Shown here: positions 1 through 64,000 of the stretch, in pieces | Layout of the letters: each line of letters opens with the position of its first letter | How positions within the stretch are numbered: the stretch's first letter is position 1 | Assembly: GCA_023255625.1 (NCBI GenBank) | Contig: JAHFLF010000001.1 | Span: 94,255-158,254 of the forward strand | Direction: 5' to 3' | Length of the DNA stretch: 64,000 bases | Source of the DNA: Candidatus Harrisonbacteria bacterium | Lineage (GTDB): Bacteria > Patescibacteriota > Minisyncoccia > UBA6257 > 1-14-0-10-44-23 | Position numbers and translations under genes: made by a program | The notes under the pieces: generated by a model | Databases searched by the model: none | What the model was told of the DNA's origin: nothing | What the model saw: the letters and a program-made list of their open reading frames with translations, nothing else

Positions 1-219
1 TTTAACTGCCTTCGCCGCAAGATTCACAACATCTTCTTCTTGCGCCACATCAGTCAAAACTGGTAGCGCGCCCAATTCTTTACAAACTTCTTCAAGCTCA
101 GTTTTTGACCGTGCCGCCAAAACTAACTTTGACTTCCGCGAAGCAAAATCCTGCGCAAGGGCCTTCCCTAATCCTTTACTTGCGCCAGTGATGACAACAA
201 CTTTATTTTGTAGAGTCAT
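1..219 (-). CDS. Short-chain dehydrogenase/reductase (SDR) family oxidoreductase, N-terminal part only (rest lies before window start)
   Basis: Reverse-complement translation from ATG at 219 gives MTLQNKVVVITGASKGLGKALAQDFASRKSKLVLAARS..., the TGxxxGxG Rossmann motif of SDRs. Not in the ORF track because it is truncated by the window edge. Confidence 0.6.
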   Translation of the reverse strand, partial: MTLQNKVVVITGASKGLGKALAQDFASRKSKLVLAARSKTELEEVCKELGALPVLTDVAQEEDVVNLAAKAVK

Positions 220-226
220 AGTTGGA

Positions 227-964
227 TTATTCCCCTAATCCTAGAGTTTCGTAGTGTTCTAAATTTTCACACAATTTGATGGCAAGATCGGTTAACCTAA
301 AATTGTGTTCAGCAACTCCACTTCTGTCACTATGCCGTCTTCCAGAAATCAATTTATATTCCATCAACACTCCCTCATCGTGCTCAACGAGACTAGATAA
401 CTTATGTCCCATTCTATTAGCAATATCGCTGAGCCAACCCCCTGCGGAGGCCGGCCCGCCGCCCGGATGTGCTTTTCGTGCTTCAGAGGCAACCTTCAAA
501 ATTAATAACTGAAAACCGCTTAATTTCTTAACAATCTGCAGCAACTGATAGTTGATTAATTCTTCACCCTCATTAACATCCACCGCATTCACAGCAAAAA
601 ACATTGCTTTCACAGCCAAGAATCTTTCCTCGTCAGGAGATTCGCTATCAATAAACTCCAAAATCTCTTTTAGAGTCTGAAAACCGTATTTTGTCTCAGC
701 ATAGTCCTCCTTGATTTTTCCTTTCTCGACTAAAGTATTAATTTCCCTGCCAAACTGTTTCATCAGATTCCCCTTGATTGCACCTTGGACAATTCTTGCT
801 CCCGCAGTAATTAAACCGTTGACGCCTAGCTCAAGTCCACCCGTTATCGCTTCTGCGATTTTAATCTTTGGTTGTTCTAAAAATTGAGCGAGGCTTTTGG
901 AGTCGCGAAAAGGAACTATCTCTAATTTTTCCGAAGGAATCAGTGATTTCTTAATTTTCTTCAT
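227..964 (-). CDS. hypothetical protein (245 aa)
   Basis: Long clean ORF in the track. No motif I can assign. Confidence 0.45.
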   Translation of the reverse strand: MKKIKKSLIPSEKLEIVPFRDSKSLAQFLEQPKIKIAEAITGGLELGVNGLITAGARIVQGAIKGNLMKQFGREINTLVEKGKIKEDYAETKYGFQTLKEILEFIDSESPDEERFLAVKAMFFAVNAVDVNEGEELINYQLLQIVKKLSGFQLLILKVASEARKAHPGGGPASAGGWLSDIANRMGHKLSSLVEHDEGVLMEYKLISGRRHSDRSGVAEHNFRLTDLAIKLCENLEHYETLGLGE

Positions 965-970
965 AAAAAT

Positions 971-989
971 AGCTGCGCTCTCACGGGGA
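971..989. repeat. 19-nt direct copy of the 3' end (T-arm/acceptor) of the downstream tRNA-Glu gene
   Basis: gcgctctcacggggaatcg at 971-989 is identical to 1146-1164 inside the tRNA gene. The copy diverges after ...aatcg. Confidence 0.6.
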
Positions 990-1146
990 ATCGCCCGCGC
1001 CTCTTGTGCTCGTCAGCCACTCGCACAAGGTCTGGGCACCGCCTCCCTCGTTTTTCTTGCTAGAAAAACTCAGTCCGGCGATTCGATTCCCCTTTGAGAA
1101 AACAATAACACAAAAAGACTAGCAGATGCTAGTTTTTTTGTGTTAG

Positions 1147-1219
1147 CGCTCTCACGGGGAATCGAACCCCGATTTCGCCCGTGAGAGGGGCGCTTCCTAA
1201 GCCATTAGAAGATGAGAGC
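1147..1219 (-). tRNA. tRNA-Glu (anticodon CTC)
   Basis: Minus-strand read GCTCTCA TC TTCT AATGGCTT AGGA A CGCCC CTCTCAC GGGCG AAAT CGGGG TTCGATT CCCCG TGAGAGC G. Perfect 7-bp acceptor, T-loop TTCGATT, anticodon loop CTCTCAC with U33/A37. No encoded CCA. Confidence 0.8.
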
Positions 1220-1302
1220 AGTGGAAATATAATACATAATTTTTCACTCAAAGGCAACTTTTAATTGACAAAGGAATATATTAGGTTACATTCTTTTTCT
1301 GC

Positions 1303-1332
1303 TATGTTACAGCGTACTAGTACGCTGTAACA
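1303..1332. repeat. 30-bp perfect palindrome TGTTACAGCGTAC-TAG-TACGCTGTAACA, copy 1 of 2
   Basis: Perfect inverted repeat. An identical palindrome occurs at 14196-14232. It lies ~140 nt 3' of the murF stop. Confidence 0.7.
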
Positions 1333-1468
1333 ATAGATATATCTCAAGAGAAACGGATAGCGGCAAGCTGCTAGGCGGCCCTCTCGCAGGCCGAGGAGGC
1401 CGAGAGGAGTCGCTGCGCGAGCCGCGCGCAGATAGACGGGGCCGGTCTGCAGTTTACCGCTGTCCGTT

Positions 1469-2791
1469 TCATCGCCGCACCAAATCCTCCGGCCCGGCTC
1501 TGCGCAAAACCGCTACGGCCTTTTCCAAATGAATCCCGTGCGAGGCCTTTACCAGCACTAAATCACCTGGCTTGATGAGGGTGGGAAGCTGGCCAAGAAC
1601 CTCATCAACCGATTGCGCTAAAACAATATGTTTCTTGGCAATCTTTCCTTTTGCAGCCATCTCTCCGTATGCCGCAGCGGCGGGGCCAACGGCAATAACT
1701 ACATCAAAGACCTTTGCGGCAAGCTCCCCTATTTTTTTATGCGCAGCCGGTGAAAAACTGCCAAGCTCAAGCATGTCGCCGATAATAGCAACCTTGCGTT
1801 TTGCCTTTATAGATTGCACCGTTTCAATGGCAAGATTCATAGAAAGTGGCGAGGCATTGTAACTATCATCAATCAAAACTGAATCATTGATGCCGCGTAA
1901 AAATTGCATTCGCTGCGCTAGAGGTTTGTAATATAAAAGGGCTTGCGAGATATCCACGAGGTTCATGCTAAAGGCCAGCCCGACGCAGCCGGCGGCGGCG
2001 GCAGAATATGCCTGTGCGGCTCCGAGTGCGCCGTTAATCCGTACCGGCACAAACGCACCGTCGTAGCCCAGCTTAAAAGTAATGCCGATCGGTCGCAACT
2101 CACCATCACGCTCCTCAATCTTATTTTCAAAATCAATAATCCGAATATCGGCTTTCTCGGAAAACCCGTAGGTAAGAGCGGTAGCCCTGGTCTTGTGTTG
2201 CATTGCCAGCACTCGCTGTTCATCAGCATTTAAAATCACTAAGCCGCTGGCCGCCACGGCTTCAACAAGTTTAGATTTTTCTCTCGCCACCTGCTCCGGT
2301 GAATCATAAAATTGAACATGCACCGGCACATCGCCCACCGCTGTAACTACTGCAATATTTGGCTTAACTATGCCGGTCAAATAGGTCAGATCACCCGGCT
2401 TGTCTGCGCCATACTCCAAAACAAGAACCTCCGGATATAAGCCACGCCAACCGAACAACAAACGGAAAAAACTCACGAAGATAACGCGTGCAAAAAAACG
2501 AGCTTTTTGAAAATTGCTGGGCGGTACTGCCACATCTCTACCGATAACCCGCAGGTCTTTTGCCGTCCAGTCACCCAAAATTGTCAGAGCAACTCCGTAC
2601 TCGGCATTAAAATTTCCGACATTGCAACGAGCCCGCTTACGGGTCGCAACAACCGCAAAAATTTGCTCTTTTGTAGAAGTCTTGCCGACGCTACCGGTAA
2701 CGCCAACAACAACCGGTTTAAATTTCCGAATATGCCTGCTCGCTAGCCAGTTAATAATCCTAACCAGCTTATTGATAAGCCACTTTCGCAT
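1469..2791 (-). CDS. murF: UDP-N-acetylmuramoyl-tripeptide--D-alanyl-D-alanine ligase (Mur ligase family, MurF-like)
   Basis: VVGVTGSVGKTSTKE Mur-ligase P-loop. Sits in the dcw cluster downstream of ftsI. Confidence 0.75.
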   Translation of the reverse strand: MRKWLINKLVRIINWLASRHIRKFKPVVVGVTGSVGKTSTKEQIFAVVATRKRARCNVGNFNAEYGVALTILGDWTAKDLRVIGRDVAVPPSNFQKARFFARVIFVSFFRLLFGWRGLYPEVLVLEYGADKPGDLTYLTGIVKPNIAVVTAVGDVPVHVQFYDSPEQVAREKSKLVEAVAASGLVILNADEQRVLAMQHKTRATALTYGFSEKADIRIIDFENKIEERDGELRPIGITFKLGYDGAFVPVRINGALGAAQAYSAAAAGCVGLAFSMNLVDISQALLYYKPLAQRMQFLRGINDSVLIDDSYNASPLSMNLAIETVQSIKAKRKVAIIGDMLELGSFSPAAHKKIGELAAKVFDVVIAVGPAAAAYGEMAAKGKIAKKHIVLAQSVDEVLGQLPTLIKPGDLVLVKASHGIHLEKAVAVLRRAGPEDLVRR

Positions 2792-2851
2792 ATCTTCATC
2801 TTAAACGATGATGCTCAAAGCGCCAAATGCGTCGCGCCCGGACGCTTCTGG

Positions 2852-4489
2852 CTACCGGCCCGAACGGTCGGGCGCGACGGTATAATAATTTAAAATAAAC
2901 TCCGCCAGTTCGCGGAAGGCCGGCACAACTGTGGTTCCGGCTAGCGGCGCATCCTTTGGTTCGTCGAGCTTTATCAGAGCAATGAAACGCGGTTTTGAGG
3001 CCGGCGCAAATCCTATATAAGTGTTAATCACCTTGTCGGTGTAACCACCTTTTTGAAAATCGGGCTTGAAAGCTGTTCCCGTTTTACCGGCCACCGCGTA
3101 TTGCGGCAAATCGGCTACTTTGGCCTTTTGTACCGCCGAAACCATCATCTGCGTAACCTGCGCGGCTGTTTCAGTGCTAATCACTCTGCGAGATGTTTTC
3201 AGCTGTGCGCCTTCAAGAATATACGGCTCCACAAGCACTCCTCCGTTTGCGATAGCACCTAACGCAGAAATCAAACGAATCGGAGTAACCGCCACGCCCT
3301 GCCCATACGAAGCGGTGGCAAAGTTAATATCCCGCGGATATTTTTCGAGTGGTGTGAGTCGACCGGTAGTTTCGCCCGGTAGCTCGATGCCCGTAAGCTC
3401 CTTGATGCCGAACTTCAATAAATATTCATAAAACTTTTTGTGCCCAATCTTTTTTTCGGCAAAAACTGTACCGGTATTAACCGACTGTTCAATCACATTG
3501 GTCATTGTTAATGTACCGTGCGCTTTTAAATCCCAATTTTTAATCGTCTTACCGTCAGCCGTAAAAAAGCCGGGATCATAATAAGTAGTATCCGGAGTAA
3601 TCGCGCCGGTATCAATCCCGATCGCCATAGTAATCGGCTTAAAAACTGACCCGGGCTCATATAGACCCTGGACAGTCGGGTTGGTGAAAGTCATAAGTGG
3701 ACTTTGGGCATAATTGTTCGGATCAAAGGTCGGCGAATTAGCCATGGCCAAAACCTTGCCAGTAGATGGTTCAAGAACGATGACGCTGCCGCCGATTGCT
3801 CCTTTGCTTAAAACCAGATCGTCTAAAATTTGTTCTGCCCGCTGCTCAATGTTTTGATCAATCGTCAATTTTATTTCCCTGCCCGGCTGGGGTGCAATGA
3901 CTGTCTGATCATCCTGAACTTGGCCAGCGACACCGCCGAGCGCCTCATCCCAATACTGCTCAATACCATACTGACCAACGGCCGGATGTGCTTCGTCTGG
4001 CTGACTGACAAAACCAACTACTTGTGAAGCGAGCCGGCCGAAAGGATATTGCCGAGCCCGCCGGGTCGTCGTATATATCCCCTTCACTGCCTGCTGTTCC
4101 ACGGATGCAACCTGGACATCAGTGGCTTTTGCAATCAGCTCTTCGTACTGATCGCCAGGTTTAGAGAATCTAGTAATCAATTCGTCAACCGGAATATCCA
4201 CCAACTCCGAAATTTGTCCGGCCGCCTCTGCGGCATCTTCAATTTCCTTAGGTACAGCAAAAATAACTTGATGATCTTGGTTTACCGCCAGCGGTATTGA
4301 TCGCCCGTCTTTATCCGAAATCGAGATTGCACCGCGCTCGGCAATGAGGTCAGTCCGCAGCCGCTGCTGTGCATTTGCCCGCGCAGTATAAAGATCCTGC
4401 TGCATTACCTGCATATGATACAGAGTGCCGATCAAAAACAAAAAACAGCAGGCAATGCCAAAAAAAATAACTGCAAACCGAACCTTCAT
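2852..4489 (-). CDS. ftsI: Penicillin-binding protein 2 / FtsI-type peptidoglycan transpeptidase
   Basis: N-terminal TM anchor plus the transpeptidase motifs SVFK (SxxK) and KTGT. Follows ftsL in the dcw cluster. Confidence 0.85.
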   Translation of the reverse strand: MKVRFAVIFFGIACCFLFLIGTLYHMQVMQQDLYTARANAQQRLRTDLIAERGAISISDKDGRSIPLAVNQDHQVIFAVPKEIEDAAEAAGQISELVDIPVDELITRFSKPGDQYEELIAKATDVQVASVEQQAVKGIYTTTRRARQYPFGRLASQVVGFVSQPDEAHPAVGQYGIEQYWDEALGGVAGQVQDDQTVIAPQPGREIKLTIDQNIEQRAEQILDDLVLSKGAIGGSVIVLEPSTGKVLAMANSPTFDPNNYAQSPLMTFTNPTVQGLYEPGSVFKPITMAIGIDTGAITPDTTYYDPGFFTADGKTIKNWDLKAHGTLTMTNVIEQSVNTGTVFAEKKIGHKKFYEYLLKFGIKELTGIELPGETTGRLTPLEKYPRDINFATASYGQGVAVTPIRLISALGAIANGGVLVEPYILEGAQLKTSRRVISTETAAQVTQMMVSAVQKAKVADLPQYAVAGKTGTAFKPDFQKGGYTDKVINTYIGFAPASKPRFIALIKLDEPKDAPLAGTTVVPAFRELAEFILNYYTVAPDRSGR

Positions 4490-4821
4490 GGTTTAAAAAA
4501 AGTTACCCGTTGATCGTCGCGAACCGACCCGTCTGCCAAAAATGTAAGATAGCCGGGATTACTGTCTTTGATGTAACCAAGCCGCTCAACTGCTATGGTC
4601 AAAGAGCGGCTATCAATCAAAGTGTACAAATCATTTTTCAATTTTGTGTTTTCAACTTTCAATGTGTCAACTGATTTTACATACTGACTTGCTCTTTGGC
4701 GCCCGTCGACCATCCGATTGTATAAAAAAATGCTCGCCAGACAAAATACCACCATCGCCCCCAGCAATACCTTGATTGCGCGGGCTGAATATCGTCCTGG
4801 TTTAGAGTGGGAAATGGTCAT
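4486..4821 (-). CDS. ftsL: Cell division protein FtsL-like (small bitopic membrane protein)
   Basis: 111 aa, single TM, coiled-coil region. Positioned between rsmH and ftsI. Overlaps the ftsI start by 4 nt. Confidence 0.5.
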   Translation of the reverse strand: MTISHSKPGRYSARAIKVLLGAMVVFCLASIFLYNRMVDGRQRASQYVKSVDTLKVENTKLKNDLYTLIDSRSLTIAVERLGYIKDSNPGYLTFLADGSVRDDQRVTFFKP

Positions 4822-4861
4822 AGAGCTACGAATAACGAATTTTTACGAAAGTACGAAGAAA

Positions 4862-5854
4862 TCATAGAAATCGGATTGCTCGGAGCTTTGCTGAACGAGA
4901 GCGTGGATTTGCAGCTAACTCTTGCTCGCTCGCTGTTATCGGCTTTTTAGTAATCAATTGCGCCGCTAGTCCCGACGCAACGACGGAGTTCGGTGTCTCC
5001 CCAGAATGGGCTAAACCGCTGTTGCGGTCGCCACGCACCGAACGCCCGTCGTTATTTCGCACTAGCTGCTGAAAATGATGTTTAACGATTCTGTCCTCGA
5101 GCGAATGAAAGCTGATCACGGCGACACGACCGCCTTTCGCCATCATCTCCGGCAGCCGCCCGAGCAGCTCCTCGAGCTGACGCAACTCGCCGTTTGTATA
5201 AATCCGGAGCGCCTGGAAAGTGCGCGTCGCGGGATTAATTCGACCGTTTTCATAATTAGCCGGCACAGCTTTCTTGATCGCAGCTACTAGTTGTCCGGTT
5301 GTTGCAATCCCCTCATGTCTGGCGGCGCTTGCTATGCAATTTGCAATTTGCCCGCTGTATCGCTCCTCGCCATATTCGCGGATGATCGCAGCTAAATCTT
5401 TCTCGGACAACTCGGCCAGAAGTTCGGCAAGCGGCCGGGTATTATCGTCATAAGTCATGAGCAGCGGCTCGTCGGTCATGAAGCTAAACCCTCGGCCGGA
5501 CAAAGTTCCACCGGTAATCTGTTCTGAAGAAAAACCCAGGTCGATCAATAAACCATCTAGTTTATTGATCCCGAACCGTTTCATCAGTTCCGGCAGCTGC
5601 ACATAATTTGCTGGCTCAATCAACAAACGAACGGTGGTCTGCGGCTGCAAAGTTTTTGCAGCTTGCTCTATCGCCCGCCGGTCGCGATCGACTGCCAAAA
5701 GTGTTCCACCGGGCTTGCCCGCCGCGGCGGGCGTTATGCGCACTAGTATTTCTCGGGCGTGCCCTCCGCCGCCAAGCGTACCGTCAGCAAAAATCTCGCC
5801 GGGCTTTGGCTCGAGAACCTCTAACACTTCTTGTAAAAGAACGGGAATGTGCAT
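4862..5854 (-). CDS. rsmH: 16S rRNA (cytosine1402-N4)-methyltransferase RsmH (MraW)
   Basis: MHIPVLLQEVLE... with GTLGGGGHAR SAM-binding motif. Conserved position after mraZ. Confidence 0.9.
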   Translation of the reverse strand: MHIPVLLQEVLEVLEPKPGEIFADGTLGGGGHAREILVRITPAAAGKPGGTLLAVDRDRRAIEQAAKTLQPQTTVRLLIEPANYVQLPELMKRFGINKLDGLLIDLGFSSEQITGGTLSGRGFSFMTDEPLLMTYDDNTRPLAELLAELSEKDLAAIIREYGEERYSGQIANCIASAARHEGIATTGQLVAAIKKAVPANYENGRINPATRTFQALRIYTNGELRQLEELLGRLPEMMAKGGRVAVISFHSLEDRIVKHHFQQLVRNNDGRSVRGDRNSGLAHSGETPNSVVASGLAAQLITKKPITASEQELAANPRSRSAKLRAIRFL

Positions 5855-5860
5855 GCTGGT

Positions 5861-5945
5861 TAGTTAGTTGACTGGTTAGCTGGTTAGTTCGTCGTCTTGG
5901 GTAATCAGTTTTTACTAATTAACCAACTAACGAACTAACTAATTA
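5861..5945. repeat. TTAGTTAG/CTAACTAA-type intergenic inverted-repeat hairpin
   Basis: ctggttagttagttgactggttagctggttagttcg ... ctaattaaccaactaacgaactaactaattaactaa. Arms built from ggttagtt units. Same family recurs at 17981-18068, 27111-27150, 34880-34920, 53068-53165, 53830-53870. Confidence 0.6.
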
Positions 5946-5946
5946 A

Positions 5947-6381
5947 CTAAATCCCTAGTTCCCCCAACCGCTCCGCAATCTCACTCGGCGCAGATTCAAT
6001 CTTTGCTTTGTCTGCGTTCCACGCATCTTCGTCCCAGATCTCTAAGCGGCTATACACGCCGGCAATAACCGCCATTTTTTTGAGGCCTGCGTAGGTACGC
6101 AAAAACTCCGGCACAAGCACGCGACCCTGCGAATCAAGCTCAACCTCGCTTGCACCGGCCAGCATCAAACGCTGAAACGAACGCGCATTAGGATTTGTAA
6201 ACGGCATGGCTTTAATTTTCTGCGCCATTTGCTCCCACTCTGGTTGCGTGAAAACATACAAACACTTATCAAGACCACGCGTGATCACGGCATGCTGGCT
6301 CAAATCAGAACGAAACTTCGCCGGCACCGCCAGCCGTCCTTTGTCGTCTATAGAGTGTTTGTATTCGCCGATGAATGCCAT
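5947..6381 (-). CDS. mraZ: Transcriptional regulator MraZ
   Basis: MAFIGEYKHSIDDKGRLAVPAKFR..., duplicated MraZ fold. First gene of the dcw cluster. Confidence 0.85.
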   Translation of the reverse strand: MAFIGEYKHSIDDKGRLAVPAKFRSDLSQHAVITRGLDKCLYVFTQPEWEQMAQKIKAMPFTNPNARSFQRLMLAGASEVELDSQGRVLVPEFLRTYAGLKKMAVIAGVYSRLEIWDEDAWNADKAKIESAPSEIAERLGELGI

Positions 6382-6427
6382 GCCGATTATTTCTAAATTT
6401 TTGAGCTTTGCGATAAAAATTTTGCTA

Positions 6428-6689
6428 AAGAATCGAGCACCCCGCCCCTACACACCAAGCCTCTTTCGCAGATTGCGCCAACCGCCGCCATACTGCTTCA
6501 AGGTCAGTTCTCGCTCACGCGCTAAATCTTGGGTCGCGTAAGCTTCGTAATACAACAGCTTCCATCCCTTATGCTGGTTACGCCCATGCTCAACGAGGCG
6601 GCGGCGCAAATCTGCTGTATAACCGATGTAGAAATTTTTTGGTGGTGAAGTGAGAATATATAGGTAAAACATATTGGTGTAGGGGCGGG
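6428..6689. repeat. 15-17-bp inverted repeats bracketing the GIY-YIG gene
   Basis: ccccgcccctacacacc at ~6428-6445 and ggtgtaggggcgggg at ~6675-6689 are reverse complements. The 74-aa GIY-YIG ORF lies exactly between them. Confidence 0.6.
6448..6672 (-). CDS. GIY-YIG nuclease family protein (UPF0213/YhbQ-like, 74 aa)
   Basis: FYLYILTSPPKNFYIGYTADLRRRLVEHGRNQHKG...YGGGWRNLRKRL matches the GIY...YIG...R..H core. Confidence 0.7.
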   Translation of the reverse strand: MFYLYILTSPPKNFYIGYTADLRRRLVEHGRNQHKGWKLLYYEAYATQDLARERELTLKQYGGGWRNLRKRLGV

Positions 6690-6863
6690 GTAACTAGTTT
6701 GTGGTTGCTCGGATACTCGCAAACAAACTAAGTTATCCCCTGATTTCGTACTTATCCCCACCTTTCTCCACAGTTCCCCACTCACACTCCGAGTATGCCA
6801 CACTCTCCCACAGCGTCAAACCTAAACTGTGGATAGCTTGTGTACAAAAAATCCCCGCCGAAC

Positions 6864-6903
6864 AGGAAATGTCCGGTGGGGAATTTTTATGACTTATTTA
6901 ACT
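6864..6903. terminator. Bidirectional intrinsic terminator (A-run, GC hairpin, T-run)
   Basis: aaaaaatccccgccgaacaggaaatgtccggtggggaattttt: stem tccccgccg / cggtgggga flanked by A6 and T5. Immediately 3' of the 6913..7161 (-) gene. Confidence 0.55.
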
Positions 6904-6912
6904 AAACTATCT

Positions 6913-7161
6913 TTATTTAAAAAGTTTGTGATACCAGCGAACAAATATTGTCTTTATAAAATTTTCTGCTCCCTTCGAAGCATTCTCATTTTTGACCTCC
7001 TTGCGCATTTGCGTATAATCATTTGGCAAAGCATTGACCTCGTGCCGTGCAAAATCAAAAATCTTTTTTATGCCAGCGATCGTAAATACAAAAACGCCGA
7101 TCCAATACAAAATCCATGCACCGATAATGCCGGCCAGAATCCATAGAATGGTTGAAAGCAT
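6913..7161 (-). CDS. small membrane protein, hypothetical (82 aa)
   Basis: N-terminal hydrophobic helix-rich ORF followed by the terminator. Confidence 0.4.
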   Translation of the reverse strand: MLSTILWILAGIIGAWILYWIGVFVFTIAGIKKIFDFARHEVNALPNDYTQMRKEVKNENASKGAENFIKTIFVRWYHKLFK

Positions 7162-7263
7162 TGAGTAATATTAATACGCCCGTTTCGTTATAGCAATCAA
7201 GGAAAGCTCTTTAACATAACTTCAATCCTGCGCTCGCGCTGGGATTCTTTCAACCCTGAAGAT

Positions 7264-7330
7264 GTGCGCTCCGATTTTTAAGACCATCCCGAAGGGTGAG
7301 CCCGGTCTTAAAAATCGGAGCGCACATCAA
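7264..7330. repeat. 24-bp perfect palindrome with 18-nt loop
   Basis: gatgtgcgctccgatttttaagacc-atcccgaagggtgagccc-ggtcttaaaaatcggagcgcacatc, followed by A6. The track ORF 7262..7609 that covers it is probably not real. Confidence 0.6.
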
Positions 7331-7453
7331 AAAATCAATCCCTGCTCTGGCGCAGGAGGGAGTCGTCAACAATTAGTTGACGGATTGCGATGCCCGGAAG
7401 AATTTCGGGCAAGGTCACGCGATCTCAAAAACACTCTGCCCTGCTCATTGCAT

Positions 7454-7609
7454 ATGAGCAAAGCAATTGGTTTGATGATCGTGATCATCACCTTCGCCAT
7501 CTTTCTGCCGAATGTCTTTCATTCGGTTGAAACTCTGCTCCTGAAGTCGCTCGAGCTTGCCAACGCATCGCTCGACAACCTCGCTTCTATTGGACACCTT
7601 GTTCAGTAG
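7454..7609 (+). CDS. small membrane protein, hypothetical (51 aa)
   Basis: ATG at 7454: MSKAIGLMIVIITFAIFLPNVFHSVE..., one TM helix, ends 2 nt before a canonical terminator. Below the ORF-track size cutoff. Confidence 0.3.
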   Translation: MSKAIGLMIVIITFAIFLPNVFHSVETLLLKSLELANASLDNLASIGHLVQ

Positions 7610-7610
7610 A

Positions 7611-7645
7611 GCTTGAGCACACAACCACCCTTCCGGTGGTTGTGC
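7611..7645 (+). terminator. Rho-independent terminator
   Basis: gagcacacaaccaccc ttcc ggtggttgtgctc gttttt: 13-bp GC-rich stem plus T-run. Confidence 0.65.
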
Positions 7646-7651
7646 TCGTTT

Positions 7652-8194
7652 TTACGAATTCTCAATCCAAAATCGCATTTTGCGCGGCGTACCCTCGCCG
7701 ACGTCAAGAACATTTTCAAGTTTACCACCGCAGGATTCAATAATTTTGCGTGACGGCTCATTTGTTTCGTCGCAGGTAAGCAGCACCCGCGTAATTCCAA
7801 GAGAACGAGCAATCGGAAGCGCCTGCTCTAAAAGTAATTTTCCATATCCTCTCCTGCGTGCCCATGGCACAACATCATAGCCAATGTGCCCGCCCGTGCT
7901 CGCTAATTTTTCACTCAGCACGTGGCGGATGCTTACCCGACCCGCATACTTACCGTCAACAATCAGCCAGCGAGTGGTTGCCGGAACATGCTCACCATCT
8001 TTCGTGCGCCACCCATTATCAAATCGGTCGTGAAGGTGTGTAGCAAAATCCCGCTCCACCTCTTCAAGGTTGACTTCTAGATACCGCCCTTCTTGCTGAA
8101 GCTCCCGAATACCAGCAATATAACTTTCCTTATACTGCTGCGATGGCGGAACCAGCTGAACTCCTTTTTCAAAATTTTCTAATGTTCCTGACAT
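7652..8194 (-). CDS. GNAT family N-acetyltransferase
   Basis: RRRGYGKLLLEQALPIARSLG acetyl-CoA binding motif A. Start placed at MSGTLENF (M22 of the track ORF); the longer N-extension is less likely. Confidence 0.65.
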   Translation of the reverse strand: MSGTLENFEKGVQLVPPSQQYKESYIAGIRELQQEGRYLEVNLEEVERDFATHLHDRFDNGWRTKDGEHVPATTRWLIVDGKYAGRVSIRHVLSEKLASTGGHIGYDVVPWARRRGYGKLLLEQALPIARSLGITRVLLTCDETNEPSRKIIESCGGKLENVLDVGEGTPRKMRFWIENS

Positions 8195-8263
8195 AGTGCG
8201 CGTTGCTGGGATCGGACCAGCGGCCTTTTCAACTTCGCCCCGTACCGTGATGGGCATACTTTG

Positions 8264-8335
8264 TGGGCACTACAGGGATTGAACCTGTGACCTTTCCAAT
8301 GTGAATGGAACGCTCTACCACTGAGCTAAGTGCCC
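8264..8335 (-). tRNA. tRNA-Val (anticodon CAC)
   Basis: Minus read GGGCACT TA GCTC AGTGGTA GAGC G TTCCA TTCACAT TGGAA AGGTC ACAGG TTCAATC CCTGT AGTGCCC A. Canonical cloverleaf, U33 and A37. Confidence 0.8.
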
Positions 8336-8436
8336 ATCTCTGGTACGGGGTGTGAACCCCAGTAGTAGAACCTACTGGTTCACTACGGGGCACGGTGAAA
8401 CGCTCTACCACTGAGCTAAAGACGCCCTTCTTCGCT
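8336..8436 (-). pseudogene. tRNA-like 5' fragment (GGCGTCTTTAGCTCAGTGGTAGAGCGTT...) plus conserved 34-nt hairpin; no matching 3' half
   Basis: The 5' half (acceptor GGCGTCT, D-arm identical to tRNA-Val) is followed by hairpin CCCCGTAGTGAACCAGTAGGTTCTACTACTGGGG (8357-8390). No complementary AGACGCC acceptor strand is present. Fragment gcgaag.agGGCGTCTTTAGC repeats again at 8531-8553. Confidence 0.35.
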
Positions 8437-8622
8437 TGGTTTGGTAACCAAGCTTCGCAAGGGCAAGCAACAATGAATATCACTGCTTGTCCCTCCGGAG
8501 CTTGAGTGCCAACGAGAGCGTAGGGGGAAGCTAAAGACGCCCTACTTCGCTAAACCCTACTGAAGCTTCGCAGGGCAAGCGTAGAACGAGTATAAACAAA
8601 AGAAACCCTTTATTCAAGCAAA

Positions 8623-9663
8623 TCAAACATGCAAACTAAGTGCATTTTCTTCGTGCATTCTTTTTAAATCATCAATTGAAGTCGGCTTATCAATTCCCGG
8701 ATATTCAGCCGTATTATCTGATTCCCACAGGCGAATCGGCAATAACTGAACTCCCTCTTTGATGCTTTCCAGAGAAACTTCTGTTGCGTCCTCACCAAAT
8801 CGAATACCGTGGAGTTGATACATACCACCTTTCAAAATAATAGGCTTGTTATCTTGAACCGCCGATTCTAAAGCAATAAATGACCATTCCTGCCCAACTT
8901 TTTTCAGAGCGCCCAGCAAACGGCCTCCTGCATATAACAACACGCGGTTTTTCTCCTCCCCAGCTGCAATGACATGATAGGCTTCAGCATTTTCACAAGC
9001 GCAAAAATCATATGTGCGAATTCTTTTAGCGCTATCAAGCTCGTATGGCGCCGACAACAATTGAATTCCGGAAACGGGAATGGCATTATCTAAATCGTAG
9101 TGCCTGGCTATCTCAGGATCAATCCCTTTAAGATCAAAGCTGGAGATAATACCCATAGGATAATACTCAAGTAACATTTTTTGAATCTCTTGCCCCTCTT
9201 TTTCAGAAAAAAGATTGCCATACACTCCAAAATTACCGCCAATAAGTCGCCCCATTTCTCTCCGCTCACCATACCCCCGATACAACCCTGACATAATGGG
9301 ACCGGCTAAGCTATTCATAATACGGTTAGCGCTGGGATGATCTCTCCAATAATCAAAAGTGAGGGTTAGTACTGATAGAGCGAGGCCGAGATCTTGCCTA
9401 TCATAAACAAGTCCGAGAATCGCTGATTCAACAGATTCAAGAAATTTAGATACCCCCTCTTTTTCTTCCAACTGGTGCAAAGAAAATTTCTCCCAAGGCC
9501 CTACAAAATGGCTTTTCAAAAGGATTGCATCGAACGTAGCAATATCGGCAATGCCGAGCCGATGTAGCCTATCAACCAATTCCGGAGACTCTTCAACATT
9601 AATAAGTTGCTCCACCGCCTTCTTGCTTTCAACTGGTTTTTCAAAAGGATTATCGTGATCCAT
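8623..9663 (-). CDS. hypothetical protein (346 aa)
   Basis: Long uninterrupted ORF with normal composition. No assignable motif. Confidence 0.55.
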   Translation of the reverse strand: MDHDNPFEKPVESKKAVEQLINVEESPELVDRLHRLGIADIATFDAILLKSHFVGPWEKFSLHQLEEKEGVSKFLESVESAILGLVYDRQDLGLALSVLTLTFDYWRDHPSANRIMNSLAGPIMSGLYRGYGERREMGRLIGGNFGVYGNLFSEKEGQEIQKMLLEYYPMGIISSFDLKGIDPEIARHYDLDNAIPVSGIQLLSAPYELDSAKRIRTYDFCACENAEAYHVIAAGEEKNRVLLYAGGRLLGALKKVGQEWSFIALESAVQDNKPIILKGGMYQLHGIRFGEDATEVSLESIKEGVQLLPIRLWESDNTAEYPGIDKPTSIDDLKRMHEENALSLHV

Positions 9664-9689
9664 ATAATGATACTAGCTGATTACCGCCA

Positions 9690-9720
9690 AAACAAAAAGA
9701 CCGTCAACGACGGTCTTTTT
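9690..9720 (-). terminator. Rho-independent terminator downstream of rplL
   Basis: Minus read gaccgtcgttgacggtc + tttttgtttt. Confidence 0.6.
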
Positions 9721-9730
9721 GTTTGAATTC

Positions 9731-10099
9731 TTATTTCAATTCCACCGTCGCTCCAGCAGCTTCGAGAGACTTCTTAAGAGTCTCGGCATCTGCCTTAGCC
9801 AGGCCAGTCTTAACTGACTTTGGAGCAGCATCAACAATGTCCTTGGCTTCTTTCAAGCCCAAGCCAGTTGCCTCACGGATAACCTTGATGACCTGAATCT
9901 TCTGCTCACCACCCTTGGTAATAACCACATCCCACGCAGTCTTCTCTTCTGCTTCGGCTGGACCAGCACCTGCGGCTGCCGGGCCGGCTGCCATTGCTGC
10001 TGAAACACCAAACTTCTCCTCCATTTTCTTCACGAGCTCTGCGAGCTCGGCAACGGTCAATTTCTCAACCGCGCTCATTATTGCGTCAAAATCTGCCAT
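9731..10099 (-). CDS. rplL: 50S ribosomal protein L7/L12
   Basis: Ala/Gly-rich hinge then ...[39 protein letters not shown]... C-terminal domain. Confidence 0.92.
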
Positions 10100-10208
10100 A
10101 AATAAGTTATAAAGTTATAAAGTTATAAAGTTCATCAAGTAGACACGGACGAACTCACAACTCTCTAACTTTTTAATTAATATTTTTAATTTCTCGACTT
10201 GATAAACT

Positions 10209-10757
10209 TTAAGAACTTGATGAACTTGCGACTAGCTCCGCGCGCTTTTTCCCGATTTCTTTCAGCGCGATGAGCAATTTGCGAATTGGGCCGGCCATCG
10301 TACCAACAACCTGCGCAAGGAGGACCTCACGGCTCGGGAGTTTAGCGATGACATTGAACTCGGCGACAGGAATCGCGCGGTTGCCCTCGCGGTCGTAGGC
10401 GCCAAGAACTTTGTACTCAATCTTGCTCTTTGCAAGCTCCTTTGAGAACTTAAAGATTGCAGCGGCAACAGAGGTCAAATCATCTTTTGCAAACACGGTT
10501 GCAACCTGCGCCTTGCTAGAGAGTGCATCCGGCTCAATGCCATGCTCTTTGAGCGCAATTTTGAGCAGACGCTTTTTAAAGACCTTGTAGGTCGCGCCAG
10601 CTTTTTTGAGCTCATTCTTCAGCCGATTGACATCTTTAGTCGGCGCGCCGGTAAAGTCAGCAAAGACGAGCGACTTGCTTCCCTTCACGAGCTTGCTACT
10701 CTCGGCAACATGCTCTTTCTTTTGTGCTTTTGTTAACATACTAATATGCGATACCAA
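10209..10757 (-). CDS. rplJ: 50S ribosomal protein L10
   Basis: L10 fold signature. Directly upstream of rplL. True start may be MLTKAQ at 10739. Confidence 0.85.
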   Translation of the reverse strand: MVSHISMLTKAQKKEHVAESSKLVKGSKSLVFADFTGAPTKDVNRLKNELKKAGATYKVFKKRLLKIALKEHGIEPDALSSKAQVATVFAKDDLTSVAAAIFKFSKELAKSKIEYKVLGAYDREGNRAIPVAEFNVIAKLPSREVLLAQVVGTMAGPIRKLLIALKEIGKKRAELVASSSSS

Positions 10758-10979
10758 TATACGAATTCATACCAATGCTACGAATGACAACGAATGAATT
10801 TCATACAATGGACCGCGATAAATTTTTCGACCTGACCAATAAAAAATGGCCGCTAGGCCGTAGTGGAATCCCGTCTCATGTTACATGTTACATGTTACAC
10901 GATATACGAAAACTTCCTCGGGCAGAAATTAAGGGTTACCCCACTGCCTGTCTACGGATACAGACAATATACTAGAAAG

Positions 10980-11700
10980 TTTCGTAAAGGTCAACTCGCC
11001 ATCTCCGCAAACTAGGGGCAGGAAAGCGAAGCGGGTCCGGTCAGCAAGTAGCCGACCGGACCAGAACTTCAAGAGAGTTTTAAAATCAGGTATCTCTTGA
11101 TTACCCTTGCCGGAGGTTACCGGCGATGACTGCTCCTCTGTTTGGAGTAGCAGTGCCGAGGAGACCGACGGTAGTAAGGCGTCGTCGGTCTTGTGAGCCG
11201 CGGCAGTGGATGCCGCCGCCTCATCAGAACGACCGCCTAGCCACTGCCGGCCGATGACACTGCTGCGCCATCGGCTTCTTGGTTGTCGCCTTGGGCCGAG
11301 CGACTGCAGGGCTCTGCGCAGCGGCCTTCAGTGCAGCAGCCCGCCGCTGAACCACGATCCGCCTCCTTGCCGCCAGGAAGTGATCGGCGCGACTCACGCG
11401 GACACCGAGGGCAGGACATCCACCCTCCCGATCCTGATCTGGGATGAGTCAGTCCTCATCTTCTCCGGGATGACGCCATCCGGATAGAACTGCTGGACCC
11501 GGTCCTCCATCGCCACCTCCACCGGCGGCGACTCCCGCGGATCCGCCGCTTCCAGAGCGAATCCTGCCGCGAGCGTCAGCTCGGTACGCACCCTCACGGC
11601 AGCCACACTGTCTCTCCCTCTCTTCATCGCGCATCCTCGCTTTCTTTGTATGCGCGGTTGTCCCTGCTCGCCTGCCTCCCGAAAGGCAGATCTAATCCCA
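10980..11700. other. ~700-bp high-GC (~60-65 %), hairpin-dense island with no single clean long ORF
   Basis: Composition shift relative to flanks. Several consecutive perfect hairpins, e.g. gggtccggtc..gaccggacc and gaccgacg..cgtcggtc. Overlapping short ORFs on both strands. Confidence 0.5.
11394..11627 (-). CDS. possible small high-GC ORF (77 aa) inside the GC island
   Basis: AGGA 6 nt before ATG. Codons strongly GC3-biased (GTG, GCC, CTG, GAG), unlike host genes. No motif. Confidence 0.2.
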   Translation of the reverse strand: MKRGRDSVAAVRVRTELTLAAGFALEAADPRESPPVEVAMEDRVQQFYPDGVIPEKMRTDSSQIRIGRVDVLPSVSA

Positions 11701-11858
11701 ACGAGCTTGGACGGATGCTCCGTTCTTCTAATAATTTCAAAAAAACGAAACATCCGTCCAATTAAGGACTTCAATGTGATTCAAAGAACTAAATCAGTTA
11801 TACATCTATTACTAGTTACTGTCAAATAACAGTAATATCAAATAGACGCATAACCTTT

Positions 11859-12572
11859 TTATTGTACTCCTCCATTTTCTTTTCGCCAAGCGTCAATCAA
11901 CTTGTGGTTCCCGCCTAAAAGTACTGGAGGTACTTTTAGAAGTTTGTAGTTTGTAGTTTGTAGTTTGTAGCGGATAGTTTCGGGTTTCGTAAAAACCGGG
12001 TACGAACCCTGATTCTCTTCCAATGATTCCGATTTGCCCAGCACGCCCGGAATTTGGCGCGAAACAGCATCAACAACAATTGCTGCCCCAAGCTCGCCGC
12101 CGGTAATTACATAATCTCCCAAAGAAATCTCCTCGTCAGCAACATACTGCGCCACGCGCTCGTCAACGCCCTCGTACCGGCCGCAAATAAAAATCAACTG
12201 GTCGTATTTTGCCAACCGCCGCGCCGCGGCGGCGTCAAAAACTTTCCCGCGAGTTGAGAACAAAATTACGCGGCTTTTCGTGCCCTTTGCCCTTTGCCCT
12301 TTGCCCTTCTTCGCGGCCGCTACTGCGGCCGCGATCGGCCCAAAACTCATCACCATCCCCGCCCCGCCCCCATAAGGCCGGTCATCTACTTTACGGTGTT
12401 TATCTTTTGAAAAAACCCTAATATCGTATGCCTGAATCTGTATCAATTTCTTTTCCTGCGCGCGCTTTAAAATAGACTCAGAAAAGTACGAATCCAAAAT
12501 CTTTGGAAAAATGGTAAGAATATCGAACCGGATCATGCGGGTCATACTACCCTTTTGCTCGTCTTCCGGCAA
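11859..12572 (-). CDS. trmD: tRNA (guanine37-N1)-methyltransferase TrmD, with low-complexity insert and C-terminal extension
   Basis: IRFDILTIFP...YGGGAGMVM...ICGRYEGVDERV TrmD (SPOUT) motifs. An internal ctttgcc x3 repeat encodes KGKGQRAKG. A gtttgta x4 tandem repeat (11929-11960) encodes the YKLQTTNYKLLK tail. Confidence 0.9.
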   Translation of the reverse strand: MPEDEQKGSMTRMIRFDILTIFPKILDSYFSESILKRAQEKKLIQIQAYDIRVFSKDKHRKVDDRPYGGGAGMVMSFGPIAAAVAAAKKGKGQRAKGTKSRVILFSTRGKVFDAAAARRLAKYDQLIFICGRYEGVDERVAQYVADEEISLGDYVITGGELGAAIVVDAVSRQIPGVLGKSESLEENQGSYPVFTKPETIRYKLQTTNYKLLKVPPVLLGGNHKLIDAWRKENGGVQ

Positions 12573-12771
12573 ATGCGAAAATTAAACCGATAACCCACAG
12601 TAAAGGCAAAACCAAAAATCCTAGAATGATAGTTCCGAAACCGCTACCCCAATCTTTTGGGAAAAATAATACAGCAAATAATAAAAGTATGATCGGAGCA
12701 ATTAAAAAAATCTTCGCAAGAACAGTAAAGGCATCCTTTGCTGGGTTCATCTTCGGACTATCATTCTCCAT
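12547..12771 (-). CDS. small membrane protein, hypothetical (74 aa, 2 TM)
   Basis: Hydrophobic ORF overlapping the trmD start by 26 nt. Confidence 0.35.
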   Translation of the reverse strand: MENDSPKMNPAKDAFTVLAKIFLIAPIILLLFAVLFFPKDWGSGFGTIILGFLVLPLLWVIGLIFAFAGRRAKG

Positions 12772-12801
12772 ATCTTTTTATTTTATCACAAAACCCGTTA
12801 C

Positions 12802-13029
12802 CTATAATAAATCAATAAATTCTTGAACCGTGAGCTCCGCTTGAATAATAATTGACTTGAGTGTCTTGGGCGCGAGCTCACGGTTATGATATGCAATCAC
12901 GACATGAAGATGTGGTTTGTCCAGAAACCGCAAATTGATATGACTACCTGTACGATGATGGATATAAAATCCGTAACGCAATAAGGCCGCTAAAACTTTA
13001 CGCGGAGTGCAATGTGGCAGTTTTGGCAT
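12802..13029 (-). CDS. hicA: HicA-like toxin (YcfA family mRNA interferase)
   Basis: ...PRKVLAALLRYGFYIHHRTGSHINLRF...KPHLHVVIAYHNRELAPKTLKSIIIQAEL... matches the HicA dsRBD-like fold with the conserved GSH. Start taken at M8; M1 at 13050 is also possible. Confidence 0.6.
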   Translation of the reverse strand: MPKLPHCTPRKVLAALLRYGFYIHHRTGSHINLRFLDKPHLHVVIAYHNRELAPKTLKSIIIQAELTVQEFIDLL

Positions 13030-13036
13030 GCGAAAT

Positions 13037-13294
13037 TTATACCGCAACACTAACTCTCATTTGAGCCGATTCATCTTCTTTCGGTACTTGCTCTTTGGCC
13101 TTAATGAGACCGGCGACATAACATTCAATAGCATCTTTAGCCATTATGCGCGCCTCCTCCAGAGTTCTTCCTTCGGTAACCAAGCCAGGCAAAGCAGGAA
13201 CAGTCGCTGTATATCCGTGGAGTTCGTTACGCTCAAAAAAAACGGTATACTCGTAGATATTCCGCTTTATTTTTTGTTTTCGTACAATTGCCAT
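13037..13294 (-). CDS. hicB: HicB-like antitoxin (UPF0150 / RNase H-like fold)
   Basis: YTVFFERNELHGYTATVPALPGLVTEGRTLEEARIMAKDAIECYV is the HicB N-domain signature. Immediately upstream of hicA. Confidence 0.6.
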   Translation of the reverse strand: MAIVRKQKIKRNIYEYTVFFERNELHGYTATVPALPGLVTEGRTLEEARIMAKDAIECYVAGLIKAKEQVPKEDESAQMRVSVAV

Positions 13295-13336
13295 ATTTGC
13301 ATAGTACTACAAAGCACAACGAAAATCCAACACCCG

Positions 13337-13576
13337 CTATTTCAGCAGCTTTTTCTTATGCAATCTATATACACCAAAAAGAATATAGACTACTCCAGCG
13401 CCAAAAGATGCAAGGGAAAAACACATTGCCCCATCACGGGCCCAAGAAAAACTTGTAGATTCCCAACCGAAGTTCGGCCCGTCAAAGATATGCTCTAAGC
13501 TAAAACTAAAAGATGCAGCTGCCAAAAGCCAGAGTATGCCGGCCGTCCAGAATGCAGCTTTAGGACTTTTTGGCAT
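13337..13576 (-). CDS. small membrane protein, hypothetical (79 aa)
   Basis: Two hydrophobic helices. Confidence 0.35.
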   Translation of the reverse strand: MPKSPKAAFWTAGILWLLAAASFSFSLEHIFDGPNFGWESTSFSWARDGAMCFSLASFGAGVVYILFGVYRLHKKKLLK

Positions 13577-13578
13577 AA

Positions 13579-14019
13579 CTAAAATTTCAGCTCATCCGCC
13601 ACCGGCCCATCAAACTTCGGCGTGCTGGGCGTGTACGGAGTGTCGTTTGGGACATACGGTGGCTCGTCTCTTGCCGGCGCGCTAGCCGCCGGTGCGGCGT
13701 ACGATGTAGTCTGCGGCTGGCGAGGCAATACTGGCCGAGCACTTGGCTCTGGGCGAACAAAGGTTGACCCCTCTGGCTCATCAATCTTTAAATTCACGCG
13801 GGCCTGATGCTTGATGCCAACAATGCGCAGCAAACTGCGAATCGCCTTTGCGGTTGCGCCCTGACGACCAACAACCTGACCCATGTCTTCTTTGTGCACC
13901 TTGAGCCGTAAGAGTACGCCCAGGTCATCAACACTCCGCTCAACCACAACTTGCTCCGGGTGATCAACAAGCGACTTTACTAAATACTCCAAAAACTCCT
14001 GATCTAAAAATTTCTCCAT
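13579..14019 (-). CDS. KH-domain RNA-binding protein (KhpA/YlqC-like) with Pro-rich C-terminal extension
   Basis: EFLEYLVKSLVDHPEQVVVE...LLRLKVHKEDMGQVVGRQGATAKAIRSLL is the KH GxxG motif. Canonical position after rpsP. Start placed at MEKFLDQ. Confidence 0.7.
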   Translation of the reverse strand: MEKFLDQEFLEYLVKSLVDHPEQVVVERSVDDLGVLLRLKVHKEDMGQVVGRQGATAKAIRSLLRIVGIKHQARVNLKIDEPEGSTFVRPEPSARPVLPRQPQTTSYAAPAASAPARDEPPYVPNDTPYTPSTPKFDGPVADELKF

Positions 14020-14109
14020 GTGAGTAATCGCCAATATCGCGAATCTAGGCAAAATAACGCGAATGAATGCATTACAGACTAACTCGGATATTCAGCAAAT
14101 CTTTCGTAA

Positions 14110-14190
14110 CGACCTTTTCTGTATAATGAAACTATTCTAGCAAAAATAAAAAAATCTGCAAACTCCATGCACTGATAAAATTATCCTTAG
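14110..14190. other. 17-bp-stem hairpin gcgcatagtttcggcca...tgaccgaaactatgcgc in the rpsP-khpA intergenic region
   Basis: Coordinates are approximate; the hairpin was read at ~14241-14304 (reverse complements with one mismatch, ~30-nt loop), adjacent to palindrome copy 2. Confidence 0.4.
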
Positions 14191-14195
14191 GCCAT

Positions 14196-14232
14196 GTTAC
14201 AGCGTACTAGTACGCTGTAACATGGCAACTAG
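14196..14232. repeat. 30-bp perfect palindrome TGTTACAGCGTAC-TAG-TACGCTGTAACA, copy 2 of 2
   Basis: Identical to 1303-1332. ~80 nt 3' of the rpsP stop. Confidence 0.7.
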
Positions 14233-14306
14233 CAGCGCATAGTTTCGGCCATAGGGAGCACTAAATCTTCTGTGCTCATCTTGACCGAAACTATGCGCTG
14301 TAAATC

Positions 14307-14591
14307 TTATTTCTTTTCTTTAACTTTTTTGATTTCGTGATTCGCTCGGGTCTTCTGCTCAATCATCTTCTCCCGGACCAACAGGTTGTGGACGGTATCT
14401 GACGCCTGCGCGCCAACACCGAGCCAATACTTTACGCGCTCGGCATTAAAATGTGCTTTTTTCTCGCGCGGATTGTACCAGCCAAGATCCTCGGTTGAGT
14501 CTCCTTTTAACTTTGAGCGGCGCTCACCAACAACCAAACGAAACGCTGGCTGATGCTTTTTACCAATTCTTTTTAGTCTGATAGACAACAT
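14307..14591 (-). CDS. rpsP: 30S ribosomal protein S16
   Basis: MLSIRLKRIGKKHQPAFRLVV...GWYNP S16 signature. Confidence 0.9.
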   Translation of the reverse strand: MLSIRLKRIGKKHQPAFRLVVGERRSKLKGDSTEDLGWYNPREKKAHFNAERVKYWLGVGAQASDTVHNLLVREKMIEQKTRANHEIKKVKEKK

Positions 14592-14631
14592 AATAGACAA
14601 GATAATAGCTCATTCATGTCACACTTGTCAA

Positions 14632-15751
14632 TTACCACTTCTCATCATCCGCGTCGTTAAGCTCCAGGGGGACATTGCCCGGAAAATCAATTGCACTCGC
14701 GGCCCTCACAACATTGGATTCAACCCTGGCTATGCTACACCGCTTACTACTTTCTACGCGGCTATTATACCGCTTAACATTGCCGGTCGAATTATGCGCA
14801 GAGCCAATAACATAGAAGGTTTTATTTTCTCTGTGCGCATCCATCCACGCGTTCGTGGAGGCAACGGCTGCGTCTTCGCGGATTCGGGAAAGTTCGACAA
14901 GACGCTTTTGATGTTTTTCTTTGGCTTCGGCTGGAGCGCTTTCCTTAGGCGTATTCCGTATTACCTCCAACATTTCCATAGCTGCTGCGCGGTTATCACC
15001 GGTTTCCAGATTGAACTTACCCTCTCCATCAATCCGAGCCTTCCACGGCCCTCCCAAAGTTATATAAAGATTGTCCCCTTTAATAAGACGCTGCTCTGCG
15101 AGTTCGGCCAATTTTAATTCAAATCCCGGCCTATCTTCTGTAGTTGCGAAAGGCAAAAACTTTCTAAGACGAACTCTTAGGAAGTAGCCAAGAGTTGCCT
15201 TTTGGAATTCATCTAGATCAGGTCTATTCGAATTTTTATCATAGTCTTCGATCAGTGTGGCCAGAAGCTTTTGAACCGCCGCCGTATCGCCATTTCGCAT
15301 CGCAGTATTGAATAGGCCGTCGCATTGATTCAGATATTTATACAAAAAAGCAGCTTCTGTGTCAGCGGCAAGGTCAAGCCCCTCCAAAAAGAATGTATGA
15401 ATCCCATATTCCTCTCCTACATAGTTAATTAATGCTTCAATGTCTTTTTGATTTTGGATAATAAAGGGTGCGGCTCCGCTCTTCTCGTCTCTTGCGAGTT
15501 CGCCGGAACTATGGAGCTGTACCACTTCAAATATGGTACGCGGTCCGCGGATATCTTTTTTCTCCTTAAGTTCGAATCGAGATCTAATATCTCCAAGTTC
15601 AAAATGAAACGATTTTTTTGGTTCAGATTCGCGTCGAGCTATAGGGGGGGGGTTCTGGGCGTTCCGGCTCTTTACTGCAATCGAGAGCGCCAAGGGCAAG
15701 AGCCGCGGGTAAAATGAACTTCTTGAAATTGCTTTGTTCTGGTGAATCCAT
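14632..15751 (-). CDS. hypothetical secreted/lipoprotein-like protein, interrupted by a +1/-1 frameshift at a poly-C9 (forward poly-G9) tract
   Basis: ATG at 15751 encodes signal-peptide-like MDSPEQSNFKKFILPAALALGALDCSKEPERPEPPP, which hits a stop in that frame. The 355-aa body continues in the +1 frame from the G9 run at 15644-15652. Deleting one G would fuse them. Confidence 0.5.
15644..15652. repeat. homopolymeric G9 tract at the frameshift point
   Basis: ataggggggggttctgggc. Confidence 0.8.
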
Positions 15752-15752
15752 A

Positions 15753-17972
15753 TTACGGTTTTTCGATTACTTTTTCAGCATCTTCTAATTTTATTGAAAG
15801 CAACTTACTCGTGCCGTCTGCGGCCATAGTTACACCATAAAGAACATTGGCGGCACTCATCGTCGCGCGGTTGTGAGTAACGATAACGAACTGGGTCTTG
15901 CCACCAAAATTCTCTACTAAATTCGCAAATCGTTTGGTATTATTTTCGTCCAGTGCGGCATCAACCTCATCCAACACTAAAAATGGCGGTGGGCTGACGG
16001 CGATGAGCGCGAACAACACGGCAATAGAAACCAAACTGCGCTCACCGCCAGACAGCAGATCCAATCCTTTAATATTCTTACGCGGGATGGCCAGCTCAAT
16101 ATCCAAACCCGCCTCCTGTGGCTCTTGCTCGCTCTCCCCGAGTAGAACTTCCTCGCTCGGTCCTTCCTTGGCCTCCGTAGCTTTAGCGAAGGATGGCTTC
16201 TCCAAATGCAATTTCGCCTTCCCGCCGTTAAACATCAAGCGGAAGTAATTATTAAATTCCTCGTTGACGAGGTGCAAGGACTTCGTAAATTCTTCATGCA
16301 ACTTCTTTTTTAAATCTGAAATCAACTGCTTTAAATCTTTTGTCGCCTTTTCTAAATCCTCAATCTGCTTTTCCAAAAATGCATATCGCTCCTCCATCTG
16401 CTTGGCTTGCTCAATCATGGCCGGATCAATATCACCTATCGCAGCCAACTCCCCGCGCAGCTTCAGCATCCGATGTTCAACATCTACAATTTGAACATCG
16501 CCCTGCGAAGCCTCTGGCGAAGCATGGGTAGCGTTGAATTCAGAGAGATTGCGACCCGCCTGCCGTGCCTGATGCTCAAGCTCACCGCGGCGCATGGTTA
16601 TCTTCTCCCGCTCAAACTGCAAGCGGCTCTTGTGTGTCTCCAGTGTATTTATTTCATTTTGTTTCTGCTGCACCTTTTCAAATGCGGCTTTAAAAAGTAC
16701 ATTGAACTCGCGCATCTCACCGGCAAGCTTATTTTCCATTGTCCCCAGCTCGCTCAAATGCTTCTCAAGCTGCTCAAGCTCACTAAGTAATTTTTTCTTC
16801 ACCTCGGCAAGATCGTCGTGACGGTTTTTTGCCTCGCGGCTGCCGCCGTCAAGCACGCCCTCTATTTTATCGGACAACATCGAAAGCAATTTCTTAATCG
16901 CAGCAATATCATCAGCGGCAAGCGCCTGCGCAATCGCCTCTTTGGCATCCTTCACAACCGACAGCAGTTCCGCCTCTTTGACGGTTGCCTTCGGTCTGGA
17001 TAGCAAAAACTCAATCTCCGCCTCTAGCCGGCCCAACTCTTTTTGAATCTGACCACGACGGCCAAATAATTCAGTCTGCTTCTTTTTGAAATCAGCATAT
17101 GGATCGGCTGCGGGTTTACCCTCCGTAGCTTCAGCGAAGGAGGGCTGTCGCTTTTCTACTGCCGAAAGCTCCTCTCGCAACTCATGCAAATCTTTTTGTT
17201 TTTCAGCAAGCTGGCCATCAAGTAACTTCACCTGGGGCTCAATTTTTTCTTCATCAACTTTGAGCTCAAAAAGTTTTGCGCCAAAATATTGCTGCTCAAA
17301 ACTCGCCAGCTCTTGCTTCACTTGATCATGCTTTTCAAATCGGCCGGCCTGGCGGCGCAAAATCCGAAGTGATGGCAAGAGCTCCTCAACCAGCGCCCGC
17401 GCCTTATCCAAATTAACTCCGGTTGTCTCCAATTTATTCTCCGCCTCATGCCTCTTAATCTGATACTGACGCAGGCCCAGCACCTCTTCAAGCATCACGC
17501 GCCTCTCAATCGGACTAGCTTTGATAAACAAATCAGCGTTGCCCTGGTTGATGATTGCAAATCCTTTTGTACCCAACCGCGCCTTACTGAAAAAGTCCAC
17601 AATGTCGCGCATGCGCACCTCACCTTCATTAATAAAGTAAGCAGAGGTGCCGTCGCGGGTTACCCGGCGGCGAATCGTAACCTCGGTGTAATCAACCGGA
17701 AAAAAGTGTGTGCTGTTATCAAAGGTAATTTTGACCTCGGCAAACGATGACCGCGGCCGCTGCAAAGTACCCGAGTACAACAAATTCTCGCTCTTTTCAG
17801 CGCGAATATTCTTTGCCTCGCGCTCTCCCAAAATCCAGCGCAGCGCGTCAATCACATTTGATTTGCCTGAACCGTTTGGCCCGACAATAGCCGTGACTCC
17901 CTCGCCAAACTCCAGCGAGGTCTTTGAGGCAAAAGACTTAAAACCTAATAATTCAAGACGCTTGAGATACAT
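15753..17972 (-). CDS. smc: SMC-family chromosome segregation ATPase (shortened, 739 aa)
   Basis: Walker A GPNGSGKSN at the N-terminus, long coiled-coil, C-terminal LSGGERSLVSIAVLFALI signature motif and D-loop LDEVDAALD. Confidence 0.8.
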   Translation of the reverse strand: MYLKRLELLGFKSFASKTSLEFGEGVTAIVGPNGSGKSNVIDALRWILGEREAKNIRAEKSENLLYSGTLQRPRSSFAEVKITFDNSTHFFPVDYTEVTIRRRVTRDGTSAYFINEGEVRMRDIVDFFSKARLGTKGFAIINQGNADLFIKASPIERRVMLEEVLGLRQYQIKRHEAENKLETTGVNLDKARALVEELLPSLRILRRQAGRFEKHDQVKQELASFEQQYFGAKLFELKVDEEKIEPQVKLLDGQLAEKQKDLHELREELSAVEKRQPSFAEATEGKPAADPYADFKKKQTELFGRRGQIQKELGRLEAEIEFLLSRPKATVKEAELLSVVKDAKEAIAQALAADDIAAIKKLLSMLSDKIEGVLDGGSREAKNRHDDLAEVKKKLLSELEQLEKHLSELGTMENKLAGEMREFNVLFKAAFEKVQQKQNEINTLETHKSRLQFEREKITMRRGELEHQARQAGRNLSEFNATHASPEASQGDVQIVDVEHRMLKLRGELAAIGDIDPAMIEQAKQMEERYAFLEKQIEDLEKATKDLKQLISDLKKKLHEEFTKSLHLVNEEFNNYFRLMFNGGKAKLHLEKPSFAKATEAKEGPSEEVLLGESEQEPQEAGLDIELAIPRKNIKGLDLLSGGERSLVSIAVLFALIAVSPPPFLVLDEVDAALDENNTKRFANLVENFGGKTQFVIVTHNRATMSAANVLYGVTMAADGTSKLLSIKLEDAEKVIEKP

Positions 17973-17980
17973 GAATCAGT

Positions 17981-18068
17981 TAGTTTGTTAGTTAGTCCAT
18001 AGTTAGTTAGCAAAAATCGGATACATCTATTGTACTAAGTAACTAACCAACTAACAACCAACTAACCA
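17981..18068. repeat. TTAGTTAG-type inverted-repeat hairpin between smc and Cys-rich gene A
   Basis: cagttagtttgttagttagtcc...ctaaccaactaacaaccaactaaccaa. Confidence 0.55.
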
Positions 18069-18072
18069 AATC

Positions 18073-19803
18073 TCATGCCACCTCTTGCTGGTAACAGGGC
18101 TCACAGTAAACGATCTCGGGCTGTGTTGGCGCGTATGAAGTTTGAATAGGATCCTTGCACTTCTGGCACTCACGATCATAGACCTGGAGCTTGGTGCGCT
18201 GGCTAATGCGGGCAAAGTGGCGGCAGTTTGAGCAAAGCCTCGGGAGCGGCAGATTCATGCTGCGATAAAATGCGAGTTCATCAGGAAGTACGCGGAATGC
18301 AAGCGTACATTGGTCATTGCACGATCCGGCATGCTCGCAGCCAATAATATCTGCAGTAATAGCATCCGGAACGTCCTTAATATTATCCGGTAACTCACTC
18401 GCCGGCTTAGTCACTGTATAGTTGCGCTGTGCCGCATCGCGCCACGTAAAACCACTCGCTTGTGCCTGCTCTTTGGTAAGCGGAAAGTTCTCTTGTGCCA
18501 GCGTCTCGTTGTAGGCAAACGGCGAAAGCTCTGCCGGAAAATACTCGCCATATTTGTAAATCCTCCCCTGTGCATCTAGATATGGCATTGCATCCATCTG
18601 CGCCTTAATCTTTGCAACCAGCGCAACATACTCCTCTTTTGAATACTGCTTGTTTAAAATGCAGTACTCTTTTTTGCGGAGTCCAACGCAGCCAAATAAA
18701 TTTGATGAGGCCTGACACATATACGAATACTCAATGTCATGCACCTGCTCCTGCACGTTGTAGCAAAACTTGATGTTGTTGGTGCCGAGACCGCACGCAG
18801 TGCATTCATAAATCTGCTGGTTACCTGCTCCCCACGCAGTGTAGTCATAACAATCTTTGCTGGCGGGCGTCTCCTGTACATACTGACAGTAACGCAAATT
18901 CTCGCCTTCACGCACTAAAAATGAGTTGCGCACATTGCGAGAGTGGGAAATGTAATTGCCAGAAACATCGGTATTCTGCAGGCCATTAATATACTTATTG
19001 GGGAACTTCAGCCAGAACGCCCTCGCCTGCTCCCGCATAGCCTGCACGGCCGCATACGAACCAAGATTATATTCAGTAATCTTTTTCTCATACTCCTCCT
19101 TCGTATACTGCTCATTCCATATGCAGTAAGACTTTTTACGCAACCCGACGCAACCAAAACAGTTGCTTACGCCGACACAGTCTTTGGAAAATGCAATGTC
19201 GTACGAGCTCTCACATTGCGAAGAAAAAATCGCGTTGCGACACGAAGAAAGCCAAAATCCTTCATAGCATCGCTCAGACTTTTGAAGATGCGAATTATCA
19301 ACGCAATTCTTCACGCCGCCCAGCCCGTTGCCATACATGCAGTCCTCTGCGCCCTGGCCGTTGAAAGTTAAATAACAATTTTTTGGATCAGTAAAATTAT
19401 TCACATAATCACTATTCACGCCATTTACCACATTCAGATTTTTAAGCGGTACGCTGTGGAGCAATTCTTTGAACTGCTCAAAAAATGACTTTGCTTCATC
19501 AAAGTCGCGGCCATAGGTCATCGGGTCCCACAAATCAGAAAGCCAGACATCTTTTTCGTATACCTTCACGGACGAGTCGGGTGCAAAGGCAGAAAAAATA
19601 TCCTTGCCCGAATAATCACTCTTCCGTTTAAATAAAAATCGTTCATTACGAAACGCCATTCTGCGCTGTGCCCGACACAACCAACAAAACGTTGGCGGCG
19701 GCACCGAAACTTTTTTGTAAAATTCCAAATCAGCAGAATCAATAATGAAATCCTGTTTGCAGTTCTGGCAATTTCTAGTTTCCGAGGTTGTCATAGCTAC
19801 CAA
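18073..19803 (-). CDS. Cysteine-rich zinc-ribbon protein, paralog A (576 aa, unknown family)
   Basis: Many cysteines. N-terminal C-x2-C...C-x2-C (CQNCKQ...FCWLCR). Internal duplication FGCVGLRKKSYCIWNEQYTKEEYEKK / FGCVGLRKKEYCILNKQYSKEEYVAL. C-terminal CSNCRH...CQKCKD...YCEPCYQQEVA. Clearly homologous to 22898..24637. Confidence 0.65.
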   Translation of the reverse strand: MVAMTTSETRNCQNCKQDFIIDSADLEFYKKVSVPPPTFCWLCRAQRRMAFRNERFLFKRKSDYSGKDIFSAFAPDSSVKVYEKDVWLSDLWDPMTYGRDFDEAKSFFEQFKELLHSVPLKNLNVVNGVNSDYVNNFTDPKNCYLTFNGQGAEDCMYGNGLGGVKNCVDNSHLQKSERCYEGFWLSSCRNAIFSSQCESSYDIAFSKDCVGVSNCFGCVGLRKKSYCIWNEQYTKEEYEKKITEYNLGSYAAVQAMREQARAFWLKFPNKYINGLQNTDVSGNYISHSRNVRNSFLVREGENLRYCQYVQETPASKDCYDYTAWGAGNQQIYECTACGLGTNNIKFCYNVQEQVHDIEYSYMCQASSNLFGCVGLRKKEYCILNKQYSKEEYVALVAKIKAQMDAMPYLDAQGRIYKYGEYFPAELSPFAYNETLAQENFPLTKEQAQASGFTWRDAAQRNYTVTKPASELPDNIKDVPDAITADIIGCEHAGSCNDQCTLAFRVLPDELAFYRSMNLPLPRLCSNCRHFARISQRTKLQVYDRECQKCKDPIQTSYAPTQPEIVYCEPCYQQEVA

Positions 19804-19822
19804 CCTAATGATACCACCTAAC

Positions 19823-20989
19823 TTAACCTAAAAATTTCTCACTGTGTTTTACCAAATCAGTGTAATAGTTCATATATGAATCAGCCAAGGCTTGATCTTT
19901 TATTTCTATAACCGTCGGGATAGGATCAAAAATCTGCAAAAGTACGGTGCCATCGCTATTGATGTTAATATCAGCCATATTTTGCATGCTCCGCGAAAGT
20001 ATAGATAAATTATTTAAATGCGGACATTCTTTCGCGAGCCGCCTGTCTTCTTCACCATATTCATACATCAACATATCCCACGCAATATTCTTTTTGACAC
20101 GCAGTGCATCGTATTCTTTGTACGCGTTTCCCATCGGCCCGTACCATGTGTTTCCTAATCCCCCGATGATTGTAATCCGACTATTTTCAGGTAACCGATT
20201 GAGCAATGCTAAATGATATGCCTGAAACTCTTCCTTGCCGGAATATATTTTTACATTAGACGCGCCCAAGGAGGCGTTGGCAATGAAATTACTGATTCGT
20301 TTATTTTTTGACTCCAAAAGAAATTCATACGACTTTCCTTTTTTAATAATTTCCCCGTTTTCCATAAAGCAAACCGTATCGGCATTGGAAATGGCAAAAT
20401 TAATGTCATGTGCAACCATGAGAATACCGACGCCTCTTTTTTTAATCGCAACTAAGTGCGACAAAATAATTTCTGACTGCTCAACATCAAGCGAAGAGGT
20501 AATCTCGTCTAATAATAAATACTGCGGTTTGAGGGCAAGCGCGCGTACGAGCGCCACCCGTTGCCGCTGTCCGACCGAAGCCTCATTCGGAAAACGGTCA
20601 AGAAAACCTTTCATCTCAAACATTTCATAGAGCTCCTCAAGATACTCTGTGTTATCTTTTAAAGCGCCCCGCACTTCAAGTGGTAATTCAATATTTTTCC
20701 GAAGCGTCAGGTGCGGCCAAATAAACAATTGCTGAAAAACAACGGAAACCCGCGGCCACGGCGGGACAATGTCTTGAGGGGCCAGAGGGAAAGAGTATCC
20801 AGTAGAATCTATTGTCATTGTCCCTGTTTCGGGCAAATCCAACAAAGAGATTGCCTTGAGCAGTGTCGTCTTGCCGCTTCCGCTTGGGCCGATTATAGAA
20901 GTAATCGTTCCTGGTTTAACCTCTAAGCTAACGTTACGCAAAACAACATGGTCACCGAATTTTTTTGTTATGTTAGTTACTCGCAACAT
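19823..20989 (-). CDS. ABC transporter ATP-binding protein (amino-acid type) with ~140-aa C-terminal extension
   Basis: Walker A GPSGSGKTT, signature LSGGQRQRVALVRAL, Walker B LLLDEITSSLD. Start at MLRVTNITKKF (ATG ~20989), overlapping the permease stop. The extra C-terminal domain is unassigned. Confidence 0.85.
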   Translation of the reverse strand: MLRVTNITKKFGDHVVLRNVSLEVKPGTITSIIGPSGSGKTTLLKAISLLDLPETGTMTIDSTGYSFPLAPQDIVPPWPRVSVVFQQLFIWPHLTLRKNIELPLEVRGALKDNTEYLEELYEMFEMKGFLDRFPNEASVGQRQRVALVRALALKPQYLLLDEITSSLDVEQSEIILSHLVAIKKRGVGILMVAHDINFAISNADTVCFMENGEIIKKGKSYEFLLESKNKRISNFIANASLGASNVKIYSGKEEFQAYHLALLNRLPENSRITIIGGLGNTWYGPMGNAYKEYDALRVKKNIAWDMLMYEYGEEDRRLAKECPHLNNLSILSRSMQNMADININSDGTVLLQIFDPIPTVIEIKDQALADSYMNYYTDLVKHSEKFLG

Positions 20990-20990
20990 A

Positions 20991-21671
20991 TTATTTTTCG
21001 GACAAGTTTCTCGTGTATTTATTTTTGAACCAATATGCGAGTAGATTAAGCGGTAAGCAGATTGCGATGAAGAACACGGCAAGTGCTGTATAGATTTCTA
21101 TGGGCTTGTACACTACCGAGTTAATCTGTTGCGCCACACGAAAAAGCTCTGAGACAGAAATCAGACTGGCGAATAAAGTCAGTTGAAGCATGCTGACTTG
21201 CAGGGTAAGAAATTGCGGAATAGTCTGGCGAAAAATAATCGGCAGCTCTATTTTTGAAAAAATTTCTCTCGCTGTAAGTCCGCACACCTTCCCCGCGATC
21301 ACATACTGATCTGGAAAATCATCCAGCGCATCTCTAACTATTTGAGCAACGCCCACAATATTAATTAAGGAAAGTGCAAATGCTGCGGTTATGAATGGAA
21401 TAATCACGACCCCAAGAAGCGCTTGGAGTGGATAATGCAGCCAGAACAAAAGCACTAAAACTGGCGTACTCGCCAAAAGAAAAGAAAGAATTTTAAGAAA
21501 CCAACCGGTACTTTCTTTTTGCCGATGCGCAAACGCTCCAAAGAGTACGCCGAAAACCAAGCCCGAAAACCAAATAATCAGGCACAATCCAAGAGTTACA
21601 AGAAGGCCTGATAGCAGGCCTTCTTTGTAGGTGTAAATTATATTCCACACTGACATACGGTTACTTGGCAA
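20991..21671 (-). CDS. ABC transporter permease (polar amino-acid family)
   Basis: Multi-TM. EAA-like loop ...ALDDFPDQYVIAGKVCGLTAREIFSKIELP. Confidence 0.8.
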   Translation of the reverse strand: MPSNRMSVWNIIYTYKEGLLSGLLVTLGLCLIIWFSGLVFGVLFGAFAHRQKESTGWFLKILSFLLASTPVLVLLFWLHYPLQALLGVVIIPFITAAFALSLINIVGVAQIVRDALDDFPDQYVIAGKVCGLTAREIFSKIELPIIFRQTIPQFLTLQVSMLQLTLFASLISVSELFRVAQQINSVVYKPIEIYTALAVFFIAICLPLNLLAYWFKNKYTRNLSEK

Positions 21672-22539
21672 CTACATATGGCGGCGCAGCCCGGTAGAAA
21701 CCGCCCGGGTAGTCTTTTTCAAATCCGTTGATTACGCCGTCAACATAGCCGTTATTCAATAATTCAATAAGAGCATTATCAATGGTTGACTTGAATGTAA
21801 ACTCTCCCTTTTTGATCATCATGACATTGCCGTAGATGACGACCGGCTTAACAACGGAAACATTTTTTACTTTCCCGGGGTTATTTTTTATGTACGCATT
21901 GGCAACTGTCGGCTCTAAAAATGCCATATCAACTTTGCCATCAACAACATTGAGAAGCATTTGAGAAACGTCTGTCAGCTGCGGCAATTGGAGAGTCTTA
22001 GCATTTGGGAATTGGCGAGAAGCGATCAGTTGTGATGTTTCTCCGTCAATAGTCGCTAATTTATAATTTGCGTTATTCGCAACCGTTACATCACTGTTAA
22101 ATCTATTATCACTGGCGCGGACATATGCGTTAATAGCGCTATAGTAAACGGGCTCCGAAAACTCCGCACTTTTACCGCGTGTTGAATTACTCCACGACGG
22201 AGAACCGATAATGTCGCATTTGCTGGAATTAAGGGCTTCAATCATATCTCCCCAACCAACTTCGGTATTCCAATCAACTTTCAGGCCCATATTTTCTGCC
22301 GCCTTGTCCAACGTTTGCACGAACACACCTGATAATTTCCCGGTATTGGGGTCTTTAATAGAGGCCGGCGGGTAGACGACATAGCAAGCCCGTATAGTGC
22401 CGGAACTAATTACTCTGTCGTACACGGAACTCCCTGCTAAACTTACCGGCGAAGAACCGGACAATTTTATCGTAATTAAACTCACTACGACAGTCAGAAT
22501 CACAACGCCAAGGATTTTGAACCAATTTCCATTTTTCAT
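21661..22539 (-). CDS. ABC transporter substrate-binding protein (family 3 / PBPb, polar amino-acid type)
   Basis: N-terminal TM anchor/signal, then periplasmic-binding-protein type 2 fold motifs. Operon with permease and ATPase. Confidence 0.75.
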   Translation of the reverse strand: MKNGNWFKILGVVILTVVVSLITIKLSGSSPVSLAGSSVYDRVISSGTIRACYVVYPPASIKDPNTGKLSGVFVQTLDKAAENMGLKVDWNTEVGWGDMIEALNSSKCDIIGSPSWSNSTRGKSAEFSEPVYYSAINAYVRASDNRFNSDVTVANNANYKLATIDGETSQLIASRQFPNAKTLQLPQLTDVSQMLLNVVDGKVDMAFLEPTVANAYIKNNPGKVKNVSVVKPVVIYGNVMMIKKGEFTFKSTIDNALIELLNNGYVDGVINGFEKDYPGGFYRAAPPYVVAK

Positions 22540-22605
22540 AATTAATAAAGATATTTGATAATAATGATACCACGCTCATAGCGGCTCACTTTTGCCCGAC
22601 GAAAA

Positions 22606-22755
22606 CAAAAGAGCGCCCAACTTAGAGCCTTTCTCGGCTCGTGGTCGCTCAAATTCAGATCCGAAGGTGCGATCTCGCTTTCGTCCGCACGCTCAGATCA
22701 AAATTCAATACTACGCATTCAAGATAGCATGAATTCAAAATCCTGTCAATCCCCC
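22606..22755 (-). promoter_or_regulatory. Conserved ~110-nt 5' leader element, copy a (upstream of the ABC operon)
   Basis: Shares the core ...cagatcc.aag.gcgat.t.cg...c.cgctcagatc.aaa.tcaat.c... with 24700-24810 and 25375-25505. Minus-strand RNA ends in a U-rich tail right before the SBP start. Confidence 0.55.
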
Positions 22756-22800
22756 GCTGTTATACTAATTCCACGGCCGTTGAATTAGTATAACAGCGAC
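22756..22800. repeat. 17-bp perfect inverted repeat hairpin
   Basis: cgctgttatactaattc cacggccgt tgaattagtataacagcg, then ctttattttt. Confidence 0.55.
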
Positions 22801-22823
22801 TTTATTTTTACTAACTAACCGAC

Positions 22824-22897
22824 TCACGCCACCTCTTGCTGATAGCACCCCAGTACTAGAACCTGCTGGTTCAGTACGGGGCATGCTCAATACACAA
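22824..22897 (-). other. Insertion with a conserved 34-nt hairpin (22848-22881) plus a displaced original gene end (synonymous duplicate of the last 8 codons of gene B)
   Basis: Minus read: current end TGT TAT CAA CAA GAG GTA GCA TAA, then spacer + hairpin CCCCGTACTGAACCAGCAGGTTCTAGTACTGGGG, then TGC TAT CAG CAA GAG GTG GCG TGA (same CYQQEVA*, every difference at a third position), then the ggttagtt repeat as found after gene A. Confidence 0.6.
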
Positions 22898-24637
22898 TTA
22901 TGCTACCTCTTGTTGATAACATTCTATGCAATATACTTTTTCGGGCCGGTCGGGGGCGTACGAAGTTTCAAATTGATTTTGGCATTGGGTTTCACCGTGC
23001 TGGTGCGTGGCCGCTCCCGGGCACTGACACGAACGCGGCCAGAGTGTAAGAGGATTGCGTTTCGCAATGCGCTCATAATGGCGGCAGTTTGGGCAGAGCC
23101 GCGGCAATGGCAATGATGCAAGTTTATAGAGAGTCAGGTCTTCCGGCAAAATTCTGAATGCGGTCGTACACTGATGCATGCATCCGTTATGAGCACAACT
23201 TATAATTGCCTTGGTCACCTCATCGCCAGCATCTGCGGCAGAATCCGGCAACTCATCTGGCTGCATCGTAATTTTATAGTTACGCTGCGGTTCATCTCGC
23301 CAGCCATAGCCGGCCACAATAGCATCTTCTTTTGAGAGAGGGAAGAAATCGTGCCCCATTGTTTCGTTGTACACAAATGGCGACAAATCACTTGGAAAAA
23401 ATTCGCCGTACTTGTAGACAAGCCCGCGCTTATCAATATATGGCGTCGTGTCCATTTGCATTTTTATCTTTCCGACCATCGTCTCATACTCCTCTTTGGT
23501 GTATTGCTTGTTCAAAATACAGTACTGACTTTTTTTCATACCAACGCAACCAAACAAATCTTTAGATCCGTGGCAGTTCATGACATATTCGCAATCAATG
23601 ACTTGCTCCCAGCACTCATTGGCAAATTTTAAATTGGCTATTTGTCTACCACAGTTTTGAACTTCATACATACGCTCGGCCGTCGCTCCCCAATGGTTAA
23701 AATCCATTGAATCTTTTGCATCAAAAAGCGAAAGCCCGTACCGAACATTCTGAACATTACGACAGGTGAAAGAACGGGAGACATCCTGACAATGGTCAAT
23801 CCAGTTGCCGCTCACTCGCATCCCTTGGCGCACAACAAGAGCCGGGACAATGAACTGTCTTTTAAATTCATCAAATTTTTTGCGAAGCAGCTCAACGGAA
23901 CGAGCCGAATGTATATTGAGTTCAGCAATTTTTTTCTCATACTCCTCTTTAGTGTACTGTTCGTTCCATATACAGTACTGTTTATTTTTCAAATTTACGC
24001 AGCCGAAAGAATTTTGAACATTCATACAGTTCAGCAAAAACCACGAGTCCGAGCAGTTATTTGATTCTTGCGAAAAGGCAACGCTGTAGCACTGCGAACA
24101 ATCAATGCACTCATAACACCGCTCTGATTTTTGTGTGCCAAAACAATCTAAACACTCTTTTGAGGACATAATCCAGGTACTATACCGAGAGTTTTCCGCG
24201 CCGGTCGTTGCAAACACAAGATAACAATTTTTCATATCTGTTACCCGATTTGTATACTCACTATTGATACTCTGACCCTGCTTGATAATGCCCGGGCGAG
24301 GCACGGCAAGCAGCAATTCTTTGAACTGCTCGAAAAATGGCCGGGTAAAATCGTAATCGCGCGCATATGTTTTTGCATCCCACGACTCTGACCACCAGCA
24401 CGGATAGCAAAAAACAGAATGAGGGCTGTCTGGGCTGTACATCAAAATCTTTTCCTGCTTGCAAAGTCCGCATGGACGCTTAAATAGTGTTCGCTCACTA
24501 CGCCAAATAAATCGCCGGAGCAGCCGGCACTGCGGACAAAATGTCGGCTCGGGTACTTTAAGCATGGTTAAAAACTCCGTGTCCTCCGCGGTAATTTCAA
24601 ACTGCTGCTTGCACTGCTGACAATTTTTTGCTGCCAT
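22898..24637 (-). CDS. Cysteine-rich zinc-ribbon protein, paralog B (579 aa)
   Basis: Same architecture as 18073..19803 (~45 % identity by eye). Internal duplicate FGCVNLKNKQYCIWNEQYTKEEYEKK / FGCVGMKKSQYCILNKQYTKEEYETM. Extra N-terminal CGLCKQ...CYPC ribbon. C-terminal ...YCIECYQQEVA. Confidence 0.65.
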   Translation of the reverse strand: MAAKNCQQCKQQFEITAEDTEFLTMLKVPEPTFCPQCRLLRRFIWRSERTLFKRPCGLCKQEKILMYSPDSPHSVFCYPCWWSESWDAKTYARDYDFTRPFFEQFKELLLAVPRPGIIKQGQSINSEYTNRVTDMKNCYLVFATTGAENSRYSTWIMSSKECLDCFGTQKSERCYECIDCSQCYSVAFSQESNNCSDSWFLLNCMNVQNSFGCVNLKNKQYCIWNEQYTKEEYEKKIAELNIHSARSVELLRKKFDEFKRQFIVPALVVRQGMRVSGNWIDHCQDVSRSFTCRNVQNVRYGLSLFDAKDSMDFNHWGATAERMYEVQNCGRQIANLKFANECWEQVIDCEYVMNCHGSKDLFGCVGMKKSQYCILNKQYTKEEYETMVGKIKMQMDTTPYIDKRGLVYKYGEFFPSDLSPFVYNETMGHDFFPLSKEDAIVAGYGWRDEPQRNYKITMQPDELPDSAADAGDEVTKAIISCAHNGCMHQCTTAFRILPEDLTLYKLASLPLPRLCPNCRHYERIAKRNPLTLWPRSCQCPGAATHQHGETQCQNQFETSYAPDRPEKVYCIECYQQEVA

Positions 24638-24699
24638 AAAAAATAACTACTATTATATTAATTAATAGTAGCATTGGCAGCTGCGCGAGGACTGGTCGC

Positions 24700-24810
24700 A
24701 CAACAAAAAGCGGCAAAATATATTGCTCGCTTCAATCCAGATCTAAACGCGCGATTTTCGACTATCCTCACGCTCAGATCCAAACTCAATGCTCTATGAT
24801 TACTTTAGCA
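24700..24810 (-). promoter_or_regulatory. Conserved 5' leader element, copy b (upstream of Cys-rich paralog B)
   Basis: Minus-strand RNA has stems GAUCUGAGCG / CGUUUAGAUC (compensatory pairs relative to the other copies). A terminator-like AAGCGAGCAA..UUGCCGCUU + UUUGUUGU sits ~60 nt before the ATG. Confidence 0.55.
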
Positions 24811-24875
24811 CTGATTGAGCGCCTTGTAAATGTTCGCGGGCCGGCACACCTTGCGGTGGCCGGCCCGGAATTGCT

Positions 24876-25349
24876 TCATGGGTCTCTCCTTGTTGCTTGA
24901 GCTACGAGCGGCGCCAAGACCCTCGTCAAGCTCTTGGCGGCTGCGCCACTGCAGTCGATAGGGGCAACCAAACTACTAAGCGCATCAAGCCACTCCGGGT
25001 CTTGAGGGGTAGTAACCAACATGAATAGCTGGCAAAGCACCTTCCCTCTCGAGCCATCGCTCGGTCGCCCATACTCTAACGCCTCAACGGTATCCTGCAA
25101 GGAACCCCAGAACATGTGAATGCAGGAGTTGCTAGCAGGCCACTCGTGGGCACAACCGTCATGGCTCTCAGCGATTGTCCTCTGAGTCTTGCCATCGTTG
25201 AACTCAAGGCGGGCCCGGCCGTTGCCGTCTTTCAAAAATCCGACAACGAAGTACGGGAAACCGTCACCCATGGGCCCGGTTCGGATCTTCCGCGTCGCCA
25301 CAACCTCCCATCCGTCGAACGCCCGAATGCTCTTATCGATCTTGCTCAT
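24876..25349 (-). CDS. hypothetical protein, high-GC (157 aa from MSKIDKS)
   Basis: GC-rich island 24840-25350. Preceded by leader copy c. Confidence 0.4.
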   Translation of the reverse strand: MSKIDKSIRAFDGWEVVATRKIRTGPMGDGFPYFVVGFLKDGNGRARLEFNDGKTQRTIAESHDGCAHEWPASNSCIHMFWGSLQDTVEALEYGRPSDGSRGKVLCQLFMLVTTPQDPEWLDALSSLVAPIDCSGAAAKSLTRVLAPLVAQATRRDP

Positions 25350-25374
25350 TGTCCACCTCTTTAGTTTTGGAGAA

Positions 25375-25505
25375 AAAACAAAAAGAGCCCTCAACGCGAG
25401 TGCTCAAATACAGATCCTAAAGCGCGATTTTCGACTATCCTCGCCGTAAGACCTACATTCAATGACAAAATAAGATTAGCATATCATAGCCAATCTGTCA
25501 ATCTC
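25375..25505 (-). promoter_or_regulatory. Conserved 5' leader element, copy c
   Basis: 22 nt (agcgcgattttcgactatcctc) identical to copy b. Minus RNA ends GAGCACUC GCGUU GAGGGCUC UUUUUGUUUUUU, a terminator-like hairpin plus U-run just upstream of the ORF. Confidence 0.55.
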
Positions 25506-25634
25506 TATTTACCTATTCGTACGAATGAGGGCATAGAAAAATCCCTCACCGCCTGGTGGCGGTACTCCCTTTAGACGCGGACAACAAATCCCTCACCGCT
25601 ACTGCGGTCCCCTCCCTTTAGGAAAGGGAGAATA

Positions 25635-26339
25635 CTACACCAACGGCCTGCGTTGCTTTTCAATAATTTCAAGTGCTTTTTTGGCTGCGTCTACCTCGCC
25701 GTCTTGTTTGGATGGCCCGCTCCCCTGTGCAACCAGTTTGTCACCAAAATACACGCCAATCGTAAACATTTTTTTGTGGTCAGGCCCTTCTGAAGATAAT
25801 ACTTTGTATACCGGCGTAACTTTAAGCGAGGCCTGCACCTTTTCTTGCAGCAAACTTTTTGCGTCAACATGAAGCGCGTTACGGATAATATCCTCAAGCC
25901 GACTCGTCACAAAGGTGTTAATAAACTTTTTGGCCGCTTTATACTCCCCGTCTAAATAAATGGCGCCAATGAGTGACTCAAATGCATTGGCTAGAATAAC
26001 CTCACGGGCACGCCCGGTGTCTTTCGCCTCACCGCGAGAAAGCAAGACGGCTCCGTCAATCCCGATGCCGCGGGCAACTTCAGCAAGCGTTACATAGTTA
26101 ACGAGCGCAGCACGCACCGAAGTCATCCAGCCCTCTTCTTTGTCTGGGTAGCGATTAAACAGCTCCTCGGTAATCACAAGCTCAAGCACGGCGTCGCCCA
26201 AAAATTCCAGCCGCTCGTTGTTGGCTATCTTCCACTCCGGATGCTCGTTTAAGTAGGAGCGGTGCGTGAGCGCCTCCTGGAGGAGAGCGACACTTGAGAA
26301 CTTATATTTGATTGTTTTCTGGAATTCTTCTTGTTGCAT
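25635..26339 (-). CDS. rnc: Ribonuclease III
   Basis: NERLEFLGDAVLELVITEELF RNase III signature plus C-terminal dsRBD. Confidence 0.92.
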   Translation of the reverse strand: MQQEEFQKTIKYKFSSVALLQEALTHRSYLNEHPEWKIANNERLEFLGDAVLELVITEELFNRYPDKEEGWMTSVRAALVNYVTLAEVARGIGIDGAVLLSRGEAKDTGRAREVILANAFESLIGAIYLDGEYKAAKKFINTFVTSRLEDIIRNALHVDAKSLLQEKVQASLKVTPVYKVLSSEGPDHKKMFTIGVYFGDKLVAQGSGPSKQDGEVDAAKKALEIIEKQRRPLV

Positions 26340-26423
26340 ATATCGTAGGAGCTTGTCAGCTGTTCAGCTTATCAGCTTTGCCAGCTTTTAGAAACCTACC
26401 TGACAAGCTAAAAAGCTAACTAG

Positions 26424-26861
26424 CTAAGAAGATTTCTCTTCTTCTTTCATTTTCTGATACACCGTGCCGAGAACGCCATTAATGAATTTGCCCGAGTTTG
26501 GCCCGCCATAACTTTTTGCCAGCTCAATCGCCTCGTCAATCGCTACTGCTGGCGGCACCTCTTTGCGATCCGCATACTTCAATTCATAAAGTCCGATCCG
26601 AAGCGCATTACGATCAATTACTGCGATTTGTTCAATCGGCCACTCCGGCGCGGCTTCAACAATCAATTTGTCAATTTCAACCAGATGCTCGACAATACCG
26701 TGAGCAATCTTGGCCGTAAATTCTTTTTCTCTCTCAAGCCCAGGCCCAAACTCCATGCTATTGCGCGCGATAATATCGTCAAGATTAATTTTGCGGCCTT
26801 CAAAATCCCACTCGTAGAGGGATTGAAGAACTATTGAGCGGGCGAGTTGTCGTGATGCCAT
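26424..26861 (-). CDS. nusB: Transcription antitermination factor NusB
   Basis: [14 protein letters not shown]...[12 protein letters not shown] NusB helices. Confidence 0.85.
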
Positions 26862-27110
26862 ACAGTATTCGCAAACACGCTAATAAAAACTAATACGCTA
26901 ATCATACACGAAGTCAATCAATTCGTGTATTCGCGATTATTCGCGTGTTAGTGATTGCTGGCCCACTTCTTCGGAATAATCCGATGCGGAAATGTCGGCA
27001 TCTTTGTCGCCTTGTCTGCAACAATGTTCAGCGGCTTGAGCGCTAAATGAGAACGGCGGCGGCGGACTTTTCCGCTTGTCGGATGTTTTGGAGGTAGTGA
27101 ACCCATATAA

Positions 27111-27150
27111 ACTAGTTAATCGGTTAGTCAGTTAGTTGGTTAGTTAGTTT
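27111..27150. repeat. TTAGTTAG-type repeat cluster
   Basis: ctagttaatcggttagtcagttagttggttagttagttt. Confidence 0.5.
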
Positions 27151-27293
27151 AAAACTCGGAAGCAATGCAAAAAAGGATACCAGGAAGATAAAAAAGATGC
27201 AAATTTGGAAATTTATTTTGTCGGGGCGGCGCGCTTCGCGCACCGCCCCGACGACTGCCCGCCTTGGGCGGGCTTACCCCCTGGAGAGCGGAG

Positions 27294-27778
27294 CTACTTC
27301 GGCCGGCTCGGCTCCTCCAGGATGATCGGGAGCCGAACCGCTTCTTCGGACAGAGCCCCGTCCGAGGAATACTCGTACCACTTCGGTCCGCCGCTCCTGA
27401 TACGAATGCCGACGATGCCGCCGTCAGCCGCGATCTCCAGCGGAAACCTGCCGAAGCCCTCATCCTCGTAGACGACCGTCCTGTCTCCGCTTGGCAGCCA
27501 GAGACCCTTCTTCCAGCAGATGACCCATTCGTGGGTCCCGGGCACGGACCAGACATAGAAGGTCGTCGCGGCCTTGTTCGTCTTGGCCATCCGCCGGACC
27601 TCCGAGAGGAAGGTGCAGTGTCCAACGAACTCCGCCGGTAGCTCCTGGACGATCCGCCAGTCCGTCTTCTCCTGTGCCTGCAGCTCGTCGCGCCACTTGC
27701 CCGGCCACACGAAACCGAAGAAGGCCACGACCACTGCAACTCCGAGAATCCTTCCGAACAACGAACTAATGGACATCT
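27294..27778 (-). CDS. hypothetical membrane-anchored protein, high-GC (161 aa)
   Basis: AGGAGG 7 nt before ATG (MSISSLFGRILGVAVVVAFFGF...). Single N-terminal TM. Strongly GC3-biased codons. The overlapping Arg/Ser-rich 228-aa track ORF reads as the wrong frame. Confidence 0.5.
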
Positions 27779-27882
27779 TGAGACCTCCTGCCCCGCGAAA
27801 CCCGCCATGGGCTCGCTTTGGGACAAACTCACCATGCAACTTTTTTAACTTTTTTGCAACCGAGTAGGAAAATACCTTGAAG

Positions 27883-27950
27883 CAGCCAACCGACTCATTC
27901 TCGCGAGAATGTGAGTCCAATTTCTCGCGAAATGAGTCGGTTGGCTGCTA
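27883..27950. promoter_or_regulatory. 68-nt composite perfect palindrome in the divergent region between 27778(-) and dnaE(+)
   Basis: gcagccaaccgactcatt ctcgcgagaa tgtgagtccaat ttctcgcga aatgagtcggttggctgc: 18-bp outer and 9-bp inner inverted repeats. Confidence 0.55.
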
Positions 27951-28160
27951 TACAAAAATTTGCTATACTCTGCATGTTAGTTTCTCGTTTTTTTCTGGAT
28001 TGCCGCGCCCGTCCGCCAGAGGCGGACAAGCTCGCAATGACAGAAAAGAGGAAAAACTAAAATTAAATTATTCTCCTTATGTCCAAGTTCGTACATTTAC
28101 ATACCCCGAACCAGAGCCCGCTGGCACGGTACGGGGCTTCGCTCACTACCTCCTCCCGCT

Positions 28161-31100
28161 ATGAGTAAGTTCGTTCATTTACATACTCATAGTCACTATT
28201 CGTTGCTGGACGGGATGAGTAAAATTCCAGACTTGATTGCTAAAGTCAAAGAGTTAGGAATGACTGCGGTTGCAGTTACTGACCACGGAAATCTTTACGG
28301 TGCCGTTGAATTTTACAAAGAAGCAACTAAAGCCGGCATCAAGCCGATTCTTGGTGTTGAGGCCTATATCGCGCCCGGCGATCACAAAGATAAAAATGCA
28401 GGGGTTGGCGAGGACAAGTATTATCACTTGATTCTTTTGGTTAAAAACGAAACGGGCTGGAAAAATCTACTACAACTGGTGACAGAGTCCTGGCTGCACG
28501 GCTTTTATTATCGCCCGCGCATGGACAAAGCGATGCTACGCGAACGGCACGAAGGACTTATCGCCACTTCAGCGTGTCTGGGCGGCGAACTCTCGCAGCT
28601 TATTTTAAAAAATCAATTAGACGCGGCAGAAAAACTGATTTACGAATATCAAGAAATTTTTGGTAAGGAAAATTTTTATATTGAAATTGGGCGGCATCCA
28701 AAAATTGCTGATATTGAAAAGGTAAATCCGCACCTGATCGCGCTATCAAAGAAAACAGGCGCTCCCCTTGTGGCAACGCAGGACAGCCATTACTTAAATG
28801 CCGATGACAAAGATGTCCATGATATTCTCCTCGCCATCCAAACCGGTAAGAAAGTCAGTGACCCAAAAAAGTTTACGCTGACTGATGACTTTTCGGTAAA
28901 AAGCGGCGAGGAGATGGAAAAAATATTTGCCGATCTACCAGAGGCCATAGAAAACACGACAAAAATCGCCGACCAGTGCACCTTTAAACTTGAGCTCGGC
29001 AAAATTTTGCTACCGAAGTTTGACACGCCCGACGGCAGCGAGTCAAAAGTCTATCTGCGGAAACTTATTGCAGAGCGGACGCAGGAGCGCTATTCGAATC
29101 CGGACGAGATAACCAAACAGCGCATTGAGTACGAACTTGGCATTGTTGAACGCACCGGTTTTGCCGACTACTTTTTAATCGTGCAGGACTTTATTAACTG
29201 GGCCAAGGATCGTGGCGTTGTGGTCGGCCCGGGCCGCGGATCTGCCGCCGGAAGTATCCTCTCCTATATACTCCGTATCACCGACCTTGACCCGATACAC
29301 TACGAACTGCTTTTTGAACGCTTCTTAAACCCGGAACGAATTCAAATGCCGGATATTGACGTGGACATCACCGATGTTCGCCGCGACGAGGTCTTTGGAT
29401 ATCTGAAAGAGCGGTACGGCGAGGACCGAGTTGCCCACATTATTACCTTTGGAACCATGGCTGCGCGTGCCAGTATCCGCGATGTCGGCCGCGCCTTAGA
29501 CATTGAACTCGCCTTCTGCGACCGGCTCGCCAAGCTCATCCCCTTTAATAAAGACCTTGATGAATCACTCGGCGAGGTTAGCGAGCTTGCACAACTGTAT
29601 AAAACTGACGAACGGGCCAAAAAAATTATAGACGCCGCAAAAAAATTAGAGGGTGTTGCCCGCCACGCCTCGGTACACGCCTGCGGCACGGTTATTGCGG
29701 CTGAACCGCTGCCGCTGCGCGTTCCGCTTCAGCATGCGCCACAGGACGAGAATGTAACGCTTACGCAGTTTGAAATGCACTCCATTGAAGACCTAGGTAT
29801 TTTGAAAATTGATATTCTGGGACTTAAAAACCTGACTATAATAGAAGATACGATTCGGCTGGTGCAGGAAAAAACTAGTGAGCTGCTTAATTTGAGCACT
29901 CTGCCGCTTGATGACAAACCAACTTTTGAACTGCTCCAGCGCGCCGACACGGTATCGGTTTTCCAGCTTGAGTCGGGCGGTATGCGGCGGTACTTAAAAG
30001 AATTAAAACCGACCGAGCTAGAAGATATCATCGCAATGGTATCTCTCTACCGACCCGGACCGATGGAACTTATTCCTTCATATATTGCTCGCAAATTTGG
30101 TAAAGAAGCCGTTACTTATCTGCACCCAAAGCTAGAGCCGATCATGAGTAAAACATTTGGCATCGGCATCTACCAGGAGCAGATGATGCGCATCGCCAGC
30201 GACCTGGCCGGCTACACACTTGCAGAGGCCGACACGCTGCGTAAAGCCATTGGTAAAAAAATCAAAAAACTTTTAGACGAGCAGGAGGTTAAACTTGTCC
30301 AGGGCATGATTAAAAATGGTATCCCCGAACGCACCGCGCGCGCTATCTGGGACCTATTTCCGCCATTTGCCCGTTATGGGTTTAACAGAAGTCATAGTGC
30401 ATGTTACGCCATGATCGCCTACCGCACCGCCTACCTCAAGGCACACTACCCAACAGAATTTATGACTGCAGCACTTAACTCCGATAGCAGTGACATTGAT
30501 CGCATCTCATTTTTAATCGGCGAGGCAAAAAAATCTGGCGTGCAAGTGCTCCCGCCGGATATCAACAAGAGCGCGCAAAAATTCGCACCCGAGGGCTCGC
30601 ACATTCGATTTGGCTTAGATGCTGTTAAAAATGTTGGATCCAATATTGTTGCCGCAGTGATTGAGGAGCGAAGCCGTGGTGGTGAGTTTGCAACATTTAA
30701 TGACCTGCTCACCCGCGTGAAACACAAAGATTTAAATAAAAAATCGCTTGAGTCTCTGATTAAATGCGGTGCGCTAGACTCATTTAATATTGAACGCAAC
30801 ACTTTACTCGGCAGCATTGATGAGATTACTAAGTTTGCCCAGACGGCGCGCAAAACAGCAGGCAACGAGACTGGTCAATCAGCCGGACTCTTTGGCGCAA
30901 GCTTTGTCTCAACCGCCGCGCCAAAAGCACTACAACTGAAAGATGCAGCACCGGCCACCAAAAAAGAAAAATTGGCGTGGGAAAAGGAATTGCTCGGCCT
31001 GTATGTTTCAGATCATCCCCTCTCTATGCACGCTGACATGATTGCGACGATGAAACCGTCAAAGATAAAAGATATTTTATTAGAACGATCAAATGTTAAA

Positions 31101-31343
31101 AATTATCGCGTCTGCGGCATGATTAATTCGGTCAAGTCCATCATCACCAAAACCGGTAAGCCGATGTGTTTTGCAAAAGTTGAGGATCATACCGGTTCAG
31201 TCGAAGTTGTGGTATTTTCGGATATATATGTTCAACATCAGCAATGTTTTAAAGAGGGCGCGGTTGTCGTCGTTGTCGGAAAATTAAATTTTAGAAATGG
31301 TGAGGTTTCGCTGGTCGCCGACCAGGTAAAGGAGATACAATAA
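28161..31343 (+). CDS. dnaE: DNA polymerase III alpha subunit
   Basis: PHP domain N-terminus HLHTHSHYSLLDG, polymerase core and OB-fold C-terminus. 1060 aa. Confidence 0.95.
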   Translation: MSKFVHLHTHSHYSLLDGMSKIPDLIAKVKELGMTAVAVTDHGNLYGAVEFYKEATKAGIKPILGVEAYIAPGDHKDKNAGVGEDKYYHLILLVKNETGWKNLLQLVTESWLHGFYYRPRMDKAMLRERHEGLIATSACLGGELSQLILKNQLDAAEKLIYEYQEIFGKENFYIEIGRHPKIADIEKVNPHLIALSKKTGAPLVATQDSHYLNADDKDVHDILLAIQTGKKVSDPKKFTLTDDFSVKSGEEMEKIFADLPEAIENTTKIADQCTFKLELGKILLPKFDTPDGSESKVYLRKLIAERTQERYSNPDEITKQRIEYELGIVERTGFADYFLIVQDFINWAKDRGVVVGPGRGSAAGSILSYILRITDLDPIHYELLFERFLNPERIQMPDIDVDITDVRRDEVFGYLKERYGEDRVAHIITFGTMAARASIRDVGRALDIELAFCDRLAKLIPFNKDLDESLGEVSELAQLYKTDERAKKIIDAAKKLEGVARHASVHACGTVIAAEPLPLRVPLQHAPQDENVTLTQFEMHSIEDLGILKIDILGLKNLTIIEDTIRLVQEKTSELLNLSTLPLDDKPTFELLQRADTVSVFQLESGGMRRYLKELKPTELEDIIAMVSLYRPGPMELIPSYIARKFGKEAVTYLHPKLEPIMSKTFGIGIYQEQMMRIASDLAGYTLAEADTLRKAIGKKIKKLLDEQEVKLVQGMIKNGIPERTARAIWDLFPPFARYGFNRSHSACYAMIAYRTAYLKAHYPTEFMTAALNSDSSDIDRISFLIGEAKKSGVQVLPPDINKSAQKFAPEGSHIRFGLDAVKNVGSNIVAAVIEERSRGGEFATFNDLLTRVKHKDLNKKSLESLIKCGALDSFNIERNTLLGSIDEITKFAQTARKTAGNETGQSAGLFGASFVSTAAPKALQLKDAAPATKKEKLAWEKELLGLYVSDHPLSMHADMIATMKPSKIKDILLERSNVKNYRVCGMINSVKSIITKTGKPMCFAKVEDHTGSVEVVVFSDIYVQHQQCFKEGAVVVVVGKLNFRNGEVSLVADQVKEIQ

Positions 31344-31347
31344 ATTT

Positions 31348-31806
31348 ATGGGAATATTTGATCGACTGGTTAGTCTTGTGGCGAAGAAAAAAATAGAGGA
31401 TCCGGCAGTTGAAACTCCTACCCAGGAGATGGCGGAAATGACTCCGCACGAAGAAATTCCGACTGCAAAAGAAATGCCAGAAGATTTAAGGACCGCCGAA
31501 TATACACCCGCGGAGCGTTTTTATAGCGCGGTATATGAGATTGCCGCCACGCTCGGAGGCCGGGTCGTTGACAAAGCCGGACCCATACTTGTTGGAGTAG
31601 GATTCAAAAACCAGGAGGATGTTGAGGCATATTACGAATTCTTAAAACGAAACACTTTTTTGAGAGAAAAAGGAGTTAAAATAGATTTTGAAAATGACTT
31701 CCGTCAAATAGGTGTTCAGGATGACCTGGCGGTTGGCGAGGTCCGATGGATGCGGGGCGGCGGAGAATTTCCTTGGGTCGTGCGCTTTAAACCAAACTGG
31801 GATTAG
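31348..31806 (+). CDS. hypothetical protein (152 aa)
   Basis: Clean ORF starting 4 nt after the dnaE stop. No assignable motif. Confidence 0.45.
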   Translation: MGIFDRLVSLVAKKKIEDPAVETPTQEMAEMTPHEEIPTAKEMPEDLRTAEYTPAERFYSAVYEIAATLGGRVVDKAGPILVGVGFKNQEDVEAYYEFLKRNTFLREKGVKIDFENDFRQIGVQDDLAVGEVRWMRGGGEFPWVVRFKPNWD

Positions 31807-31832
31807 AGTATAATACATAAACTTTCAACTGT

Positions 31833-33581
31833 ATGGACTCACATCAAAATCTAGACGGAATCAGACATACCCTAGCCCATCTGCTCGCCGCTACCGTGCG
31901 GGATCTTTACCCCGGCGCGCAAAACGCCATCGGCCCGGCAATCGAAAACGGTTTTTACCAGGACTTTGAGCTGCCCGCGCCCATTTCTGACGCGGATCTG
32001 CAAAAAATCGAAAACAAAATGCGCGCCAAGCTCAAGCACTGGACCAGGTCCGAAAAGCGCGAAGTGAGTATCGAAGAGGCGCTCAAAGAGTTCTCGTGGA
32101 ACAAATATAAAACCGAGCTGATTAATGATTTTGCTAAAGAAGGCAAAACCATCACCTTCTACACGCTCGGCGACTTTGTCGATCTCTGCAAAGGCGGCCA
32201 CTCCTCTAACCCGGCAAAAGAAGTCGATCCGACCGCTTTCAAACTAACCAAACTTGCCGGCGCCTACTGGCGCGGCGACGAAAAAAAGGCGCAACTCACC
32301 CGTATCTACGGCGTAGCTTTTTCTAGCAAGACTGAACTCGACGGTTACCTCACCATGATGGCGGAAGCGGAAAAGCGCGACCACAAAAAACTCGGGCCGG
32401 CCCTAGACCTGTTTGTCTTTTCGGACTTAGTTGGTTCCGGGCTACCATTGTGGACGCCAAAGGGAACAATGCTGCGCAATACGCTTGATAATTTTGTTTG
32501 GGCACTACGACATGAAGCTGGATATGAAAAGGTAGAAGTTCCGCACATTACAAAGAAAGAGCTCTACATAACCAGCGGGCATTGGGATAAATACAAGGAC
32601 GATTTATTTAAAATAAATACTCGCGAGGGACATGTGTTTGCGATGAAGCCAATGAACTGCCCGCACCACACGCAAATTTATAATCGTAAGCAGTGGAGCT
32701 ACCGAGAGCTTCCCCAACGATATTGTAATACAACGACCTGTTACCGCGACGAACAAACCGGTGAGCTTTCAGGGCTTTCAAGAGTGCGTGCTTTTGCTCA
32801 AGACGATGCTCATGTTTTTTGCCGTATATCGCAAGCGAAAGAAGAACTGCAAAAAATTTGGAATATTGTACATGTCTTTTATGGCGCCTTCGGGATGCCG
32901 CTGAGACTTCGCCTCTCCCTGCGCGATCCGGCGCATCCGGAAAAATATCTCGGCAATCAGGAACACTGGGACAAGGCTGAAAAAATATTGCGAGAAATCG
33001 CGAAAGAAAATAAAACCGAATACTTTGAAGCTCCGGGCGAGGCAGCCTTTTATGCACCAAAATTAGACTTTTTGGCAAAAGATTCAATTGGGCGCGAGTG
33101 GCAGGTTGCCACAATCCAACTCGATGTTAATATGCCAGAACGCTTTGATCTTACATGCATTGCCGAAGACGGCTCCAAAGAACGAATTGTTATGCTTCAT
33201 GCAGCAATCATGGGCTCTATCGAAAGATTTCTATCAGTGCTTATAGAACACACTGCTGGCCACTTCCCTCTCTGGCTTAGTCCGGTGCAGGCCCGCATTA
33301 TCGCCGTGTCAGAAAAATTCCAAAACTATGGCGAGGAGATTTTAAAACAGCTCAAAGCCGCCGGAATACGCGCAGAGCTCGCCGACTCAAATGAAACTCT
33401 TGGCAAACGGATCCGTGCCGCGCAAGTGGAAAAAATTCCGTATGTCTTAGTTGTTGGCGAGAAAGAGGTTGAGGCAAAGACAGTTTCCGTCAGACATCAT
33501 AAGAGGGGCGACGATGGCGCGCCAACCCTCTCCGAACTCATCCAAAAAATGCAAAAAGAAATTGTCGAAAAATCTCAATAA
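31833..33581 (+). CDS. thrS: Threonyl-tRNA synthetase (short form without N-terminal TGS domain)
   Basis: Class II motifs: DHKKLGPALDLF, FAMKPMNCPHHTQIY, C-terminal anticodon-binding domain. Confidence 0.9.
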   Translation: MDSHQNLDGIRHTLAHLLAATVRDLYPGAQNAIGPAIENGFYQDFELPAPISDADLQKIENKMRAKLKHWTRSEKREVSIEEALKEFSWNKYKTELINDFAKEGKTITFYTLGDFVDLCKGGHSSNPAKEVDPTAFKLTKLAGAYWRGDEKKAQLTRIYGVAFSSKTELDGYLTMMAEAEKRDHKKLGPALDLFVFSDLVGSGLPLWTPKGTMLRNTLDNFVWALRHEAGYEKVEVPHITKKELYITSGHWDKYKDDLFKINTREGHVFAMKPMNCPHHTQIYNRKQWSYRELPQRYCNTTTCYRDEQTGELSGLSRVRAFAQDDAHVFCRISQAKEELQKIWNIVHVFYGAFGMPLRLRLSLRDPAHPEKYLGNQEHWDKAEKILREIAKENKTEYFEAPGEAAFYAPKLDFLAKDSIGREWQVATIQLDVNMPERFDLTCIAEDGSKERIVMLHAAIMGSIERFLSVLIEHTAGHFPLWLSPVQARIIAVSEKFQNYGEEILKQLKAAGIRAELADSNETLGKRIRAAQVEKIPYVLVVGEKEVEAKTVSVRHHKRGDDGAPTLSELIQKMQKEIVEKSQ

Positions 33582-33586
33582 ATGCC

Positions 33587-33620
33587 GAAGGGTCGTCCGT
33601 AGACGACCCTCGGTGCTCGC
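33587..33620. terminator. terminator-like 12-bp hairpin after thrS
   Basis: ccgaagggtcgtc cgta gacgaccctcgg. Confidence 0.45.
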
Positions 33621-33689
33621 CGGATTTTGCCGACGACGCACGGACTAGCCGTACGATTTTCATGACGAATCCAACATCTCTACCTCCTT

Positions 33690-34001
33690 CTAGAAAAGAA
33701 TCTCCTCGACTTGGAAGATCTGGAAGCGCCTTGTGGTGGCGTAGTCCCCCTCTAGCATCAGGAGGCCGTCACCAATCTGCGGATTAAAGTCTCCGCAGTG
33801 AAGAGGTTGCCCCTGCTCAAGGATTCCGAGAGAGGGCTTCAATCGCTGACACACATCGAAGGTATTGTCTTGCACTGCGTGAAGCTCGTGCTCGTGCAGA
33901 CTACCTCGAATGTGCGCCCTCCCAATTGAACCAACCCTGAGGAGCAAATCCCCAAAGAGCGGGCGCAGCTTAGGAGTTACTGCTATGATCCAAAGTCTCA
34001 T
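33690..34001 (-). CDS. hypothetical protein, high-GC (103 aa)
   Basis: AGGAGG tgcc ATG start (MRLWIIAVTPKL). Part of a three-gene GC-rich island. Confidence 0.4.
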   Translation of the reverse strand: MRLWIIAVTPKLRPLFGDLLLRVGSIGRAHIRGSLHEHELHAVQDNTFDVCQRLKPSLGILEQGQPLHCGDFNPQIGDGLLMLEGDYATTRRFQIFQVEEILF

Positions 34002-34329
34002 GGCACCTCCTGGTTTCGTGGAAGAACATCTCCTCGTGTCTGGTATCTAGTTCGACGACCACCAGAACACTGGAGCAAGTGGTTCGTTCCGCGCGTCTTC
34101 CTTCGCGCGATACCATGGGCAGCTTCTCTTTAGACTGCAGCCGAGCGATCACTCGCCAAGCCGCCGCATCTTGTCGTTCGTAGAGCACGACCGCCCTCGT
34201 CCCGACAAGCTGCTTGAGCTCGGCCACCGTGACTGCACCACAGAAACCGACGCCGCACGAGTGTCCTGGTGCAACTCGTCCGCTATCTCCTCGTTGAGTG
34301 ACAAGCCAAAACAACGCCGCCTCTTCCAT
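33970..34329 (-). CDS. hypothetical protein, high-GC (119 aa)
   Basis: GGAGGAG ttc ATG start. Overlaps the downstream gene by 32 nt. Confidence 0.4.
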   Translation of the reverse strand: MEEAALFWLVTQRGDSGRVAPGHSCGVGFCGAVTVAELKQLVGTRAVVLYERQDAAAWRVIARLQSKEKLPMVSREGRRAERTTCSSVLVVVELDTRHEEMFFHETRRCHETLDHSSNS

Positions 34330-34342
34330 GAACTCCTCCCTC

Positions 34343-34727
34343 CTACTTTGTCTTCATGAGACTCTGTGCGAGAAGAGGGGGTGGCCCATCGCCGTACACC
34401 GCCCAGTCCAGCGGAAAGACCTTGCCTGCTCCCTCTGGACTCACCGTGAAGATGACGAGAAGACCGGGTTCTGCCTTGCCGACGATCTGCGCCGCAACTA
34501 CCGCACTGGACCCGCGTGGAACATCCAGCGGATACCCCTTGAACTGCGATATCGAGCCCGTGACGAGCCCGCTATACGGCTGGCTGATCGTCACCTCGCC
34601 CTTCTTGGCCGGCTTTGGCTTCTGCTCATCCAACTGCTTGCGCAGACGAACATTCTCCTCATTGAGAAAGAGCGCTGCGAGAAACGCTCCGACAGCGAAC
34701 ACTCCGACGACCACCATTAGATCGCCT
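34343..34727 (-). CDS. hypothetical membrane-anchored protein, high-GC (~128 aa)
   Basis: AAGGAGG then GTG start (VKDITGDLMVVVGVFAVGAFLAALF...). N-terminal TM then coiled segment. Confidence 0.4.
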
Positions 34728-34919
34728 GTAATGTCTTTCACGATTGCCTCCTTACCGAAACGACAATGCGCCGTTTGGAAAATCAGAATATAATATTTTT
34801 TATATTTAGTCAATTTTCCCAGTTGCACTACGGCTAATTTTTTGCTAAAATATATCTATCGTTTTTAAATTTCTCTTACGCATTAACCGACTAACTGTCG
34901 ACCGACTAACCGACTAACT

Positions 34920-35564
34920 ATGCTGATTAACTGGTACGGCGAAGGATGTTTTAAAATTGTTGAAAATGGCGTGACGATAATGACCGACCCGGTTGAATCA
35001 TACACCGGGCTTTCTGCGCCGCGTTTTAAGACTGACATCATTCTCAAGACAATTATGAACCCGCTTACACCGGAGGACGAAAAACCGGTTTCGGCCAATG
35101 CTGTATCTGGCGAGGAGGCAGCGATGATGATCGCCGGCCCCGGCGAATACGAAGCAAAAGGAATTCAAATCCTGGGCTGGCCGCTGACCAAAAGCGGCGA
35201 TAAAGATGTACTGCGCAGCATTTTCAAAATCAAAACTGACGATCTCTCGGTAGGGCTCCTTGGCCACTTGGCCGATTTTAATGATCCGGAAATTTTAGAG
35301 GAGCTCGGCGAGGTTGATATTTTGATTGTACCGGCCGGCGGCGCACCTTATATAGCGCAAGATGCAGCGGCAAAACTAATCCGGCAAATTGCGCCAAAAT
35401 TAGTTATCCCCTGTTTCTTTAAAGTCCCGGGGCTGAAACGCAAAAGCGATGATGCTACAGAATTTCTCAAACAACTTGGCATGAAAAGCGTCCCGACTGA
35501 AAAAATATCAATTAAAAAGAAAGAGTTGGGAGAAAAAATGCAGGTCGCGGTTCTGACTCTTTAA
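34920..35564 (+). CDS. MBL-fold metal-dependent hydrolase (UPF0173-like)
   Basis: N-terminal ...GEGCFKIVENGVTIMTDP... and overall beta-lactamase-fold pattern with HxHxDH-equivalent region. Confidence 0.6.
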   Translation: MLINWYGEGCFKIVENGVTIMTDPVESYTGLSAPRFKTDIILKTIMNPLTPEDEKPVSANAVSGEEAAMMIAGPGEYEAKGIQILGWPLTKSGDKDVLRSIFKIKTDDLSVGLLGHLADFNDPEILEELGEVDILIVPAGGAPYIAQDAAAKLIRQIAPKLVIPCFFKVPGLKRKSDDATEFLKQLGMKSVPTEKISIKKKELGEKMQVAVLTL

Positions 35565-35568
35565 GCCG

Positions 35569-35883
35569 ATGCGCAAATTCATCAAACATATTCAGGGACA
35601 GGAGTACGAGCAGAGAAAAAGATGGCTCATTCTACTTTGTACGATCGCCGGATTATTGGTTATCGGAATCTGGATCCTTTCAATGCGTGCGCTGAATTCA
35701 GATGTAGTCGGAAAATCTGAAACAGCAACAACAGAAAACGGCCAGGCCAGCACGCTAGAGTCGCTGGGCCAAAAAATAAAAGCCGGTTGGAACAAGGCCA
35801 AGGCAGATATCTCGAGCACAGTGATAGAATTTAAAAAAGCCGCCAGCAGCACTCAATTTGAAGCCGAAGCCCCTAATCCTTAA
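35569..35883 (+). CDS. hypothetical membrane-anchored protein (104 aa)
   Basis: Single TM after MRKFIKHIQGQEYEQRKRW. Confidence 0.4.
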   Translation: MRKFIKHIQGQEYEQRKRWLILLCTIAGLLVIGIWILSMRALNSDVVGKSETATTENGQASTLESLGQKIKAGWNKAKADISSTVIEFKKAASSTQFEAEAPNP

Positions 35884-35901
35884 TTCATAATTTCTACCCA
35901 G

Positions 35902-38400
35902 ATGGACGAAGAACCAAAAGCAAAAAATAACGCGATCGAGCAGCGGGAAATCACCGATGAGCTAAAAGAAAGCTATCTGGACTATGCCATGAGCGTGATT
36001 GTCGCCCGTGCTCTGCCAGATGTGCGCGACGGCTTAAAGCCGGTGCAGCGCCGGATTCTCTGGGGCATGTGGGACTCGGGCGTAACCGCTGATGCCAAAT
36101 TCCGAAAATCAGCCGACATCGTCGGCGAGGTCATGGGTAAATACCACCCGCACGGCGACTCTTCTATTTACCAAACCATTGTCCGGATGGTTCAGGATTT
36201 TAGTTTCCGTTATCCGCTCTGTATCGGCCAGGGTAATTGGGGTTCGGTAGATGGCGACGAGGCCGCGGCTTATCGTTACACTGAAACCAAACTTGCCCGC
36301 GTGGCCGAGGCGCTACTGGCTGATATTGATAAAGACACTGTGGACTGGACGCCAAACTATTCCGGCACCAAGCAGGAACCAAAATTTTTACCAACTAAAA
36401 TCCCGAGTCTTTTGCTAAACGGTACAGCCGGTATCGCCGTCGGCATGGCCACCAACATTCCGCCACACAATCTGGGCGAGGTTGTTGATGCAACTTTACA
36501 CCTGGCCGATAACCCGAAGGCAACGACCGAGGATCTGACTGAATTTATCAAAGGGCCGGACTTCCCGACCGGCGGCGTCATTTATAATAAAAAAGATATT
36601 TTAGAGTGTTACACCACCGGCCGCGGCCCAATCACCATGCGTGGCGTCGCGGAAATCCGCGAGCGAAAAGGCGCTAAGGGCTTTGATATCGAGGTTACAG
36701 AAATCCCCTACCAAGTTAATAAAAGCGAACTGCTGATGCGCATGGCCGAGCTCGTACAGGAGAAAAAAATCGAGGGCGTACGCGACATCCGCGACGAGAG
36801 CGATAAAAACGGCATGAGCATCGTCATCGAGCTTAAAAATGATGCCAATCCGCAAAAAATCCTGAATCAACTTTTTGAATATACTGATTTGCAGAAAAAC
36901 TTTGCCGTGAACATGGTGGCGCTAACCGACGGCGGATTGCAACCGCAAACTATGTCGTTACGCGATATGCTGGCGGCATTTTTAGATCACCGCAAATTAG
37001 TGGTTAAGCGCCGCGGCGAACACGACCTGCGCAAAGCCAAAGAACGCGAACACATTTTGGAGGGACTGGAAAAAGCGCTTTCGGCAATCGACAAAATCAT
37101 CGCCCTGATCCGCAAATCCGACAGCCGCGAAGAGGCGCACGGCAACTTAATGAAGCAGTTCAAATTCAGCGCTTTGCAGGCAAATGCAATTTTGGAAACC
37201 AAACTGGCGACTCTTGCGCACCTGGAAAGATATAAAATAGAAGAGGAATTGAAAGAAAAACGAAAACTGATTGCCGAACTAGAAGCGCTCTTAAAAAGCA
37301 CGGCAAAAATTCTGGCCGTTATTAAAGAAGAACTAAAAGAAGTCCGGGAACGATTTGGCGACGAGCGACGTACGCGCGTTGTAGCCGGCGGCATAAAGGA
37401 CTTCTCCGAAGAAGACCTGATTGCCAACGAGGAGACGATTATCACGCTTAGCCAGAGCGGCTACATCAAGCGCGTTGCGCCAAGCAGCTTTAAAGTGCAA
37501 AACCGCGGCGGCAAGGGGCTCATCGGCTCCGATGTTGCCGACGACGACTTTATTTCTCAAATCAACTTTGCCCACACGCACGACAACCTGCTCTTCTTTA
37601 CCGACCGCGGTCGCGTCTTCCAAACCAAAGTCTGGGAATTGCCGGCGGCCAGCCGCCAGAGCAAGGGCAAGCCGGTGCACAACTTCCTGGAGATGCCGCT
37701 TGAAGAAAAAGTAAATGCGATTATTACATATCCGAGCGACTTAGGACAAAGGACTAAGGACAAAGGACAGGATGCAAAGTCCTCGGTTCTAAGTTCTATG
37801 TTCTTAGTTATGAGTACAGTCCGCGGCATGATTAAGAAAACGCCGCTGGCCGATTTTGGCAATGTTCGCCGCTCTGGCATTATCGCAATCGGGCTACACA
37901 AAGACGACACTCTGCAGTGGGTTAAACTATCAACTGGTACTGATGAAATAATCATTACGACTCACGACGGCCAGTCAATTCGCTTCCCGGAAAAACAGGC
38001 ACGCTCGATGGGCCGCTCCGCCGCGGGCGTTACCGCGATCAAGCTCAAGGGCAAAGATTTTGTCAGTTCGATGAATGTCATCACAAAGGAGCAGGAAAAA
38101 GAATGTAAGTTGCTCGTGGTGATGAGCAACGGTTATGGCAAACAAACTCCGCTTGGCCAATACCGCCTGCAAAGCCGTGGCGGATCAGGCATCAAAACCG
38201 CCGAGGTTACAGCCAAAACCGGCGCCGTTATGGACGCGCGAATAGTTTCAAATGAAAAAGAACTGATCGCACTTTCAGCCAAGGGCCAGGTTATCCGAAC
38301 TGATATTGGCTCAATCCGAACCGCCTCGCGTGCCACGCAGGGTGTCCGAATTATGAATGTGGAAAGTGGCGACCATGTAATTGGAATCATCTGCTTCTAG
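35902..38400 (+). CDS. gyrA: DNA gyrase subunit A
   Basis: [25 protein letters not shown], active-site Tyr region, YHPHGD QRDR-like motif, C-terminal beta-pinwheel repeats. Confidence 0.95.
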
Positions 38401-38417
38401 GGCACAAATATCGCAGA

Positions 38418-38510
38418 TTTGCTTTTTAGAGGGACTCTCGGAGCGCGACGGCGCGAGAGCGAGGGCAATTTTTCAGCAGAAAAATATGCCTGTGCCCTCT
38501 AAAAAGCAAA
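38418..38510. repeat. Hairpin-core element copy 1: conserved ~60-nt core inside a 17-bp palindrome, at the gyrA 3' end
   Basis: ttgctttttagagggac [ctctcggagcgcgacggcgcgagagcgagggcaatttttcagcagaaaaatatgcct] gtgccctctaaaaagcaa. Core shared with copies at 46073-46195, 51268-51370, 61125-61245. Confidence 0.7.
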
Positions 38511-38521
38511 GCTGCGATATT

Positions 38522-38536
38522 TGTGGTATCATAAAT
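38522..38536 (+). promoter_or_regulatory. tgtggtatcataaat motif (variant of a recurring extended -10-like box)
   Basis: Same tgtggtatactaaat motif occurs at 43746 and 53543. Here it is only ~4 nt before the ATG, which would imply a leaderless transcript. Confidence 0.25.
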
Positions 38537-38539
38537 TCT

Positions 38540-39853
38540 ATGAAACTATCCCGCACTCAAACCATCATCGTGGCCATTGTCGGAGTTATCATCCTGGCCG
38601 GTATTCTTATTTTCCTGGGCATTATTCCGGGTCTGCGCCAGGAGGTAGCAAATCAAAACGATAAATTGACCGGCGACTTAGTCGTCTGGGGAGTTTTTGA
38701 TAGCGAAACTGCGGTTAGTAAAACTCTGATCGCCGACTTTAAAGCCCGACACCCGAATGTCAATATCAGCTACCGCTCGCTCGATGCCCGCACTTATGAA
38801 GATGACTTAATCAATGCCCTAGCCGCCGGCAGCGGCCCTGATGTTTTCATGGTCAAAAACACCTGGCTGCCCAAGCATTACAACAAACTTGATCCGCGCG
38901 ACCCGAAAGAATTTACCGTGGTTAATTTCGCGGATTTATACCCGCAGGTTGCGACTAAAGACTTTGTACGCGAAGGCAAAGTGTACGCAATGCCACTATA
39001 TATAGACACGCTCGCCACAATCTACAACAAAGCATTGTTCGACGCCGCCGGCATTGCGCAGCCGCCGCGCAGCTGGGAGGAGTTCGCGCAGATTATCCCG
39101 GAGCTTCGCAAGCTAGATGAAAGTGGCCGAATAACCCAGGCCGCCGCGGCAATCGGCGGTAGTAATAAAAATATTAATGAGGCAAATGATCTGCTTTTTC
39201 AGATGATGCTTCAGTACGGAGTAGAAATGACTAATGACGGTCTCTCCTCCGCTACATTCGCAAACGGTGGCCAGGGTCCTTTGGACTTCTACCTTTCCTT
39301 CGCTAATTCCAGAAGCACAAACTATACCTGGGATCGCGGCTTCCACTACTCTATTGATGGCTTTGCCGAAGAGTCGGTCGCAATGATTTTTAACTACGGC
39401 TATCAGCTCGAGCAACTCAAAGAAAAAAATCCGTTTTTACAAATCGGCGTCGCCCCGATGCTCCAGCCAAAAAATATTGACCGGCCGATAACCTACGCCA
39501 GCTACTTCGGACTGGGCGTCTCGGCCACCAGTCAAAACAAAACCGTCGGTTGGACATTTGTAGATGAATCAACCGCCGGCGATGGCGCGACGAATGCTAA
39601 ATATCTAAACGAAGCACACCGCTCACCGGCCCTGCGCTCTTTGATCGCCGCCTCGACCAACGACTCTCAAGTCGGCGTCTTTGCCAAGCAGGCACTCATG
39701 GCCACCTCCTGGCCACAAGTTGATAGCACTGCTATTAATGTCGCCTTTGCCGGCATGCTGGAATCAATTGTTACCGGCCAACTGACCTCGCAGCGCGGGC
39801 TGCAACAAGCCGAAGATCAGGTTACCCAGATTATGCAAAGATCAGAAAATTAG
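38540..39853 (+). CDS. Membrane-anchored extracellular solute-binding protein (family 1-like)
   Basis: Start at MKLSRTQTIIVAIVGVIILAGILIF (TM anchor), then a periplasmic binding fold. The track ORF N-extension from 38381 runs through the repeat element and is not real. Confidence 0.55.
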   Translation: MKLSRTQTIIVAIVGVIILAGILIFLGIIPGLRQEVANQNDKLTGDLVVWGVFDSETAVSKTLIADFKARHPNVNISYRSLDARTYEDDLINALAAGSGPDVFMVKNTWLPKHYNKLDPRDPKEFTVVNFADLYPQVATKDFVREGKVYAMPLYIDTLATIYNKALFDAAGIAQPPRSWEEFAQIIPELRKLDESGRITQAAAAIGGSNKNINEANDLLFQMMLQYGVEMTNDGLSSATFANGGQGPLDFYLSFANSRSTNYTWDRGFHYSIDGFAEESVAMIFNYGYQLEQLKEKNPFLQIGVAPMLQPKNIDRPITYASYFGLGVSATSQNKTVGWTFVDESTAGDGATNAKYLNEAHRSPALRSLIAASTNDSQVGVFAKQALMATSWPQVDSTAINVAFAGMLESIVTGQLTSQRGLQQAEDQVTQIMQRSEN

Positions 39854-39863
39854 ATTTTTCTAT

Positions 39864-40343
39864 ATGAAAAAAAATCGCGCTATTCTACTGGCCTCGACCC
39901 TCTTAGCCCTAATATTAATCTCTGGTAGCCAAATAGCACTGGCAGTCGGAGACGCCAGTCAGAAACCACTGCCGGGCGCAGATGTTCAAGCCAGCGACCT
40001 CGGTAACGGCATTATTCCGGATTGCGAGCCGAGTAACACCAATATCGGCCCAGGCGAACCCGGTTGCGGCCTGGACGACGCAATTCAGGTAATTTATAAC
40101 ATCATTAGCTACATCAGCTACATTATTATCCCCATCGCCGTCTTGTTGCTCGGTTATGCCGGATTTACTATAATGACTTCAGCGGGTAACAGCGAAAAAG
40201 TTACTCAAGCATGGAAGATGATCCGGGTAACCGCGATTGGTCTGGCGATTATATTTCTTTCGACGCTGATTGTCAGATACATTTTTAAAGCCCTGGATGT
40301 AAATACCCAAAAATTTGGCCCGACCAATATAGAAATCAAATAG
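39864..40343 (+). CDS. TrbC/VirB2-like small pilin-family membrane protein, paralog 1 (159 aa)
   Basis: Signal peptide (…IALA) then variable Cys-containing region, then two hydrophobic helices separated by a small polar loop. Confidence 0.5.
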   Translation: MKKNRAILLASTLLALILISGSQIALAVGDASQKPLPGADVQASDLGNGIIPDCEPSNTNIGPGEPGCGLDDAIQVIYNIISYISYIIIPIAVLLLGYAGFTIMTSAGNSEKVTQAWKMIRVTAIGLAIIFLSTLIVRYIFKALDVNTQKFGPTNIEIK

Positions 40344-40355
40344 AAATACAATAAC

Positions 40356-40700
40356 ATGCGCCGATTTTCATTATTTTTTTTCACTCTGCTTCTGCCCGTC
40401 TTTGCATATGCTATTACCGACCCCAAAAAAGATGGCATTCCCCTGCCCGACCCGCTCAATGTAAATAGCTTGCCGGAATTATTTGACAAGATCTTCCGCT
40501 TTGCTGCTATTCAAGTTGGCCCTTTCATCGTAATTATCTTCGTGCTGGTCGGCGGCTATCAAATGATTTTCTCCGGCGGTGAGGCGGAAAAATTCTCAAA
40601 AGGAAAAAATACGATTGTTTACACAGTTATCGGCTACGCCCTGCTCTTAATGTCTTACGGCATTGTAGACATAATCAAATCAGCATTAACCGTAAAATAA
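40356..40700 (+). CDS. TrbC/VirB2-like small pilin-family membrane protein, paralog 2 (114 aa)
   Basis: Signal peptide (...FAYA) then ...VGGYQMIFSGGEAEKFSKGKNTIVYTVIGYALLLM.... Confidence 0.5.
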   Translation: MRRFSLFFFTLLLPVFAYAITDPKKDGIPLPDPLNVNSLPELFDKIFRFAAIQVGPFIVIIFVLVGGYQMIFSGGEAEKFSKGKNTIVYTVIGYALLLMSYGIVDIIKSALTVK

Positions 40701-40706
40701 ATTGCT

Positions 40707-41066
40707 ATGAGCAAAGCGTTTCGGTCTCTCGGCGTAAAAATTTTCTTCTGTAGCGTCATCCTTTCGCCCGTTTTCGCCCCAGTTTTTACCCTTGCCGAAG
40801 ATGACCCGCTGAAGGGTCTGCCAAAAGATGCCGCAGGCGTTATGCAGGTTTTAGGAAATATCACCAATTGGCTATTCACTGGTATTCTGATAATTTCTGT
40901 GATAATGATTATAGTAGCCGCATATAAGTATCTGTTTAGCGGCGGCAGCGAAGAGGCAACCTCTGCGGCTCGCAAGACGATTGTCTACGCCGTGATTGCT
41001 CTGGCGGTCGCGATGCTGGCCAAAGGCGTGGCTCCACTTGTAAAAACACTATTATCAGTAAAATAA
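40707..41066 (+). CDS. TrbC/VirB2-like small pilin-family membrane protein, paralog 3 (119 aa)
   Basis: ...ITNWLFTGILIISVIMIIVAAYKYLFSGGSEEATSAARKTIVYAVIALAVAMLAKG.... Confidence 0.5.
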   Translation: MSKAFRSLGVKIFFCSVILSPVFAPVFTLAEDDPLKGLPKDAAGVMQVLGNITNWLFTGILIISVIMIIVAAYKYLFSGGSEEATSAARKTIVYAVIALAVAMLAKGVAPLVKTLLSVK

Positions 41067-41072
41067 CAGTAT

Positions 41073-41453
41073 ATGAAAAAAATCATATTTATTCTGCCGC
41101 TCGCTGTAATGTTTTTAGCATTAATCGTACCAATGACTCCTGCCCTTGCGATTGATTGTCCTGGCGGAGGCAGTACTGCCGGCGGTCAGCCCTGCCAATT
41201 ACCAACCAACGCAAATCTTCAGCCAAATGTTTTGCTGGCAACGATAGAGGAAATTACTGACTGGATGTTTACCGGACTCTTGGTACTTGCGGTTGTTATG
41301 TTGATTATCGCCGCCTATCACTATCTTTTCTCCGGAGGCAGCGAGGAGGGAACGCAAAAAGGCAAGAACTATATCATCTACACAGTTATTGCAATTGCAG
41401 TTGCAATGTTAGCCAAAGGAATTACCTTCATCGTCTACCAGATTCTGAAATAG
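41073..41453 (+). CDS. TrbC/VirB2-like small pilin-family membrane protein, paralog 4 (126 aa)
   Basis: ...ITDWMFTGLLVLAVVMLIIAAYHYLFSGGSEEGTQKGKNYIIYTVIAIAVAMLAKG...; N-region has CPGGG...GQPC. Confidence 0.5.
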   Translation: MKKIIFILPLAVMFLALIVPMTPALAIDCPGGGSTAGGQPCQLPTNANLQPNVLLATIEEITDWMFTGLLVLAVVMLIIAAYHYLFSGGSEEGTQKGKNYIIYTVIAIAVAMLAKGITFIVYQILK

Positions 41454-41561
41454 AAAAATTGACTTTAAAATCGAACGGGCCCGACTGGCAACATACTCCC
41501 TTGCGGGAGACGCCAATCGGGCCTCGTTTTGTGCTGCGCGTGGTAGTGGAGCTCTACCGCG

Positions 41562-42044
41562 CTACTTCTTCTTCTCGAGCGCCCTGGCCTCGAACTGCTG
41601 GTCAGGGAGTCCGGCTTCGACATAGAAGACCGGATAGCGAGCCGTCTCGAAGACGGAGTTCTCGCCCAGGATGGCTCCACCATCCTCGAGCATGATGCGG
41701 AACTTCCGCTTGCACACTCGTTTGCCGATCTCCTGCACATCCTCGATCGTGTACGAGAGACCGGCCGCTACCTCTACACGAGCCCACTGCCCGGGTTGCA
41801 GCGGGAAAGCCGCAACGGCTCCCGGGAACGCCAGCGTGTACTCCCCTCCGTCGAGATTCGGAGGTACGCTCTTCACAGCGCTGGGCCGCCAGGAGACCAG
41901 CACTGCAATTCCGGCTCCAAGAAGGAGTAGGGTGATCGCGGCGGCCAGCCCCATGAAAAGCTTCGTCCGCCCGAAACTGGCCACGCTCACGCAATCCTCC
42001 ACATCATCGGGTGCATCTGCGGAGTTGGCAGGATTGCTACTCAT
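41562..42044 (-). CDS. small membrane protein, possible NfeD-like partner of the SPFH protein (160 aa), high-GC
   Basis: N-terminal TM. 4-nt overlap with the upstream SPFH gene (translational coupling). Function is inferred from the pairing only. Confidence 0.35.
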   Translation of the reverse strand: MSSNPANSADAPDDVEDCVSVASFGRTKLFMGLAAAITLLLLGAGIAVLVSWRPSAVKSVPPNLDGGEYTLAFPGAVAAFPLQPGQWARVEVAAGLSYTIEDVQEIGKRVCKRKFRIMLEDGGAILGENSVFETARYPVFYVEAGLPDQQFEARALEKKK

Positions 42045-43294
42045 GTTGTCGAACCTCCAGTCGGCACAGACAGACCGCCGGCCGTCAGACCGGCGGCAAG
42101 CCGCGCCGCCGCCGAGACCGATCCATCGTCAGCTACGACAACTTTCAGATCTGCCACCTTGATGCCTGCCTGCGCAAGCGCGCCGGCATAGGCAAGATTC
42201 GCCGTGACACCAAGCTTGACAGCACTCTCCGTCATCGCCGTGACACCAGGAGCCGTCTGCTCCGCAGCTTTGGCATCCTGTTGCGACTTCAACACCTTCT
42301 GCGCATACTCGATGCTCTTAGGGTCATACACCACCCCGATGAGCTCGCAGTTGTCGAAGGTGCATCCGATGTGCAGCTCGTGGTGTGACAGAGCGGTTTC
42401 AGAAATCCCGCCCTGATTGAACAGCACATTCATCTGATCCAGCGCTGCACGTACTGCAACTGCGTGCTTGCCGTACCAGACAAGCACATTGCCAGGCAGA
42501 ATCTCAACGAGTGACTGTCCGGCGGCAACACCCTCAACTCTTCGCCGGAATGCCGCGTCCTTGTGCAACGGAATGTGCAGTGACAACTCCGACTCGACGA
42601 ACAGCGCAAGCGCATGCCTGTTCTCGTCAAGATCCTTGCGGCTCATCTTCGCAAGCATCGACGTCAGGAGCCCCTTGATGGGACCCCTGATACCGACCTC
42701 CACGTGATGCGCGGCAAAGTTCCTCTGCCTCCTCTTCGCACCCTCGATCACCCAGTTGCCGTAGACGTTCAACCCATCCGAGTCAGCGATACGCGGGTCC
42801 GGGCAGACGGTCACCTGGAAGGTGACTTTGACAACTTCATGAGTCGTGAGCTGCTGTTCCACCTCGATCGTTATCGGCAACGGATTTGTCTCGATCTGAG
42901 CCATCCTGTTACCGATCCCGACCTTGTGCAGGCCAGGCCCGTGTGTCGCAGAGCGGATCTTGCCGCCACTGCTCTGAACCGCATACGATCGTCCACCGAC
43001 TGAACGGACGAACATAGCGAGCCAGAACCAGAGAACGCCAAGATAGGCGGCACCCAGACCCACGATGACCATGCCGAAAATGGCGCAGCTCATCCAGATG
43101 AATCCGCACAAGATCGAGACCAGAGCAATCGCGTAGGCGATACCCAAGCCCTGGAAATGCGGAGTCAACTCTCTCTTGAGGAAAGGCTCAATCTCCTCCC
43201 CCTCAAGAACCGTGCAGGTCACGAAAGCGTGCCCCGCCGGTGCAACTGTTGTCCCGGGCGATACTACCGCCGGGGGCGCAACATGACTAGTCAT
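42041..43294 (-). CDS. SPFH/Band-7 (flotillin/stomatin-like) membrane protein, high-GC
   Basis: GGGAGG 5 nt before ATG (MTSHVAPP...). TM helices, then ...VKVTFQVTVCPDPRIADSDGLNVYGNWVIEG...IRGPIKGLLTSMLAKMSRKDLDENRHALALFVESEL... SPFH-domain pattern, Ala-rich C-terminus. Confidence 0.6.
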   Translation of the reverse strand: MTSHVAPPAVVSPGTTVAPAGHAFVTCTVLEGEEIEPFLKRELTPHFQGLGIAYAIALVSILCGFIWMSCAIFGMVIVGLGAAYLGVLWFWLAMFVRSVGGRSYAVQSSGGKIRSATHGPGLHKVGIGNRMAQIETNPLPITIEVEQQLTTHEVVKVTFQVTVCPDPRIADSDGLNVYGNWVIEGAKRRQRNFAAHHVEVGIRGPIKGLLTSMLAKMSRKDLDENRHALALFVESELSLHIPLHKDAAFRRRVEGVAAGQSLVEILPGNVLVWYGKHAVAVRAALDQMNVLFNQGGISETALSHHELHIGCTFDNCELIGVVYDPKSIEYAQKVLKSQQDAKAAEQTAPGVTAMTESAVKLGVTANLAYAGALAQAGIKVADLKVVVADDGSVSAAARLAAGLTAGGLSVPTGGSTT

Positions 43295-43422
43295 CGCTAC
43301 CTCCCAGCCCGTAGAACGGGCCGTCGTTAGAAACCAACGGCCCAAACCGGGCCAGCCACGCCGTACGCCAGCGTTGGCCCTATTCGACTGTCCCATGCAG
43401 GCCCCACACGAGGCCAACATTG

Positions 43423-43480
43423 CACGAACAGGATTTTTGCGGACCAGATAAAATGCCCCGCAAAAATCCTGTTCGTGCCC
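43423..43480. repeat. 21-bp perfect palindrome
   Basis: gcacgaacaggatttttgcgg accagataaaatgcc ccgcaaaaatcctgttcgtgc. Confidence 0.6.
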
Positions 43481-43745
43481 TTGAACGCTCTTTAGTTTTC
43501 AAAGTACATTCGGAAAATTCCTGTTTTAGACAGAACTCCCCACCAACAGCATATTTAGCATATTTTCATACCATTTGTCAATCTTTTCCATCGCCAGTTC
43601 AACAAACCGGGTTAGCATTTAACCAATGCGAAGTCCGTACCATAGGGAGCAGTAAAAGGTATCCCTGCTCATCTTGGCGGGAACTCTGGGTTTGCGGGTC
43701 TTTATATTTATCCAACAGCTCAACTATACACAGCCCCGCTATACC

Positions 43746-43760
43746 TGTGGTATACTAAAT
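43746..43760 (+). promoter_or_regulatory. promoter-like tgtggtatactaaat (extended -10 TGnTATACT) upstream of pilin paralog 5
   Basis: Identical 15-mer at 53543 upstream of another small gene. ~40 nt before the ATG at 43800. Confidence 0.35.
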
Positions 43761-43799
43761 TAAAGACATTTATTAATGCTTTAATATTAAAATTATTCT

Positions 43800-44144
43800 A
43801 TGAAGAAAGTTGTTACATTCATCTCATTATTAGTCGTTAGCTTTATGCCAATGGCGGCTCTAGCCATCGACATTCCGGCCACTACCCCTCCGCCGGGCAT
43901 CCGCAGCTTTGAAGGAATCCTTGGTGTCATGAACACAATCATCGACTGGCTCTTTACCGCACTCATGGTGTTCGCCGTGATCATGATTATCTACGCCGCA
44001 TTCAGCTATCTAACCGCCGGTGGTGATGAGGAGAAGATCAGCAAGGCCCACAAGACAATTGTTTACGCAGTTGTCGCGATTGCCGTCGCCTTCCTTTCCC
44101 GCGGCATCTCCTTCGTTGTTCAGCAGCTGCTCGGACAGGGATAG
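43800..44144 (+). CDS. TrbC/VirB2-like small pilin-family membrane protein, paralog 5 (114 aa)
   Basis: ...IIDWLFTALMVFAVIMIIYAAFSYLTAGGDEEKISKAHKTIVYAVVAIAVAFLSRG.... Confidence 0.5.
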   Translation: MKKVVTFISLLVVSFMPMAALAIDIPATTPPPGIRSFEGILGVMNTIIDWLFTALMVFAVIMIIYAAFSYLTAGGDEEKISKAHKTIVYAVVAIAVAFLSRGISFVVQQLLGQG

Positions 44145-44241
44145 AAATTTGGAAAAAGTTTCTAGACAAAATCAAAACTGCTCTGAATATTTTTCCGGGC
44201 AGTTTTGATTTTATATCTAAAATACGAGATACTACATCAAT

Positions 44242-44326
44242 GCTCTCGTGGCGGAACTGGCATACGCGCGTGGCTTAGGACCACGTCCCGCAAGGGTTAG
44301 AGGTTCAAATCCTCTCGAGAGCACCA
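44242..44326 (+). tRNA. tRNA-Leu (anticodon TAG), CCA encoded
   Basis: GCTCTCG TG GCG GAACTGGCATA CGC G CGTGG CTTAGGA CCACG + long variable arm CCCGCAAGGGTT + AGAGG TTCAAAT CCTCT CGAGAGC A CCA. Confidence 0.85.
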
Positions 44327-44352
44327 GTCAGGAAATGTCAAATTACACTTCC

Positions 44353-44402
44353 AATTCCCAATACCATAAATCTACCATGGTAGATTTATGGTATTGGGAA
44401 TT
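44353..44402. promoter_or_regulatory. 50-bp perfect palindrome centred on CCATGG (site 1)
   Basis: aattcccaataccataaatctaccatggtagatttatggtattgggaatt. Shares core ataccata..tctaccatggtaga..tatggtat with 45056-45087. Confidence 0.55.
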
Positions 44403-44430
44403 CTGTTATCTTGAGACCACATCCCTTCCG

Positions 44431-45045
44431 CTAAATCTTAACCTGGAGATTCTTGCCTGGAAATCGCAGTGTGCCAGATTTCGTTATTTCAAAAATATCA
44501 ACATACTGAGTTAAATTGGCTTCGGCGAGATCATCAATAAAACTCTCCGGTATCTGTCGTTTACCGATAAAAAGACTTCGCTGCAAAAATCGAAAACCAA
44601 ACTGACCAAGAGCACCCCTCAACCAATCGCGCTGTTGCCGCATCGTATGTGGAATATCATACGCAATAATAGTGACGCGATCGCTGGGCGTAGCAACATA
44701 TTTTTTTGCGCGTACGATATCAGAAAGATCATTTTCATGCTCATGGACCCAAGTTTTCCCTGCCTGCGTCATACTATAATGAGCTTCACGACCAATTCTG
44801 GTACTCTTAATAAGTCCGTCTTGCTTTAATGCTTGAATCAACCGTTGCGCGCGTTTCCATTCAAGTCGTTTTTGATGCTCATCAAAATGCTTCTTGTCAT
44901 ACTGCTGGCGAACCTGTTGCGCCGCCGCAAAACCCGCCCGAATCCCCCTCTGACGACCAAAGCCGCCACCAATCAAAAAGGATGCTATCTCTGCACTGGT
45001 ACGACCGACATCTGACAAAAAATATAAAATCTGTTTTCTCTTCAT
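44431..45045 (-). CDS. winged-HTH + Cas2-like (VapD/PaaX-C-like) domain protein, putative regulator (204 aa)
   Basis: C-terminal ...VTIIAYDIPHTMRQQRDWLRGALGQFGFRFLQRSLFIGK... resembles the Cas2/PaaX_C ferredoxin-like fold pattern (YD....RR..LR..L...G.R.Q.S.F). Assignment is tentative. Confidence 0.4.
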   Translation of the reverse strand: MKRKQILYFLSDVGRTSAEIASFLIGGGFGRQRGIRAGFAAAQQVRQQYDKKHFDEHQKRLEWKRAQRLIQALKQDGLIKSTRIGREAHYSMTQAGKTWVHEHENDLSDIVRAKKYVATPSDRVTIIAYDIPHTMRQQRDWLRGALGQFGFRFLQRSLFIGKRQIPESFIDDLAEANLTQYVDIFEITKSGTLRFPGKNLQVKI

Positions 45046-45055
45046 GCGTACATAA

Positions 45056-45087
45056 TACCATATTTCTACCATGGTAGAAATATGGTA
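45056..45087. promoter_or_regulatory. 32-bp perfect palindrome centred on CCATGG (site 2), ~11 nt upstream of the start of the 44431..45045 gene
   Basis: taccatatttctaccatggtagaaatatggta. The aa..tt versus tt..aa swaps relative to site 1 preserve dyad symmetry. Confidence 0.55.
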
Positions 45088-45127
45088 CGATAAAAAATCG
45101 TATTATTCCAGATGAAAAAAACAAACC

Positions 45128-46048
45128 TTACCTCCTGCGACCATGAAACGCTTTGTGTACTTCGCCAAGCTGCTTGTTAGTCAGGTGCGTATAAATCTGC
45201 GTTGTGGCAATGTTGCTGTGGCCAAGCATTTCCTGAACCGAGCGTAAATCGGCCCCGTTAACCAACAGGTCTGTTGCGAAGAGATGGCGCAGTTTGTGCG
45301 GTGTTATGTGTTCTGCAATACCGGCTTTGCGCGCATAAAAATTGACCAGCTGTTGCACGGAGCGCGGAGAGATCACGCCAAGCACCCTCGGTGGTTTTTT
45401 CGATTTTAAAGATGGCTTACTCAACCCAACAAACAGCCACTCCTGCGCGTCGCCACGCTTGTCTAAATACCGCTTCAAAATCTCGCGACAGCTGTCTGAT
45501 AAAAACACTACGCGTAACTTCTCTCCTTTCCCGCGCACGGTAAACTCACCGCGGCTAAAATCAATATACCGCTTTAATCCGCAAAGTTCGGAGACACGCA
45601 GCCCGGTTGAAAACAAGGTTTCTAAAATGGCGCGATCGCGGAGCGCGCGCAAGCCATCCCCCTCTGGTGCAGCAAGGAGCCGCTCGAAGTCGCGATACTC
45701 CGGTATCTGAATCTGGCGCTGGGCAATTTTTGGCAGCTCAATTTTATCGGCTGCAAGCACATCATAATCGTGTTTGGCCAGATACTTTAAAAAACTGCGA
45801 ATCGCAATAACATAATAGTTCTGCGTGATTTTCTTCAGCATCGCGCCATCCCGTCCGGGCGTACGTGCAAGCGTGATGCGGAATTCACGAACCACCGACT
45901 CGGTAATCTGACTTGGCTTACTAATTTTTTGCTGGCGAAAAAACGAACTCAAATAATGTTCATAATTAACCCTCGTCTTCGGCGAGCGATTCTTTTCAAT
46001 CTCTAAATAATCCAAATACTGCTTGAGAAGGTCATCAATTTGAGCCAT
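45128..46048 (-). CDS. Tyrosine site-specific recombinase, XerC/XerD-like
   Basis: N-terminal SAM-like domain, catalytic R...HKLRH...LGHSNIATTQIYTH. Start at MAQIDDLLKQY. Confidence 0.8.
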   Translation of the reverse strand: MAQIDDLLKQYLDYLEIEKNRSPKTRVNYEHYLSSFFRQQKISKPSQITESVVREFRITLARTPGRDGAMLKKITQNYYVIAIRSFLKYLAKHDYDVLAADKIELPKIAQRQIQIPEYRDFERLLAAPEGDGLRALRDRAILETLFSTGLRVSELCGLKRYIDFSRGEFTVRGKGEKLRVVFLSDSCREILKRYLDKRGDAQEWLFVGLSKPSLKSKKPPRVLGVISPRSVQQLVNFYARKAGIAEHITPHKLRHLFATDLLVNGADLRSVQEMLGHSNIATTQIYTHLTNKQLGEVHKAFHGRRR

Positions 46049-46072
46049 CCTGTAAGTATAAACTAGATGTTT

Positions 46073-46195
46073 CGTAAAACATATTCGGGTCAGCGCTAGC
46101 GGCAATTCTCGGACCGCGACGGCGGGAGAGTATAGACCGATTTTTCACCAGAAAAATACGGACGGTGCCGTCTGCGCTGACCCGAATATGTTTTA
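46073..46195. repeat. Hairpin-core element copy 2 (inside a 20-bp perfect palindrome)
   Basis: gtaaaacatattcgggtcagcgc [tagcggcaattctcggaccgcgacggcgggagagtatagaccgatttttcaccagaaaaatacggacggtgccgtct] gcgctgacccgaatatgttttac. Confidence 0.7.
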
Positions 46196-46936
46196 CCTTA
46201 TTTCAATCACCGCCGGATCCGGATGAAATTCCAACTCCTCGTCTGAATACACAATCAGCGGGGCAAGCTCAACGCGCGCCGACTCTCCTGCCCCAATAAT
46301 CCACATCTCATGAGCCATATTGTGCGAATCATTATGTGCCTGCATCCCCCGCTGTATTCTGTGTCTCTGATATTGCTTAAGCCGTAGCTCACACCAATTC
46401 CCAATTCGCCCGCCAAGAAACGCTTCAAAAAACTTTTTCATTTTCGAATCGCGCGACGGATCATAACGCAGATCAGATTCCAAAATCCTTTTACCGACCC
46501 AATCAGAGTTTGCATCATAAAACTCCTGAATATTTTCGCGCATTCCATACACCGGCACTAATCGCTTGTACAATAACTTCCAGTACGGATTAACCGGTAA
46601 CCGCAGGCGGTATGACGCCTCGGTGACAAAGTGATTAAGGCAAACCTTGTTCGCCGCCGCCGCATTACCGTGCTCTTTCGCCCGTCGCCAGCCAAAAAGT
46701 CCCAGTGCGAGCGCCGCACAAAATCGGGCTGTAAAAATCCGGCCGGTGCGCACGCCAATCAACACATCAAAATCACTTTCTTCATCAACATTACCAACGG
46801 CCAGCGAGCCGCTGCCAAAGACAAATTCTATAAACGGAATATGCCGAAAAATCCAGGTGCGCTTAATAAACAGATGCCATTTTTTATCGTTTAGTAATTG
46901 CTGAACTCGGAACTCTCTGTTCTTTTCCTCTGTCAT
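46193..46936 (-). CDS. Nucleotidyltransferase (Pol-beta superfamily) domain protein
   Basis: FGSGSLAVGNVDEESDFDVLIGV is the GS-x9-13-D.D nucleotidyltransferase motif. Start at MTEEKNREF. Confidence 0.55.
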   Translation of the reverse strand: MTEEKNREFRVQQLLNDKKWHLFIKRTWIFRHIPFIEFVFGSGSLAVGNVDEESDFDVLIGVRTGRIFTARFCAALALGLFGWRRAKEHGNAAAANKVCLNHFVTEASYRLRLPVNPYWKLLYKRLVPVYGMRENIQEFYDANSDWVGKRILESDLRYDPSRDSKMKKFFEAFLGGRIGNWCELRLKQYQRHRIQRGMQAHNDSHNMAHEMWIIGAGESARVELAPLIVYSDEELEFHPDPAVIEIR

Positions 46937-46946
46937 AAATCCGCAA

Positions 46947-48056
46947 TCATTCATCTGAAGCTGGTTTCTCGAGCCGTTTGACATCAAGCTCCATACTTTC
47001 ACCGGTGATGCGGGTAACATCTTTATCAACCTTGCCAAGCTCCTTATAGGCGGCGTTGAAATGGTTAACTGTCGTGCCGAGGGAGTTGTGAACCTTACTC
47101 ATATACTCATCATAGGCCTTTAAGTGCTTGCCCAACTCATCAACCCGCTTGATTATATCCTTGGCGCCCTGCTCAATCTTAAACGCTTTGAATCCATAAA
47201 TTACTGAGGTCAGATATGCATAAAAAGTTGTCGGCGAAACAATAATGACATGCTTTTCGTGCATCGCGTAGTCAATCAAATTGCGAGTATTAACCTTGAC
47301 TGAACCAACCTCATTGACTAACAGGTCATAATAAATACCTTCAGCCGGAATAAACATAAAGGCAAACGGCAAAGTCCCCTCCTCCGGCCGGATATATTTT
47401 GCTGTTTCGTCAATTCTTTTCTTCAAATCATTTTTAAATTCTTTTTCTAACTCCTCGCGCTGATTGTCATCAATGGCATTGGTAACGCGGTTATAGTTAT
47501 CCAATGAAAATTTTGCATCAACGCAGATGATGCCCTCTTTGGTCGAGATGATAGCATCCACGGTTTCGCCATTTTTAAATGCATACTGAAGCGAGTACTG
47601 GCCAGGTGAGAGCATATTCGACAAAATCAGCTCCAAAGAAAGCTCGCCCAAATTTCCGCGCTGTTTCTGATGCTTTAAAGTTTTTTCCAGATTCGCCAGT
47701 TGTTCTGCGATAGTCACAAACTGCTTGGTCTGTTCATTCGTTTTCGTTTGCTCGCGTGTGACATCAACCAAAGACTTATTCATCTGTTCGCTAATCTCGC
47801 GCAAAAGCTGCTGACTTTGGCTAAACTGATGCCGGACACTCTCGGTCATCTCTTTACGGCTCTCGCCAAGTTTAGAGTCCACCGACTGGGTAAGTTGCTG
47901 AAGCTGCTGCTGAAGCAACACCATGCCCTGGCCATCTTCTTTGGGCATGGCCGCGCGACGCAAATACCACCAGATGAAGGTAAAACCCAAGAGCAAAACA
48001 ATCAGCAAAATTACAAAGTAAAGAAGTGTCATATGGCCAGTATAACCAATATTCAA
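46947..48056 (-). CDS. rmuC: DNA recombination protein RmuC
   Basis: N-terminal TM, long coiled-coil, conserved RmuC C-terminal domain (...FMFIPAEGIYYDLL...HVIIVSPTTFYAYL...). Confidence 0.75.
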   Translation of the reverse strand: MNIGYTGHMTLLYFVILLIVLLLGFTFIWWYLRRAAMPKEDGQGMVLLQQQLQQLTQSVDSKLGESRKEMTESVRHQFSQSQQLLREISEQMNKSLVDVTREQTKTNEQTKQFVTIAEQLANLEKTLKHQKQRGNLGELSLELILSNMLSPGQYSLQYAFKNGETVDAIISTKEGIICVDAKFSLDNYNRVTNAIDDNQREELEKEFKNDLKKRIDETAKYIRPEEGTLPFAFMFIPAEGIYYDLLVNEVGSVKVNTRNLIDYAMHEKHVIIVSPTTFYAYLTSVIYGFKAFKIEQGAKDIIKRVDELGKHLKAYDEYMSKVHNSLGTTVNHFNAAYKELGKVDKDVTRITGESMELDVKRLEKPASDE

Positions 48057-48626
48057 TTAATGGGCGAGATAGACAATCGTCGCAATACTGGCCGTGTTGA
48101 AAAAAAATGAGACGAGCATAATGTAGCGGTTTGGCAGATGAGTTAAACCCATTATAGCAATACCCAGTTCATCGGGCAGAGGCGAGGCAACTATTATGCC
48201 GCCGAGTAGTATCGTAACAATGCGCACCAGCCGCCGATGCATAAACTTTGCAAATGCTCCATGAGTCTTTCTGGCAAAATAAGCGAGCGCTTCATCTATA
48301 ATACCAATTCGTAGCGCGGCTAAAAGACCGGTATCACCAATCGCTGCCCCGACCCCGCCGAGCATTGCTACAAGAAATCCGGGCGCGCCGGCTCCGGCTA
48401 GCGAAATAAAAATCGCAACTGCAATTGGTGTCGTCGAAAATGTCGTATAAAGTAACCCGCCCAGAAACGCCAGCCCTAGCCACCATGAACCGCCGCGCAA
48501 AACCCAATTTTCGATAACGCCGGAGCCAACTATCAAATAAGCAATAAAAACCATGCCGGCGAAAATACCGACAAATCCCAGATGGCGAAGCGTAAAAATT
48601 CGAAACTTATAGTCGTGCGGCTTCAT
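48057..48626 (-). CDS. hypothetical polytopic membrane protein (189 aa)
   Basis: Five or more hydrophobic helices. Confidence 0.4.
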   Translation of the reverse strand: MKPHDYKFRIFTLRHLGFVGIFAGMVFIAYLIVGSGVIENWVLRGGSWWLGLAFLGGLLYTTFSTTPIAVAIFISLAGAGAPGFLVAMLGGVGAAIGDTGLLAALRIGIIDEALAYFARKTHGAFAKFMHRRLVRIVTILLGGIIVASPLPDELGIAIMGLTHLPNRYIMLVSFFFNTASIATIVYLAH

Positions 48627-48629
48627 AAC

Positions 48630-50195
48630 CTACTGCAAAAAAGGTAGCAAACTCTGTCCGGTCATCTCTGATGGTTTTAAAATTTTTAGAAGCTCCAGCA
48701 CAGTCGGAGCAACATCCGATAGAATGCCGATTGCGCCCGGAGTCGAGCTGGCCGGCTTCGGCTCTGCCCGCTTAAATTCCGGACCAAGCACATAAACCGG
48801 TACCGGGCTTAAATCGTGTGTCGTCTCCACGCTGCCGGTCATCGCGTCAATCATCACCTCGGCATTACCGTGATCCGCAGTAACCACAAGGTAGCTGCCG
48901 GTTTCTTCGCAGCCCTTTACAATCCGACCAAGTTGCTCGTCGACGGTCTGAACTGCTATAACCGCTGCAGCAAAATTACCAGTATGTGCCACCATGTCTG
49001 CATTGGCAAAATTCAAAATAATTACATCAAATTCCCGCTTCTGCATGGCCTGAACAACTCGGTCGGCAATCGCAAAAGCCATCATTTGCGGCTCCTTATC
49101 ATGACTCTCAACATTGCGGGATGGAATCAGCATTTTTGACTGGCCCGGAAACGGCTCATCGCGATAACCGTTGAAAAAATAAGTAACATGGGCATATTTT
49201 TCGGTCTCCGCGATTAAAAGCTGCGTCAATCCGCTTTCAGAAATCACCTTGCCAAGCGGTTTGGTTATCTCCTCCGGCGGAAAGGCAACCGGAACTTTAA
49301 AATGTTTAGTATACTCGGTCATCGTTGCAATATACAAATTCTGAAATTGCTTAACCGGAAATTTATCAAACTCTTTTTCGATAAAACTGCCGGCCAGCTG
49401 CCGGATGCTGTCCTCACGAAAATCAATAAAAATTAAAGCGTCGTTGTCTCGGACTGGCCGGCCGGCACCGGCCACGCTAATCGGCGGCAAATACTCATCA
49501 CTCTGGTCTGGACTGGCATCATATAGATGGTTAACTAACTCCTCTACTGGGCGCGGTTCGGGTGCGAGCGTGCCGGTGATCGCATCATAGGCGCGCTGCG
49601 TCCGATCAAAGTGACTGTCGCGATCCAAAGCAAAATGCCGGCCGCAAAGACTGGCCAGCGCACCCACTCCGGCCTGTTCTGTAACCTGCCGTAATTTAGT
49701 TAGAAGCTGAAGAACGGAATGAGGACGGCTATCTTTGCCGTCCGCAAATAGATGCAAATTCACTTTTTTCACTCCGTTATCCGCCGCCGCCTGAATCAGC
49801 GCCGCCAGATGATCAAATGCTGCATGGATAGCCCCCTCGGTTAAAAGTCCGGCGATATTTAACGCTGAATCATTTGTTTTAACATGGGTAAATGCGTCTT
49901 GAAAAACCGGATTTTTTGCAAACTCTCCGCGTTCGATAGCCAAAGTGATACGCGGATAGTGCTGATATAAAACTTTGCCCGCACCGATAGTTAAGTGCCC
50001 CACCTCGCTGTTACCCACCTCGTTCCAAGGTAAACCAACTGCAATTCCCGAGGCCTGCAAGGCGCCACCCAGATAATGCTGCGCCAGATACGGAATGGTT
50101 TTCAAATCGGCCTTGGCGATTGGATTTGTAAAATCCGGCCGGCCTATCCCCCAACCGTCCAAAATTGCCAAAACAAGCATTGGTTTTTTGTCCAT
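48630..50195 (-). CDS. gpmI: 2,3-bisphosphoglycerate-independent phosphoglycerate mutase
   Basis: LAILDGWGIG...NSEVGHLTIGAG... and C-terminal ...ADHGNAE... iPGM metal-site motifs. Confidence 0.9.
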   Translation of the reverse strand: MDKKPMLVLAILDGWGIGRPDFTNPIAKADLKTIPYLAQHYLGGALQASGIAVGLPWNEVGNSEVGHLTIGAGKVLYQHYPRITLAIERGEFAKNPVFQDAFTHVKTNDSALNIAGLLTEGAIHAAFDHLAALIQAAADNGVKKVNLHLFADGKDSRPHSVLQLLTKLRQVTEQAGVGALASLCGRHFALDRDSHFDRTQRAYDAITGTLAPEPRPVEELVNHLYDASPDQSDEYLPPISVAGAGRPVRDNDALIFIDFREDSIRQLAGSFIEKEFDKFPVKQFQNLYIATMTEYTKHFKVPVAFPPEEITKPLGKVISESGLTQLLIAETEKYAHVTYFFNGYRDEPFPGQSKMLIPSRNVESHDKEPQMMAFAIADRVVQAMQKREFDVIILNFANADMVAHTGNFAAAVIAVQTVDEQLGRIVKGCEETGSYLVVTADHGNAEVMIDAMTGSVETTHDLSPVPVYVLGPEFKRAEPKPASSTPGAIGILSDVAPTVLELLKILKPSEMTGQSLLPFLQ

Positions 50196-50204
50196 TTTAG
50201 AAGT

Positions 50205-50460
50205 ATAACATGGGGATAGGGATTAGAGGTTGCTAGATGCTGCTAGAGGTTGATAGGTAAACTTAGAGGAAACTAGCTTGGCGCGGCCCGAGTACGGGCC
50301 GCGGCGGTTTCGTTCTAACCCGAACCCCTTGCTAGCATCCTCTAGCAGCATCTAGCACCCTCTAGCAGCCTCTAGCAGCCTCTAGCAGCCTCTAGCAGCC
50401 TCTAGCAGCCTCTAGCAGCCTCTAGCAGCATCTAGCAGCATCTAGCCCCGTTGACTTTAT
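50205..50460. repeat. Tandem array: ~13 direct copies of 10-bp unit CTCTAGCAGC (50338-50455), mirrored by 3-4 inverted copies (50212-50245) across a GC hairpin (50281-50306)
   Basis: ...ctctagcagcatctagcaccctctagcagcctctagcagcctctagcagc...; upstream gctagatgctgctagaggttg; centre gcggcccgagtacgggccgc. In the divergent region between gpmI and the 50525 gene. Confidence 0.8.
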
Positions 50461-50524
50461 AGGCGAAAAAGAATAATTTAACGCTTGAGAGGCGTACTCT
50501 CAAGGGAATGGAAAGGAGCCACCA

Positions 50525-51163
50525 GTGCTGGGATTCATCTGGGTCGTACTCATCGTTATCTGTTTCGCGGCGGCCATTTATCTCGGCGAATGCACCAGGT
50601 ATGACAGGAAACATGGCGTAGGTGACGGGATCATCAACGAGAGACTGTCCTTCTTCTTTGGGATCCTCTGTTTCCTGATGTGCTTCGCACCACTTCTGTT
50701 CGAGTTCGTGCCCTTCTCGGGAAAGGGCAGCTATGTCGTCGCGGTCAGAAACGACGGCAGCTACACCAAGTACCCGTACGGCTGCTGGGAGTGGACGGAT
50801 GGAGAGCTCTACACAGTGTGGAGTCCTCTACCTGAATCCAGAGAGATCCTGCTAAATCCGGACGATCCGGGCACCAAGCTCCCATACTCCGTCACTCTGA
50901 AGATATCGGATCCGGGCATCTACTTCAACCAGAAGGAAATGGATTGGAAGAAGAAGCAAGCGCTTTTCCACTTCTTCCTGGTCCAGCTCGAGCAGCCGGG
51001 TTGGGAACATGACTTCCGGGAGTTCACCGATCCGGCCAACCAGGAGCAGCAGCGCCGCTTCGTGGAACTCGTCCTGCCCTGGCTCAACCAGCGTCTGGCC
51101 AAGTACGGCCTGGGCGCTACGGACGCCTCGTTCGCGGCTCGAACAACGCCGCCAAAGGACTAG
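50525..51163 (+). CDS. hypothetical membrane protein, high-GC (212 aa)
   Basis: GGAAAGGAG then GTG start. Two TM helices. GC3-biased codons. Confidence 0.5.
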   Translation: MLGFIWVVLIVICFAAAIYLGECTRYDRKHGVGDGIINERLSFFFGILCFLMCFAPLLFEFVPFSGKGSYVVAVRNDGSYTKYPYGCWEWTDGELYTVWSPLPESREILLNPDDPGTKLPYSVTLKISDPGIYFNQKEMDWKKKQALFHFFLVQLEQPGWEHDFREFTDPANQEQQRRFVELVLPWLNQRLAKYGLGATDASFAARTTPPKD

Positions 51164-51267
51164 CGATCTAGTCCTTGCTGCCGCGGGTTGGCGAAAGCCA
51201 ACCCGCGGCACATCTTTTTTATACTAAAAATTAACCAGCCGTCACCGCTCAATACAGCTCTATTTAG

Positions 51268-51370
51268 CGGAACAGCCGGGATTTTTATTCCTGGGGACTC
51301 TCACAGGCCGACGGGCCGAGAGCGAGGGTGAATTTTCTCCAGAAAATTACACCTGTGCCCCAGGAATAAA
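51268..51370. repeat. Hairpin-core element copy 3 (inside a ~20-bp palindrome)
   Basis: ccgggatttttattcctggggac [tctcacaggccgacgggccgagagcgagggtgaattttctccagaaaattacacct] gtgccccaggaataaaaatcccgg. Confidence 0.7.
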
Positions 51371-51527
51371 AATCCCGGGCACTCCGTTAACCTATTGACC
51401 TATAACGGCTCTCTACCGTATACTTCTAGTGAGACTTTTCTCACTTTACTATCTAATGTATTTCTGTTCCCTAAAAATTTCATGATCGAGATCGTGGTTG
51501 TGAAGAACATACGGGACATCTACTCAT

Positions 51528-53066
51528 ATGGAATTTCTGACCAACCCCTTTGTCTGGGTATTTTTAGTCTTATTTTTAGTCTTCGGTATCGCGGCCGGTT
51601 ACTACTTCCGCCACTCGCGCGGAGCTAAGAACGCCGGATCAGTCGAGCAGCAAACACAAGCCAAACTCGCCGAAGCGCAAAAGCAGGCCGAGCATTTTGT
51701 CGCTGACGCAAAATTAAAAGCCGCCGAGCAAATCAGCGAGGGGCAAAAACAAGAACGCGAACGGAAACAAAAATTAGACCAGCTTGAAGAGCGACTTTTA
51801 AAACGCGAAGAGTCTTTGCAGGCGCAACTGCTAAATCTGACTACCAGAGAGACGAAGTTCAACGAAGAAATTAAAAAGGTAGAACAGGTCAAAGAGCAGG
51901 CCGAGCTCGCCTACGCTAAGGCAACTGCTCACCTCGAGCAGATTACCGGCATGAAGCAGGAGGATGCCAAGGCCATGATCATTAAGGATGTTACCGAGAA
52001 GTACAAGGGCGATCTGGTTACCAGTATCCAAAAAGTTGAACACGAGCGACGCGACGAGATTGAAAAGAAGGCCTCGGAGATTATTACCACCGCGCTGATG
52101 CGTTATGCACGCAGCCAAGTCGCCGATGTTACTACCAGTGTCTTCCATCTGCCGAGCGAGGACATCAAGGGTAAAATTATCGGCCGTGAAGGGCGCAATA
52201 TTAAAGCACTGGAGCGAGCAACCGGAGTGGAAATTGTCATTGACGAAGCGCCGGAATCAATCATCCTCTCTTCTTTTGATCCGCTGCGCCGTGAAATCGC
52301 CCGCATGACGCTCGAGCGGATGATTAAAGACGGCCGCATCCAGCCGGCGCGCATCGAAGAAACTGTCGAACAATGTAAAACTGAACTCATCCGCCGCATG
52401 CAGGAAATTGGTGAACAGGCCACGCTCGAGGTCGGCATCGCCGGCTTTCCGAAAGAAATTCTGCAGCTGCTCGGCCGGCTACACTTCCGCACTAGCTACG
52501 GACAAAATGTGCTGATGCACTCTTTGGAGATGGCGCACATCGCCGGTATGATTGCCCGCGAACTCGGCTGCAATGTTGATATTGCCAAAAAAGGTGCGCT
52601 CGTCCACGACATCGGCAAGGCCATCAGTCATGAAGTCGAGGGTACGCATGTGGAACTTGGCCGGAAAATTCTGGCGAAATACGGCGTGGAGCAAGCGGTA
52701 ATCACCGCAATGGAAAGCCACCACGAGGACTACCCGTTTACCAGCCCGGAGGCCTACATTGTTACGGCGGCCGATATTCTTTCTGCAGCCCGCCCTGGCG
52801 CTCGCCGAGATACCGTCGAACAGTACATAAAACGGCTGAAAGACCTGGAGGAGATCACCAGCAAGTTTGCGGGCGTGAAACAGGCCTACGCTCTTTCTGC
52901 CGGCCGTGAGGTGCGCGTCTTTGTTGTACCGGAAAAAATTGACGACTTTGCCGCACTGCAAATGGCCCGCGATATTGCCAGCCGTATCCAAACCGAGATG
53001 AAGTATCCGGGTGAGATTAAAGTAAATGTTATCCGCGAGACCCGGGCGGTGGAATACGCGCGATAG
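51528..53066 (+). CDS. rny: Ribonuclease Y
   Basis: N-terminal TM, coiled-coil, KH domain (...KGKIIGREGRNIKALE...), HD domain (...HSLEMAHIAGMIA...HDIGK...). Confidence 0.92.
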   Translation: MEFLTNPFVWVFLVLFLVFGIAAGYYFRHSRGAKNAGSVEQQTQAKLAEAQKQAEHFVADAKLKAAEQISEGQKQERERKQKLDQLEERLLKREESLQAQLLNLTTRETKFNEEIKKVEQVKEQAELAYAKATAHLEQITGMKQEDAKAMIIKDVTEKYKGDLVTSIQKVEHERRDEIEKKASEIITTALMRYARSQVADVTTSVFHLPSEDIKGKIIGREGRNIKALERATGVEIVIDEAPESIILSSFDPLRREIARMTLERMIKDGRIQPARIEETVEQCKTELIRRMQEIGEQATLEVGIAGFPKEILQLLGRLHFRTSYGQNVLMHSLEMAHIAGMIARELGCNVDIAKKGALVHDIGKAISHEVEGTHVELGRKILAKYGVEQAVITAMESHHEDYPFTSPEAYIVTAADILSAARPGARRDTVEQYIKRLKDLEEITSKFAGVKQAYALSAGREVRVFVVPEKIDDFAALQMARDIASRIQTEMKYPGEIKVNVIRETRAVEYAR

Positions 53067-53067
53067 G

Positions 53068-53165
53068 AATTTAGTTAGTTGGTTAATTAGTTAGCTGGTT
53101 AGTTGGTAGAAACGAAATTCCAGTCTCGCTAACTAACAAACTAACTAGCTAACCAACTAACCAAT
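53068..53165. repeat. TTAGTTAG-type inverted-repeat hairpin downstream of rny
   Basis: tagttagttggttaattagttagctggttagttgg ... cgctaactaacaaactaactagctaaccaactaacc. Confidence 0.55.
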
Positions 53166-53261
53166 GGCCCCTGTGGATAACCCGCGCTATTGCTTGTCTA
53201 ACGCAAGCTCGTGTATAATTGCGGCATTAATAAAGTAGTCGAAAAAAATTATATATAAATT

Positions 53262-53537
53262 ATGAAAAAAGATGATCTGGTTGAGGCATTGTACAAAGGC
53301 GCGCAGCTCCCGACCAAGAAACAAGCCGGTGAGATTGTCGAATGGTTCTTTGACACCATTACCGACACCCTGAAAAAAGGCGAAGAGGTCGGCATTACCG
53401 GCTTTGGCACCTTTAAAGTCATGAAGCGAGCCGCTCGGGTCGGCCGAAACCCGAAGACTGGTGAGAAAATACAGATTAAGGCCTCTAACTCGCCTAAATT
53501 CAAAGCCGGCTCGCTCCTCCGGGCTGCGGTAAAATAG
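53262..53537 (+). CDS. hup: DNA-binding protein HU
   Basis: ...ITGFGTFKVMKRAARVGRNPKTGEKIQI... HU/IHF arm. Confidence 0.92.
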   Translation: MKKDDLVEALYKGAQLPTKKQAGEIVEWFFDTITDTLKKGEEVGITGFGTFKVMKRAARVGRNPKTGEKIQIKASNSPKFKAGSLLRAAVK

Positions 53538-53542
53538 TTTTC

Positions 53543-53557
53543 TGTGGTATACTAAAT
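53543..53557 (+). promoter_or_regulatory. promoter-like tgtggtatactaaat motif
   Basis: 15-mer identical to 43746-43760. Confidence 0.3.
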
Positions 53558-53628
53558 ATCAGTCAGGGGCCCGTTCTGTGAGGGAACGGGTTTTTGATTT
53601 CCAGACAGATTTGATATACAATTTCTAT

Positions 53629-53829
53629 ATGGCCATTACAACCGCAACTAAAAAGTTTTTCAAAGTTACTCTGATTGTGATCGTCGTGTTCGGCATGCTC
53701 GCAATCTACCTGGCCCCGCTTTTTAGCGGCGGCGTACAGCAGCGAGTACAGCAGCAGCCGGTCGACTTCACCGGCCCCACCGGTGCGCCCTTCGTAAATG
53801 GCCCGTCGGCTCCCCCGCCGGGAAAATAG
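53629..53829 (+). CDS. small membrane protein, hypothetical (66 aa from MAITTATKKFF)
   Basis: One TM helix, Gln/Pro-rich tail. Confidence 0.35.
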   Translation: MAITTATKKFFKVTLIVIVVFGMLAIYLAPLFSGGVQQRVQQQPVDFTGPTGAPFVNGPSAPPPGK

Positions 53830-53918
53830 TCAGTTAGTTAGTTGACGGTTAGTCGGTTAGTTAGTAAGCACCGGCAAACCTTGCAGTTGAGGATATATCT
53901 GGTAGAATAATCTGCATT

Positions 53919-53989
53919 GCGGAGTTCGTATAGTGGTAATACACCTCGTTGCCAACGAGGAGCGACGGGTTCGATTCCCGTACTTCGCT
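53919..53989 (+). tRNA. tRNA-Gly (anticodon GCC)
   Basis: GCGGAGT TC GTAT AGTGGTA ATAC A CCTCG TTGCCAA CGAGG AGCG ACGGG TTCGATT CCCGT ACTTCGC T. Confidence 0.8.
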
Positions 53990-54082
53990 CACTTCTTCGC
54001 CCTTGGTAGGGCTACGAAGTGCAAGCACTTCAGAAAAATAGTGTTTGTACTTCAAATAATATAACTACAACAGCGAAGAGAA

Positions 54083-54328
54083 GTGTCCTTCGAAGCTTTA
54101 TGCGAAGAAGGACGAATGGTAAACCCTCTTTTGCTTATTGGTTCTACTCCTGATATCAAAACAAGATTAGCGTCACACAACTCCGGAGCCAACAAGCATA
54201 CGAGTAAATTCAGGCCGTGGAAAATTGTATGGGTATGCGGATTTTTGAGCAAAGAAAAAGCATTTTCATTTGAGATGTATCTAAAAACCGCATCGGGAAT
54301 AGCATTCCGTAGAAAACGCCTTCTTTAA
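54083..54328 (+). CDS. GIY-YIG nuclease family protein (UPF0213-like, 81 aa)
   Basis: ...LLLIGSTPDIKTRLASHNSGANKHTSKFRPWKIVWV...FEMYLKTASGIAFRRKRL. Second GIY-YIG in the window, ~90 nt after tRNA-Gly. Confidence 0.55.
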   Translation: MSFEALCEEGRMVNPLLLIGSTPDIKTRLASHNSGANKHTSKFRPWKIVWVCGFLSKEKAFSFEMYLKTASGIAFRRKRLL

Positions 54329-54414
54329 AAAACACAGTCCCCAACACGACCATGTCGCGTCAGGGACTAGGCTGGGGCGGCTGGGGCGCCCCGAGGATCG
54401 AGAGCTGCTAGCTG

Positions 54415-54897
54415 CTAGGGCAAAGTCATCAATGCTTTCCCCAGAATCGCGAGCTTCACGCACTCCGGCAGGACGAAGACATTGTGGTTCTGGCCGATCG
54501 CGTCGACAGTCCCCAGAGTGGCTCTGCGCCAACGCGGGTCCCACTCCTTCAGACCGCGCTTCTTCCGACACAGCTCGGCGGCCCTCCTGGTTCGGAAGAG
54601 CGCCACGATGTCGGTAGTGCGCCCCCGAAGCATGGAACTGTTCATCTGCCAGAACTGACGACCGTACTTCGTCTGCGGGTAGAAGAGAACCAGACCGCCG
54701 ATCTGTCCACCTCCGCCGATCCCGACCATCGAACCACCCACAAATTGGTGGCCGACCTTCATACTGGCCTTGGCCCTTCCGGCAACCTTCTTCACGGTTG
54801 GGTCGCCAAATTCATTGATGGCGTCGGACATCAGGTAGACCGACCCGGAGCATGTCACTGCGAACAGACGCTTTAGCTGCTGCTTTGGGCTCTTCAT
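54415..54897 (-). CDS. hypothetical protein, high-GC (160 aa)
   Basis: GC-rich island with GC3-biased codons. No motif. Confidence 0.4.
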   Translation of the reverse strand: MKSPKQQLKRLFAVTCSGSVYLMSDAINEFGDPTVKKVAGRAKASMKVGHQFVGGSMVGIGGGGQIGGLVLFYPQTKYGRQFWQMNSSMLRGRTTDIVALFRTRRAAELCRKKRGLKEWDPRWRRATLGTVDAIGQNHNVFVLPECVKLAILGKALMTLP

Positions 54898-55007
54898 GGA
54901 GCACCTCCTATAACTACTTATTTACATCAAAAAAATAATCTTGTCAATTTCTGACACTAACGACCAAAGCAAGAATTCTCTTTATATATATTTTTGCTAT
55001 ACTGAAT

Positions 55008-56809
55008 GTATGCGCCACCTCCCTCGTCTACTCCCTAGAACCTACTCCCTACCCGGCCTCGACTCGACTCGGCGAGGCGGGAAACCTTCCCAAGAAGGTT
55101 TCACCCTAATCGAAATGATGGTCACAGTCGGCATTCTTGCGCTACTGGCCGGGATTGTTATTAACGGCGTTAACCCGACGCGCCAAATTGGTACCACCCG
55201 CAACGCACAGCGGCTAAGCGACATCTCCGCTATCTCCGGAGCGGCCAATCATTATGCAATCGAAAAATTTACCGATTACCCGGCCGGAATTGATACGACG
55301 CTAAGAATGCTAGGAACGGCTGCATCGGGATGTACCGTTAGCTGTGGCCCGGACACAATCCCTCCCCCGCCACAGAGCATTACCTCATTCGCAGACAACA
55401 CCCAGCCGGAATTTGACGCCGGCACACATTCCAACACCCAGTGGAATATCAGCACATCTGCAATCGGTCTCACCGGCACAGGCCTGATCAATAAAACCGG
55501 CACTTACCTTTCCAAAATTTTTGACGGCGGCTCGTCAGTAACCTGGAACGCGCTTTCCTGGCTGCCACGCGCGCCCTACGGTAAAGAGCTCCCCTCGCCC
55601 TTTAGCGCGATTGAAACCGGCTACCCGACCGGTAGCGCCACAATGACCGGCAATGTTTTACTGATGCATACCAACGAAACGAGTGGCACGATCGCCGATG
55701 TCTCCGGCAACAGTAATAATGGCGCGAATATGGGTGGCATAACATATGGCGTCGCCGGCAAATTTAATAAGGCGCTTTCGTTTAACGGCACTAGCGGCTA
55801 CGCGCAGGTCAACACCGCGGCTAACCTGAACTTGCCCAACACCAGCGGCACAGTCATGCTCTGGATAAATCCGACCATCACGGCCGGCAGTATTCCGCAA
55901 AATACCGGCATGGGCATCATCCGCAAACCGGATTTTAACGGCAACCTTTTCGCGATGGGCGGGTACAGCATGGAAGTGTATCGTAATCTCGTCACGGGCC
56001 CGGCAAATATAAGAATGTACCTGGGCTGGAACAACGGAGTTACGACCTCCAATCAGTCAATCACCGGCGCAACGAATATTTTAAATAATACCTGGTATCA
56101 TGTAGCTATGACTTGGAACGCGGGGACAATGAATATTTATGTAAATGGGGTTTTAGACGGCACCGCGCCGCGCACCACCGGGCCGCTGAACTGGGCGGGT
56201 GGCACCGAAAAACTTTACATCGGCCACCGAGCCGCATCTCAATCCACTGGTTATGGCTGGTTTAATGGTTCGCTGGACGAGATAGCGCTGTTCAACCGGC
56301 AACTGACTGCGCCGGAAATCACCGCTGCTTATCAACGCGGCGCTTACGATCCAAAACTGCGCGTCCGCAGCTGCAACGATGCAGCATGTGTTGGCGAAAC
56401 CTTTGTTGGGCCAGATGGGACTGCCGGCACTTACTTCAGCGAAGAGACAAACACCGCGCTAACGCCGGCGACGCTCACGCCAAATGTCCCAGCCAACCGT
56501 TATCTACAATATCAACTAATCTTAGACACTGATACCCAAAGTGGCGGGCCGGAAATCGCCAGTGTTGGTGGCGGCAACAACGGCACTGGCGGGGGCAGCG
56601 GTACAGGAACCGCGACGACTGAAAATACTCTCGACAGCTGTCTAAATCTGACATCAGTTCTGGCCCCAAACTATCTGACCTCTATCCCCTTCGACCCGGC
56701 GACCGGAAACGCAGCCAAGACAAATTATGCCGTCAAAAAAATCCCAGGCGGGCTGCTAGTCCGCAGCTGTACGCCAGCGCTTAATAAGTCAATACAATTA
56801 ATTCAATAA
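55008..56809 (+). CDS. Type IV pilin-like protein with C-terminal LamG (concanavalin-A-like) domain
   Basis: Prepilin motif ...KPSQEG|FTLIEMMVTVGILALLAGI with E5. LamG pattern ...TWYHVAMTWNAGTMNIYVNGVLDG...LYIGHRAA...FNGSLDEIALFNRQLTAPEI. The 30-aa leader is unusually long, so the start is uncertain. Confidence 0.7.
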
Positions 56810-56816
56810 TAAATAT

Positions 56817-57668
56817 ATGGAGAACGCCCCAGTTTCCCAAACCGTAATTCCCCGCCCAAATCTGCCCGGCCCGATCGCTCTGCTTAAACAAGCATGGTCT
56901 GTGTTTGGCAAAAATTTCTGGCTATTTCTGACAATTATATCCGCGCCAACCATACTCGCCGCCGTTGTCGCCGTTATGCGCGCTAAAGCACTCCCGCAGC
57001 CACTCACCACAACGCCTGGCGGACTCATCCTGGAAATAGTTAATTTTCTAGTATCGATTTTAGCTGGCGGCGCAATCATTACCGCCGGACTAAAATTAGC
57101 AGCCGGAGAAACTACCTCCGCAGACCAGGCATATCGCCGTGTCTTTAATTTATTTTTCCCGTTCCTGTGGCTGAATATCCTGATGCTCCTTATCATCTGG
57201 GGCGGCACAACTCTGCTGATTATCCCGGGCATCATACTCTCGCTCTGTTTTTTCTTCACTGGCTTTATCTTTTTCAGCGGAACCGCTAAAGGAATAGACG
57301 CCCTGCTACTTAGCAAGGATTACGCCAAAGGTTATACAGCTACAATCTTCGGCCGTTTGTTAGTGGTCGGATTAATACTCATGATTCCGCTTCTCTTAGT
57401 AACTATCCCCTTCGGCGGAACGAACACGGTGGTCGGCACTTTAATCATCACCATAGTTAGCGGCGTAATGCTACAACCGCTGATAGTGCTTTATTCTCTG
57501 GAAATTTTCAAAAAAATCCAGCAGATAAAAGGAGTTCTGCAGCCGCAGTCATCTAAAAAAGCAAAGCGAACTATGTATGCGTTAGCGGTACTTGGCCTGC
57601 TAAGCGGTATTGGGCTGACCATCCTCTTTCTCAAGCTCCTTGCTGCCGTACCAGTTCAGATGCATTAA
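56817..57668 (+). CDS. hypothetical polytopic membrane protein (283 aa)
   Basis: Six or more TM helices. Confidence 0.45.
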   Translation: MENAPVSQTVIPRPNLPGPIALLKQAWSVFGKNFWLFLTIISAPTILAAVVAVMRAKALPQPLTTTPGGLILEIVNFLVSILAGGAIITAGLKLAAGETTSADQAYRRVFNLFFPFLWLNILMLLIIWGGTTLLIIPGIILSLCFFFTGFIFFSGTAKGIDALLLSKDYAKGYTATIFGRLLVVGLILMIPLLLVTIPFGGTNTVVGTLIITIVSGVMLQPLIVLYSLEIFKKIQQIKGVLQPQSSKKAKRTMYALAVLGLLSGIGLTILFLKLLAAVPVQMH

Positions 57669-57718
57669 AATACATAGCCCCCTAACGGCTATTTGGCAGT
57701 AATGTCCATGCTCTAGGC

Positions 57719-58438
57719 ATGCTATCATATCAATATACATATCTCATCGGGGATTTTTTAATATTTTTTCCGGTCTGGTTACTGCTGCTTGTCCATAGAA
57801 AGGATTTGTGGAAAATAATTTTCTTGGCTGGCCTTGTTTTCGGCCTCGTTTCTTTTCTCGCAGAACCTCTTTTTTTGAGAGATTACTGGCATCCCGGCTA
57901 TCTCAAACCGCTTTTTGTTGGAGGATATCAAATCGGATCACTTGAAGATTTTTTGTATGGATTTTTAAAAGGCGGAATAGCGAGCGTCATCTACGAAGAG
58001 ATCTTCGGTAAATTTCTCGCAAAACGAAAAAATAGAAAGCATCACTGGGTTTGGTTTTTGGCACCATTTTATATGGGAGGCGTGGCACTCTTTATCGTGC
58101 CCATCTACCTCTTGAACCTTAACTCGCTATACGCGGCGCTGCTCGCATCACTCTTTTGTTTTAGTTTTTATGTATGGCTCCGCAAAGACCTACTGTTTGA
58201 TTCTCTCATGAGCGGGATTCTAGTCGGCGCCCTATCCATTGTAGGCCTCTGGATACTTACTCTCATATTTCCTGAAATGTTCCACTTGTACTGGAAATTA
58301 CACAATTTAAGCGGCATATTCGTCGCCGGAGTACCCGTTGAGGAGCTATTGGAATCCTTCGCGGTTGGCATGATCGGCGGTCCATTCTATGAATTTTTCA
58401 TGGGGAGACGATTCCTAAAAACACAAAAAAACGGCTAA
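57719..58438 (+). CDS. polytopic membrane protein, possibly lycopene-cyclase-domain family
   Basis: Repeated TM bundles with a PxEE-type motif (VAGVPVEELLESF). Weak assignment. Confidence 0.35.
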   Translation: MLSYQYTYLIGDFLIFFPVWLLLLVHRKDLWKIIFLAGLVFGLVSFLAEPLFLRDYWHPGYLKPLFVGGYQIGSLEDFLYGFLKGGIASVIYEEIFGKFLAKRKNRKHHWVWFLAPFYMGGVALFIVPIYLLNLNSLYAALLASLFCFSFYVWLRKDLLFDSLMSGILVGALSIVGLWILTLIFPEMFHLYWKLHNLSGIFVAGVPVEELLESFAVGMIGGPFYEFFMGRRFLKTQKNG

Positions 58439-58456
58439 GCCGTTTTTTTGTGTTTG

Positions 58457-58529
58457 TGCTCTCGCTAGGAATCGAACCTAGATTTGCCACTTCGCAGGCG
58501 GCTGTCCTATCCATTGAACGACAAGAGCA
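58457..58529 (-). tRNA. tRNA-Arg (anticodon GCG)
   Basis: Minus read GCTCTTG TC GTTC AATGGAT A GGAC A GCCGC CTGCGAA GTGGC AAAT CTAGG TTCGATT CCTAG CGAGAGC A. One G-U in the acceptor stem and one in the anticodon stem. Confidence 0.65.
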
Positions 58530-58597
58530 TACTATTTAATTATCCACTCCGACGCTCGTTACTACGAGGTCGGAGAGCCGGCTTACTGCGTCGGCTT

Positions 58598-58614
58598 TGA
58601 ACGACAAGAGCATT
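58598..58614. repeat. 17-nt direct copy of the tRNA-Arg 5' end
   Basis: ttgaacgacaagagcat at 58598-58614 equals 58514-58530 (minus-strand ATGCTCTTGTCGTTCAA). The copy sits 67 nt upstream of the gene on the tRNA strand. Confidence 0.6.
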
Positions 58615-58748
58615 GCTTTCGGTGCATAGAGCATATCTAAAAATACCAGAAAAGACAACCTGCAAATAATGTATTACTGCCTAGACACCTTAACTCTCTA
58701 ATTTAAACTCGGGAATTTCAGTTGGCCATTTATCACCGTAGGTATATC

Positions 58749-59165
58749 CTATCGTTTAACTTCCGTAAGCTCAAAGGTTTCATGATCTTTTTCAAATTTG
58801 ATGCGAAAATTCTCAAAGAAAACTTCCTGGCCCAATAGAATATTCACATTTTCACTATCAACATACCATGCGGGAACCGTTATTGATTCCTTCAAATCTT
58901 TAATCTTGAAAGTGAATTGACCACAATAGACGGAGACCTTGCCGCTACCGATGCCCATGATTTCTTTTTTCTCTTCAAGTTTAATGCCAAGCGCCTTGGC
59001 GTATTCAATATTGAGTGTTGTTGTGTCAGCGCCAGAATCAATAATCGCAGGAACTTCTCCATAGGTTCCGTCCGCGAACTTAAGCTCCAAGCCGAGAATG
59101 GGCCGTTTGACAATCCTTTTTCTTGAATCAAAAACTCCGATGGCAGGCGAATAACGAAATTTCAT
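58749..59165 (-). CDS. Retropepsin-like aspartic protease (clan AA)
   Basis: ...AIIDSGADTTTLN... catalytic D-S/T-G-A motif in a ~130-aa single-domain protein. Confidence 0.65.
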   Translation of the reverse strand: MKFRYSPAIGVFDSRKRIVKRPILGLELKFADGTYGEVPAIIDSGADTTTLNIEYAKALGIKLEEKKEIMGIGSGKVSVYCGQFTFKIKDLKESITVPAWYVDSENVNILLGQEVFFENFRIKFEKDHETFELTEVKR

Positions 59166-59390
59166 TTAAAAAAATACATTTGGGGCGTAGCCGAGCTGCG
59201 GAAGCACCTTAATAACCACTTTGTTTTCCTTATCAGCCGTTTTCTTAAGCAACTCGGAAAGACTTTCGCCAATGGCAATAATTTTCTGATAATCTGAAGT
59301 AAGCGCAACCCATTTATTAATGTGCACTTTTGTGATAACGGCTGCTGACCATGCTTTTACAATCTTTTCATCCATTTTTATATTATACAC
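59166..59390 (-). CDS. small hypothetical protein (74 aa), adjacent to and coupled with the retropepsin gene
   Basis: Stop abuts the protease start (no gap). No motif. Confidence 0.35.
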   Translation of the reverse strand: MYNIKMDEKIVKAWSAAVITKVHINKWVALTSDYQKIIAIGESLSELLKKTADKENKVVIKVLPQLGYAPNVFF

Positions 59391-59457
59391 TTGTTAAATC
59401 AACAGAGCAAGATTCCGGCCGATTATCTCTACTCCCTACTTCTACTGAATTCTTTTT

Positions 59458-59910
59458 TCAGAGCCCCATCCGACGCATGATTATCTCGCCTAATCCCTCG
59501 TTGTAATCAAAAGGTCTCAAGTAATGAGACAAGAAGGCGTCTGCTTTTGCGGCGAGCGGACGCGGCAACAACAGACGAACAAAGGTAGAAATTTTTTCCC
59601 GCGGCCGCAAAATCAACTCAACATACTCCGCATTAATTTCGATAATTGAATAAGCGTTCAAATTATTAAAAAAATACCGCGGCTGATCGTCTACCTTAAC
59701 GCCCTCTTCGGTAAGTTCATAAGTATAACTAACCGGCTGCGCCCGCCCCATAAATAAAATCAGGAGCTCGCCGATAATCACAAACAGGGCGAATAAAATA
59801 TTTTTTTGAAAAAGCGCAAAAATTACTAAAATGCCGGCAATCGCTATGCTCGCGAGATGCCAGCCGGCGCTGCGTTCACTATGCGCAAATTCAGGAGCGG
59901 TCCATTGCAT
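59458..59910 (-). CDS. hypothetical membrane protein (150 aa)
   Basis: Two N-terminal TM helices then a soluble domain. Confidence 0.4.
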   Translation of the reverse strand: MQWTAPEFAHSERSAGWHLASIAIAGILVIFALFQKNILFALFVIIGELLILFMGRAQPVSYTYELTEEGVKVDDQPRYFFNNLNAYSIIEINAEYVELILRPREKISTFVRLLLPRPLAAKADAFLSHYLRPFDYNEGLGEIIMRRMGL

Positions 59911-59945
59911 CAGTACAGTATACAGCTAGCGGACAGCGCCGACCA

Positions 59946-61122
59946 GATGTATGATATCTCTATGAAATGCTACTACTGCGGCAACAATCCAGTCCCGCAT
60001 CAATTCGTTAAAGCCAACGAGACAATGGCGCTGCTTCTTGAACCGTTGGATAGATTCAGCCAATGGATTGGACTGCATAAACTACTGGATCCGATTTTTT
60101 ACAAAGCCACGCCTTTGGGCGTAAAAATTTTAGAAAACCTGGGCATTGTCCGGTTTACTCAAGATATCTCCCAGGTGCGCACTACCCGCTCTAAAGTCAT
60201 CTGGACGGAGGCGGCGCGGCGCGGAATCACTATGGAGCAGATGCATATTCTTGGTCGGGCGACTGATTTTTTCCGTGCCATCATAAATGGCAAAATAATC
60301 TATTTTGAAAGTTTGCCAATCCCCCGTCATCTGAATCTCGAATCAGAACAATGGCTGGATAACAAAATGCAACTCAAAAAACGATTGCTCGAGGCCGGAC
60401 TGCCCGCGCCGCGTGGTGGCGGCTTTAAAAAATGGCCAGAGATGAAGCGCGCTTTTTCAATGCTCAAAAGGCCGGTGATTATCAAGCCGGCGATTGGTTC
60501 GCGCGGCCGTCATACGACTACCAACATTCATACTGAAAAGCAATTGAAAGAGGCCTATCGAGCGGCTAAACAGATTGCAGAACGGCTGGTTATGGAGGAG
60601 CACCTGATTGGCAGCGTCTACCGAGCCACAATTGTTAATGACAAGCTCGTCGGCGTTTTACGCGGCGACCCGCCACGCGTCACCGGTGATGGCATAAGTA
60701 CGATTACCGAACTTGTTCAGTTAAAAAATAAAAATAAGCACGCGGATGTGCACGAGGTTGAAATCACGCCTTATATTGAAAACTTTCTGTCTAGAAACAA
60801 TTACACGACGGAGACAATTTTACCAAAAGGACAGACAATTGATCTGATGGAAAAAATCGGCGTTGGCTACGGCGGTTACAAGGCCGAGGAAATCGAGATA
60901 ACCCATCCGGAAACAAAACGCATTTTAGAAGAGGTCGGCCGGCTCGTGAATTTCCCGGTCATGGGTTTTGATTTTATTGTTCAAGATATTACTAAAGATC
61001 CGCACACGCAAAACTGGGGAATCATCGAATGCAATTCCCTGCCCTTCATTGACCTACATCACTTCCCGCTGGAGGGCCAGCCCGTCAATGTCGCAGGATA
61101 TGTTTGGGATTTGTGGAAGTAG
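59946..61122 (+). CDS. ATP-grasp domain protein (RimK/cyanophycin-synthetase-like)
   Basis: ...RPVIIKPAIGSRGRHTTT...EEHLIGSVYRATIVNDKLVGVLRG...GFDFIVQD...WGIIECNSLP: ATP-grasp central and C-domains. Start at MYDISMK (the track start overlaps the upstream gene). Confidence 0.55.
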
Positions 61123-61124
61123 AC

Positions 61125-61245
61125 TCGCGTTATTCCGTCCTGCCCAGACGGGGCCGGCATATTTTTCTGCTGAAAAATTGCCTCTGGTCTCGCTCCGCCG
61201 AGCTGCGACACGCCCCGCTTAGGGCAGGACAGAATAACGCTCGCA
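61125..61245. repeat. Hairpin-core element copy 4 (inverted orientation, inside a 19-bp palindrome) between convergent genes
   Basis: gcgttattccgtcctgccc [...ggcatatttttctgctgaaaaattgcctctggtctcgctccgccgagctgcgacacgcc...] gggcaggacagaataacgc. The reverse complement of the core matches copy 1. Confidence 0.7.
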
Positions 61246-61434
61246 AGAGAATCGTGACTCGTGCGTAGCACGAGTCACGAAGAAGTACGCTAAATAAAAA
61301 TCCCGCGTTCAGCTGATAACGCAGGATTTTAAAGAGGATCGTCTCTCGGATACCGAGTTTAATGACCCTTCAAGTGGCCTGTTTTCATATACAGAAAGTA
61401 TAACACAACCGCTGACGCCCTGTGGATAAAAAAT

Positions 61435-63006
61435 TTAAAAATCAATTAGCTCTAGTTTCTTAAGTCGCGAACGAATCGAACCGCTATTCCGGCCAAACAA
61501 CTCGCAAAGTTCTTGAATGGTTGCGCCGGATTTATATTGTAGTCGCAGAGAATCGTCATCTTCATTTTTCCACGGCTCGTAAGCATTTGGAGATTTCTCT
61601 CTCTTTTTGGCCAGCCACTCGCTTTTTTCGGTTTTGGATTTCCGGTTCGCCGTACTCGGCGAACCGGCGGGCTGCTTCTTAATTTTCCCGCCACAAGCAA
61701 CAAGAAAATCCTCCTGTAGCTTGAGTCGCTCATCGCGCGAACTATATTCCAAACCGCTGGCCGCCGCCGCTGACCTTTGATGAAACTCTTCATCGCGCGA
61801 AAGCACCTCCGGATGCACTTGGAGCGCCCGCTCGTTAAATCCTAACAAATGCAGTCCGGACAGCCGCCGCACTCGCGAGAGCGCCACATATCCCTGGCCA
61901 AACTCAAAGCAACTGGACAGGTCAATCACAGCGGCGTCCATGCTCATCCCCTGGCTCTTATGAATTGTCATTGCCCAGGCGAGCCGCAGAGGAATTTGGC
62001 TAATGCTGGCGCGAACCTTACCCTCCTCTTCAATGTCCCACTCCATCGGCGCAACAATAATTTTTTGACCATTTATAGTCGTAATCATCGGCTGACCATT
62101 ATCTGGAGAAAAACCACTGACCACGCCCAGAGTCCCATTCATAAAACCCAGTTCGCTATTATTTTTAGTGCACATCACCGAAGCGCCAATCTTTAAAATC
62201 AGCCGTTCCGGCGACAGACAGCCGCGCTTCAATGCTTCAACAAACTTATCCGGCCCGCTGCTTTGCATTAAAAATTCTCTTTCGCCGCCCGTCAGCTTAC
62301 GTAACTCGCGCGTATTAATTGTATCTACATCAGCATTGTGCGGAAACAAACGCGGCAGCTCGGCGATAACCTGTTCGTGCCGACCAACGCGACCCTGCAA
62401 ATACCGGCGGTGTTCTTCTGTATAATCACCTGATCGAACCGCAGAGAGCATTGATAAGAAATCCTGGTCGTCCTGCCGGTGCTGCTCGGTCAGATAACAA
62501 ACTGTTGGTGCGAGCTCCTGCCAGACATCAGACTCAAAGCAAAATCGGGAGTCACTCTCTTCGCCCCGCGAGACAGGCGGCAGCTGAAAAAAATCACCGA
62601 CTAAGACGACCTGCAATCCGCCAAATGGCCGCGCAATATTCCGCACCTTCCGGCATACCGAATCTACCAAATCTAAAGTCCGGGCTGAAAGCATCGAAAC
62701 CTCGTCAATAATTAAAACGCTTGCTTTTAGAAGCCGCCGATTAATAAACCTGTTGTGCGCCATTTTCTCAAAATCATCTTTCGTCAAAACCTGCTTAATC
62801 CCAATTCCGCTCCAGGAATGAATCGTCATCCCGTGGATATGCGTCGCCGCAATACCGGTTGAGGCGGTAATCGCCGGCTCAATCTGATGATCGCGTAAAT
62901 ACTGCACATACAAATTGACTGTATGTGTTTTACCTGCGCCCGGTTCGCCGGTCAAAAAAACCGACTCCCCTGTTTTTAAAATATCTAGTGCCTGCTCCTG
63001 CGTCAT
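61435..63006 (-). CDS. PIF1/RecD-like superfamily-1 DNA helicase with C-terminal extension
   Basis: Walker A GEPGAGKTH, DEVSM (Walker B), VLVGDFFQLPPV motif, helicase C-terminal domain, then a ~100-aa basic tail. Confidence 0.8.
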   Translation of the reverse strand: MTQEQALDILKTGESVFLTGEPGAGKTHTVNLYVQYLRDHQIEPAITASTGIAATHIHGMTIHSWSGIGIKQVLTKDDFEKMAHNRFINRRLLKASVLIIDEVSMLSARTLDLVDSVCRKVRNIARPFGGLQVVLVGDFFQLPPVSRGEESDSRFCFESDVWQELAPTVCYLTEQHRQDDQDFLSMLSAVRSGDYTEEHRRYLQGRVGRHEQVIAELPRLFPHNADVDTINTRELRKLTGGEREFLMQSSGPDKFVEALKRGCLSPERLILKIGASVMCTKNNSELGFMNGTLGVVSGFSPDNGQPMITTINGQKIIVAPMEWDIEEEGKVRASISQIPLRLAWAMTIHKSQGMSMDAAVIDLSSCFEFGQGYVALSRVRRLSGLHLLGFNERALQVHPEVLSRDEEFHQRSAAAASGLEYSSRDERLKLQEDFLVACGGKIKKQPAGSPSTANRKSKTEKSEWLAKKREKSPNAYEPWKNEDDDSLRLQYKSGATIQELCELFGRNSGSIRSRLKKLELIDF

Positions 63007-63107
63007 GGCTTACAGTATATCCTACCCGATACCCGCTCTACAAAATCTGCCAGAAAATCAAAACACGCCGCAAGCTCGCGGCGTGTTTTGATTTGATACA
63101 TTTCCGA

Positions 63108-63317
63108 CTAAGCAGTTGCGGCTACGCGAGAAACATTGACAGCGGCCGGGCCTTTTTCGCCCTGAACCACTTCAAAAGTTACGGCATCGCCGGCCTTGAG
63201 CTCATCGAAAGTGACTCCGACCAAATCCTTCGAGTGGAAGAAAAGATCCTTTGGATCACCTTCGCGGGAAATAAAACCAAATCCCCGAGGAGTAATAGTC
63301 TTGATTGTTCCGTTCAT
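63108..63317 (-). CDS. cspA: Cold-shock protein (CspA family)
   Basis: MNGTIKTITPRGFGFI...FHSKDL... RNP1/RNP2 motifs. Confidence 0.9.
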   Translation of the reverse strand: MNGTIKTITPRGFGFISREGDPKDLFFHSKDLVGVTFDELKAGDAVTFEVVQGEKGPAAVNVSRVAATA

Positions 63318-63492
63318 ATGATGTTGTGTGTGTTTTACAATGTGAGAAACTCGACGCCTGTTCCTGTGTCTATGTGACTTAAAAATTATAGAGTATCATA
63401 AAACATTTGTCAAATAACTACGCCGCCGGTTCAACAAGTAAGTGCAATATGTTGCCTCCGTGGGCGCTATTCGAACTAGTTCGGCCGCCCCG

Positions 63493-64000
63493 TTATCGTG
63501 TTTCCTTCTGCGTCGTTATCTGCTCAACGCGCGTGCGGGTCGCTGTATCGAAATATCCGCTCACCGGCCGGATACTCGCCGCGGCTTGAAAGCGAGTGAG
63601 GGCCTGCTTGGTTAGTGGGCCGAAGTAGCCGGTAAATAATCCTCGCGGATAGTAGCCTTGTGTACCCAGGAATATTTGCAATGAAAGAACATCGGCTCCT
63701 TCTGAACCAATATTTAAGTTTCGATAGAATGAGGATTTTTGAACAATCTGGCGTGTCTTTGAAATTGCCTGGAGTTTGGTCCTTGTAACCGCATCGGCAC
63801 TGCCGGTTATCGGAAGGCCGTGCTTGACCTGAAAACGAGTGATTGCTTTTTGAGTGAGTCCTCCGAAATAGCCGGTTATGAGTTGCTCCGGATAGACTGC
63901 AGGATTTTGTGCGAGCAGGAGTTGGATATGGCGCACCTCGCGTCCGGTCGTCCCGACTGCACTATCGCTTGCTAACACATAGTGCGGAGCTCGTTGCAGG
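63493..64000 (-). CDS. Peptidoglycan-binding (PG_binding_1) repeat protein, N-terminus beyond window end
   Basis: Two repeats with ...YFGGLTQKAITRFQVKHGLPITG... / ...YFGPLTKQALTRFQAAASI.... No start found before the window edge. Confidence 0.55.
   Translation of the reverse strand, partial: LQRAPHYVLASDSAVGTTGREVRHIQLLLAQNPAVYPEQLITGYFGGLTQKAITRFQVKHGLPITGSADAVTRTKLQAISKTRQIVQKSSFYRNLNIGSEGADVLSLQIFLGTQGYYPRGLFTGYFGPLTKQALTRFQAAASIRPVSGYFDTATRTRVEQITTQKETR

Follow-up and report, generated by a model that had tools for sequence, protein, structure and literature searches.

Elements that integrate at tRNA genes by means of an integrase leave attL/attR identity blocks that rebuild the end of the tRNA, with sublocations in the T loop and the anticodon loop. 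At a protein gene, e14 and phage 21, which are kilobase-size prophages with an integrase, integrate at the 3' end of E. coli icd. Another class comprises MITEs, REP-like palindromic elements and Rickettsia palindromic elements: short non-coding sequences that form hairpins, exist in many copies with a sporadic distribution, and sometimes lie inside genes. These small elements are not known to restore a severed gene end by a 12-26-nt copy or by a whole gene. Experiments in mycobacteriophages have demonstrated the tRNA-dependent lysogeny of actinobacteriophages (Guerrero-Bustamante and Hatfull, 2024; PMC10865867), and a tRNA gene of Caldiarchaeum subterraneum is disrupted by a 1.8-kb recombinase-bearing element (Sugahara et al., 2012; PMC3293823).

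Here we describe repeated tRNA gene ends in a 64,000-nucleotide stretch of Candidatus Harrisonbacteria DNA (the window); the analysis covered about 90 kb of the genome from which it comes. With one tandem array set aside, the window holds four exact direct repeats that are 15 nt or longer with their copies within 400 nt, and each of them is at a tRNA gene: a 19-mer at tRNA-Glu (GCGCTCTCACGGGGAATCG; 975-993 and 1146-1164), a 21-mer (8309-8329 and 8399-8419) and an additional 15-mer (8414-8428 and 8529-8543) at tRNA-Val, and a 17-mer at tRNA-Arg (TTGAACGACAAGAGCAT; 58514-58530 and 58597-58613). In 200 dinucleotide-preserving shuffles the mean was 0.03 such repeats and the maximum 1; chance is excluded as the origin of the local exact repeats at tRNA genes. 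Independent assemblies of this organism have the repeats too (Val in L001 and L002, Glu in L117 and L004, Arg in L116), which are therefore not assembly artefacts, and a search of the tRNA-Leu and tRNA-Gly genes of the window returned no end copies. A sequence-only reading had already placed a 19-nt copy of the tRNA-Glu 3' end at 971-989, a second tRNA-Val fragment copy at 8531-8553 and a 17-nt copy of the tRNA-Arg 5' end at 58598-58614; all are real, with the Glu and Arg copies now at 975-993 and 58597-58613 and the Val copy found as a 15-mer at 8529-8543. As at classical att sites, each identity block begins in a tRNA loop and has its other end within 0-2 nt of the end of the gene, and repeat boundaries lie equally close (0-2 nt) to the functional gene boundary at the protein-gene loci described below. 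The loop-to-end direct repeat, the intact tRNA and the empty sites in relatives all resemble integrase-mediated integration. However, the inserts here are 66-164 nt long, non-coding and devoid of integrase or cargo, and the repeats at tRNA-Arg and tRNA-Val are of 5' ends.

At tRNA-Glu the repeat encloses a 152-nt insert.
1146-1219, minus strand: intact tRNA-Glu(CTC) (ARAGORN; Rfam tRNA model, 54 bits).
1106-1145, minus strand: terminator hairpin directly after tRNA-Glu, the first part of the insert (arm pairing).
994-1104, minus strand: structured module F1, consisting of a left arm, two hairpins and conserved junction strands (homology to the tRNA-Ser module; RNAalifold).
975-993, minus strand: 19-nt copy of the tRNA-Glu 3' end (exact repeat; pairing).

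The arms of the terminator-like hairpin are 19 nt long and 95% complementary, and a terminator hairpin directly follows tRNA-Arg and tRNA-Ser as well. F1 is a conserved three-way junction of about 110 nt closed by the 19-nt copy. This copy begins at C56 of the T loop and ends 1 nt beyond the discriminator; it supplies the 3' strand of the closing helix and is complementary to the left arm at 1084-1098. A homologous module lies 3' of tRNA-Ser in the same genome (L116, 6114-6248), its closing helix rewritten to fit tRNA-Ser; both identity blocks begin at C56 and measure exactly 19 nt, and the two inserts are collinear across their entire length of about 150 nt. From the two copies RNAalifold predicts 37 pairs, eight of them compensatory; the stems covary, and the junction strands and a 14-nt loop (GAGUGRCUGACGAG) are conserved. 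The z-score of fold stability is -8.1, and F1 has no terminal inverted repeats. A covariance model matched the Glu and Ser copies only among the compared loci, an Rfam search matched no family, and the module is absent behind the tRNA-Glu of L104, which is identical to that of the window, and from the other loci compared. In L058 the same architecture follows tRNA-Glu with a different sequence, and two successive degenerate 3'-end copies lie behind the gene.

At tRNA-Arg it is the 5' end that is repeated.
58456-58528, minus strand: intact tRNA-Arg(GCG) (ARAGORN).
58531-58596, minus strand: putative 66-nt insert with two GC-rich hairpins (sequence and fold).
58597-58613, minus strand: copy of the tRNA-Arg 5' end, comprising 2 nt upstream and nt 1-15 and ending in the D loop (exact repeat; also in L116).

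A -10-like box, TGGATAATT, can be read by eye in the putative insert beside tRNA-Arg, and a consensus scan of this insert found no promoter.

The tRNA-Val locus is a tRNA gene nested in a dead one.
8589-8617, minus strand: sigma-70-like promoter TTGAAT-17-TATACT, the sole one of the locus (promoter scan; conserved in L109, L110 and L105).
8529-8582, minus strand: displaced tRNA-Val nt 1-12 (8529-8540) and a partial duplicate, about 40 nt, of the right half of F3.
8426-8528, minus strand: imperfect palindrome F3, GGGACAAGC...GCTTGCCC (L109 comparison; fold).
8396-8425, minus strand: 5' half of the disrupted outer tRNA-Val, with the acceptor 5' strand, D arm and anticodon-stem 5' strand (aligned to intact orthologues).
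8232-8395, minus strand: 164-nt cassette in place of the outer anticodon loop (sequence reading and repeat analysis).
8263-8335, minus strand: intact inner tRNA-Val(CAC), acceptor stem GGGCACT (ARAGORN; Rfam, 72.8 bits).
8197-8231, minus strand: 3' half of the outer tRNA-Val, with the anticodon-stem 3' strand, variable loop, T arm and acceptor 3' strand.

The outer fragments complement each other as the halves of a single gene, orthologous to the intact gene of L005: the 5' half can be aligned with intact orthologues in L005, L104, L105 and L109, the T arm of the 3' half (GCTGG-TCCGATC-CCAGC) is identical in the L005 tRNA-Val, and the halves joined by a synthetic TTCACAT loop give a valid cloverleaf. 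The outer acceptor 3' strand carries a C5:C68 mismatch, and the 3' half overlaps the called start of a GNAT ORF (7652-8257). Since this half is found a short way downstream of the intact gene, the intact tRNA-Val occupies the old anticodon-loop site; its isotype is that of the dead outer tRNA. Within the cassette the inner gene is bracketed by the inverted repeat CCCCGTACC / GGTACGGGG (8342-8350 and 8238-8246) and an F2 hairpin lies at 8357-8391, while F3 is inserted after nt 12-13 of the outer gene. Thus the 5' fragment, previously taken for an att scar, is half of a tRNA-Val gene that a cassette bearing an intact tRNA-Val has split at the anticodon loop. The earlier reading had overlooked the 3' half downstream of the intact gene. 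Fragments belonging to a valid intron-containing tRNA were also considered and rejected, as a tRNA finder with introns enabled made no such call in the window.

The event is also seen at the ends of two protein genes and is therefore not tRNA-specific.
22824-22921, minus strand: 3' end of a 579-aa gene (ORF 22898-24637) duplicated around an insert (repeat and F2 comparison; fold).
28079-28186, plus strand: 5' end of dnaE duplicated around an insert (repeat and motif comparison).

The final 24 nt of the 579-aa gene (CYQQEVA*) are repeated at 22824-22847, and the 50-nt insert contains an F2 hairpin at 22848-22883; a paralogue ending at 18073 has no insert. In dnaE the displaced first 26 nt (28079-28104) are followed by a 56-nt insert with CACGGTACGGGGC, and the functional start is at 28161. 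The end copies of the 579-aa gene differ at five positions, all third-position or stop-to-stop, and those of dnaE by synonymous changes only (Ser TCC versus AGT, Val GTA versus GTT). Purely synonymous differences in both genes suggest that the replacement ends were imported rather than copied on the spot. An element-supplied gene end with mostly synonymous changes and a displaced original end downstream recalls e14 and phage 21 at icd, although the inserts here measure only 50-56 nt. The two copies of the F2 hairpin are 92% identical and include a G-C/C-G swap, and all four occurrences of the CCCCGTAC motif in the window fall within the three F2 inserts (Val, dnaE and the 579-aa gene). The intervening DNA, rightly described before as hairpin-rich, thus falls into repeated families, F1 and F2.

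Empty and filled sites were compared among relatives at tRNA-Val and tRNA-Glu. L005, L104, L105 and L107 have tRNA-Val orthologues without the 5' insert, those of L005, L104 and L107 being of simple form; L110 keeps the ancestral 5' end, with no insert there. At the F3 site L109 has a homologous palindrome in the same position, and L104, L105 and L005 are empty. tRNA-Glu lacks the 3' insert in L104, where the next gene starts after 12 nt, and in L005. The repeats therefore mark insertions and are not conserved promoter or processing elements, since relatives carry the same tRNA genes without them. In L105 a 17-nt 3' copy of tRNA-Val lies behind a 127-nt insert, and L110 and L109 encode the same RplL protein, yet their tRNA-Val states differ. 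Nesting at tRNA-Val recurs in L110 and L006 with inserts unrelated in sequence to those of the window; L110 has 30-nt terminal inverted repeats, its D loop contains a perfect palindrome of 20 nt, and its inserts have the 10-mer CCTGCCTGCC in common with those of L006. The nested Val cassettes are flanked by inverted rather than direct repeats, with 3-7 nt of target missing.

On balance, these loci are probably explained by miniature non-coding insertions that are site-specific and restore each gene that they break into. The tRNA-end repeats would be the junction repeats of small (about 50-400 nt), hairpin-rich non-coding insertions, entering in the D, anticodon or T loop of tRNA genes or in the first or last 25 nt or so of the two protein genes. 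The inserts would be site-specific mobile elements, miniature and non-autonomous, or minimal remains of such elements, moved by an enzyme encoded elsewhere, most simply a tyrosine-recombinase-type integrase acting on the gene-end identity block. Several observations count against this explanation. No integrase, transposase or reverse transcriptase was found beside the inserts of the three tRNA loci, and no transposase, RT, TnpB or Cas1 among 47 scanned ORFs; the sole tyrosine recombinase of the window (45128-46105), Xer-like in appearance, lies 13 kb away from the closest of the affected tRNA genes; and phage and plasmid sequences, including viral collections, gave no counterpart of the inserts. 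The inverted repeats and target loss at the nested cassettes are not what simple integrase recombination produces, and the F1 left arm, complementary to the tRNA copy and differing between Glu and Ser, is explained by neither an att-site nor a target-duplication model. Of the proposal made from the sequence that these are integration scars or hairpin elements, the insertions, att-like blocks and hairpin families stand; an integrase or phage counterpart is missing and the Val fragment is no att scar.

A rather unlikely alternative is that the inserts are relics of full-size prophages or integrative elements that used tyrosine integrases. The repeats at Glu, Ser and Arg would then be attL/attR, and the nested tRNA-Val would be the remnant of a prophage that destroyed the tRNA-Val of its host and brought its own, as in tRNA-dependent lysogeny; genome reduction would have deleted the rest, sparing the tRNA, by then essential, and a few bases beside it. 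Identity blocks reaching the gene end from the T or D loop, the shared isotype of the inner and dead outer tRNAs, and the double degenerate copies of L058, as after serial integrations, are in keeping with this. So are the mycobacteriophages, in which the host tRNA gene is likewise disrupted and not rebuilt (PMC10865867), and Caldiarchaeum, in which a 5' tRNA fragment split off by the 1.8-kb element lies upstream of a functional gene at a locus heterogeneous within the population (PMC3293823). However, the tRNA-Val locus has no prophage or integrase, only about 90 nt of flanking DNA, and its replacement tRNA lies precisely where the dead gene had its anticodon loop and would depend on that gene's promoter; Caldiarchaeum is archaeal, with a recombinase gene in the element and introns excised by the archaeal splicing system. 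Moreover, two prophages decaying independently would leave different pieces rather than collinear Glu and Ser inserts, covariation of the F1 stems indicates selection on structure, one F2 hairpin occurs at three different targets, and neither the inserts and their surroundings nor viral collections yielded an integrase or phage gene remnant or a match.

MITE-like transposons making 12-26 bp target-site duplications, of which only those spanning a gene end would be viable in essential genes and hence seen, are an unlikely alternative. The perfect identity of the tRNA repeats, their length of 19 nt at both F1 copies, the terminal inverted repeats of L110 and the 10-mer it shares with L006 would fit. 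In L104 a perfect 25-nt repeat flanks an intergenic 75-nt insert, which a target-site duplication fits better than a carried gene end. IS1634-type elements of Mollicutes, with their long and variable target duplications, count in the same direction. Against this, the nested cassettes have small target deletions and no duplications, the protein-gene end copies differ at several synonymous sites including the TCC/AGT serine switch, the repeats halt 0-2 nt from the gene boundary without overshoot, F1 lacks terminal inverted repeats, and no transposase or RAYT was seen in the window; the resemblance to such elements and to Rickettsia palindromic elements lies in size, hairpins, copy number, sporadic spread and location in genes.

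Distinctly unlikely is that F1, at least, is a functional RNA co-transcribed with or placed after the tRNA, its closing helix mimicking the acceptor/T-arm, for example so as to make use of tRNA processing enzymes or to base-pair with that tRNA. Its conserved strands and loop, covarying stems, very stable fold and the shared architecture of L058 agree with such a role, but the module is cut off from the tRNA by a strong terminator, only two copies are known, F1 is missing behind the identical L104 tRNA-Glu and at other compared loci, no Rfam family matches, and the Arg, Val and protein-gene cases are left unexplained. Finally, replication or repair errors at hairpin-prone tRNA genes (template switching, snap-back synthesis, filler DNA at breaks) would account for breakpoints in cloverleaf loops and for combined direct and inverted neighbour copies (the Glu left arm, the inverted unit upstream of Val, the L110 D-loop palindrome), but are very improbable given homologous inserts at different genes (F1, F2), F3 at the same site in the distant lineages of the window and L109, and conserved cores that do not derive from the local sequence.

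According to the reading that we favour, that of gene-restoring miniature insertions, each insertion would be compensated by resupplying the severed gene part beside the insert. tRNA-Glu and tRNA-Ser would each regain 19 nt of 3' end, tRNA-Arg 15-17 nt of 5' end and the outer tRNA-Val 12-13 nt, while the cut in the anticodon loop would be made good by a whole tRNA-Val; the displaced original piece would persist as a dead fragment. Unlike the products of integrase integration, the F1 copy pairs with a complementary arm that is tailored to it, and the nested cassettes have inverted repeats and small deletions. The promoter at 8589-8617 is the ancestral tRNA-Val promoter; the nested tRNA-Val would be transcribed from it, and RNase P would release the tRNA from a structured leader of about 250 nt. 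Because the lost part would be resupplied in every case, the interrupted gene would stay functional.

An exhaustive search of the window for exact direct repeats spaced within 400 nt returned four top repeats, once one tandem array at 50.3 kb is set aside, and all four lie at tRNA genes. ARAGORN finds five such genes in the window.

tRNA genes (ARAGORN) and top exact direct repeats in the window
1146-1219, minus strand, tRNA-Glu(CTC)
8263-8335, minus strand, tRNA-Val(CAC)
44242-44326, plus strand, tRNA-Leu
53919-53990, plus strand, tRNA-Gly
58456-58528, minus strand, tRNA-Arg(GCG)
8309 and 8399, exact direct repeat of 21 nt, Val D arm
975 and 1146, exact direct repeat of 19 nt, Glu 3' end
58514 and 58597, exact direct repeat of 17 nt, Arg 5' end
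8414 and 8529, exact direct repeat of 15 nt, upstream of Val

Dinucleotide-preserving shuffles give an expectation of 0.03 repeats of at least 15 nt against the four observed, which rules out a chance origin, and an assembly artefact is ruled out by the identical structures in the ENA, Logan and NCBI-derived assemblies. The short copies of tRNA ends that the sequence-only reading had reported at tRNA-Glu, tRNA-Val and tRNA-Arg are confirmed, with positions shifted by a few bases. The analysis extended over about 90 kb of the source genome. Local imperfect repeats show no general excess in Saccharibacteria relative to other bacteria and are more numerous in high-GC control loci, so this statistic is uninformative. 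Several other repeats are intergenic or tandem. The array set aside repeats a 10-nt unit, CTAGCAGCCT, about 15 times (50312-50466), and near 54400 there is a related short run, gctgctagctgctagg. An 8-nt unit, (GTTAGTTN)n, frequently accompanied by the inverted array (NAACTAAC)n, forms arrays at intergenic positions 5859-5947, 17979-18055, 27107-27156, 53066-53161 and 53848-53865; similar periodic GTAAAC/GTAGAC runs follow rplL in the comparison loci L104, L109 and L110. A 67-nt GC-rich motif (38431-38497 and 51294-51360, 79% identical) lies on the 5' side of two solute-binding-protein genes and forms a hairpin with compensatory changes (GCGCGACGGCGCG versus GGCCGACGGGCC), a similar hairpin being present at 1383-1410.

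The minus-strand gene order is rplJ-rplL-(346 aa)-tRNA-Val-GNAT-...-mraZ-rsmH-ftsL-PBP-murE-tRNA-Glu-(245 aa), and at its tRNA-Val position an intact gene sits inside a dead one. Upstream of the intact gene stands the complete 5' half of an outer tRNA-Val (GCGTCTT-TA-GCTC-AGTGGTA-GAGC-G-TTTCA, minus strand, 8425 to 8396), and downstream of it the complete 3' half (TGAAA-AGGCC-GCTGG-TCCGATC-CCAGC-AACGCGC-A, 8231 to 8197). Both halves match the uninterrupted tRNA-Val(CAC) of L005, L104, L105 and L109, and linking them through a synthetic anticodon loop gives a normal cloverleaf fold with a single acceptor-stem C:C mismatch. The 7-nt anticodon loop of the outer gene has been exchanged for 164 nt (8395 to 8232), a cassette consisting of a hairpin, the intact inner tRNA-Val and a 9-bp inverted repeat (CCCCGTACC / GGTACGGGG) that brackets the inner gene. 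The acceptor stem and T arm of the inner gene are unlike those of the outer one, and the 7 nt at the two cassette junctions differ (CCGTGCC versus GCGAAGT), leaving no common core. The 21-nt repeat, previously taken for a duplicated D arm, is real, but because an intact tRNA-Val lies within a split one it represents the D arm conserved between two homologous genes, of which one is dead and the other alive.

With introns allowed, ARAGORN does not call the outer tRNA-Val of the window or of L110, whether or not the inner gene is deleted, and the usable anticodon is gone. This search and the replacement of the 7-nt loop speak against an intron-containing tRNA in the window; the tRNA finder confirms the intact genes and does not call the window fragments as parts of an intron-containing tRNA. 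Rfam intron families at their gathering thresholds detect no group I intron core in the window. The sole sigma-70-like promoter of the locus (8617-8589) lies upstream of all Val parts and represents the ancestral promoter of tRNA-Val, which L109, L110 and L105 have in conserved form; the inner gene is probably transcribed from it and released from a leader of about 250 nt. The listed start of the GNAT open reading frame, 8257, crosses the dead outer 3' half, and the in-frame ATG at 8194 is more likely to be the true start.

Six related loci were obtained through RsmH and RplL; RsmH scans of metagenomes and genomes yielded few close relatives, and RplL yielded the useful ones. The nearest genome record, L005, is an uncultured Candidatus Saccharibacteria MAG with an RsmH 71% identical to that of the window.

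State of the tRNA-Val gene in the window and related loci
L005, L104, L107: simple; -10 box, 7-9 nt, tRNA
L105: 127-nt insert, then a 17-nt copy of the tRNA-Val 3' end (from A58 of the T loop)
L109: promoter, tRNA nt 1-13, 105-nt imperfect palindrome, intact gene
Window: the L109 arrangement plus an extra partial copy, of about 40 nt, of that palindrome
L110: nested; the D loop holds a 20-nt perfect palindrome, the anticodon stem a cassette of about 400 nt
L006: nested; distant lineage, RsmH 46% identical

The state of this gene varies between closely related genomes: L109 and L110 encode exactly identical RplL proteins, yet their Val loci differ. The L109 palindrome is homologous to window 8426-8528 and occupies the identical site, and empty, attB-like Val sites are found in L005, L104, L105 and L107. 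Both the palindrome CCTGCCTGCCGGCAGGCAGG and a cassette bearing terminal inverted repeats of 30 nt interrupt the ancestral tRNA-Val of L110. Within the cassette is an intact tRNA-Val whose acceptor shows a compensatory pair change; three target nucleotides are missing. In L006 the outer gene forms a perfect cloverleaf whose anticodon loop is split by a cassette bearing an intact tRNA-Val, and the right end of the cassette, CGGCAGGCAGG, matches the L110 palindrome. When the inner gene of L006 is deleted ARAGORN formally calls the outer one as tRNA-Ala(CGC) with a 55-nt intron, a call that lacks the G3:U70 alanine identity pair. A tRNA of matching isotype inside the anticodon arm of the resident gene is therefore seen in three lineages (window, L110 and L006), with a different insert sequence each time.

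At tRNA-Glu the insert lies behind the gene. L104 has a tRNA-Glu and promoter identical to those of the window, lacks the insert and has the ATG of the next gene 12 nt downstream; L005 likewise lacks the insert. In the window 152 nt, comprising a terminator hairpin (1106-1145) and a structured region, separate tRNA-Glu from the 19-nt copy, which spans T-loop C56 to one base past the discriminator. Alignment of the orthologous Val and Glu loci, proposed as a check in the sequence-only reading, revealed relatives with empty sites and rules out conserved promoter or leader elements. Just past the right end of the window, in the same genome (L116 5990-6248), tRNA-Ser(GCT) has the corresponding arrangement behind it: first a terminator, next a structured region homologous to the Glu one and finally its own 3' end repeated exactly over 19 nt, likewise from C56 to +1. 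This makes tRNA-Ser the fourth affected tRNA in the source genome. The Glu and Ser modules, here termed F1 (994-1104 in the window), can be aligned over their entire length. Their conserved parts are ATCGAATCGCCGGA, GAGGCGGTGCCCAGACCTT, CGAGTGRCTGACGAG and AGAGKCGCGGG, and their variable parts are two internal hairpin stems in which the changes are compensatory. The tRNA copy pairs with a complementary left arm to make the outer helix, which is Glu- or Ser-specific. RNAalifold predicts a three-way junction of 37 pairs, 8 of them compensatory, and F1 has no terminal inverted repeats.

No known RNA family was found for F1: a permissive cmscan against Rfam of window 900-1600 and L116 5950-6320 gave only tRNA and chance-level matches. 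A hammerhead reading of the CUGACGAG loop was dismissed by eye because the GAAA box and matching stems are absent. Searched with a covariance model, neither 24 CPR-type loci nor 80 viral loci yielded further F1 copies. Behind its tRNA-Glu(CTC), the distant CPR-like locus L058 shows a like architecture with another sequence, two successive 3'-end copies and a fold with a closing helix of the F1 type. Two other palindromic features lie near tRNA-Glu: an identical 28-nt perfect palindrome, TGTTACAGCGTACTAGTACGCTGTAACA, occurs in two intergenic regions (1305-1332 and 14195-14222), the former just upstream of the tRNA-Glu promoter, and a GC-rich long hairpin of about 120 nt (1350-1470; 32-nt arms, 78% complementary) separates the murE stop from tRNA-Glu.

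At tRNA-Arg it is the 5' end that is repeated. The 17-mer comprises 2 nt upstream of the gene plus nt 1-15, ending in the D loop, and its copy lies 66 nt upstream. The spacer contains two GC-rich hairpins and a -10-like box adjoining the tRNA, with spacing, as read by eye, like that of other tRNAs of this genome; a consensus scan of the spacer found no promoter. No 3' remainder of tRNA-Arg lies downstream of the gene. Neither neighbouring gene (a lycopene-cyclase-domain protein and an aspartyl protease) led to an orthologous locus, their homologues being at most 66% identical and in other contexts. A two-gene cassette encoding a DUF5678-like small protein and the retropepsin-like aspartyl protease adjoins tRNA-Arg (58749-59390) and is also present directly after tRNA-Lys in another CPR lineage (L111 and L112, 2151-2920); it may be a small tRNA-associated mobile cassette.

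Protein genes are affected in a similar manner. The hairpin of the Val cassette (8357-8391) belongs to a family, F2, with a second copy at 22848-22883 (92% identical, with a G-C/C-G swap in the stem), situated between the stop codon of a 579-aa open reading frame (22898-24637) and a second, displaced copy of that gene's final 24 nt (region 22824-22921). All five differences between the two end copies are third-codon or stop-to-stop changes, and the end of a 576-aa paralogue (18073-18096), which has no insert, places differences on both copies. The paralogous blocks themselves, located at about 18.0-19.8 kb and 22.8-24.6 kb, share roughly 70-80% identity and lack Pfam matches. The first 26 nt of dnaE (28161-28186) are likewise repeated at 28079-28104, where the displaced start adjoins the ancestral upstream region, homologous to that of L107. 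The two dnaE copies differ in a Ser codon (TCC versus AGT) and a Val codon (GTA versus GTT), and the upstream pseudo-start opens a 29-codon uORF whose end overlaps the real ATG. The 56-nt dnaE insert holds CACGGTACGGGGC, a 13-mer also found at the right flank of the inner tRNA-Val, and the 8-mer CCCCGTAC is present at four places in the window, each of them inside one of three inserts (Val, 579-aa gene, dnaE), a count of four reached in 0 of 100 shuffles.

Collectively, the repeats mark insertions, with empty sites in relatives for Val and Glu and a putative case at Arg; they sit in loops of the cloverleaf or no more than about 25 nt from the end of a gene, and the inserts fall into sequence families of conserved structure. 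The interrupted genes survive intact, since the severed part exists in two copies or, in the anticodon loop, a whole gene is supplied. The inserts are probably miniature, non-autonomous, site-specific elements. Those at the tRNA genes of the window measure 66-164 nt and contain no open reading frame and no integrase gene. The only tyrosine recombinase in the window (45128-46105), an Xer-like protein with a SAM_1 domain encoded beside RmuC and near tRNA-Leu, adjoins no insert. A perfect loopless palindrome of 50 nt (44353-44402; 25-nt arms) lies 27 nt after tRNA-Leu and is followed by a PaaX-like regulator (44431-45072) and this recombinase. About 125 nt after tRNA-Gly is a small GIY-YIG nuclease open reading frame (54116-54328; Pfam E = 3.5e-12) that lacks the N-terminal part of the domain and is possibly frameshifted; two hairpins with CTTCGC/GCGAAG motifs precede it on the tRNA-Gly side. 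To the left of the window in the same genome, L117 (16375-19038) carries a DnaB helicase gene with an intein and a LAGLIDADG endonuclease domain, identified by Pfam hits.

Among the nearest known systems are the icd insertions of e14 and phage 21, as well as MITE/REP-like elements of bacteria. MITEs have terminal inverted repeats; here L110 has such repeats of 30 nt, the window cassette has a 9-bp inverted repeat and F1 has none. They also generate target-site duplications of fixed length; both F1 copies have 19 nt, the other repeats are 12-13, 15-17, 17, 24, 25 and 26 nt, and the nested cassettes are accompanied by deletions of 3-7 nt instead. Finally, MITEs have a related autonomous transposase element, and a Pfam scan of 47 window open reading frames revealed no transposase, reverse transcriptase, TnpB or Cas1. 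With integrase elements at tRNA genes the present inserts share a direct repeat running from a tRNA loop to the gene end (Glu and Ser, 19 nt, C56 to +1; Arg, -2 to nt 15) and empty sites in relatives (for Val L005, L104, L105 and L107; for Glu L104 and L005). However, those elements encode their integrase internally, beside the att site, and have a free form with a matching attP. The search for the intervening sequences on phages, also suggested by the sequence-only reading, gave no specific counterpart: no phage or plasmid attP and no phage-borne inner tRNA was recovered from IMG/VR or GenBank phages beyond chance-level 15-17-mers and generic tRNA similarity.

In tRNA-dependent lysogeny a phage destroys a host tRNA gene and carries a tRNA of matching isotype (PMC10865867), and the window, L110 and L006 share with it a host tRNA that is split and not rebuilt, together with an intact tRNA of the same isotype. 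However, that system involves an integrase-bearing prophage and a short core shared by the two junctions; the window Val locus has neither, and no phage genes are found at it. In Caldiarchaeum a recombinase element splits tRNA-Thr (PMC3293823). The logic of compensated insertion is common to these known systems, and the earlier reading of the repeats as integration scars or hairpin-element remnants holds in so far as they flank insertions absent from relatives, but the hallmarks of an integrase, a prophage or a transposase are missing. Distinctive are the miniature size, the tRNA-in-tRNA nesting, the tRNA-matched closing helix and the use of protein gene ends. No description of such insertions was found in the literature on Saccharibacteria or other CPR bacteria.

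How the replacement end arises can be read in two ways, each favoured by some of the evidence. It may be carried by the element, as at an att site, which is consistent with the synonymous differences at dnaE and the 579-aa gene, with an inner tRNA-Val unlike the outer one and with repeats that halt at the gene boundary. Alternatively, it may be a duplication of the target, as suggested by the perfect identity of the tRNA repeats, by the constant 19 nt at both F1 copies and by an insert upstream of rplJ in L104 (9069-9193), where a perfect 25-nt direct repeat surrounds 75 nt of hairpin-containing intergenic sequence at a site that is not a gene end. The main observation that neither model explains is that the sequence of the F1 left arm follows the tRNA, being complementary to the respective tRNA copy. 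It is conceivable, though we consider it rather improbable, that Saccharibacteria carry an undescribed class of 'self-compensating' miniature mobile elements, with a tRNA-in-tRNA cassette type and an F1 type that is rewritten under the guidance or templating of a tRNA. According to this proposal the cassette type would enter the anticodon loop of its cognate tRNA gene and replace that gene, and in the F1 type, a structured module of roughly 110 nt, the two strands of the closing helix would be rewritten to suit the tRNA behind which it lands. Such rewriting would suggest a mechanism in which the tRNA itself acts as template or guide, for instance tRNA-primed copying, as at a retroviral primer-binding site, or RNA-guided targeting of the T loop, either of which would differ from a classical att site.

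These insertions create traps for annotation, as illustrated by the GNAT start that runs through a dead tRNA half, by the pseudo-start before dnaE and by dead tRNA halves that can be mistaken for split or intron-containing tRNAs. They also provide a compact natural example of 'harmless' gene targeting, and if the tRNA-matched helix of F1 is written by a templated mechanism it would represent a new way to program target specificity. The tRNA-in-tRNA arrangement, found in three lineages, is a bacterial path to tRNA gene replacement that parallels tRNA-dependent lysogeny of phages and models for archaeal split tRNA genes. In the genome of this ultra-small symbiont, essential single-copy genes have repeatedly been struck by insertions, and those that persist bring their own repair.

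Follow-up and report, generated by a model that had tools for sequence, protein, structure and literature searches.

Do the abrupt shifts of base composition along a 64-kb stretch of bacterial DNA (the window) mark genes imported from a foreign, GC-rich donor? The sequence-only reading had described seven GC-rich islands in the window and ascribed them to repeated horizontal acquisition, with an actinobacterial host as the obvious source.

GC-rich islands and their codon usage

A 400-nt GC profile was computed across the window, and maximal-scoring GC-rich segments were compared with 20 first-order Markov simulations (null maxima 9-15). All seven islands were recovered as maximal GC-rich segments with scores of 15-67: island 1 (profile GC 0.62-0.67 at 11000-11800; segment 11104-11681, score 38), island 2 (0.55-0.57 at 24800-25400; 24835-25325, score 15), island 3 (0.62-0.64 at 27200-27800; 27222-27816, score 37), island 4 (0.54-0.61 at 33600-34800; 34053-34715, score 22), island 5 (0.56-0.635 at 41400-43600; 41476-43415, score 67), island 6 (0.57-0.59 at 50800-51400; 50977-51209, score 16) and island 7 (0.605 at 54400-54800; 54339-54871, score 23). 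Islands 2 and 6 were marginal by bulk GC alone, since their scores were near the null maxima, and were set clearly apart by GC3 (0.66 and 0.76 vs a core mean of 0.495, sd 0.063). Profile peaks, segmentation and GC3 thus confirmed all seven as discrete islands. The GC content of the window was 48.3%, and about 47% once the islands were removed, rather than the 46% that had been assumed for the background.

Codon-phase GC plots showed coding periodicity in the listed island ORFs of the minus or plus strand (0.42/0.58/0.90 for island 3). The codon choice of the islands had been described as Actinobacteria-like. It is GC3-biased, but pooled GC3 was only 0.71 for island ORFs vs 0.505 for core genes, and AGG plus AGA made up 40% of the Arg codons of island genes. 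In Actinobacteria GC3 is above 0.9 and AGR codons are rare. The GC enrichment ended sharply, with a promoter at one edge and a terminator T-run at the other, and the untranslated portions of the cassettes were likewise GC-rich.

Translation and expression signals

Shine-Dalgarno (SD) sequences were counted when they matched over at least 6 nt for island genes and at least 5 nt for core genes. They were found in nine of the ten island genes vs 2/52 core genes (Fisher p = 2.6e-8); 10-16% would be expected by chance in GC-rich DNA. The strong AGGAGG-type ribosome binding sites noticed earlier are therefore real, and moreover specific to the islands. A -10 box located 4-10 nt 5' of the start codon was detected in 14/52 core genes, vs three at a control offset, and in none of the ten island genes. 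This suggests that many core mRNAs may be leaderless or have short leaders. Read from the sequence, every island shows the anatomy of a complete, autonomous expression unit: a predicted sigma-70-like promoter, a leader, an SD, a GC3-rich coding sequence and a GC-rich stem-loop terminator.

The SD split between islands and core recurs in the relatives examined. In the island 4 and island 5 slots of the relative L168, four of the five called GC-rich genes are preceded by AGGAG, AGGAGGT, AAGGAGG or GGAGG, and SD matches of L168 core genes do not exceed 4 nt. Genes of the island 6 family in L162-L167 all have an SD-like match (4-7 nt), and GC-rich islets of L041 (GC3 0.90), L037, L015 and L012 also hold SD-led, GC3-rich ORFs. 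The islands are a gene class separate from the core genome.

Genes of the individual islands

Island 1 had been thought to lack a clean ORF. A clean 77-aa ORF (i1a, 11394-11627, minus strand) was found, with an ATG start, a weak SD (GAGGA) and very strong GC3 periodicity in the minus-strand frame (phase GC 0.38/0.65/0.88). Gene calls in three assemblies include it, and its product is a soluble ORFan (cluster of 2) for which family searches gave no match. A possible second gene (i1b, 11224-11397, minus strand; 57 aa, Arg/Ala-rich), whose GTG start shares bases with the stop of i1a (GTGA), is doubtful: its codon periodicity is weak and an SD is absent. The alternative suggestion of a structured RNA agrees with the untranslated, GC-rich and hairpin-rich tail (10976-11230, minus strand; minimum free energy -106 kcal/mol vs a shuffle mean of -78, sd 4.8, z = -5.8), but not with the coding ORF, and the tail matched nothing in Rfam at E <= 1. 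A probable, full-length L10 leader 5' of rplJ (10832-10975, minus strand; RF00557, 39.5 bits vs a gathering score of 44, E = 1.2e-4) lies just outside island 1, whose lower edge it marks.

Island 2 encodes a soluble 157-aa ORFan (24876-25349, minus strand; SD GAGGTGG, GC3 0.66, cluster size 1) with a putative promoter (TTGACA-17-TAATCT, at about 25500-25470) and an apparent GC hairpin 3' of the stop. The island is bracketed by two copies of a 63-nt direct repeat, 78% identical, one upstream of the gene (25402-25464) and the other (24729-24791) in the 5' leader of a 579-aa gene (22898-24637). In the relative L007 no island separates the homologue of this 579-aa gene from RNase III, and the gap is 99 nt. 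The island 3 gene (27294-27776, minus strand; SD CAGGAGG, GC3 0.83, cluster size 2) encodes a 160-aa ORFan with an N-terminal membrane anchor (TM-like segment, residues 1-28) and is followed by two GC-rich hairpins 3' of the stop. An apparent insertion scar is present at the start of dnaE (28079-28186, plus strand), where the initial 26 nt are duplicated on either side of a 56-nt GC-rich insert. The pseudo-start ATGTCCAAGTTCGTACATTTACATAC (28079) and the real start ATGAGTAAGTTCGTTCATTTACATAC (28161) each code for MSKFVHLH(T), the Ser codon being TCC in one copy and AGT, of a different codon family, in the other; the TAA terminating the resulting 29-codon uORF overlaps the real start. The 63-nt and 26-nt flank duplications are taken as marks of insertion, although another mechanism such as replication slippage could have produced them.

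Island 4 is a three-gene operon (33690-34741, minus strand; SDs AAGGAGG, AGGAGGGAGGAG and AGGAGG; GC3 0.60-0.70) composed of i4c (34343-34741, 132 aa, membrane anchor), i4b (33970-34329, 119 aa) and i4a (33690-34001, 103 aa), all on the minus strand, between a putative promoter (TTGACT-17-TATTCT, 34813-34785) and a putative terminator hairpin near 33610-33650. Island 5 contains i5b (42041-43294, minus strand; two TM segments, SD GGGAGG; 417 aa, or 459 aa if started at the ATG upstream, at 43420) and i5a (41562-42044, minus strand; 160 aa, one TM segment, SD GGAGG, GC3 0.73), which overlap by 4 nt, and a putative terminator formed by a nested hairpin plus TTTT. The reading of 42041-43420 as part of an SPFH pair depends on a Pfam Band_7 match below threshold (E = 1.5e-3, 19 bits vs a cut-off of 23.6), so that i5b is possibly SPFH-like. 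Among 5.8 billion proteins i5b matched only itself, and its single-sequence structure model was unusable (pLDDT 43). Island 7 carries one gene (54415-54897, minus strand; SD AGGAGGTG, GC3 0.76, cluster size 1) for a soluble 160-aa ORFan, with a hairpin and T-run as putative terminator.

The island 6 gene (50525-51163, plus strand; SD AAGGAG, GC3 0.76) encodes a 212-aa protein with two TM segments. Its AF2 model (pLDDT 87.8), which comprises two TM helices at the N terminus, an alpha/beta domain and a long helix at the C terminus, predicts an SPFH fold: the top Foldseek matches were without exception SPFH proteins (probability about 1, TM-scores ~0.4). The -35 box of the putative promoter is abutted by a 10-nt tandem array (CTAGCAGCCT, 50312-50449), which is four units shorter in another assembly of the same strain (L001). 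The family comprises 27 proteins at E <= 1e-3, and all its genomic contexts are Patescibacteria-like.

The island products had been described as mostly membrane-anchored or of unknown kind. N-terminal TM-like segments were found in 5/10. The products are small, and half have a membrane anchor; the SPFH scaffold fold is predicted for one, and a second may be SPFH-like. Their likeliest role would be in the cell envelope.

The slots in related genomes

About six reasonably close relatives were compared, over at most 10 kb around two anchor genes. The cassettes occupy fixed slots between conserved housekeeping genes, and in a sister species such a slot holds a very diverged GC-rich, SD-led homologue or an unrelated GC-rich, SD-led cassette, or is empty. 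The gap between iPGM and RNase Y, which contains island 6, is 1333 nt in the window vs 150-280 nt in L082, L083, L084, L097, L098 and L168. In L163 the same slot harbors an island 6 orthologue (35-38% identical; GC 0.60 and GC3 0.84 in a contig of 45% GC) next to genes 73-80% identical to those of the window. In L006/L168, whose GyrA and DnaE are 85-87% identical to those of the window, the island 5 slot contains genes for 610 and 182 aa (GC 0.63 and 0.64), the latter product being 30% identical to i5a (E = 2e-6). GC-rich islets were also found 3' of ThrRS in L006, L008, L012 and L041, and, in the 37% GC genome of L022, between L32 and DnaE (GC 0.61); no sequence similarity is shared by these islets. 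The conserved core backbone, the length difference of the iPGM-RNase Y gap and the flank duplications uphold the earlier view of the islands as insertions.

Homologues were detectable for only two of the seven islands (5 and 6). All belong to related Patescibacteria; those in the corresponding gap are equally GC-rich and 30-38% identical, vs 73-87% for neighbouring genes. For these two islands this speaks against a donor outside the lineage. For the other five, "unrelated content" means absence of similarity, and extreme divergence would look alike. The family of island 6 extends to L166, where a member with an SD and ordinary GC lies between secY and adk, within a ribosomal-protein operon, a sign that the family is mobile.

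Origin of the islands

With a probability of roughly 0.55, the islands belong to a lineage-wide class of accessory cassettes, SD-led and GC-rich, with turnover at fixed slots between genes. Slot contents would probably be swapped or replaced among related Parcubacteria by recombination in the conserved flanks, which might at times leave diverged flank duplicates. The GC-rich, SD-led signature would then be a property of the circulating accessory pool and not the trace of genes recently taken from an actinobacterial host. Recent import, repeated from an outside high-GC donor, would account for a GC content, codon use, SD sites and terminators rich in GC that are unlike those of resident genes, and for the evidence of insertion. 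It is very improbable, however. Searches of 5.8 to 15 billion proteins, of phages and plasmids and of family libraries gave no homologue of the island proteins outside a Patescibacteria context, neither actinobacterial, phage nor plasmid relatives were detected, most of the proteins being ORFans, and all family contexts of island 6 point to Patescibacteria. The GC3 and AGR usage are unlike those of Actinobacteria, and the implied donor GC is ~55-65%. Sister species have the high GC too, and since synonymous sites should be saturated at 73-87% amino acid identity of the neighbours, the high GC3 of both species would not be left over, unameliorated, from a single recent import. The organism, which had been compared to epibiotic Saccharibacteria, has a tiny genome, is Parcubacteria/Paceibacteria-like (candidate phyla radiation) and is not demonstrably one of them: among genomes that carry a descriptive taxon label, those of Paceibacteria, Liptonbacteria and Nomurabacteria are nearest, and the window encodes bL32, usually absent from Saccharibacteria (PMC9297842). 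For most Parcubacteria no host is known (PMC9297842). Of the proposed acquisition from a high-GC donor, insertion into a core backbone stands, whereas donor and recency do not. Neither a vehicle nor a recombinase nor a donor genome was identified, and no island protein had a homologue above ~40% identity; any exchange would therefore be old, or from an unsampled pool.

Alternatively, the cassettes might derive, as morons or as remnants, from GC-rich mobile elements such as phages or plasmids that infect the lineage and are absent from databases. Small, self-contained ORFan units with strong SDs and their own promoters and terminators, the insertion within a ribosomal-protein operon and the occurrence of SPFH-fold proteins in phages and giant viruses speak for this origin. 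We regard it as improbable, because PHROG, IMG/VR, INPHARED and PLSDB gave no match to island proteins, structural, integrase or replication genes adjoin none of the islands, and the XerC-like gene close by is also conserved among relatives. Somewhat more credible, if still unlikely, are native, vertically inherited, fast-evolving genes whose GC is upheld in place by GC-biased gene conversion at variable loci prone to recombination, or by transcript selection; either force could sustain GC3 without any transfer. Same-slot orthologues of sister species retain high GC3 at 30-38% protein identity, the donor search was empty everywhere, GC-rich untranslated parts are expected from a regional or transcript-wide force, and GC follows lineage rather than family, since the L166 gene has an SD yet ordinary GC. 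Vertical descent leaves unexplained, however, the empty slots in equally distant relatives, the unrelated contents of the same slot, the secY-adk family member and the flank duplications, and GC drops at promoter and T-run without tailing into flanking genes. Assembly chimeras or contaminating high-GC reads have a negligible chance of being the cause. The abrupt shifts of composition suit them and nothing more, whereas identical proteins occur on NCBI, Logan and ENA contigs (up to 601,890 bp), the independent contig L001 spans islands 6 and 7 with 99.9% identity, and relatives have the same pattern.

Comparison with known systems

Absence of the anti-SD motif from the 16S rRNA has been reported for Parcubacteria (Tsurumaki et al. 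2022, PMC9297842). The core genes of this genome and its relatives, which lack SDs, fit a lineage without SD pairing as general initiation route; a minority class of strongly SD-led genes in such genomes is absent from that report. The island 6 model resembles SPFH/Band 7 proteins (stomatin, prohibitin, flotillin, HflK/C, QmcA-YbbJ) in fold, but the protein is shorter (about 210 aa) than is typical and had no sequence-level match to Pfam Band_7; neither it nor i5b matched SPFH chains of the PDB at the sequence level. Like SPFH scaffolds, i5b, with its sub-threshold match, has a small membrane partner gene in 4-nt overlap, but this partner lacks the NfeD signature and is downstream rather than upstream.

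Integron gene cassettes are likewise small and mobile, with one or a few genes of unknown function, but the cassettes of the window each bring their own promoter and terminator and lie scattered instead of arrayed, and the window contains neither intI nor attC-like imperfect palindromes common to the islands. In genomic islets and integration hot spots, accessory genes are concentrated in a few conserved intergenic slots. The cassettes likewise are insertions between syntenic housekeeping genes, with slot contents that vary by species and are sometimes empty. They differ in being tiny (0.5-2 kb, 1-3 genes), in having no adjacent integrase, tRNA target or transposase, in being GC-rich and not AT-rich, and in an initiation signal different from that of the core genome. 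Bacterial ORFans, as Daubin and Ochman are said to have described in 2004, are short, fast-evolving, lineage-restricted and usually AT-rich. The cassette genes are similarly short, form clusters of 1-2, belong to no family and have extremely diverged homologues, if any; in GC3 (0.71 vs 0.505 in the core) they show the reverse of the usual bias.

Base composition and coding content of the islands

Seven GC-rich islands had been named from the sequence alone, near positions 10980-11700, 24840-25350, 27200-27780, 33690-34730, 41460-43420, 50525-51165 and 54415-54900 (islands 1 to 7). All seven were confirmed: in the window, whose overall GC content is 48.3%, a 400-nt GC profile peaked at 0.55-0.67 at every one of these places, and log-odds segmentation recovered exactly these islands, with scores of 38, 15, 37, 22, 67, 16 and 23 for islands 1 to 7. 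As 20 first-order Markov simulations gave maxima of 9-15, islands 2 and 6, with scores of 15 and 16, are marginal on bulk GC. Three additional segments were weak, and one of them (1360-1520) corresponds to a structured repeat.

Codon-phase GC plots displayed a clear three-base periodicity in one frame per island (for example 0.42/0.58/0.90 in island 3 and 0.38/0.65/0.88 in island 1), indicating that the islands are coding sequences. GC1, GC2 and GC3 were 0.61, 0.44 and 0.71 in the pooled island genes, and 0.55, 0.38 and 0.505 in 52 pooled core genes. With GC3 z-scores of 1.7-5.3 the islands are atypical for the recipient genome. G- and C-ending codons were strongly preferred: AAG represented 0.91 of the lysine codons in the islands and 0.35 in the core genes, TTC 0.85 and 0.25 of the phenylalanine codons, and ATC 0.72 and 0.30 of the isoleucine codons. 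The codon choice had been called Actinobacteria-like, but AGG and AGA together make up 40% of the arginine codons of the island genes, thus the profile is not actinobacterial.

Island 1, which had been described as lacking a clean ORF, contains a 77-aa ORF at 11394-11627 (-) that is called as a gene in three assemblies. It is followed by a doubtful overlapping 57-aa ORF, then by a 255-nt untranslated tail, which folds far better than shuffled sequences (z = -5.8). A known structured RNA was considered for this island and rejected, as nothing in Rfam reached the gathering score. The Rfam matches at E <= 1 were an L10 leader outside the island and generic, microRNA-type matches to a hairpin on the island's upper boundary (11696-11779). 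Comparison of island 1 with plasmids by blastn gave no match. The probable ribosomal protein L10 leader (39.5 bits, gathering score 44, E = 1.2e-4) occupies 10832-10975 (-) and immediately precedes rplJ; upstream of it are trmD and island 1, not rplK or rplA.

Search for homologues of the island proteins

The island genes are not from any sampled donor. Nine of the ten island proteins were found in a collection of 15 billion proteins, in clusters of one or two whose members all came from the same genome. For islands 1-5 and 7, searches of large protein collections returned self-matches only. The 459-aa protein of island 5 (i5b, 42041-43420), labelled SPFH, matched nothing but itself, and a profile built from the second protein of this island (i5a, 41562-42044) and its single relative recovered just these two. 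The sequence-only reading had proposed repeated horizontal acquisition from a high-GC donor, possibly an actinobacterial host; a recent acquisition of this kind was not borne out by the homologues, as no protein had its closest one in that taxon.

Pfam, NCBIfam, PHROGs and PADLOC searches with the island proteins yielded a single Band_7 match, below threshold. A phage or plasmid origin was rejected because no match came from pattern scans of IMG/VR, from PHROGs or from tblastn searches of INPHARED and PLSDB. Similarly, islands 1 and 4 had no match in Pfam, NCBIfam or PADLOC that would identify a toxin-antitoxin or anti-phage defence module. Integron cassettes were also rejected: the island ends share no imperfect palindrome, and no integron integrase was found. 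Tyrosine recombinases are represented solely by a XerC-like gene near island 5, which belongs to the conserved core in relatives.

Island 6 is the only island with a protein family. Scanning all 1.84 billion representatives with HMMER yielded 27 proteins at E <= 1e-3, mostly 200-230 aa long and 24-39% identical, and every genomic context fetched was Patescibacteria-like.

Translation signals and organization of the islands

The strong AGGAGG-type ribosome binding sites reported earlier were found at the right distance. A Shine-Dalgarno (SD) match of at least 6 nt precedes 9 of the 10 island genes, compared with 2 of the 52 core genes even when 5 nt was accepted, both of these being doubtful (Fisher p = 2.6e-8); the chance expectation is 10-16% even in GC-rich sequence. 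Conversely, a -10-like box whose end lies 4-10 nt ahead of the start codon was present in 14 of the 52 core genes (3 at a control offset) and in none of the 10 island genes. The upstream regions of the core genes are AT-rich. The closeness of the -10-like boxes to the start codons suggests that leaderless or very-short-leader mRNAs may be common among the core genes of the lineage. In core genes the box often reads TATACT. Core genes lacking an SD were also noted in three relatives (loci L168, L163 and L166).

SD sequences accompany GC-rich genes in other genomes as well. They were found in four of the five GC-rich genes called in the L168 slots (intergenic gaps) corresponding to islands 4 and 5 (AGGAG, AGGAGGT, AAGGAGG and GGAGG), and SD-led, GC3-rich ORFs occur in GC-rich islets of L041, L037, L015 and L012. 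All eight genes of the island 6 family carry an SD-like match of 4-7 nt, including the L166 gene, whose GC content is ordinary. As the SD is conserved in genes that have diverged so far, it is probably used. The anti-SD motif is reported to be missing in about half of the Parcubacteria, and the group without it overlaps the group without uL1 (Tsurumaki et al. 2022, PMC9297842). No 16S rRNA gene, in which the anti-SD could be checked, is present in the window or in the 169 loci retrieved for comparison.

As read from the sequence, each island consists of a promoter-like TTGACx-17-TAxxxT element, a leader often containing a hairpin, an SD and one to three coding sequences, and ends in a GC-rich stem-loop that is usually followed by a T-run. 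The coding sequences overlap or abut in islands 1, 4 and 5. Transmembrane-like N-terminal segments were detected in 5 of the 10 island proteins.

Comparison of the slots in related genomes

The neighbours of the islands are ordinary housekeeping genes: rplJ-rplL, trmD, and the genes of RNase III, NusB, bL32, DnaE, ThrRS, GyrA, iPGM, RmuC and RNase Y, together with those of the XerC-like recombinase, of T4SS-type pilins and of a LamG-domain type IV pilin. In the nearest species representatives ThrRS is about 67% identical, and those that carry a descriptive label are assigned to Paceibacteria, Liptonbacteria, Nomurabacteria and Harrisonbacteria. The labels 'Saccharibacteria' and 'Gammaproteobacteria' among the relatives come from one automated MAG series and were given to the same kind of contig. 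The window encodes bL32, which is usually missing in Saccharibacteria (PMC9297842), and this argues against that assignment. The closest genome found (L006/L168, GCA_964549935.1, 52% GC) has 85% identity in DnaE, 87% in GyrA and 76% in iPGM; L163, a Logan assembly of 45% GC, is about equally distant (iPGM 73%, RmuC 80%). ThrRS (31833-33581) is only 67% identical to its L006/L168 counterpart, compared to 85-87% for DnaE and GyrA, which may reflect a replacement of the ThrRS gene in either lineage.

In L163 the gene order is as in the window (XerC, a 240-aa gene, RmuC, iPGM, one gene, RNase Y), and the gap between iPGM and RNase Y holds an orthologue of the island 6 gene, 35-38% identical. Its GC content is 0.60 and its GC3 0.84; the GC3 of the neighbouring genes is 0.39-0.53. 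In both genomes the GC-rich zone begins at the SD site and stops at the terminator stem. The same gap is 150-280 nt long and free of island 6 in L168, which is as distant as L163, and in L082, L083, L084, L097 and L098. A family member was found elsewhere in L166, between secY and adk, inside the ribosomal-protein operon.

In the slot of island 5, after the pilin genes, L168 has two overlapping minus-sense genes of 610 and 182 aa (GC 0.63 and 0.64, GC3 0.79 and 0.74). Between i5a and the 182-aa protein the identity is 30% (E = 2e-6), and between the two large proteins similarity was undetectable. The slots of islands 3 and 4 (L32|DnaE and ThrRS|MBL) contain small GC-rich genes of similar layout in L006, those in the ThrRS|MBL gap being anti-sense to the flanks, and these genes had no detectable similarity to the genes of islands 3 and 4. 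GC-rich islets also follow ThrRS in L008, L012 and L041, and an islet of 0.61 GC lies between L32 and DnaE in L022, a 37% GC genome. The relatives' GC-rich stretches after ThrRS had no DNA similarity to one another and no Rfam match in seven loci (RNase P, tmRNA, SRP and others). Island 2 was compared in L007 alone, which has no such island; the homologue of the next gene (22898-24637, 579 aa) is 99 nt from RNase III there.

The 73-87% amino-acid identity of the neighbours implies that synonymous sites are probably saturated. If so, the GC3 common to orthologous slots cannot be the fading relic of one recent import. The high GC3 would then be either maintained, or renewed as slots are refilled from a GC-rich pool.

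Putative SPFH proteins of islands 5 and 6

Island 5 had been described as encoding an SPFH pair. The PF01145 match of i5b stayed below the cut-off (19.0 bits versus 23.6, E = 1.5e-3), and i5b is at most a putative SPFH protein. A phmmer search of the PDB with i5b found no SPFH chain, and its single-sequence model (pLDDT 43.5) was too poor for a structure search; i5b has no homologues for an alignment. An SPFH-NfeD operon was not supported, as the partner at 41562-42044 matched no Pfam family at E <= 0.1. This partner, i5a, combines one transmembrane segment with a C-terminal domain of some 100 aa, and its 4-nt overlap with the upstream gene would fit co-translation only.

The protein of island 6 (50525-51163) gave an AF2 model with pLDDT 87.8 from a 22-sequence alignment. 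The top 33 PDB matches of this model were all SPFH proteins (best E = 1.9e-3, probability 1.0, TM about 0.4). All significant structural neighbours, namely prohibitin, stomatin, HflK/C, flotillin and, to E = 1e-4, viral SPFH proteins, were of this type. Transmembrane-like segments lie at residues 1-26 and 36-66. The model thus predicts a protein of SPFH alpha/beta fold that is anchored in the membrane by its N-terminal part and has a coiled helix at the C-terminus. The protein had no Pfam match at E <= 0.1, PF01145 included, and the family profile found no SPFH chain in the PDB. Distant paralogy between the island 6 protein and i5b was rejected, as hhalign detected no link.

Sequence duplications next to the islands

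Island 2 is bracketed by a 63-nt direct repeat whose copies are 78% identical, one lying in the island's own leader and the other in the leader of the next gene. It is the only island with flanking repeats, and terminal repeats common to the islands were not found. A different duplication adjoins island 3. At the start of dnaE (28079-28186) the first 26 nt occur twice, 82 nt apart, around a 56-nt GC-rich insert, and both copies encode MSKFVHLH(T). The upstream copy retains the native AT-rich context and opens a 29-codon uORF, whose TAA stop (28166-28168) overlaps the real dnaE ATG (28161). This arrangement suggests that DnaE may be translated by termination-reinitiation coupling. The copies differ by a switch of serine codon family (TCC versus AGT), which is hard to reach by drift. 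The island 2 repeat and the dnaE duplicate are probably flank pieces brought in with DNA of a related donor, although other mechanisms are possible; such pieces would be imported by recombination anchored in the homologous flanks.

Other repeats and accessory genes in the window

An intergenic structured repeat of about 145 nt is present at 38393-38537 (+), 46065-46211 (+), 51256-51400 (+), just downstream of island 6, and 61108-61253 (-), with a weaker fifth copy at 1339-1485 (+). Its long outer stem varies in sequence yet stays complementary, with compensatory changes in 11 of 29 predicted pairs among four copies, and encloses two conserved hairpins. It had no match in Rfam; a covariance model made from the four copies gave weaker matches in two relatives (L041 20-113 and L023 13518-13583).

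A tandem array of 10-nt units (CTAGCAGCCT) at 50312-50449 stops 2 nt short of the -35 box (TTGACT, 50451) in the promoter of island 6, and units partly complementary to it lie at 50219-50277. In L001, a 99.9% identical assembly of the same strain, the array is shorter by four units. The array could be a phase-variable promoter context, or the difference could reflect short-read assembly collapse. Intergenic runs of 8-nt repeats of the GTTAGTTAG / CTAACTAAC type were found at 5859-5957, 17979-18055, 27107-27156, 34875-34918, 53066-53164 and 53827-53868; they contain stop codons in several frames and often form inverted pairs between convergent or divergent genes. Intergenic copies of a 33-nt palindromic sequence (TGTTACAGCGTACTAGTACGCTGTAACA core) lie at 1300-1332 and 14195-14227, 97% identical and 12.9 kb apart.

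A gene with a PaaX_M (Cas2-like) domain and normal GC (44431-45072) adjoins tRNA-Leu (region 44353-45087). Inverted repeats of 34 nt lie on either side of it (44362-44395 and 45054-45087, 88% complementary), and a perfect 50-nt palindrome is found at 44353-44402. No PaaX_M gene is called in the corresponding L168 slot, and the gene could represent another type of small insertion, one that is not GC-rich. A HicA toxin gene (12802-13050) with a small partner ORF (12547-12771) lies upstream of trmD; this accessory module, at GC 0.39-0.41, has the usual AT-rich bias, unlike the GC-rich islands. Two paralogous genes, 18073-19803 (576 aa) and 22898-24637 (579 aa), lack Pfam domains, and within them segments are repeated at a distance of about 460 nt. 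A 24-nt stretch similar to their 5' end occurs at 34823-34846, on the upstream border of island 4.

Discussion

We favour, at a probability of roughly 0.55, the reading that the islands are a lineage-wide class of SD-led, GC-rich accessory cassettes, which sit in fixed slots and are replaced through exchange between related Parcubacteria. The strongest competing view regards them as native, fast-evolving genes in which biased gene conversion, or selection acting on the transcript, keeps the GC content high. This would account for the persistence of high GC, but it leaves the empty slots, the unrelated contents of equivalent slots, the copy between secY and adk and the scars unexplained, and we consider it rather unlikely. 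An origin in unsampled mobile elements is less probable still. That an actinobacterial host served as donor is very improbable, as this proposal fails the homologue test that the sequence-only reading had itself put forward. An assembly artefact is excluded, for practical purposes, by the independent assemblies.

Atypical GC content is routinely read as a sign of recent foreign DNA. Here this shortcut points to the wrong donor and the wrong timescale. The same GC-rich signature occupies the same gaps in species whose synonymous sites are presumably saturated. The results also single out small putative envelope proteins, among them a compact SPFH-fold family absent from Pfam, as the fast-changing part of an otherwise static, streamlined genome.

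A bolder proposal, which we put forward tentatively and think less likely to be right than wrong, is that Parcubacteria of this clade have two translation-initiation regimes per genome: an SD-less, often leaderless-looking core and a conserved, GC-rich accessory minority dependent on a strong SD. This minority would stay distinct in the long term, whether it forms a regulon under separate control or a common pool of mobile genes that retains 'standard bacterial' expression signals. Should the 16S rRNA lack an anti-SD, the SD-led genes would be a paradox requiring a new initiation mechanism. The split between SD-less core and SD-led accessory genes offers a concrete handle on an open point about the ribosomes of candidate phyla radiation (CPR) bacteria, and makes it possible to test directly if, and for which genes, SD pairing is still functional in Parcubacteria that are reported to have lost the anti-SD.

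A full-text literature search found no description of such an SD-led, GC-rich class in CPR bacteria. Accessory islets at hot spots and ORFans are already well known. What is unusual here is that the bias is GC-rich instead of AT-rich, that it persists across species, and that it is tightly linked to an initiation signal that the core genes do not use.

Follow-up and report, generated by a model that had tools for sequence, protein, structure and literature searches.

All genes between positions 18073 and 25505 of the 64,000-nucleotide stretch of DNA analysed here (the window) lie on the minus strand, and two of them, genes A and B, bracket an ABC importer. In the direction of transcription the region begins with leader copy 3 (25373–25501), placed in front of an orphan GC-rich ORF (24876–25349; 157 aa from ATG 25349, ribosome-binding site AGAGGTGG), and continues with leader copy 2 (24638–24830), which precedes gene B (22898–24637; 579 aa with 37 cysteines and four Cys4 sites predicted to bind zinc). 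Behind gene B there are a ~50-nt remnant of a family-gene 3′-end (22809–22857, minus strand), a near-perfect palindrome (22755–22799) centred on ACGGCCGT and leader copy 1 (22602–22749), which stands in front of the importer operon. The operon encodes a membrane-anchored family-3 solute-binding protein, SBP (21661–22539; Pfam SBP_bac_3, E 8e-17), a permease (20991–21671; BPD_transp_1, E 3e-14) and an ATPase (ABC_tran, E 2.6e-29). For the latter the mechanical ORF spans 19823–21082, and the likely start is ATG 20989, which gives a protein of 388 aa (19823–20989) in agreement with the length of its homologs. Gene A (18073–19803) comes last and encodes 576 aa from TTG 19803, with an alternative ATG at 19794.

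The original prediction of a complete polar-amino-acid-type importer between A and B was thus confirmed, as family-3 SBP, BPD_transp_1 permease and ABC_tran ATPase are combined in one operon. The remnant contains the end ..CYQQEVA, a stop codon and a GGTTAGTT flank, has similarity to the 3′-end of gene A and represents a rearrangement scar, while the palindrome is probably a terminator of gene B or of a lost gene. The orphan ORF is indeed GC-rich, as had been noted before (57% GC and 66% GC3 versus 48% GC for the window), and a database search with it returned itself as the sole match. GC content of the ABC genes (42–44%) is lower than that of their neighbours (45–49%).

A very large uncharacterised family restricted to Patescibacteria

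Over their full length genes A and B align as paralogs with 47% identity (530 bits), and they represent two types, hereafter A-type and B-type, of a very large uncharacterised family of ~580-aa zinc-ribbon/beta-solenoid proteins found exclusively in Patescibacteria. At least 7,992 matches were obtained, all of them annotated as hypothetical and all from this group; among clusters at 50% identity, 4,932 matched with E ≤ 1e-3 and 2,076 with E ≤ 1e-30, and of the 150 clusters listed most have a length of ~550–600 aa. No relative of the family was found in Pfam, NCBIfam, PHROG, PADLOC and PDB, in line with the initial impression that A and B fit no known family, and a literature search retrieved no paper describing it. 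Since PADLOC models and IMG/VR gave no match, and the single PHROG hit was weak (2.4e-6) and belonged to a group of unknown function, a role in anti-phage defence or a phage origin found no support. Novelty means here the lack of a described relative and is no proof of a new activity: zinc ribbons, beta-solenoids, terminator-containing leaders and ABC importers are all familiar.

Most structural features proposed earlier were reproduced. The beta-solenoid half is internally duplicated (residues 112–262 versus 262–400 of gene B, E 1.7e-21; E 1.3e-20 for gene A), the N- and C-terminal CxxC modules are homologous to one another (E 6e-15), and both paralogs share the C-terminus YC..CYQQEVA. The number of cysteines was overestimated: instead of roughly 45–50, gene A has 31 and gene B 37, with a mean of 38.5 and a range of 31–44 in the alignment of 36 sequences (A, B and 34 homologs). 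The overall architecture comprises a double Cys4 zinc-ribbon (treble-clef-like) module, two duplicated narrow beta-solenoids, an acidic linker and the second zinc-ribbon module. Four sets of cysteines (C6/C9/C34/C37, C56/C59/C77/C80, C481/C490/C515/C518 and C537/C552/C570/C573, gene B numbering) are kept at 97–100% in the 36 sequences and, by the pattern of two CxxC knuckles, are predicted to form Cys4 zinc sites; gene A has no second N-terminal knuckle (C56S, C59S, C77E, C80V). The AF2 model has pLDDT 77.8 and pTM 0.78, with the central solenoids at pLDDT 50–70.

The solenoid carries a ladder of cysteines or small residues with a 12-residue period and Cys at 3/6/9 spacings. Ladder cysteines are exchanged with S/V/G/L between paralogs and several ladder columns are just 56–86% Cys. 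The CxxCxxCxxC segment of gene B (positions 174–183), viewed as a candidate ligand set of the Fe-S or metallothionein-like type, is altered in gene A, where G and L occupy two of its cysteine positions. Such replaceability suggests that the solenoid cysteines may not be indispensable as metal or redox ligands. Both proteins are soluble, with no signal peptide or transmembrane segment (maximum KD19 0.84–1.16), and their near-neutral pI (5.9 and 6.5) lends no support to nucleic-acid binding. Most likely, proteins of this family act as zinc-stabilised binding scaffolds with diversified paralogs.

Several known folds bear some likeness to A and B. Insect antifreeze beta-helices (spruce budworm CfAFP, 1m8n; Tenebrio TmAFP, 1ezg) are also narrow solenoids with an interior cysteine ladder, but the solenoid of A and B is duplicated, capped with zinc ribbons and lacks a signal peptide, its ladder tolerates S/V/G/L, identity is ~7%, and inspection of the sequences by eye revealed no Thr-x-Thr ice-binding face. 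Membership was therefore rejected and the resemblance attributed to the fold only. Left-handed beta-helix (hexapeptide) acyltransferases and gamma-carbonic anhydrases have longer coils; no Hexapep Pfam match was registered, nor any sign of the trimeric arrangement of their active site, and this assignment, which would call for a hexapeptide signature together with a significant fold match, was rejected as well. Among treble-clef and zinc-ribbon domains the nearest are zf_Tbcl (PF13451), zf_Tbcl_2 (PF23477) and PHD/E7-CR3-like fingers; with the two zf_Tbcl families the proteins share predicted Cys4 sites made of two CxxC knuckles. Scores were, however, below the Pfam gathering thresholds (gene A: 16.2 bits versus 24 for zf_Tbcl and 14.6 versus 27 for zf_Tbcl_2; gene B: only Zn_ribbon_8, 14.5 versus 34.4), so that membership in the two zf_Tbcl families was not supported, and the 100-aa module, which has a double knuckle and a conserved CRxxRR...RNER helix, differs from treble-clef domains in having no solved counterpart.

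Patescibacteria (CPR) are ultra-small, episymbiotic bacteria and have tiny genomes. At other loci family genes form tandem arrays of 2–6 paralogs, often near VirD4/TraG-like ATPases, and the family takes up to ~10 kb in genomes of 0.6–1 Mb. Since many Patescibacteria spend 2–6 genes of 1.7 kb on it, its function is likely to matter for their lifestyle. Three or four predicted Cys4 sites together with duplicated Cys-laddered solenoids make the architecture amenable to direct tests.

The leader element and its possible modes of action

In this lineage the family genes are located between rnc and smc, and the same synteny was found in three related genomes. In one of them (L076) an A-type/B-type pair was seen at this place; another (L068) has two B-like copies and a frameshifted third, and the last (L077) a single B-type gene followed by the contig end. 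Variable genes occur between or after the paralogs. The gene A ortholog of L076 is 76.5% identical, B-type relatives are 57–60% identical, and rnc lies just upstream in 4/4 genomes.

The shared leader postulated in the original prediction proved to be real. It consists of a promoter, a hairpin P1 and a terminator P2, and each family gene in this lineage has its own unit: besides the three copies of the window, the sole ones within 64 kb (79–85 bits with the covariance model), leaders were found upstream of all six family genes of the three relatives, so that homologs are linked to the element in the near lineage. Altogether there are nine copies in four genomes. The leader also precedes the orphan ORF and a receiver-domain gene of L077. 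Copy 1 has the promoter TTGACA-17-TATCTT with TG (22721–22749), P1 at 22647–22712, the GC hairpin P2 at 22611–22650 and a U-run at 22602–22610. In copy 2 the promoter TTTACA-17-TAAAGT with TG (24802–24830) is followed by P1 (24729–24793), terminator P2 (24707–24733), a U-run to ~24700 and a start-proximal hairpin P3 (24648–24670; AAUGCUACUAU..UAGUAGU). Copy 3 combines TTGACA-17-TAATCT (25473–25501), P1 (25402–25466), P2 (25385–25405) and a U-run (25373–25384). Its 19-nt core GGATAGTCGAAAATCGCGC recurs unchanged in copy 2, as part of 21 nt at the hairpin apex in which the two copies do not differ.

P1 is a 24-bp, G·U-rich, 5′-terminal hairpin, and its G·U pairs point to a strand-specific RNA. 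The helix covaries (89.4% paired; in seven pairs both partners have changed), and none of 500 shuffles came up to the observed values. Nothing among the 4,227 Rfam families matched the leaders at E ≤ 10, gathering scores being reached in the window by tRNAs only. Two pattern scans of the whole collection gave matches at no more than the chance level. The leader is a covarying structured RNA element described in no database. TTGACA-like and TGnTAnnnT elements upstream and a GC hairpin with a U-run downstream are present in 9/9 copies, so the layout upstream of the ORF, with a promoter, then a conserved 5′ structure and finally an intrinsic terminator, corresponds, at the sequence level, to that of a generic terminator-type attenuator. 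It is shared with riboswitches, with protein-dependent antitermination such as that at BglG/SacY RAT sites and with the rnc autoregulatory hairpin, from which this leader differs by the lack of an Rfam match and of a detectable antiterminator alternative.

With moderate confidence we prefer a joint explanation, which includes the protein family with its putative scaffold function, attenuation at the leader, a captured importer cassette and a leader duplicate at the orphan ORF. Most transcripts would stop at P2, and read-through into the genes would be set by a trans-acting factor recognising the sequence-conserved helix of P1. Control may be exerted by attenuation or by processing, with a protein being a likelier effector than a small-molecule aptamer, and the orphan ORF would be driven by a recent duplicate of the gene B leader. 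Sequence is the basis here for placing the transcription starts and for postulating termination at P2 and read-through. Such a compact covarying RNA has an obvious read-out, termination versus read-through, and provides an entry point to gene regulation in Patescibacteria, about which, to our knowledge, almost nothing is known.

An unlikely alternative is that P1 serves RNA processing or stability, as a double-stranded hairpin cut by RNase III or as a protector of the mRNA 5′-end, with the level of expression being fixed. The near-continuous helix of ~24 bp is predicted to begin ~5 nt into the transcript, and its conserved sequence, wobble pairs and variable apical loop were judged to suit recognition by a dsRNA-binding protein better than a ligand pocket. 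The gene for RNase III, rnc, is also syntenic with the pair, but its nearness may merely be inherited, and a stabiliser would need no terminator right behind it.

We consider it very unlikely that the leader represents a riboswitch of a new class, with a metal ion or small molecule (Zn2+ or a thiol, for example) as the signal that switches the P2 terminator. A promoter, structured RNA and terminator in front of unrelated genes is a typical riboswitch arrangement, the hairpin covaries without an Rfam counterpart, and the main regulated proteins are predicted to need 3–4 zinc ions each. Yet the element is one long helix with few conserved unpaired bases and an apical loop varying in sequence and length (7–10 nt), and its phylogenetic range is very narrow. 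No convincing alternative pairing or pseudoknot was found in it; P1 and P2 co-fold in MFE structures, and complementarity of the P1 apex to the downstream sequence did not exceed that of shuffles.

Just as improbable is the assumption that the "leaders" are independent small-RNA genes of ~95–100 nt (promoter, P1 and P2) duplicated together with the paralogs. Each unit does have a full promoter and terminator, and the start-proximal TGCTACTAT resembles an extended −10 element (five family genes and SBP have a TGnTAnnnT-like motif 20–35 nt ahead of their ATG), so family genes may have a second promoter of their own. However, there is no room for it at the orphan ORF or the L077 receiver gene, and the orientation of the units and their spacing to the downstream gene are constant. 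Moreover, the TGCTACTAT hairpin contains a G·U pair and shows register-shifted compensation in L076b, which suggests that the motif is transcribed as RNA.

Quite unlikely, finally, is the boldest extension of these data, namely that these multi-zinc beta-solenoid proteins make up a new class, central to the biology of Patescibacteria and host-directed or RNA-binding, whose expression in this lineage is gated by an undescribed RNA switch answering to zinc/thiol status or to the very proteins it controls.

The importer cassette and its link to the family

From the ATPase stop it is 19 nt to the TTG start of gene A at 19803, which has AGGTGG 10 nt before it, and 28 nt to the alternative ATG at 19794; no promoter or leader was found in this gap. 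The position of gene A is therefore consistent with the predicted co-transcription with the importer. Elsewhere the cassette has another environment: at 3/3 loci (L078, L079 and a third contig) SBP, permease and ATPase genes are arranged divergently to TrmB, which is absent next to the importer of this genome. TrmB-linked cassettes elsewhere, the low GC content of the ABC genes, the lack of a leader before gene A and the remnant at 22809–22857 suggest an insertion. According to the joint explanation favoured above, a conserved three-gene cassette appears to have been placed by insertion downstream of the A-type leader and ahead of gene A, and would now be driven from this leader and co-transcribed with gene A; the scenario rests on three syntenic relatives and base composition. 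The linkage would then be a capture specific to this genome rather than a conserved partnership, and, appearing to be a one-genome insertion accident, it is attractive but misleading as a functional clue.

The functional partnership anticipated between the importer and the Cys-rich proteins found no support outside this genome. No family-3 importer was found near family genes at nine independent loci elsewhere (0/9), no family gene among the called genes of the three cassette loci (0/3), and no leader at the two cassette loci with available DNA. Specificity for cysteine or cystine received no particular support either. NCBIfam matches of the SBP are far below cut-off and split among Lys/Arg/Orn, cystine and ectoine binders (cystine SBP, 45 bits versus 312), and TcyN scores 159 bits versus a cut-off of 406, with Arg, Gln and Lys/Arg/Orn models scoring alike, so identity with the cystine importer TcyJLN was not supported. 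Highly improbable is therefore the small regulon in which the importer brings cysteine or cystine for metal- or redox-active Cys-rich proteins under one common leader: importer, genes A and B and the orphan ORF do share the leader here, gene A directly follows the ATPase, and the sub-threshold matches include TcyN and cystine-binding models, but these match no better than Arg, Gln, Lys/Arg/Orn and ectoine models, a receiver-domain gene and the orphan ORF are preceded by the leader as well, cysteines of the solenoid can be exchanged with S/V/G/L, and the two sets of genes do not meet at the other loci compared.

In its operon order the cassette (SBP_bac_3, BPD_transp_1, ABC_tran) is the same as the PAAT importers GlnHPQ, ArtPIQMJ and TcyJLN, and the ATPase matches the ArtP, TcyN and GlnQ models with E 1e-46 to 1e-47, far below equivalog cut-offs. 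It differs from them by the conserved C-terminal domain of ~140 aa, which had been noted as unassigned and indeed has no Pfam match. Homologs of this ATPase are full-length, with 382–410 aa and 53–83% identity, and occur across Patescibacteria.

Cysteine-rich protein family

All features of the locus occupy the minus strand, in the transcription order rnc (26339-25635), an orphan ORF (25349-24876), gene B (24637-22898), the SBP, permease and ATPase genes of an ABC importer (22539-21661, 21671-20991 and 20989-19823, respectively), gene A (19803-18073) and smc (17972-15753). The products of genes A and B align over their whole length with 47% identity, which confirms them as paralogs, and the anticipated internal duplication was registered as homology between the central halves of each protein (E 1e-20 to 1e-21). 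Their N-terminal and C-terminal cysteine modules are also mutually homologous (E 6e-15), and both proteins terminate, as originally noted, with YC..CYQQEVA. The number of cysteines, assumed to be roughly 45–50 in each, was overstated: there are 31 in the gene A protein and 37 in that of gene B, while across 36 aligned sequences the mean is 38.5, with 33 columns being at least 80% Cys. Both products are predicted to be soluble and near-neutral (pI 5.9 and 6.5), with no transmembrane or signal segment.

At least 7,992 relatives of gene B are present in the database, all of them in Patescibacteria (Liptonbacteria, Jorgensenbacteria, Parcubacteria, Paceibacterota and Staskawiczbacteria); essentially all are annotated as hypothetical and almost none has a Pfam domain. 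A profile search among 1.84 billion representatives gave 4,932 clusters at 50% identity with E≤1e-3 and 2,076 with E≤1e-30, and most of the 150 clusters listed have a length of ~550–600 aa and match end to end. Neither single-sequence nor profile searches found a match in NCBIfam, PADLOC or PDB sequences, in line with the impression that the paralogs fit no known family; in PHROG there was one weak match, to a family of unknown function, and literature searches found no description of this ~580-aa family. Phage or defence origin was rejected, as no relatives were found on viral contigs of IMG/VR and PADLOC gave no match.

The AlphaFold2 model built on the 36-sequence alignment (pLDDT 77.8, pTM 0.78) predicts a two-knuckle zinc module (residues 1-95), two solenoids (~115-228 and ~265-378, pLDDT 50-70), a well predicted acidic linker and a second two-knuckle module (477-579). 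Each solenoid would be closed by the conserved strand-helix FGCVGLRxKxYCIxNxQYxKEEY. The 16 ribbon cysteines are 97-100% conserved in the alignment, one knuckle pair being lost in A-type proteins. Cysteines of the solenoids follow a 12-residue period with 3/6/9 spacings and are exchanged for S, V, G or L between paralogs, so that an interior packing ladder fits better than obligatory metal ligands. The terminal modules resemble treble-clef zinc ribbons, with scores below Pfam thresholds, and the narrow Cys-laddered solenoids are similar to insect antifreezes in fold only. Most plausibly, the family proteins would be zinc-stabilised binding scaffolds, diversifying by tandem duplication.

In nine independent loci the family genes form tandem arrays of one to at least six diverged copies. 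Three of these loci, L068, L076 and L077, share synteny with the window, in the order NusB-RNase III ... family genes ... SMC. L068 contains two B-like copies and a third one, called as two genes of 327 and 274 aa (13778-15536), which seems to be a frameshifted copy or a pseudogene. In L076 the order is B-type, small cupin, A-type. Its A-type gene is an ortholog of gene A (76.5% identity) that has lost the same zinc knuckle, and orthologs of gene B have 57-60% identity; judging from these relationships, the A/B split is older than the separation of the window genome and L076. In L077 the B-type gene is followed by a leader and a receiver-domain-like gene (7400-8006, Response_reg E 2.5e-6) at the A-type position of L076; this contig ends before any A-type gene could appear. 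Several more distant arrays are adjoined by PGK and a VirD4/TraG-like ATPase (DUF8128 + DUF87 + TrwB_AAD_bind), these neighbours lying in L001 at 467-2023 and 13691-15109, in L069 at 1864-4233, in L075 at 6034-7500 and in L080 at 1354-3729. Such recurrence may reflect inherited synteny or a functional link.

Structured leader of the family genes

The three regions upstream of the SBP gene, gene B and the orphan ORF (copies 1, 2 and 3) can be aligned from a TTGACA-type -35 box through a T-run, as expected for one repeated leader. Its promoter (TTGACA/TTTACA-17-TAnnnT with TG before TAnnnT) is followed, ~5 nt downstream of the predicted transcription start, by a 65-nt hairpin P1, and directly 3' of it by P2, a GC-rich hairpin with a U-run, that is an intrinsic terminator. 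The covariance model of P1 found exactly three copies in 64 kb, with 79-85 bits against 14 bits for the next best hit. The leader fits the generic class of terminator leaders and matches no known family: Rfam 15 gave no hit at the gathering score or at E≤10. Both the protein family and the RNA motif are without described relatives, and together they would represent a sizeable and testable part of the dark matter of Patescibacteria, to which an unclassified regulatory RNA is attached.

Two copies were found in each syntenic locus: one before each of two paralogs in L068 (GCA_040384425.1) and L076 (GCA_023244975.1), and before the B-type and receiver-like genes in L077, where the latter is possibly another instance of a foreign gene that came to lie behind this leader. 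Across nine copies P1 is 89.4% paired, 7 of 24 pairs are changed on both sides, none of 500 shuffles reached any of the observed measures and all slid registers collapsed. Much of the helix is conserved in sequence, the apical loop differs between copies in both sequence and length, and P1 is rich in G·U pairs, one U·G being conserved in 8 of 9 copies, which means that the structure exists in RNA of this strand and not as a DNA palindrome. The model refined on nine copies detected no additional one, neither in the window nor in the more distant family loci. A pattern scan of GTDB genomes gave 64 matches, in non-Patescibacteria except one Saccharibacteria MAG; since ~69 were expected by chance, they were treated as such. 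Four matches in JGI metagenomes scored ≤13 bits with the covariance model, and both scans are uninformative beyond the rarity of the leader. The element is real but phylogenetically narrow.

The 19-nt core of copy 3 (GGATAGTCGAAAATCGCGC) is the same as in copy 2 and belongs to an apex stretch of 21 nt in which the two copies do not differ, and the 157-aa orphan ORF behind copy 3 (66% GC3) has no homolog among 5.8 billion proteins. These data point to copy 3 as a recent local duplication.

The sequence shows the gene order, the conserved structure of P1 and the modular build of promoter, P1 and terminator. We propose that transcription begins ~5 nt ahead of P1 and mostly terminates at P2, while a trans-acting factor recognising the P1 helix would set read-through or stability. 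We favour a protein over a metabolite, because P1 forms a single extended helix whose loop is variable, neither a pseudoknot nor an alternative pairing was found, and the helix is conserved together with its wobble pairs, a combination that we judge to be commoner where a protein recognises RNA than in a ligand pocket. The factor might be RNase III, which is syntenic, or else the zinc-ribbon proteins. The P1 apex and the P2 loop show promising complementarity in L068a and L076a (GGACAG/CUGUCC and GGACGA/UCGUCC), but pairing of the two in a kissing-loop or pseudoknot was rejected, as duplex energies in the nine leaders were no better than those of shuffles (z -1.6 to +1.6). A DNA operator is not suitable either, because up to ~1/3 of the pairs of a copy are G·U and would be mismatches in DNA. 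By inspection we also rejected an integron attC site (the hairpin ends, CATTGA at 5' and TTGAAGC/TTTGAGC at 3', mismatch the R-box consensus, and abundant G·U pairs indicate RNA-level structure) and a leader peptide with Cys codons (no Shine-Dalgarno sequence, no conserved frame).

Importer cassette next to gene A

A complete importer between genes A and B was verified by Pfam matches to a family-3 SBP, permease and ABC ATPase, and it is a true member of PAAT-type ABC importers. The last ~140 residues of the ATPase have indeed no Pfam match; they form a conserved domain (19823-20260, residues ~245-388), found also in the importer-cassette loci L078 and L079. A supposed likeness of it to TrmB-C was not confirmed (BLASTP E=1, no Pfam match). 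Full-length homologs of the 388-aa ATPase (382-410 aa, 53-83% identity) occur across Patescibacteria. In all three loci elsewhere the cassette is divergent to a TrmB-family regulator and family genes are absent from the called genes; the leader is absent in both loci with DNA. The window importer has no adjacent TrmB regulator, and GC-content of its genes is 42-44% versus 45-49% in neighbours. The leader that precedes the A-type gene in L076 stands before the SBP gene in the window, and gene A itself has none. The simplest reading is that the cassette was inserted between the A-type leader and gene A; importer and gene A would then constitute one leader-controlled operon, in this genome only.

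The gap between the ATPase stop and the start of gene A is 19 nt (TTG, with AGGTGG 10 nt upstream) or 28 nt (ATG), and neither its inspection nor the covariance-model search of the window revealed a promoter or leader there. The predicted co-transcription of the importer with gene A is consistent with this gap, but their linkage does not extend beyond this genome: a family-3 importer was near family genes in none of the nine independent loci surveyed. Thus, the original prediction was largely right as a description, while the link assumed between the importer and cysteine supply to the paralogs is not supported.

Downstream of gene B, ~50 nt after its stop codon, a ~50-nt stretch (22809-22857, minus strand) is left over from a family gene: it corresponds to the 3' terminus (..CYQQEVA stop and GGTTAGTT flank) and has a 4-nt deletion. 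This indicates either that a third paralog was lost or that recombination left a scar here. A template/variable repeat of a DGR was rejected, as the differences show no specificity for adenine and the ORFs inspected nearby included no reverse transcriptase.

Additional elements of the locus

Five family genes share a start-proximal hairpin P3 (AAUGCUACUAU..UAGUAGU), located at 24648-24670 in the window, ~9970-9995 and ~12000-12025 in L068, and ~2140-2165 and ~4300-4335 in L076. The genes behind it have no Shine-Dalgarno sequence. P3 also fits the local extended -10 consensus TGnTAnnnT and could be a second promoter.

Terminator-like units in two tandem copies (AAAGGGAG.ACCGC..GCGGTGAGGGATTT) lie 3' of rnc (25539-25620, minus strand), and a similar unit was observed between the paralogs of L068 (~11745-11800). 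Inverted repeats (TTAGT)n / (ACTAA)n cover all 100 nt from the gene A stop to the smc start (17973-18072). Three GC-rich islands (24876-25349, 27149-27920 and 42041-43420; 55-59% GC versus 48% overall in the window) contain the orphan ORF, two overlapping ORFs without Pfam match and a weak Band_7 ORF. Between family genes in two unrelated genomes (window 22755-22799; L001 7931-7976 and ~11540-11570) there are near-perfect palindromes with ACGGCCGT, an 8-mer occurring once in the window, at their centre; they may be a shared type of terminator or repeat.
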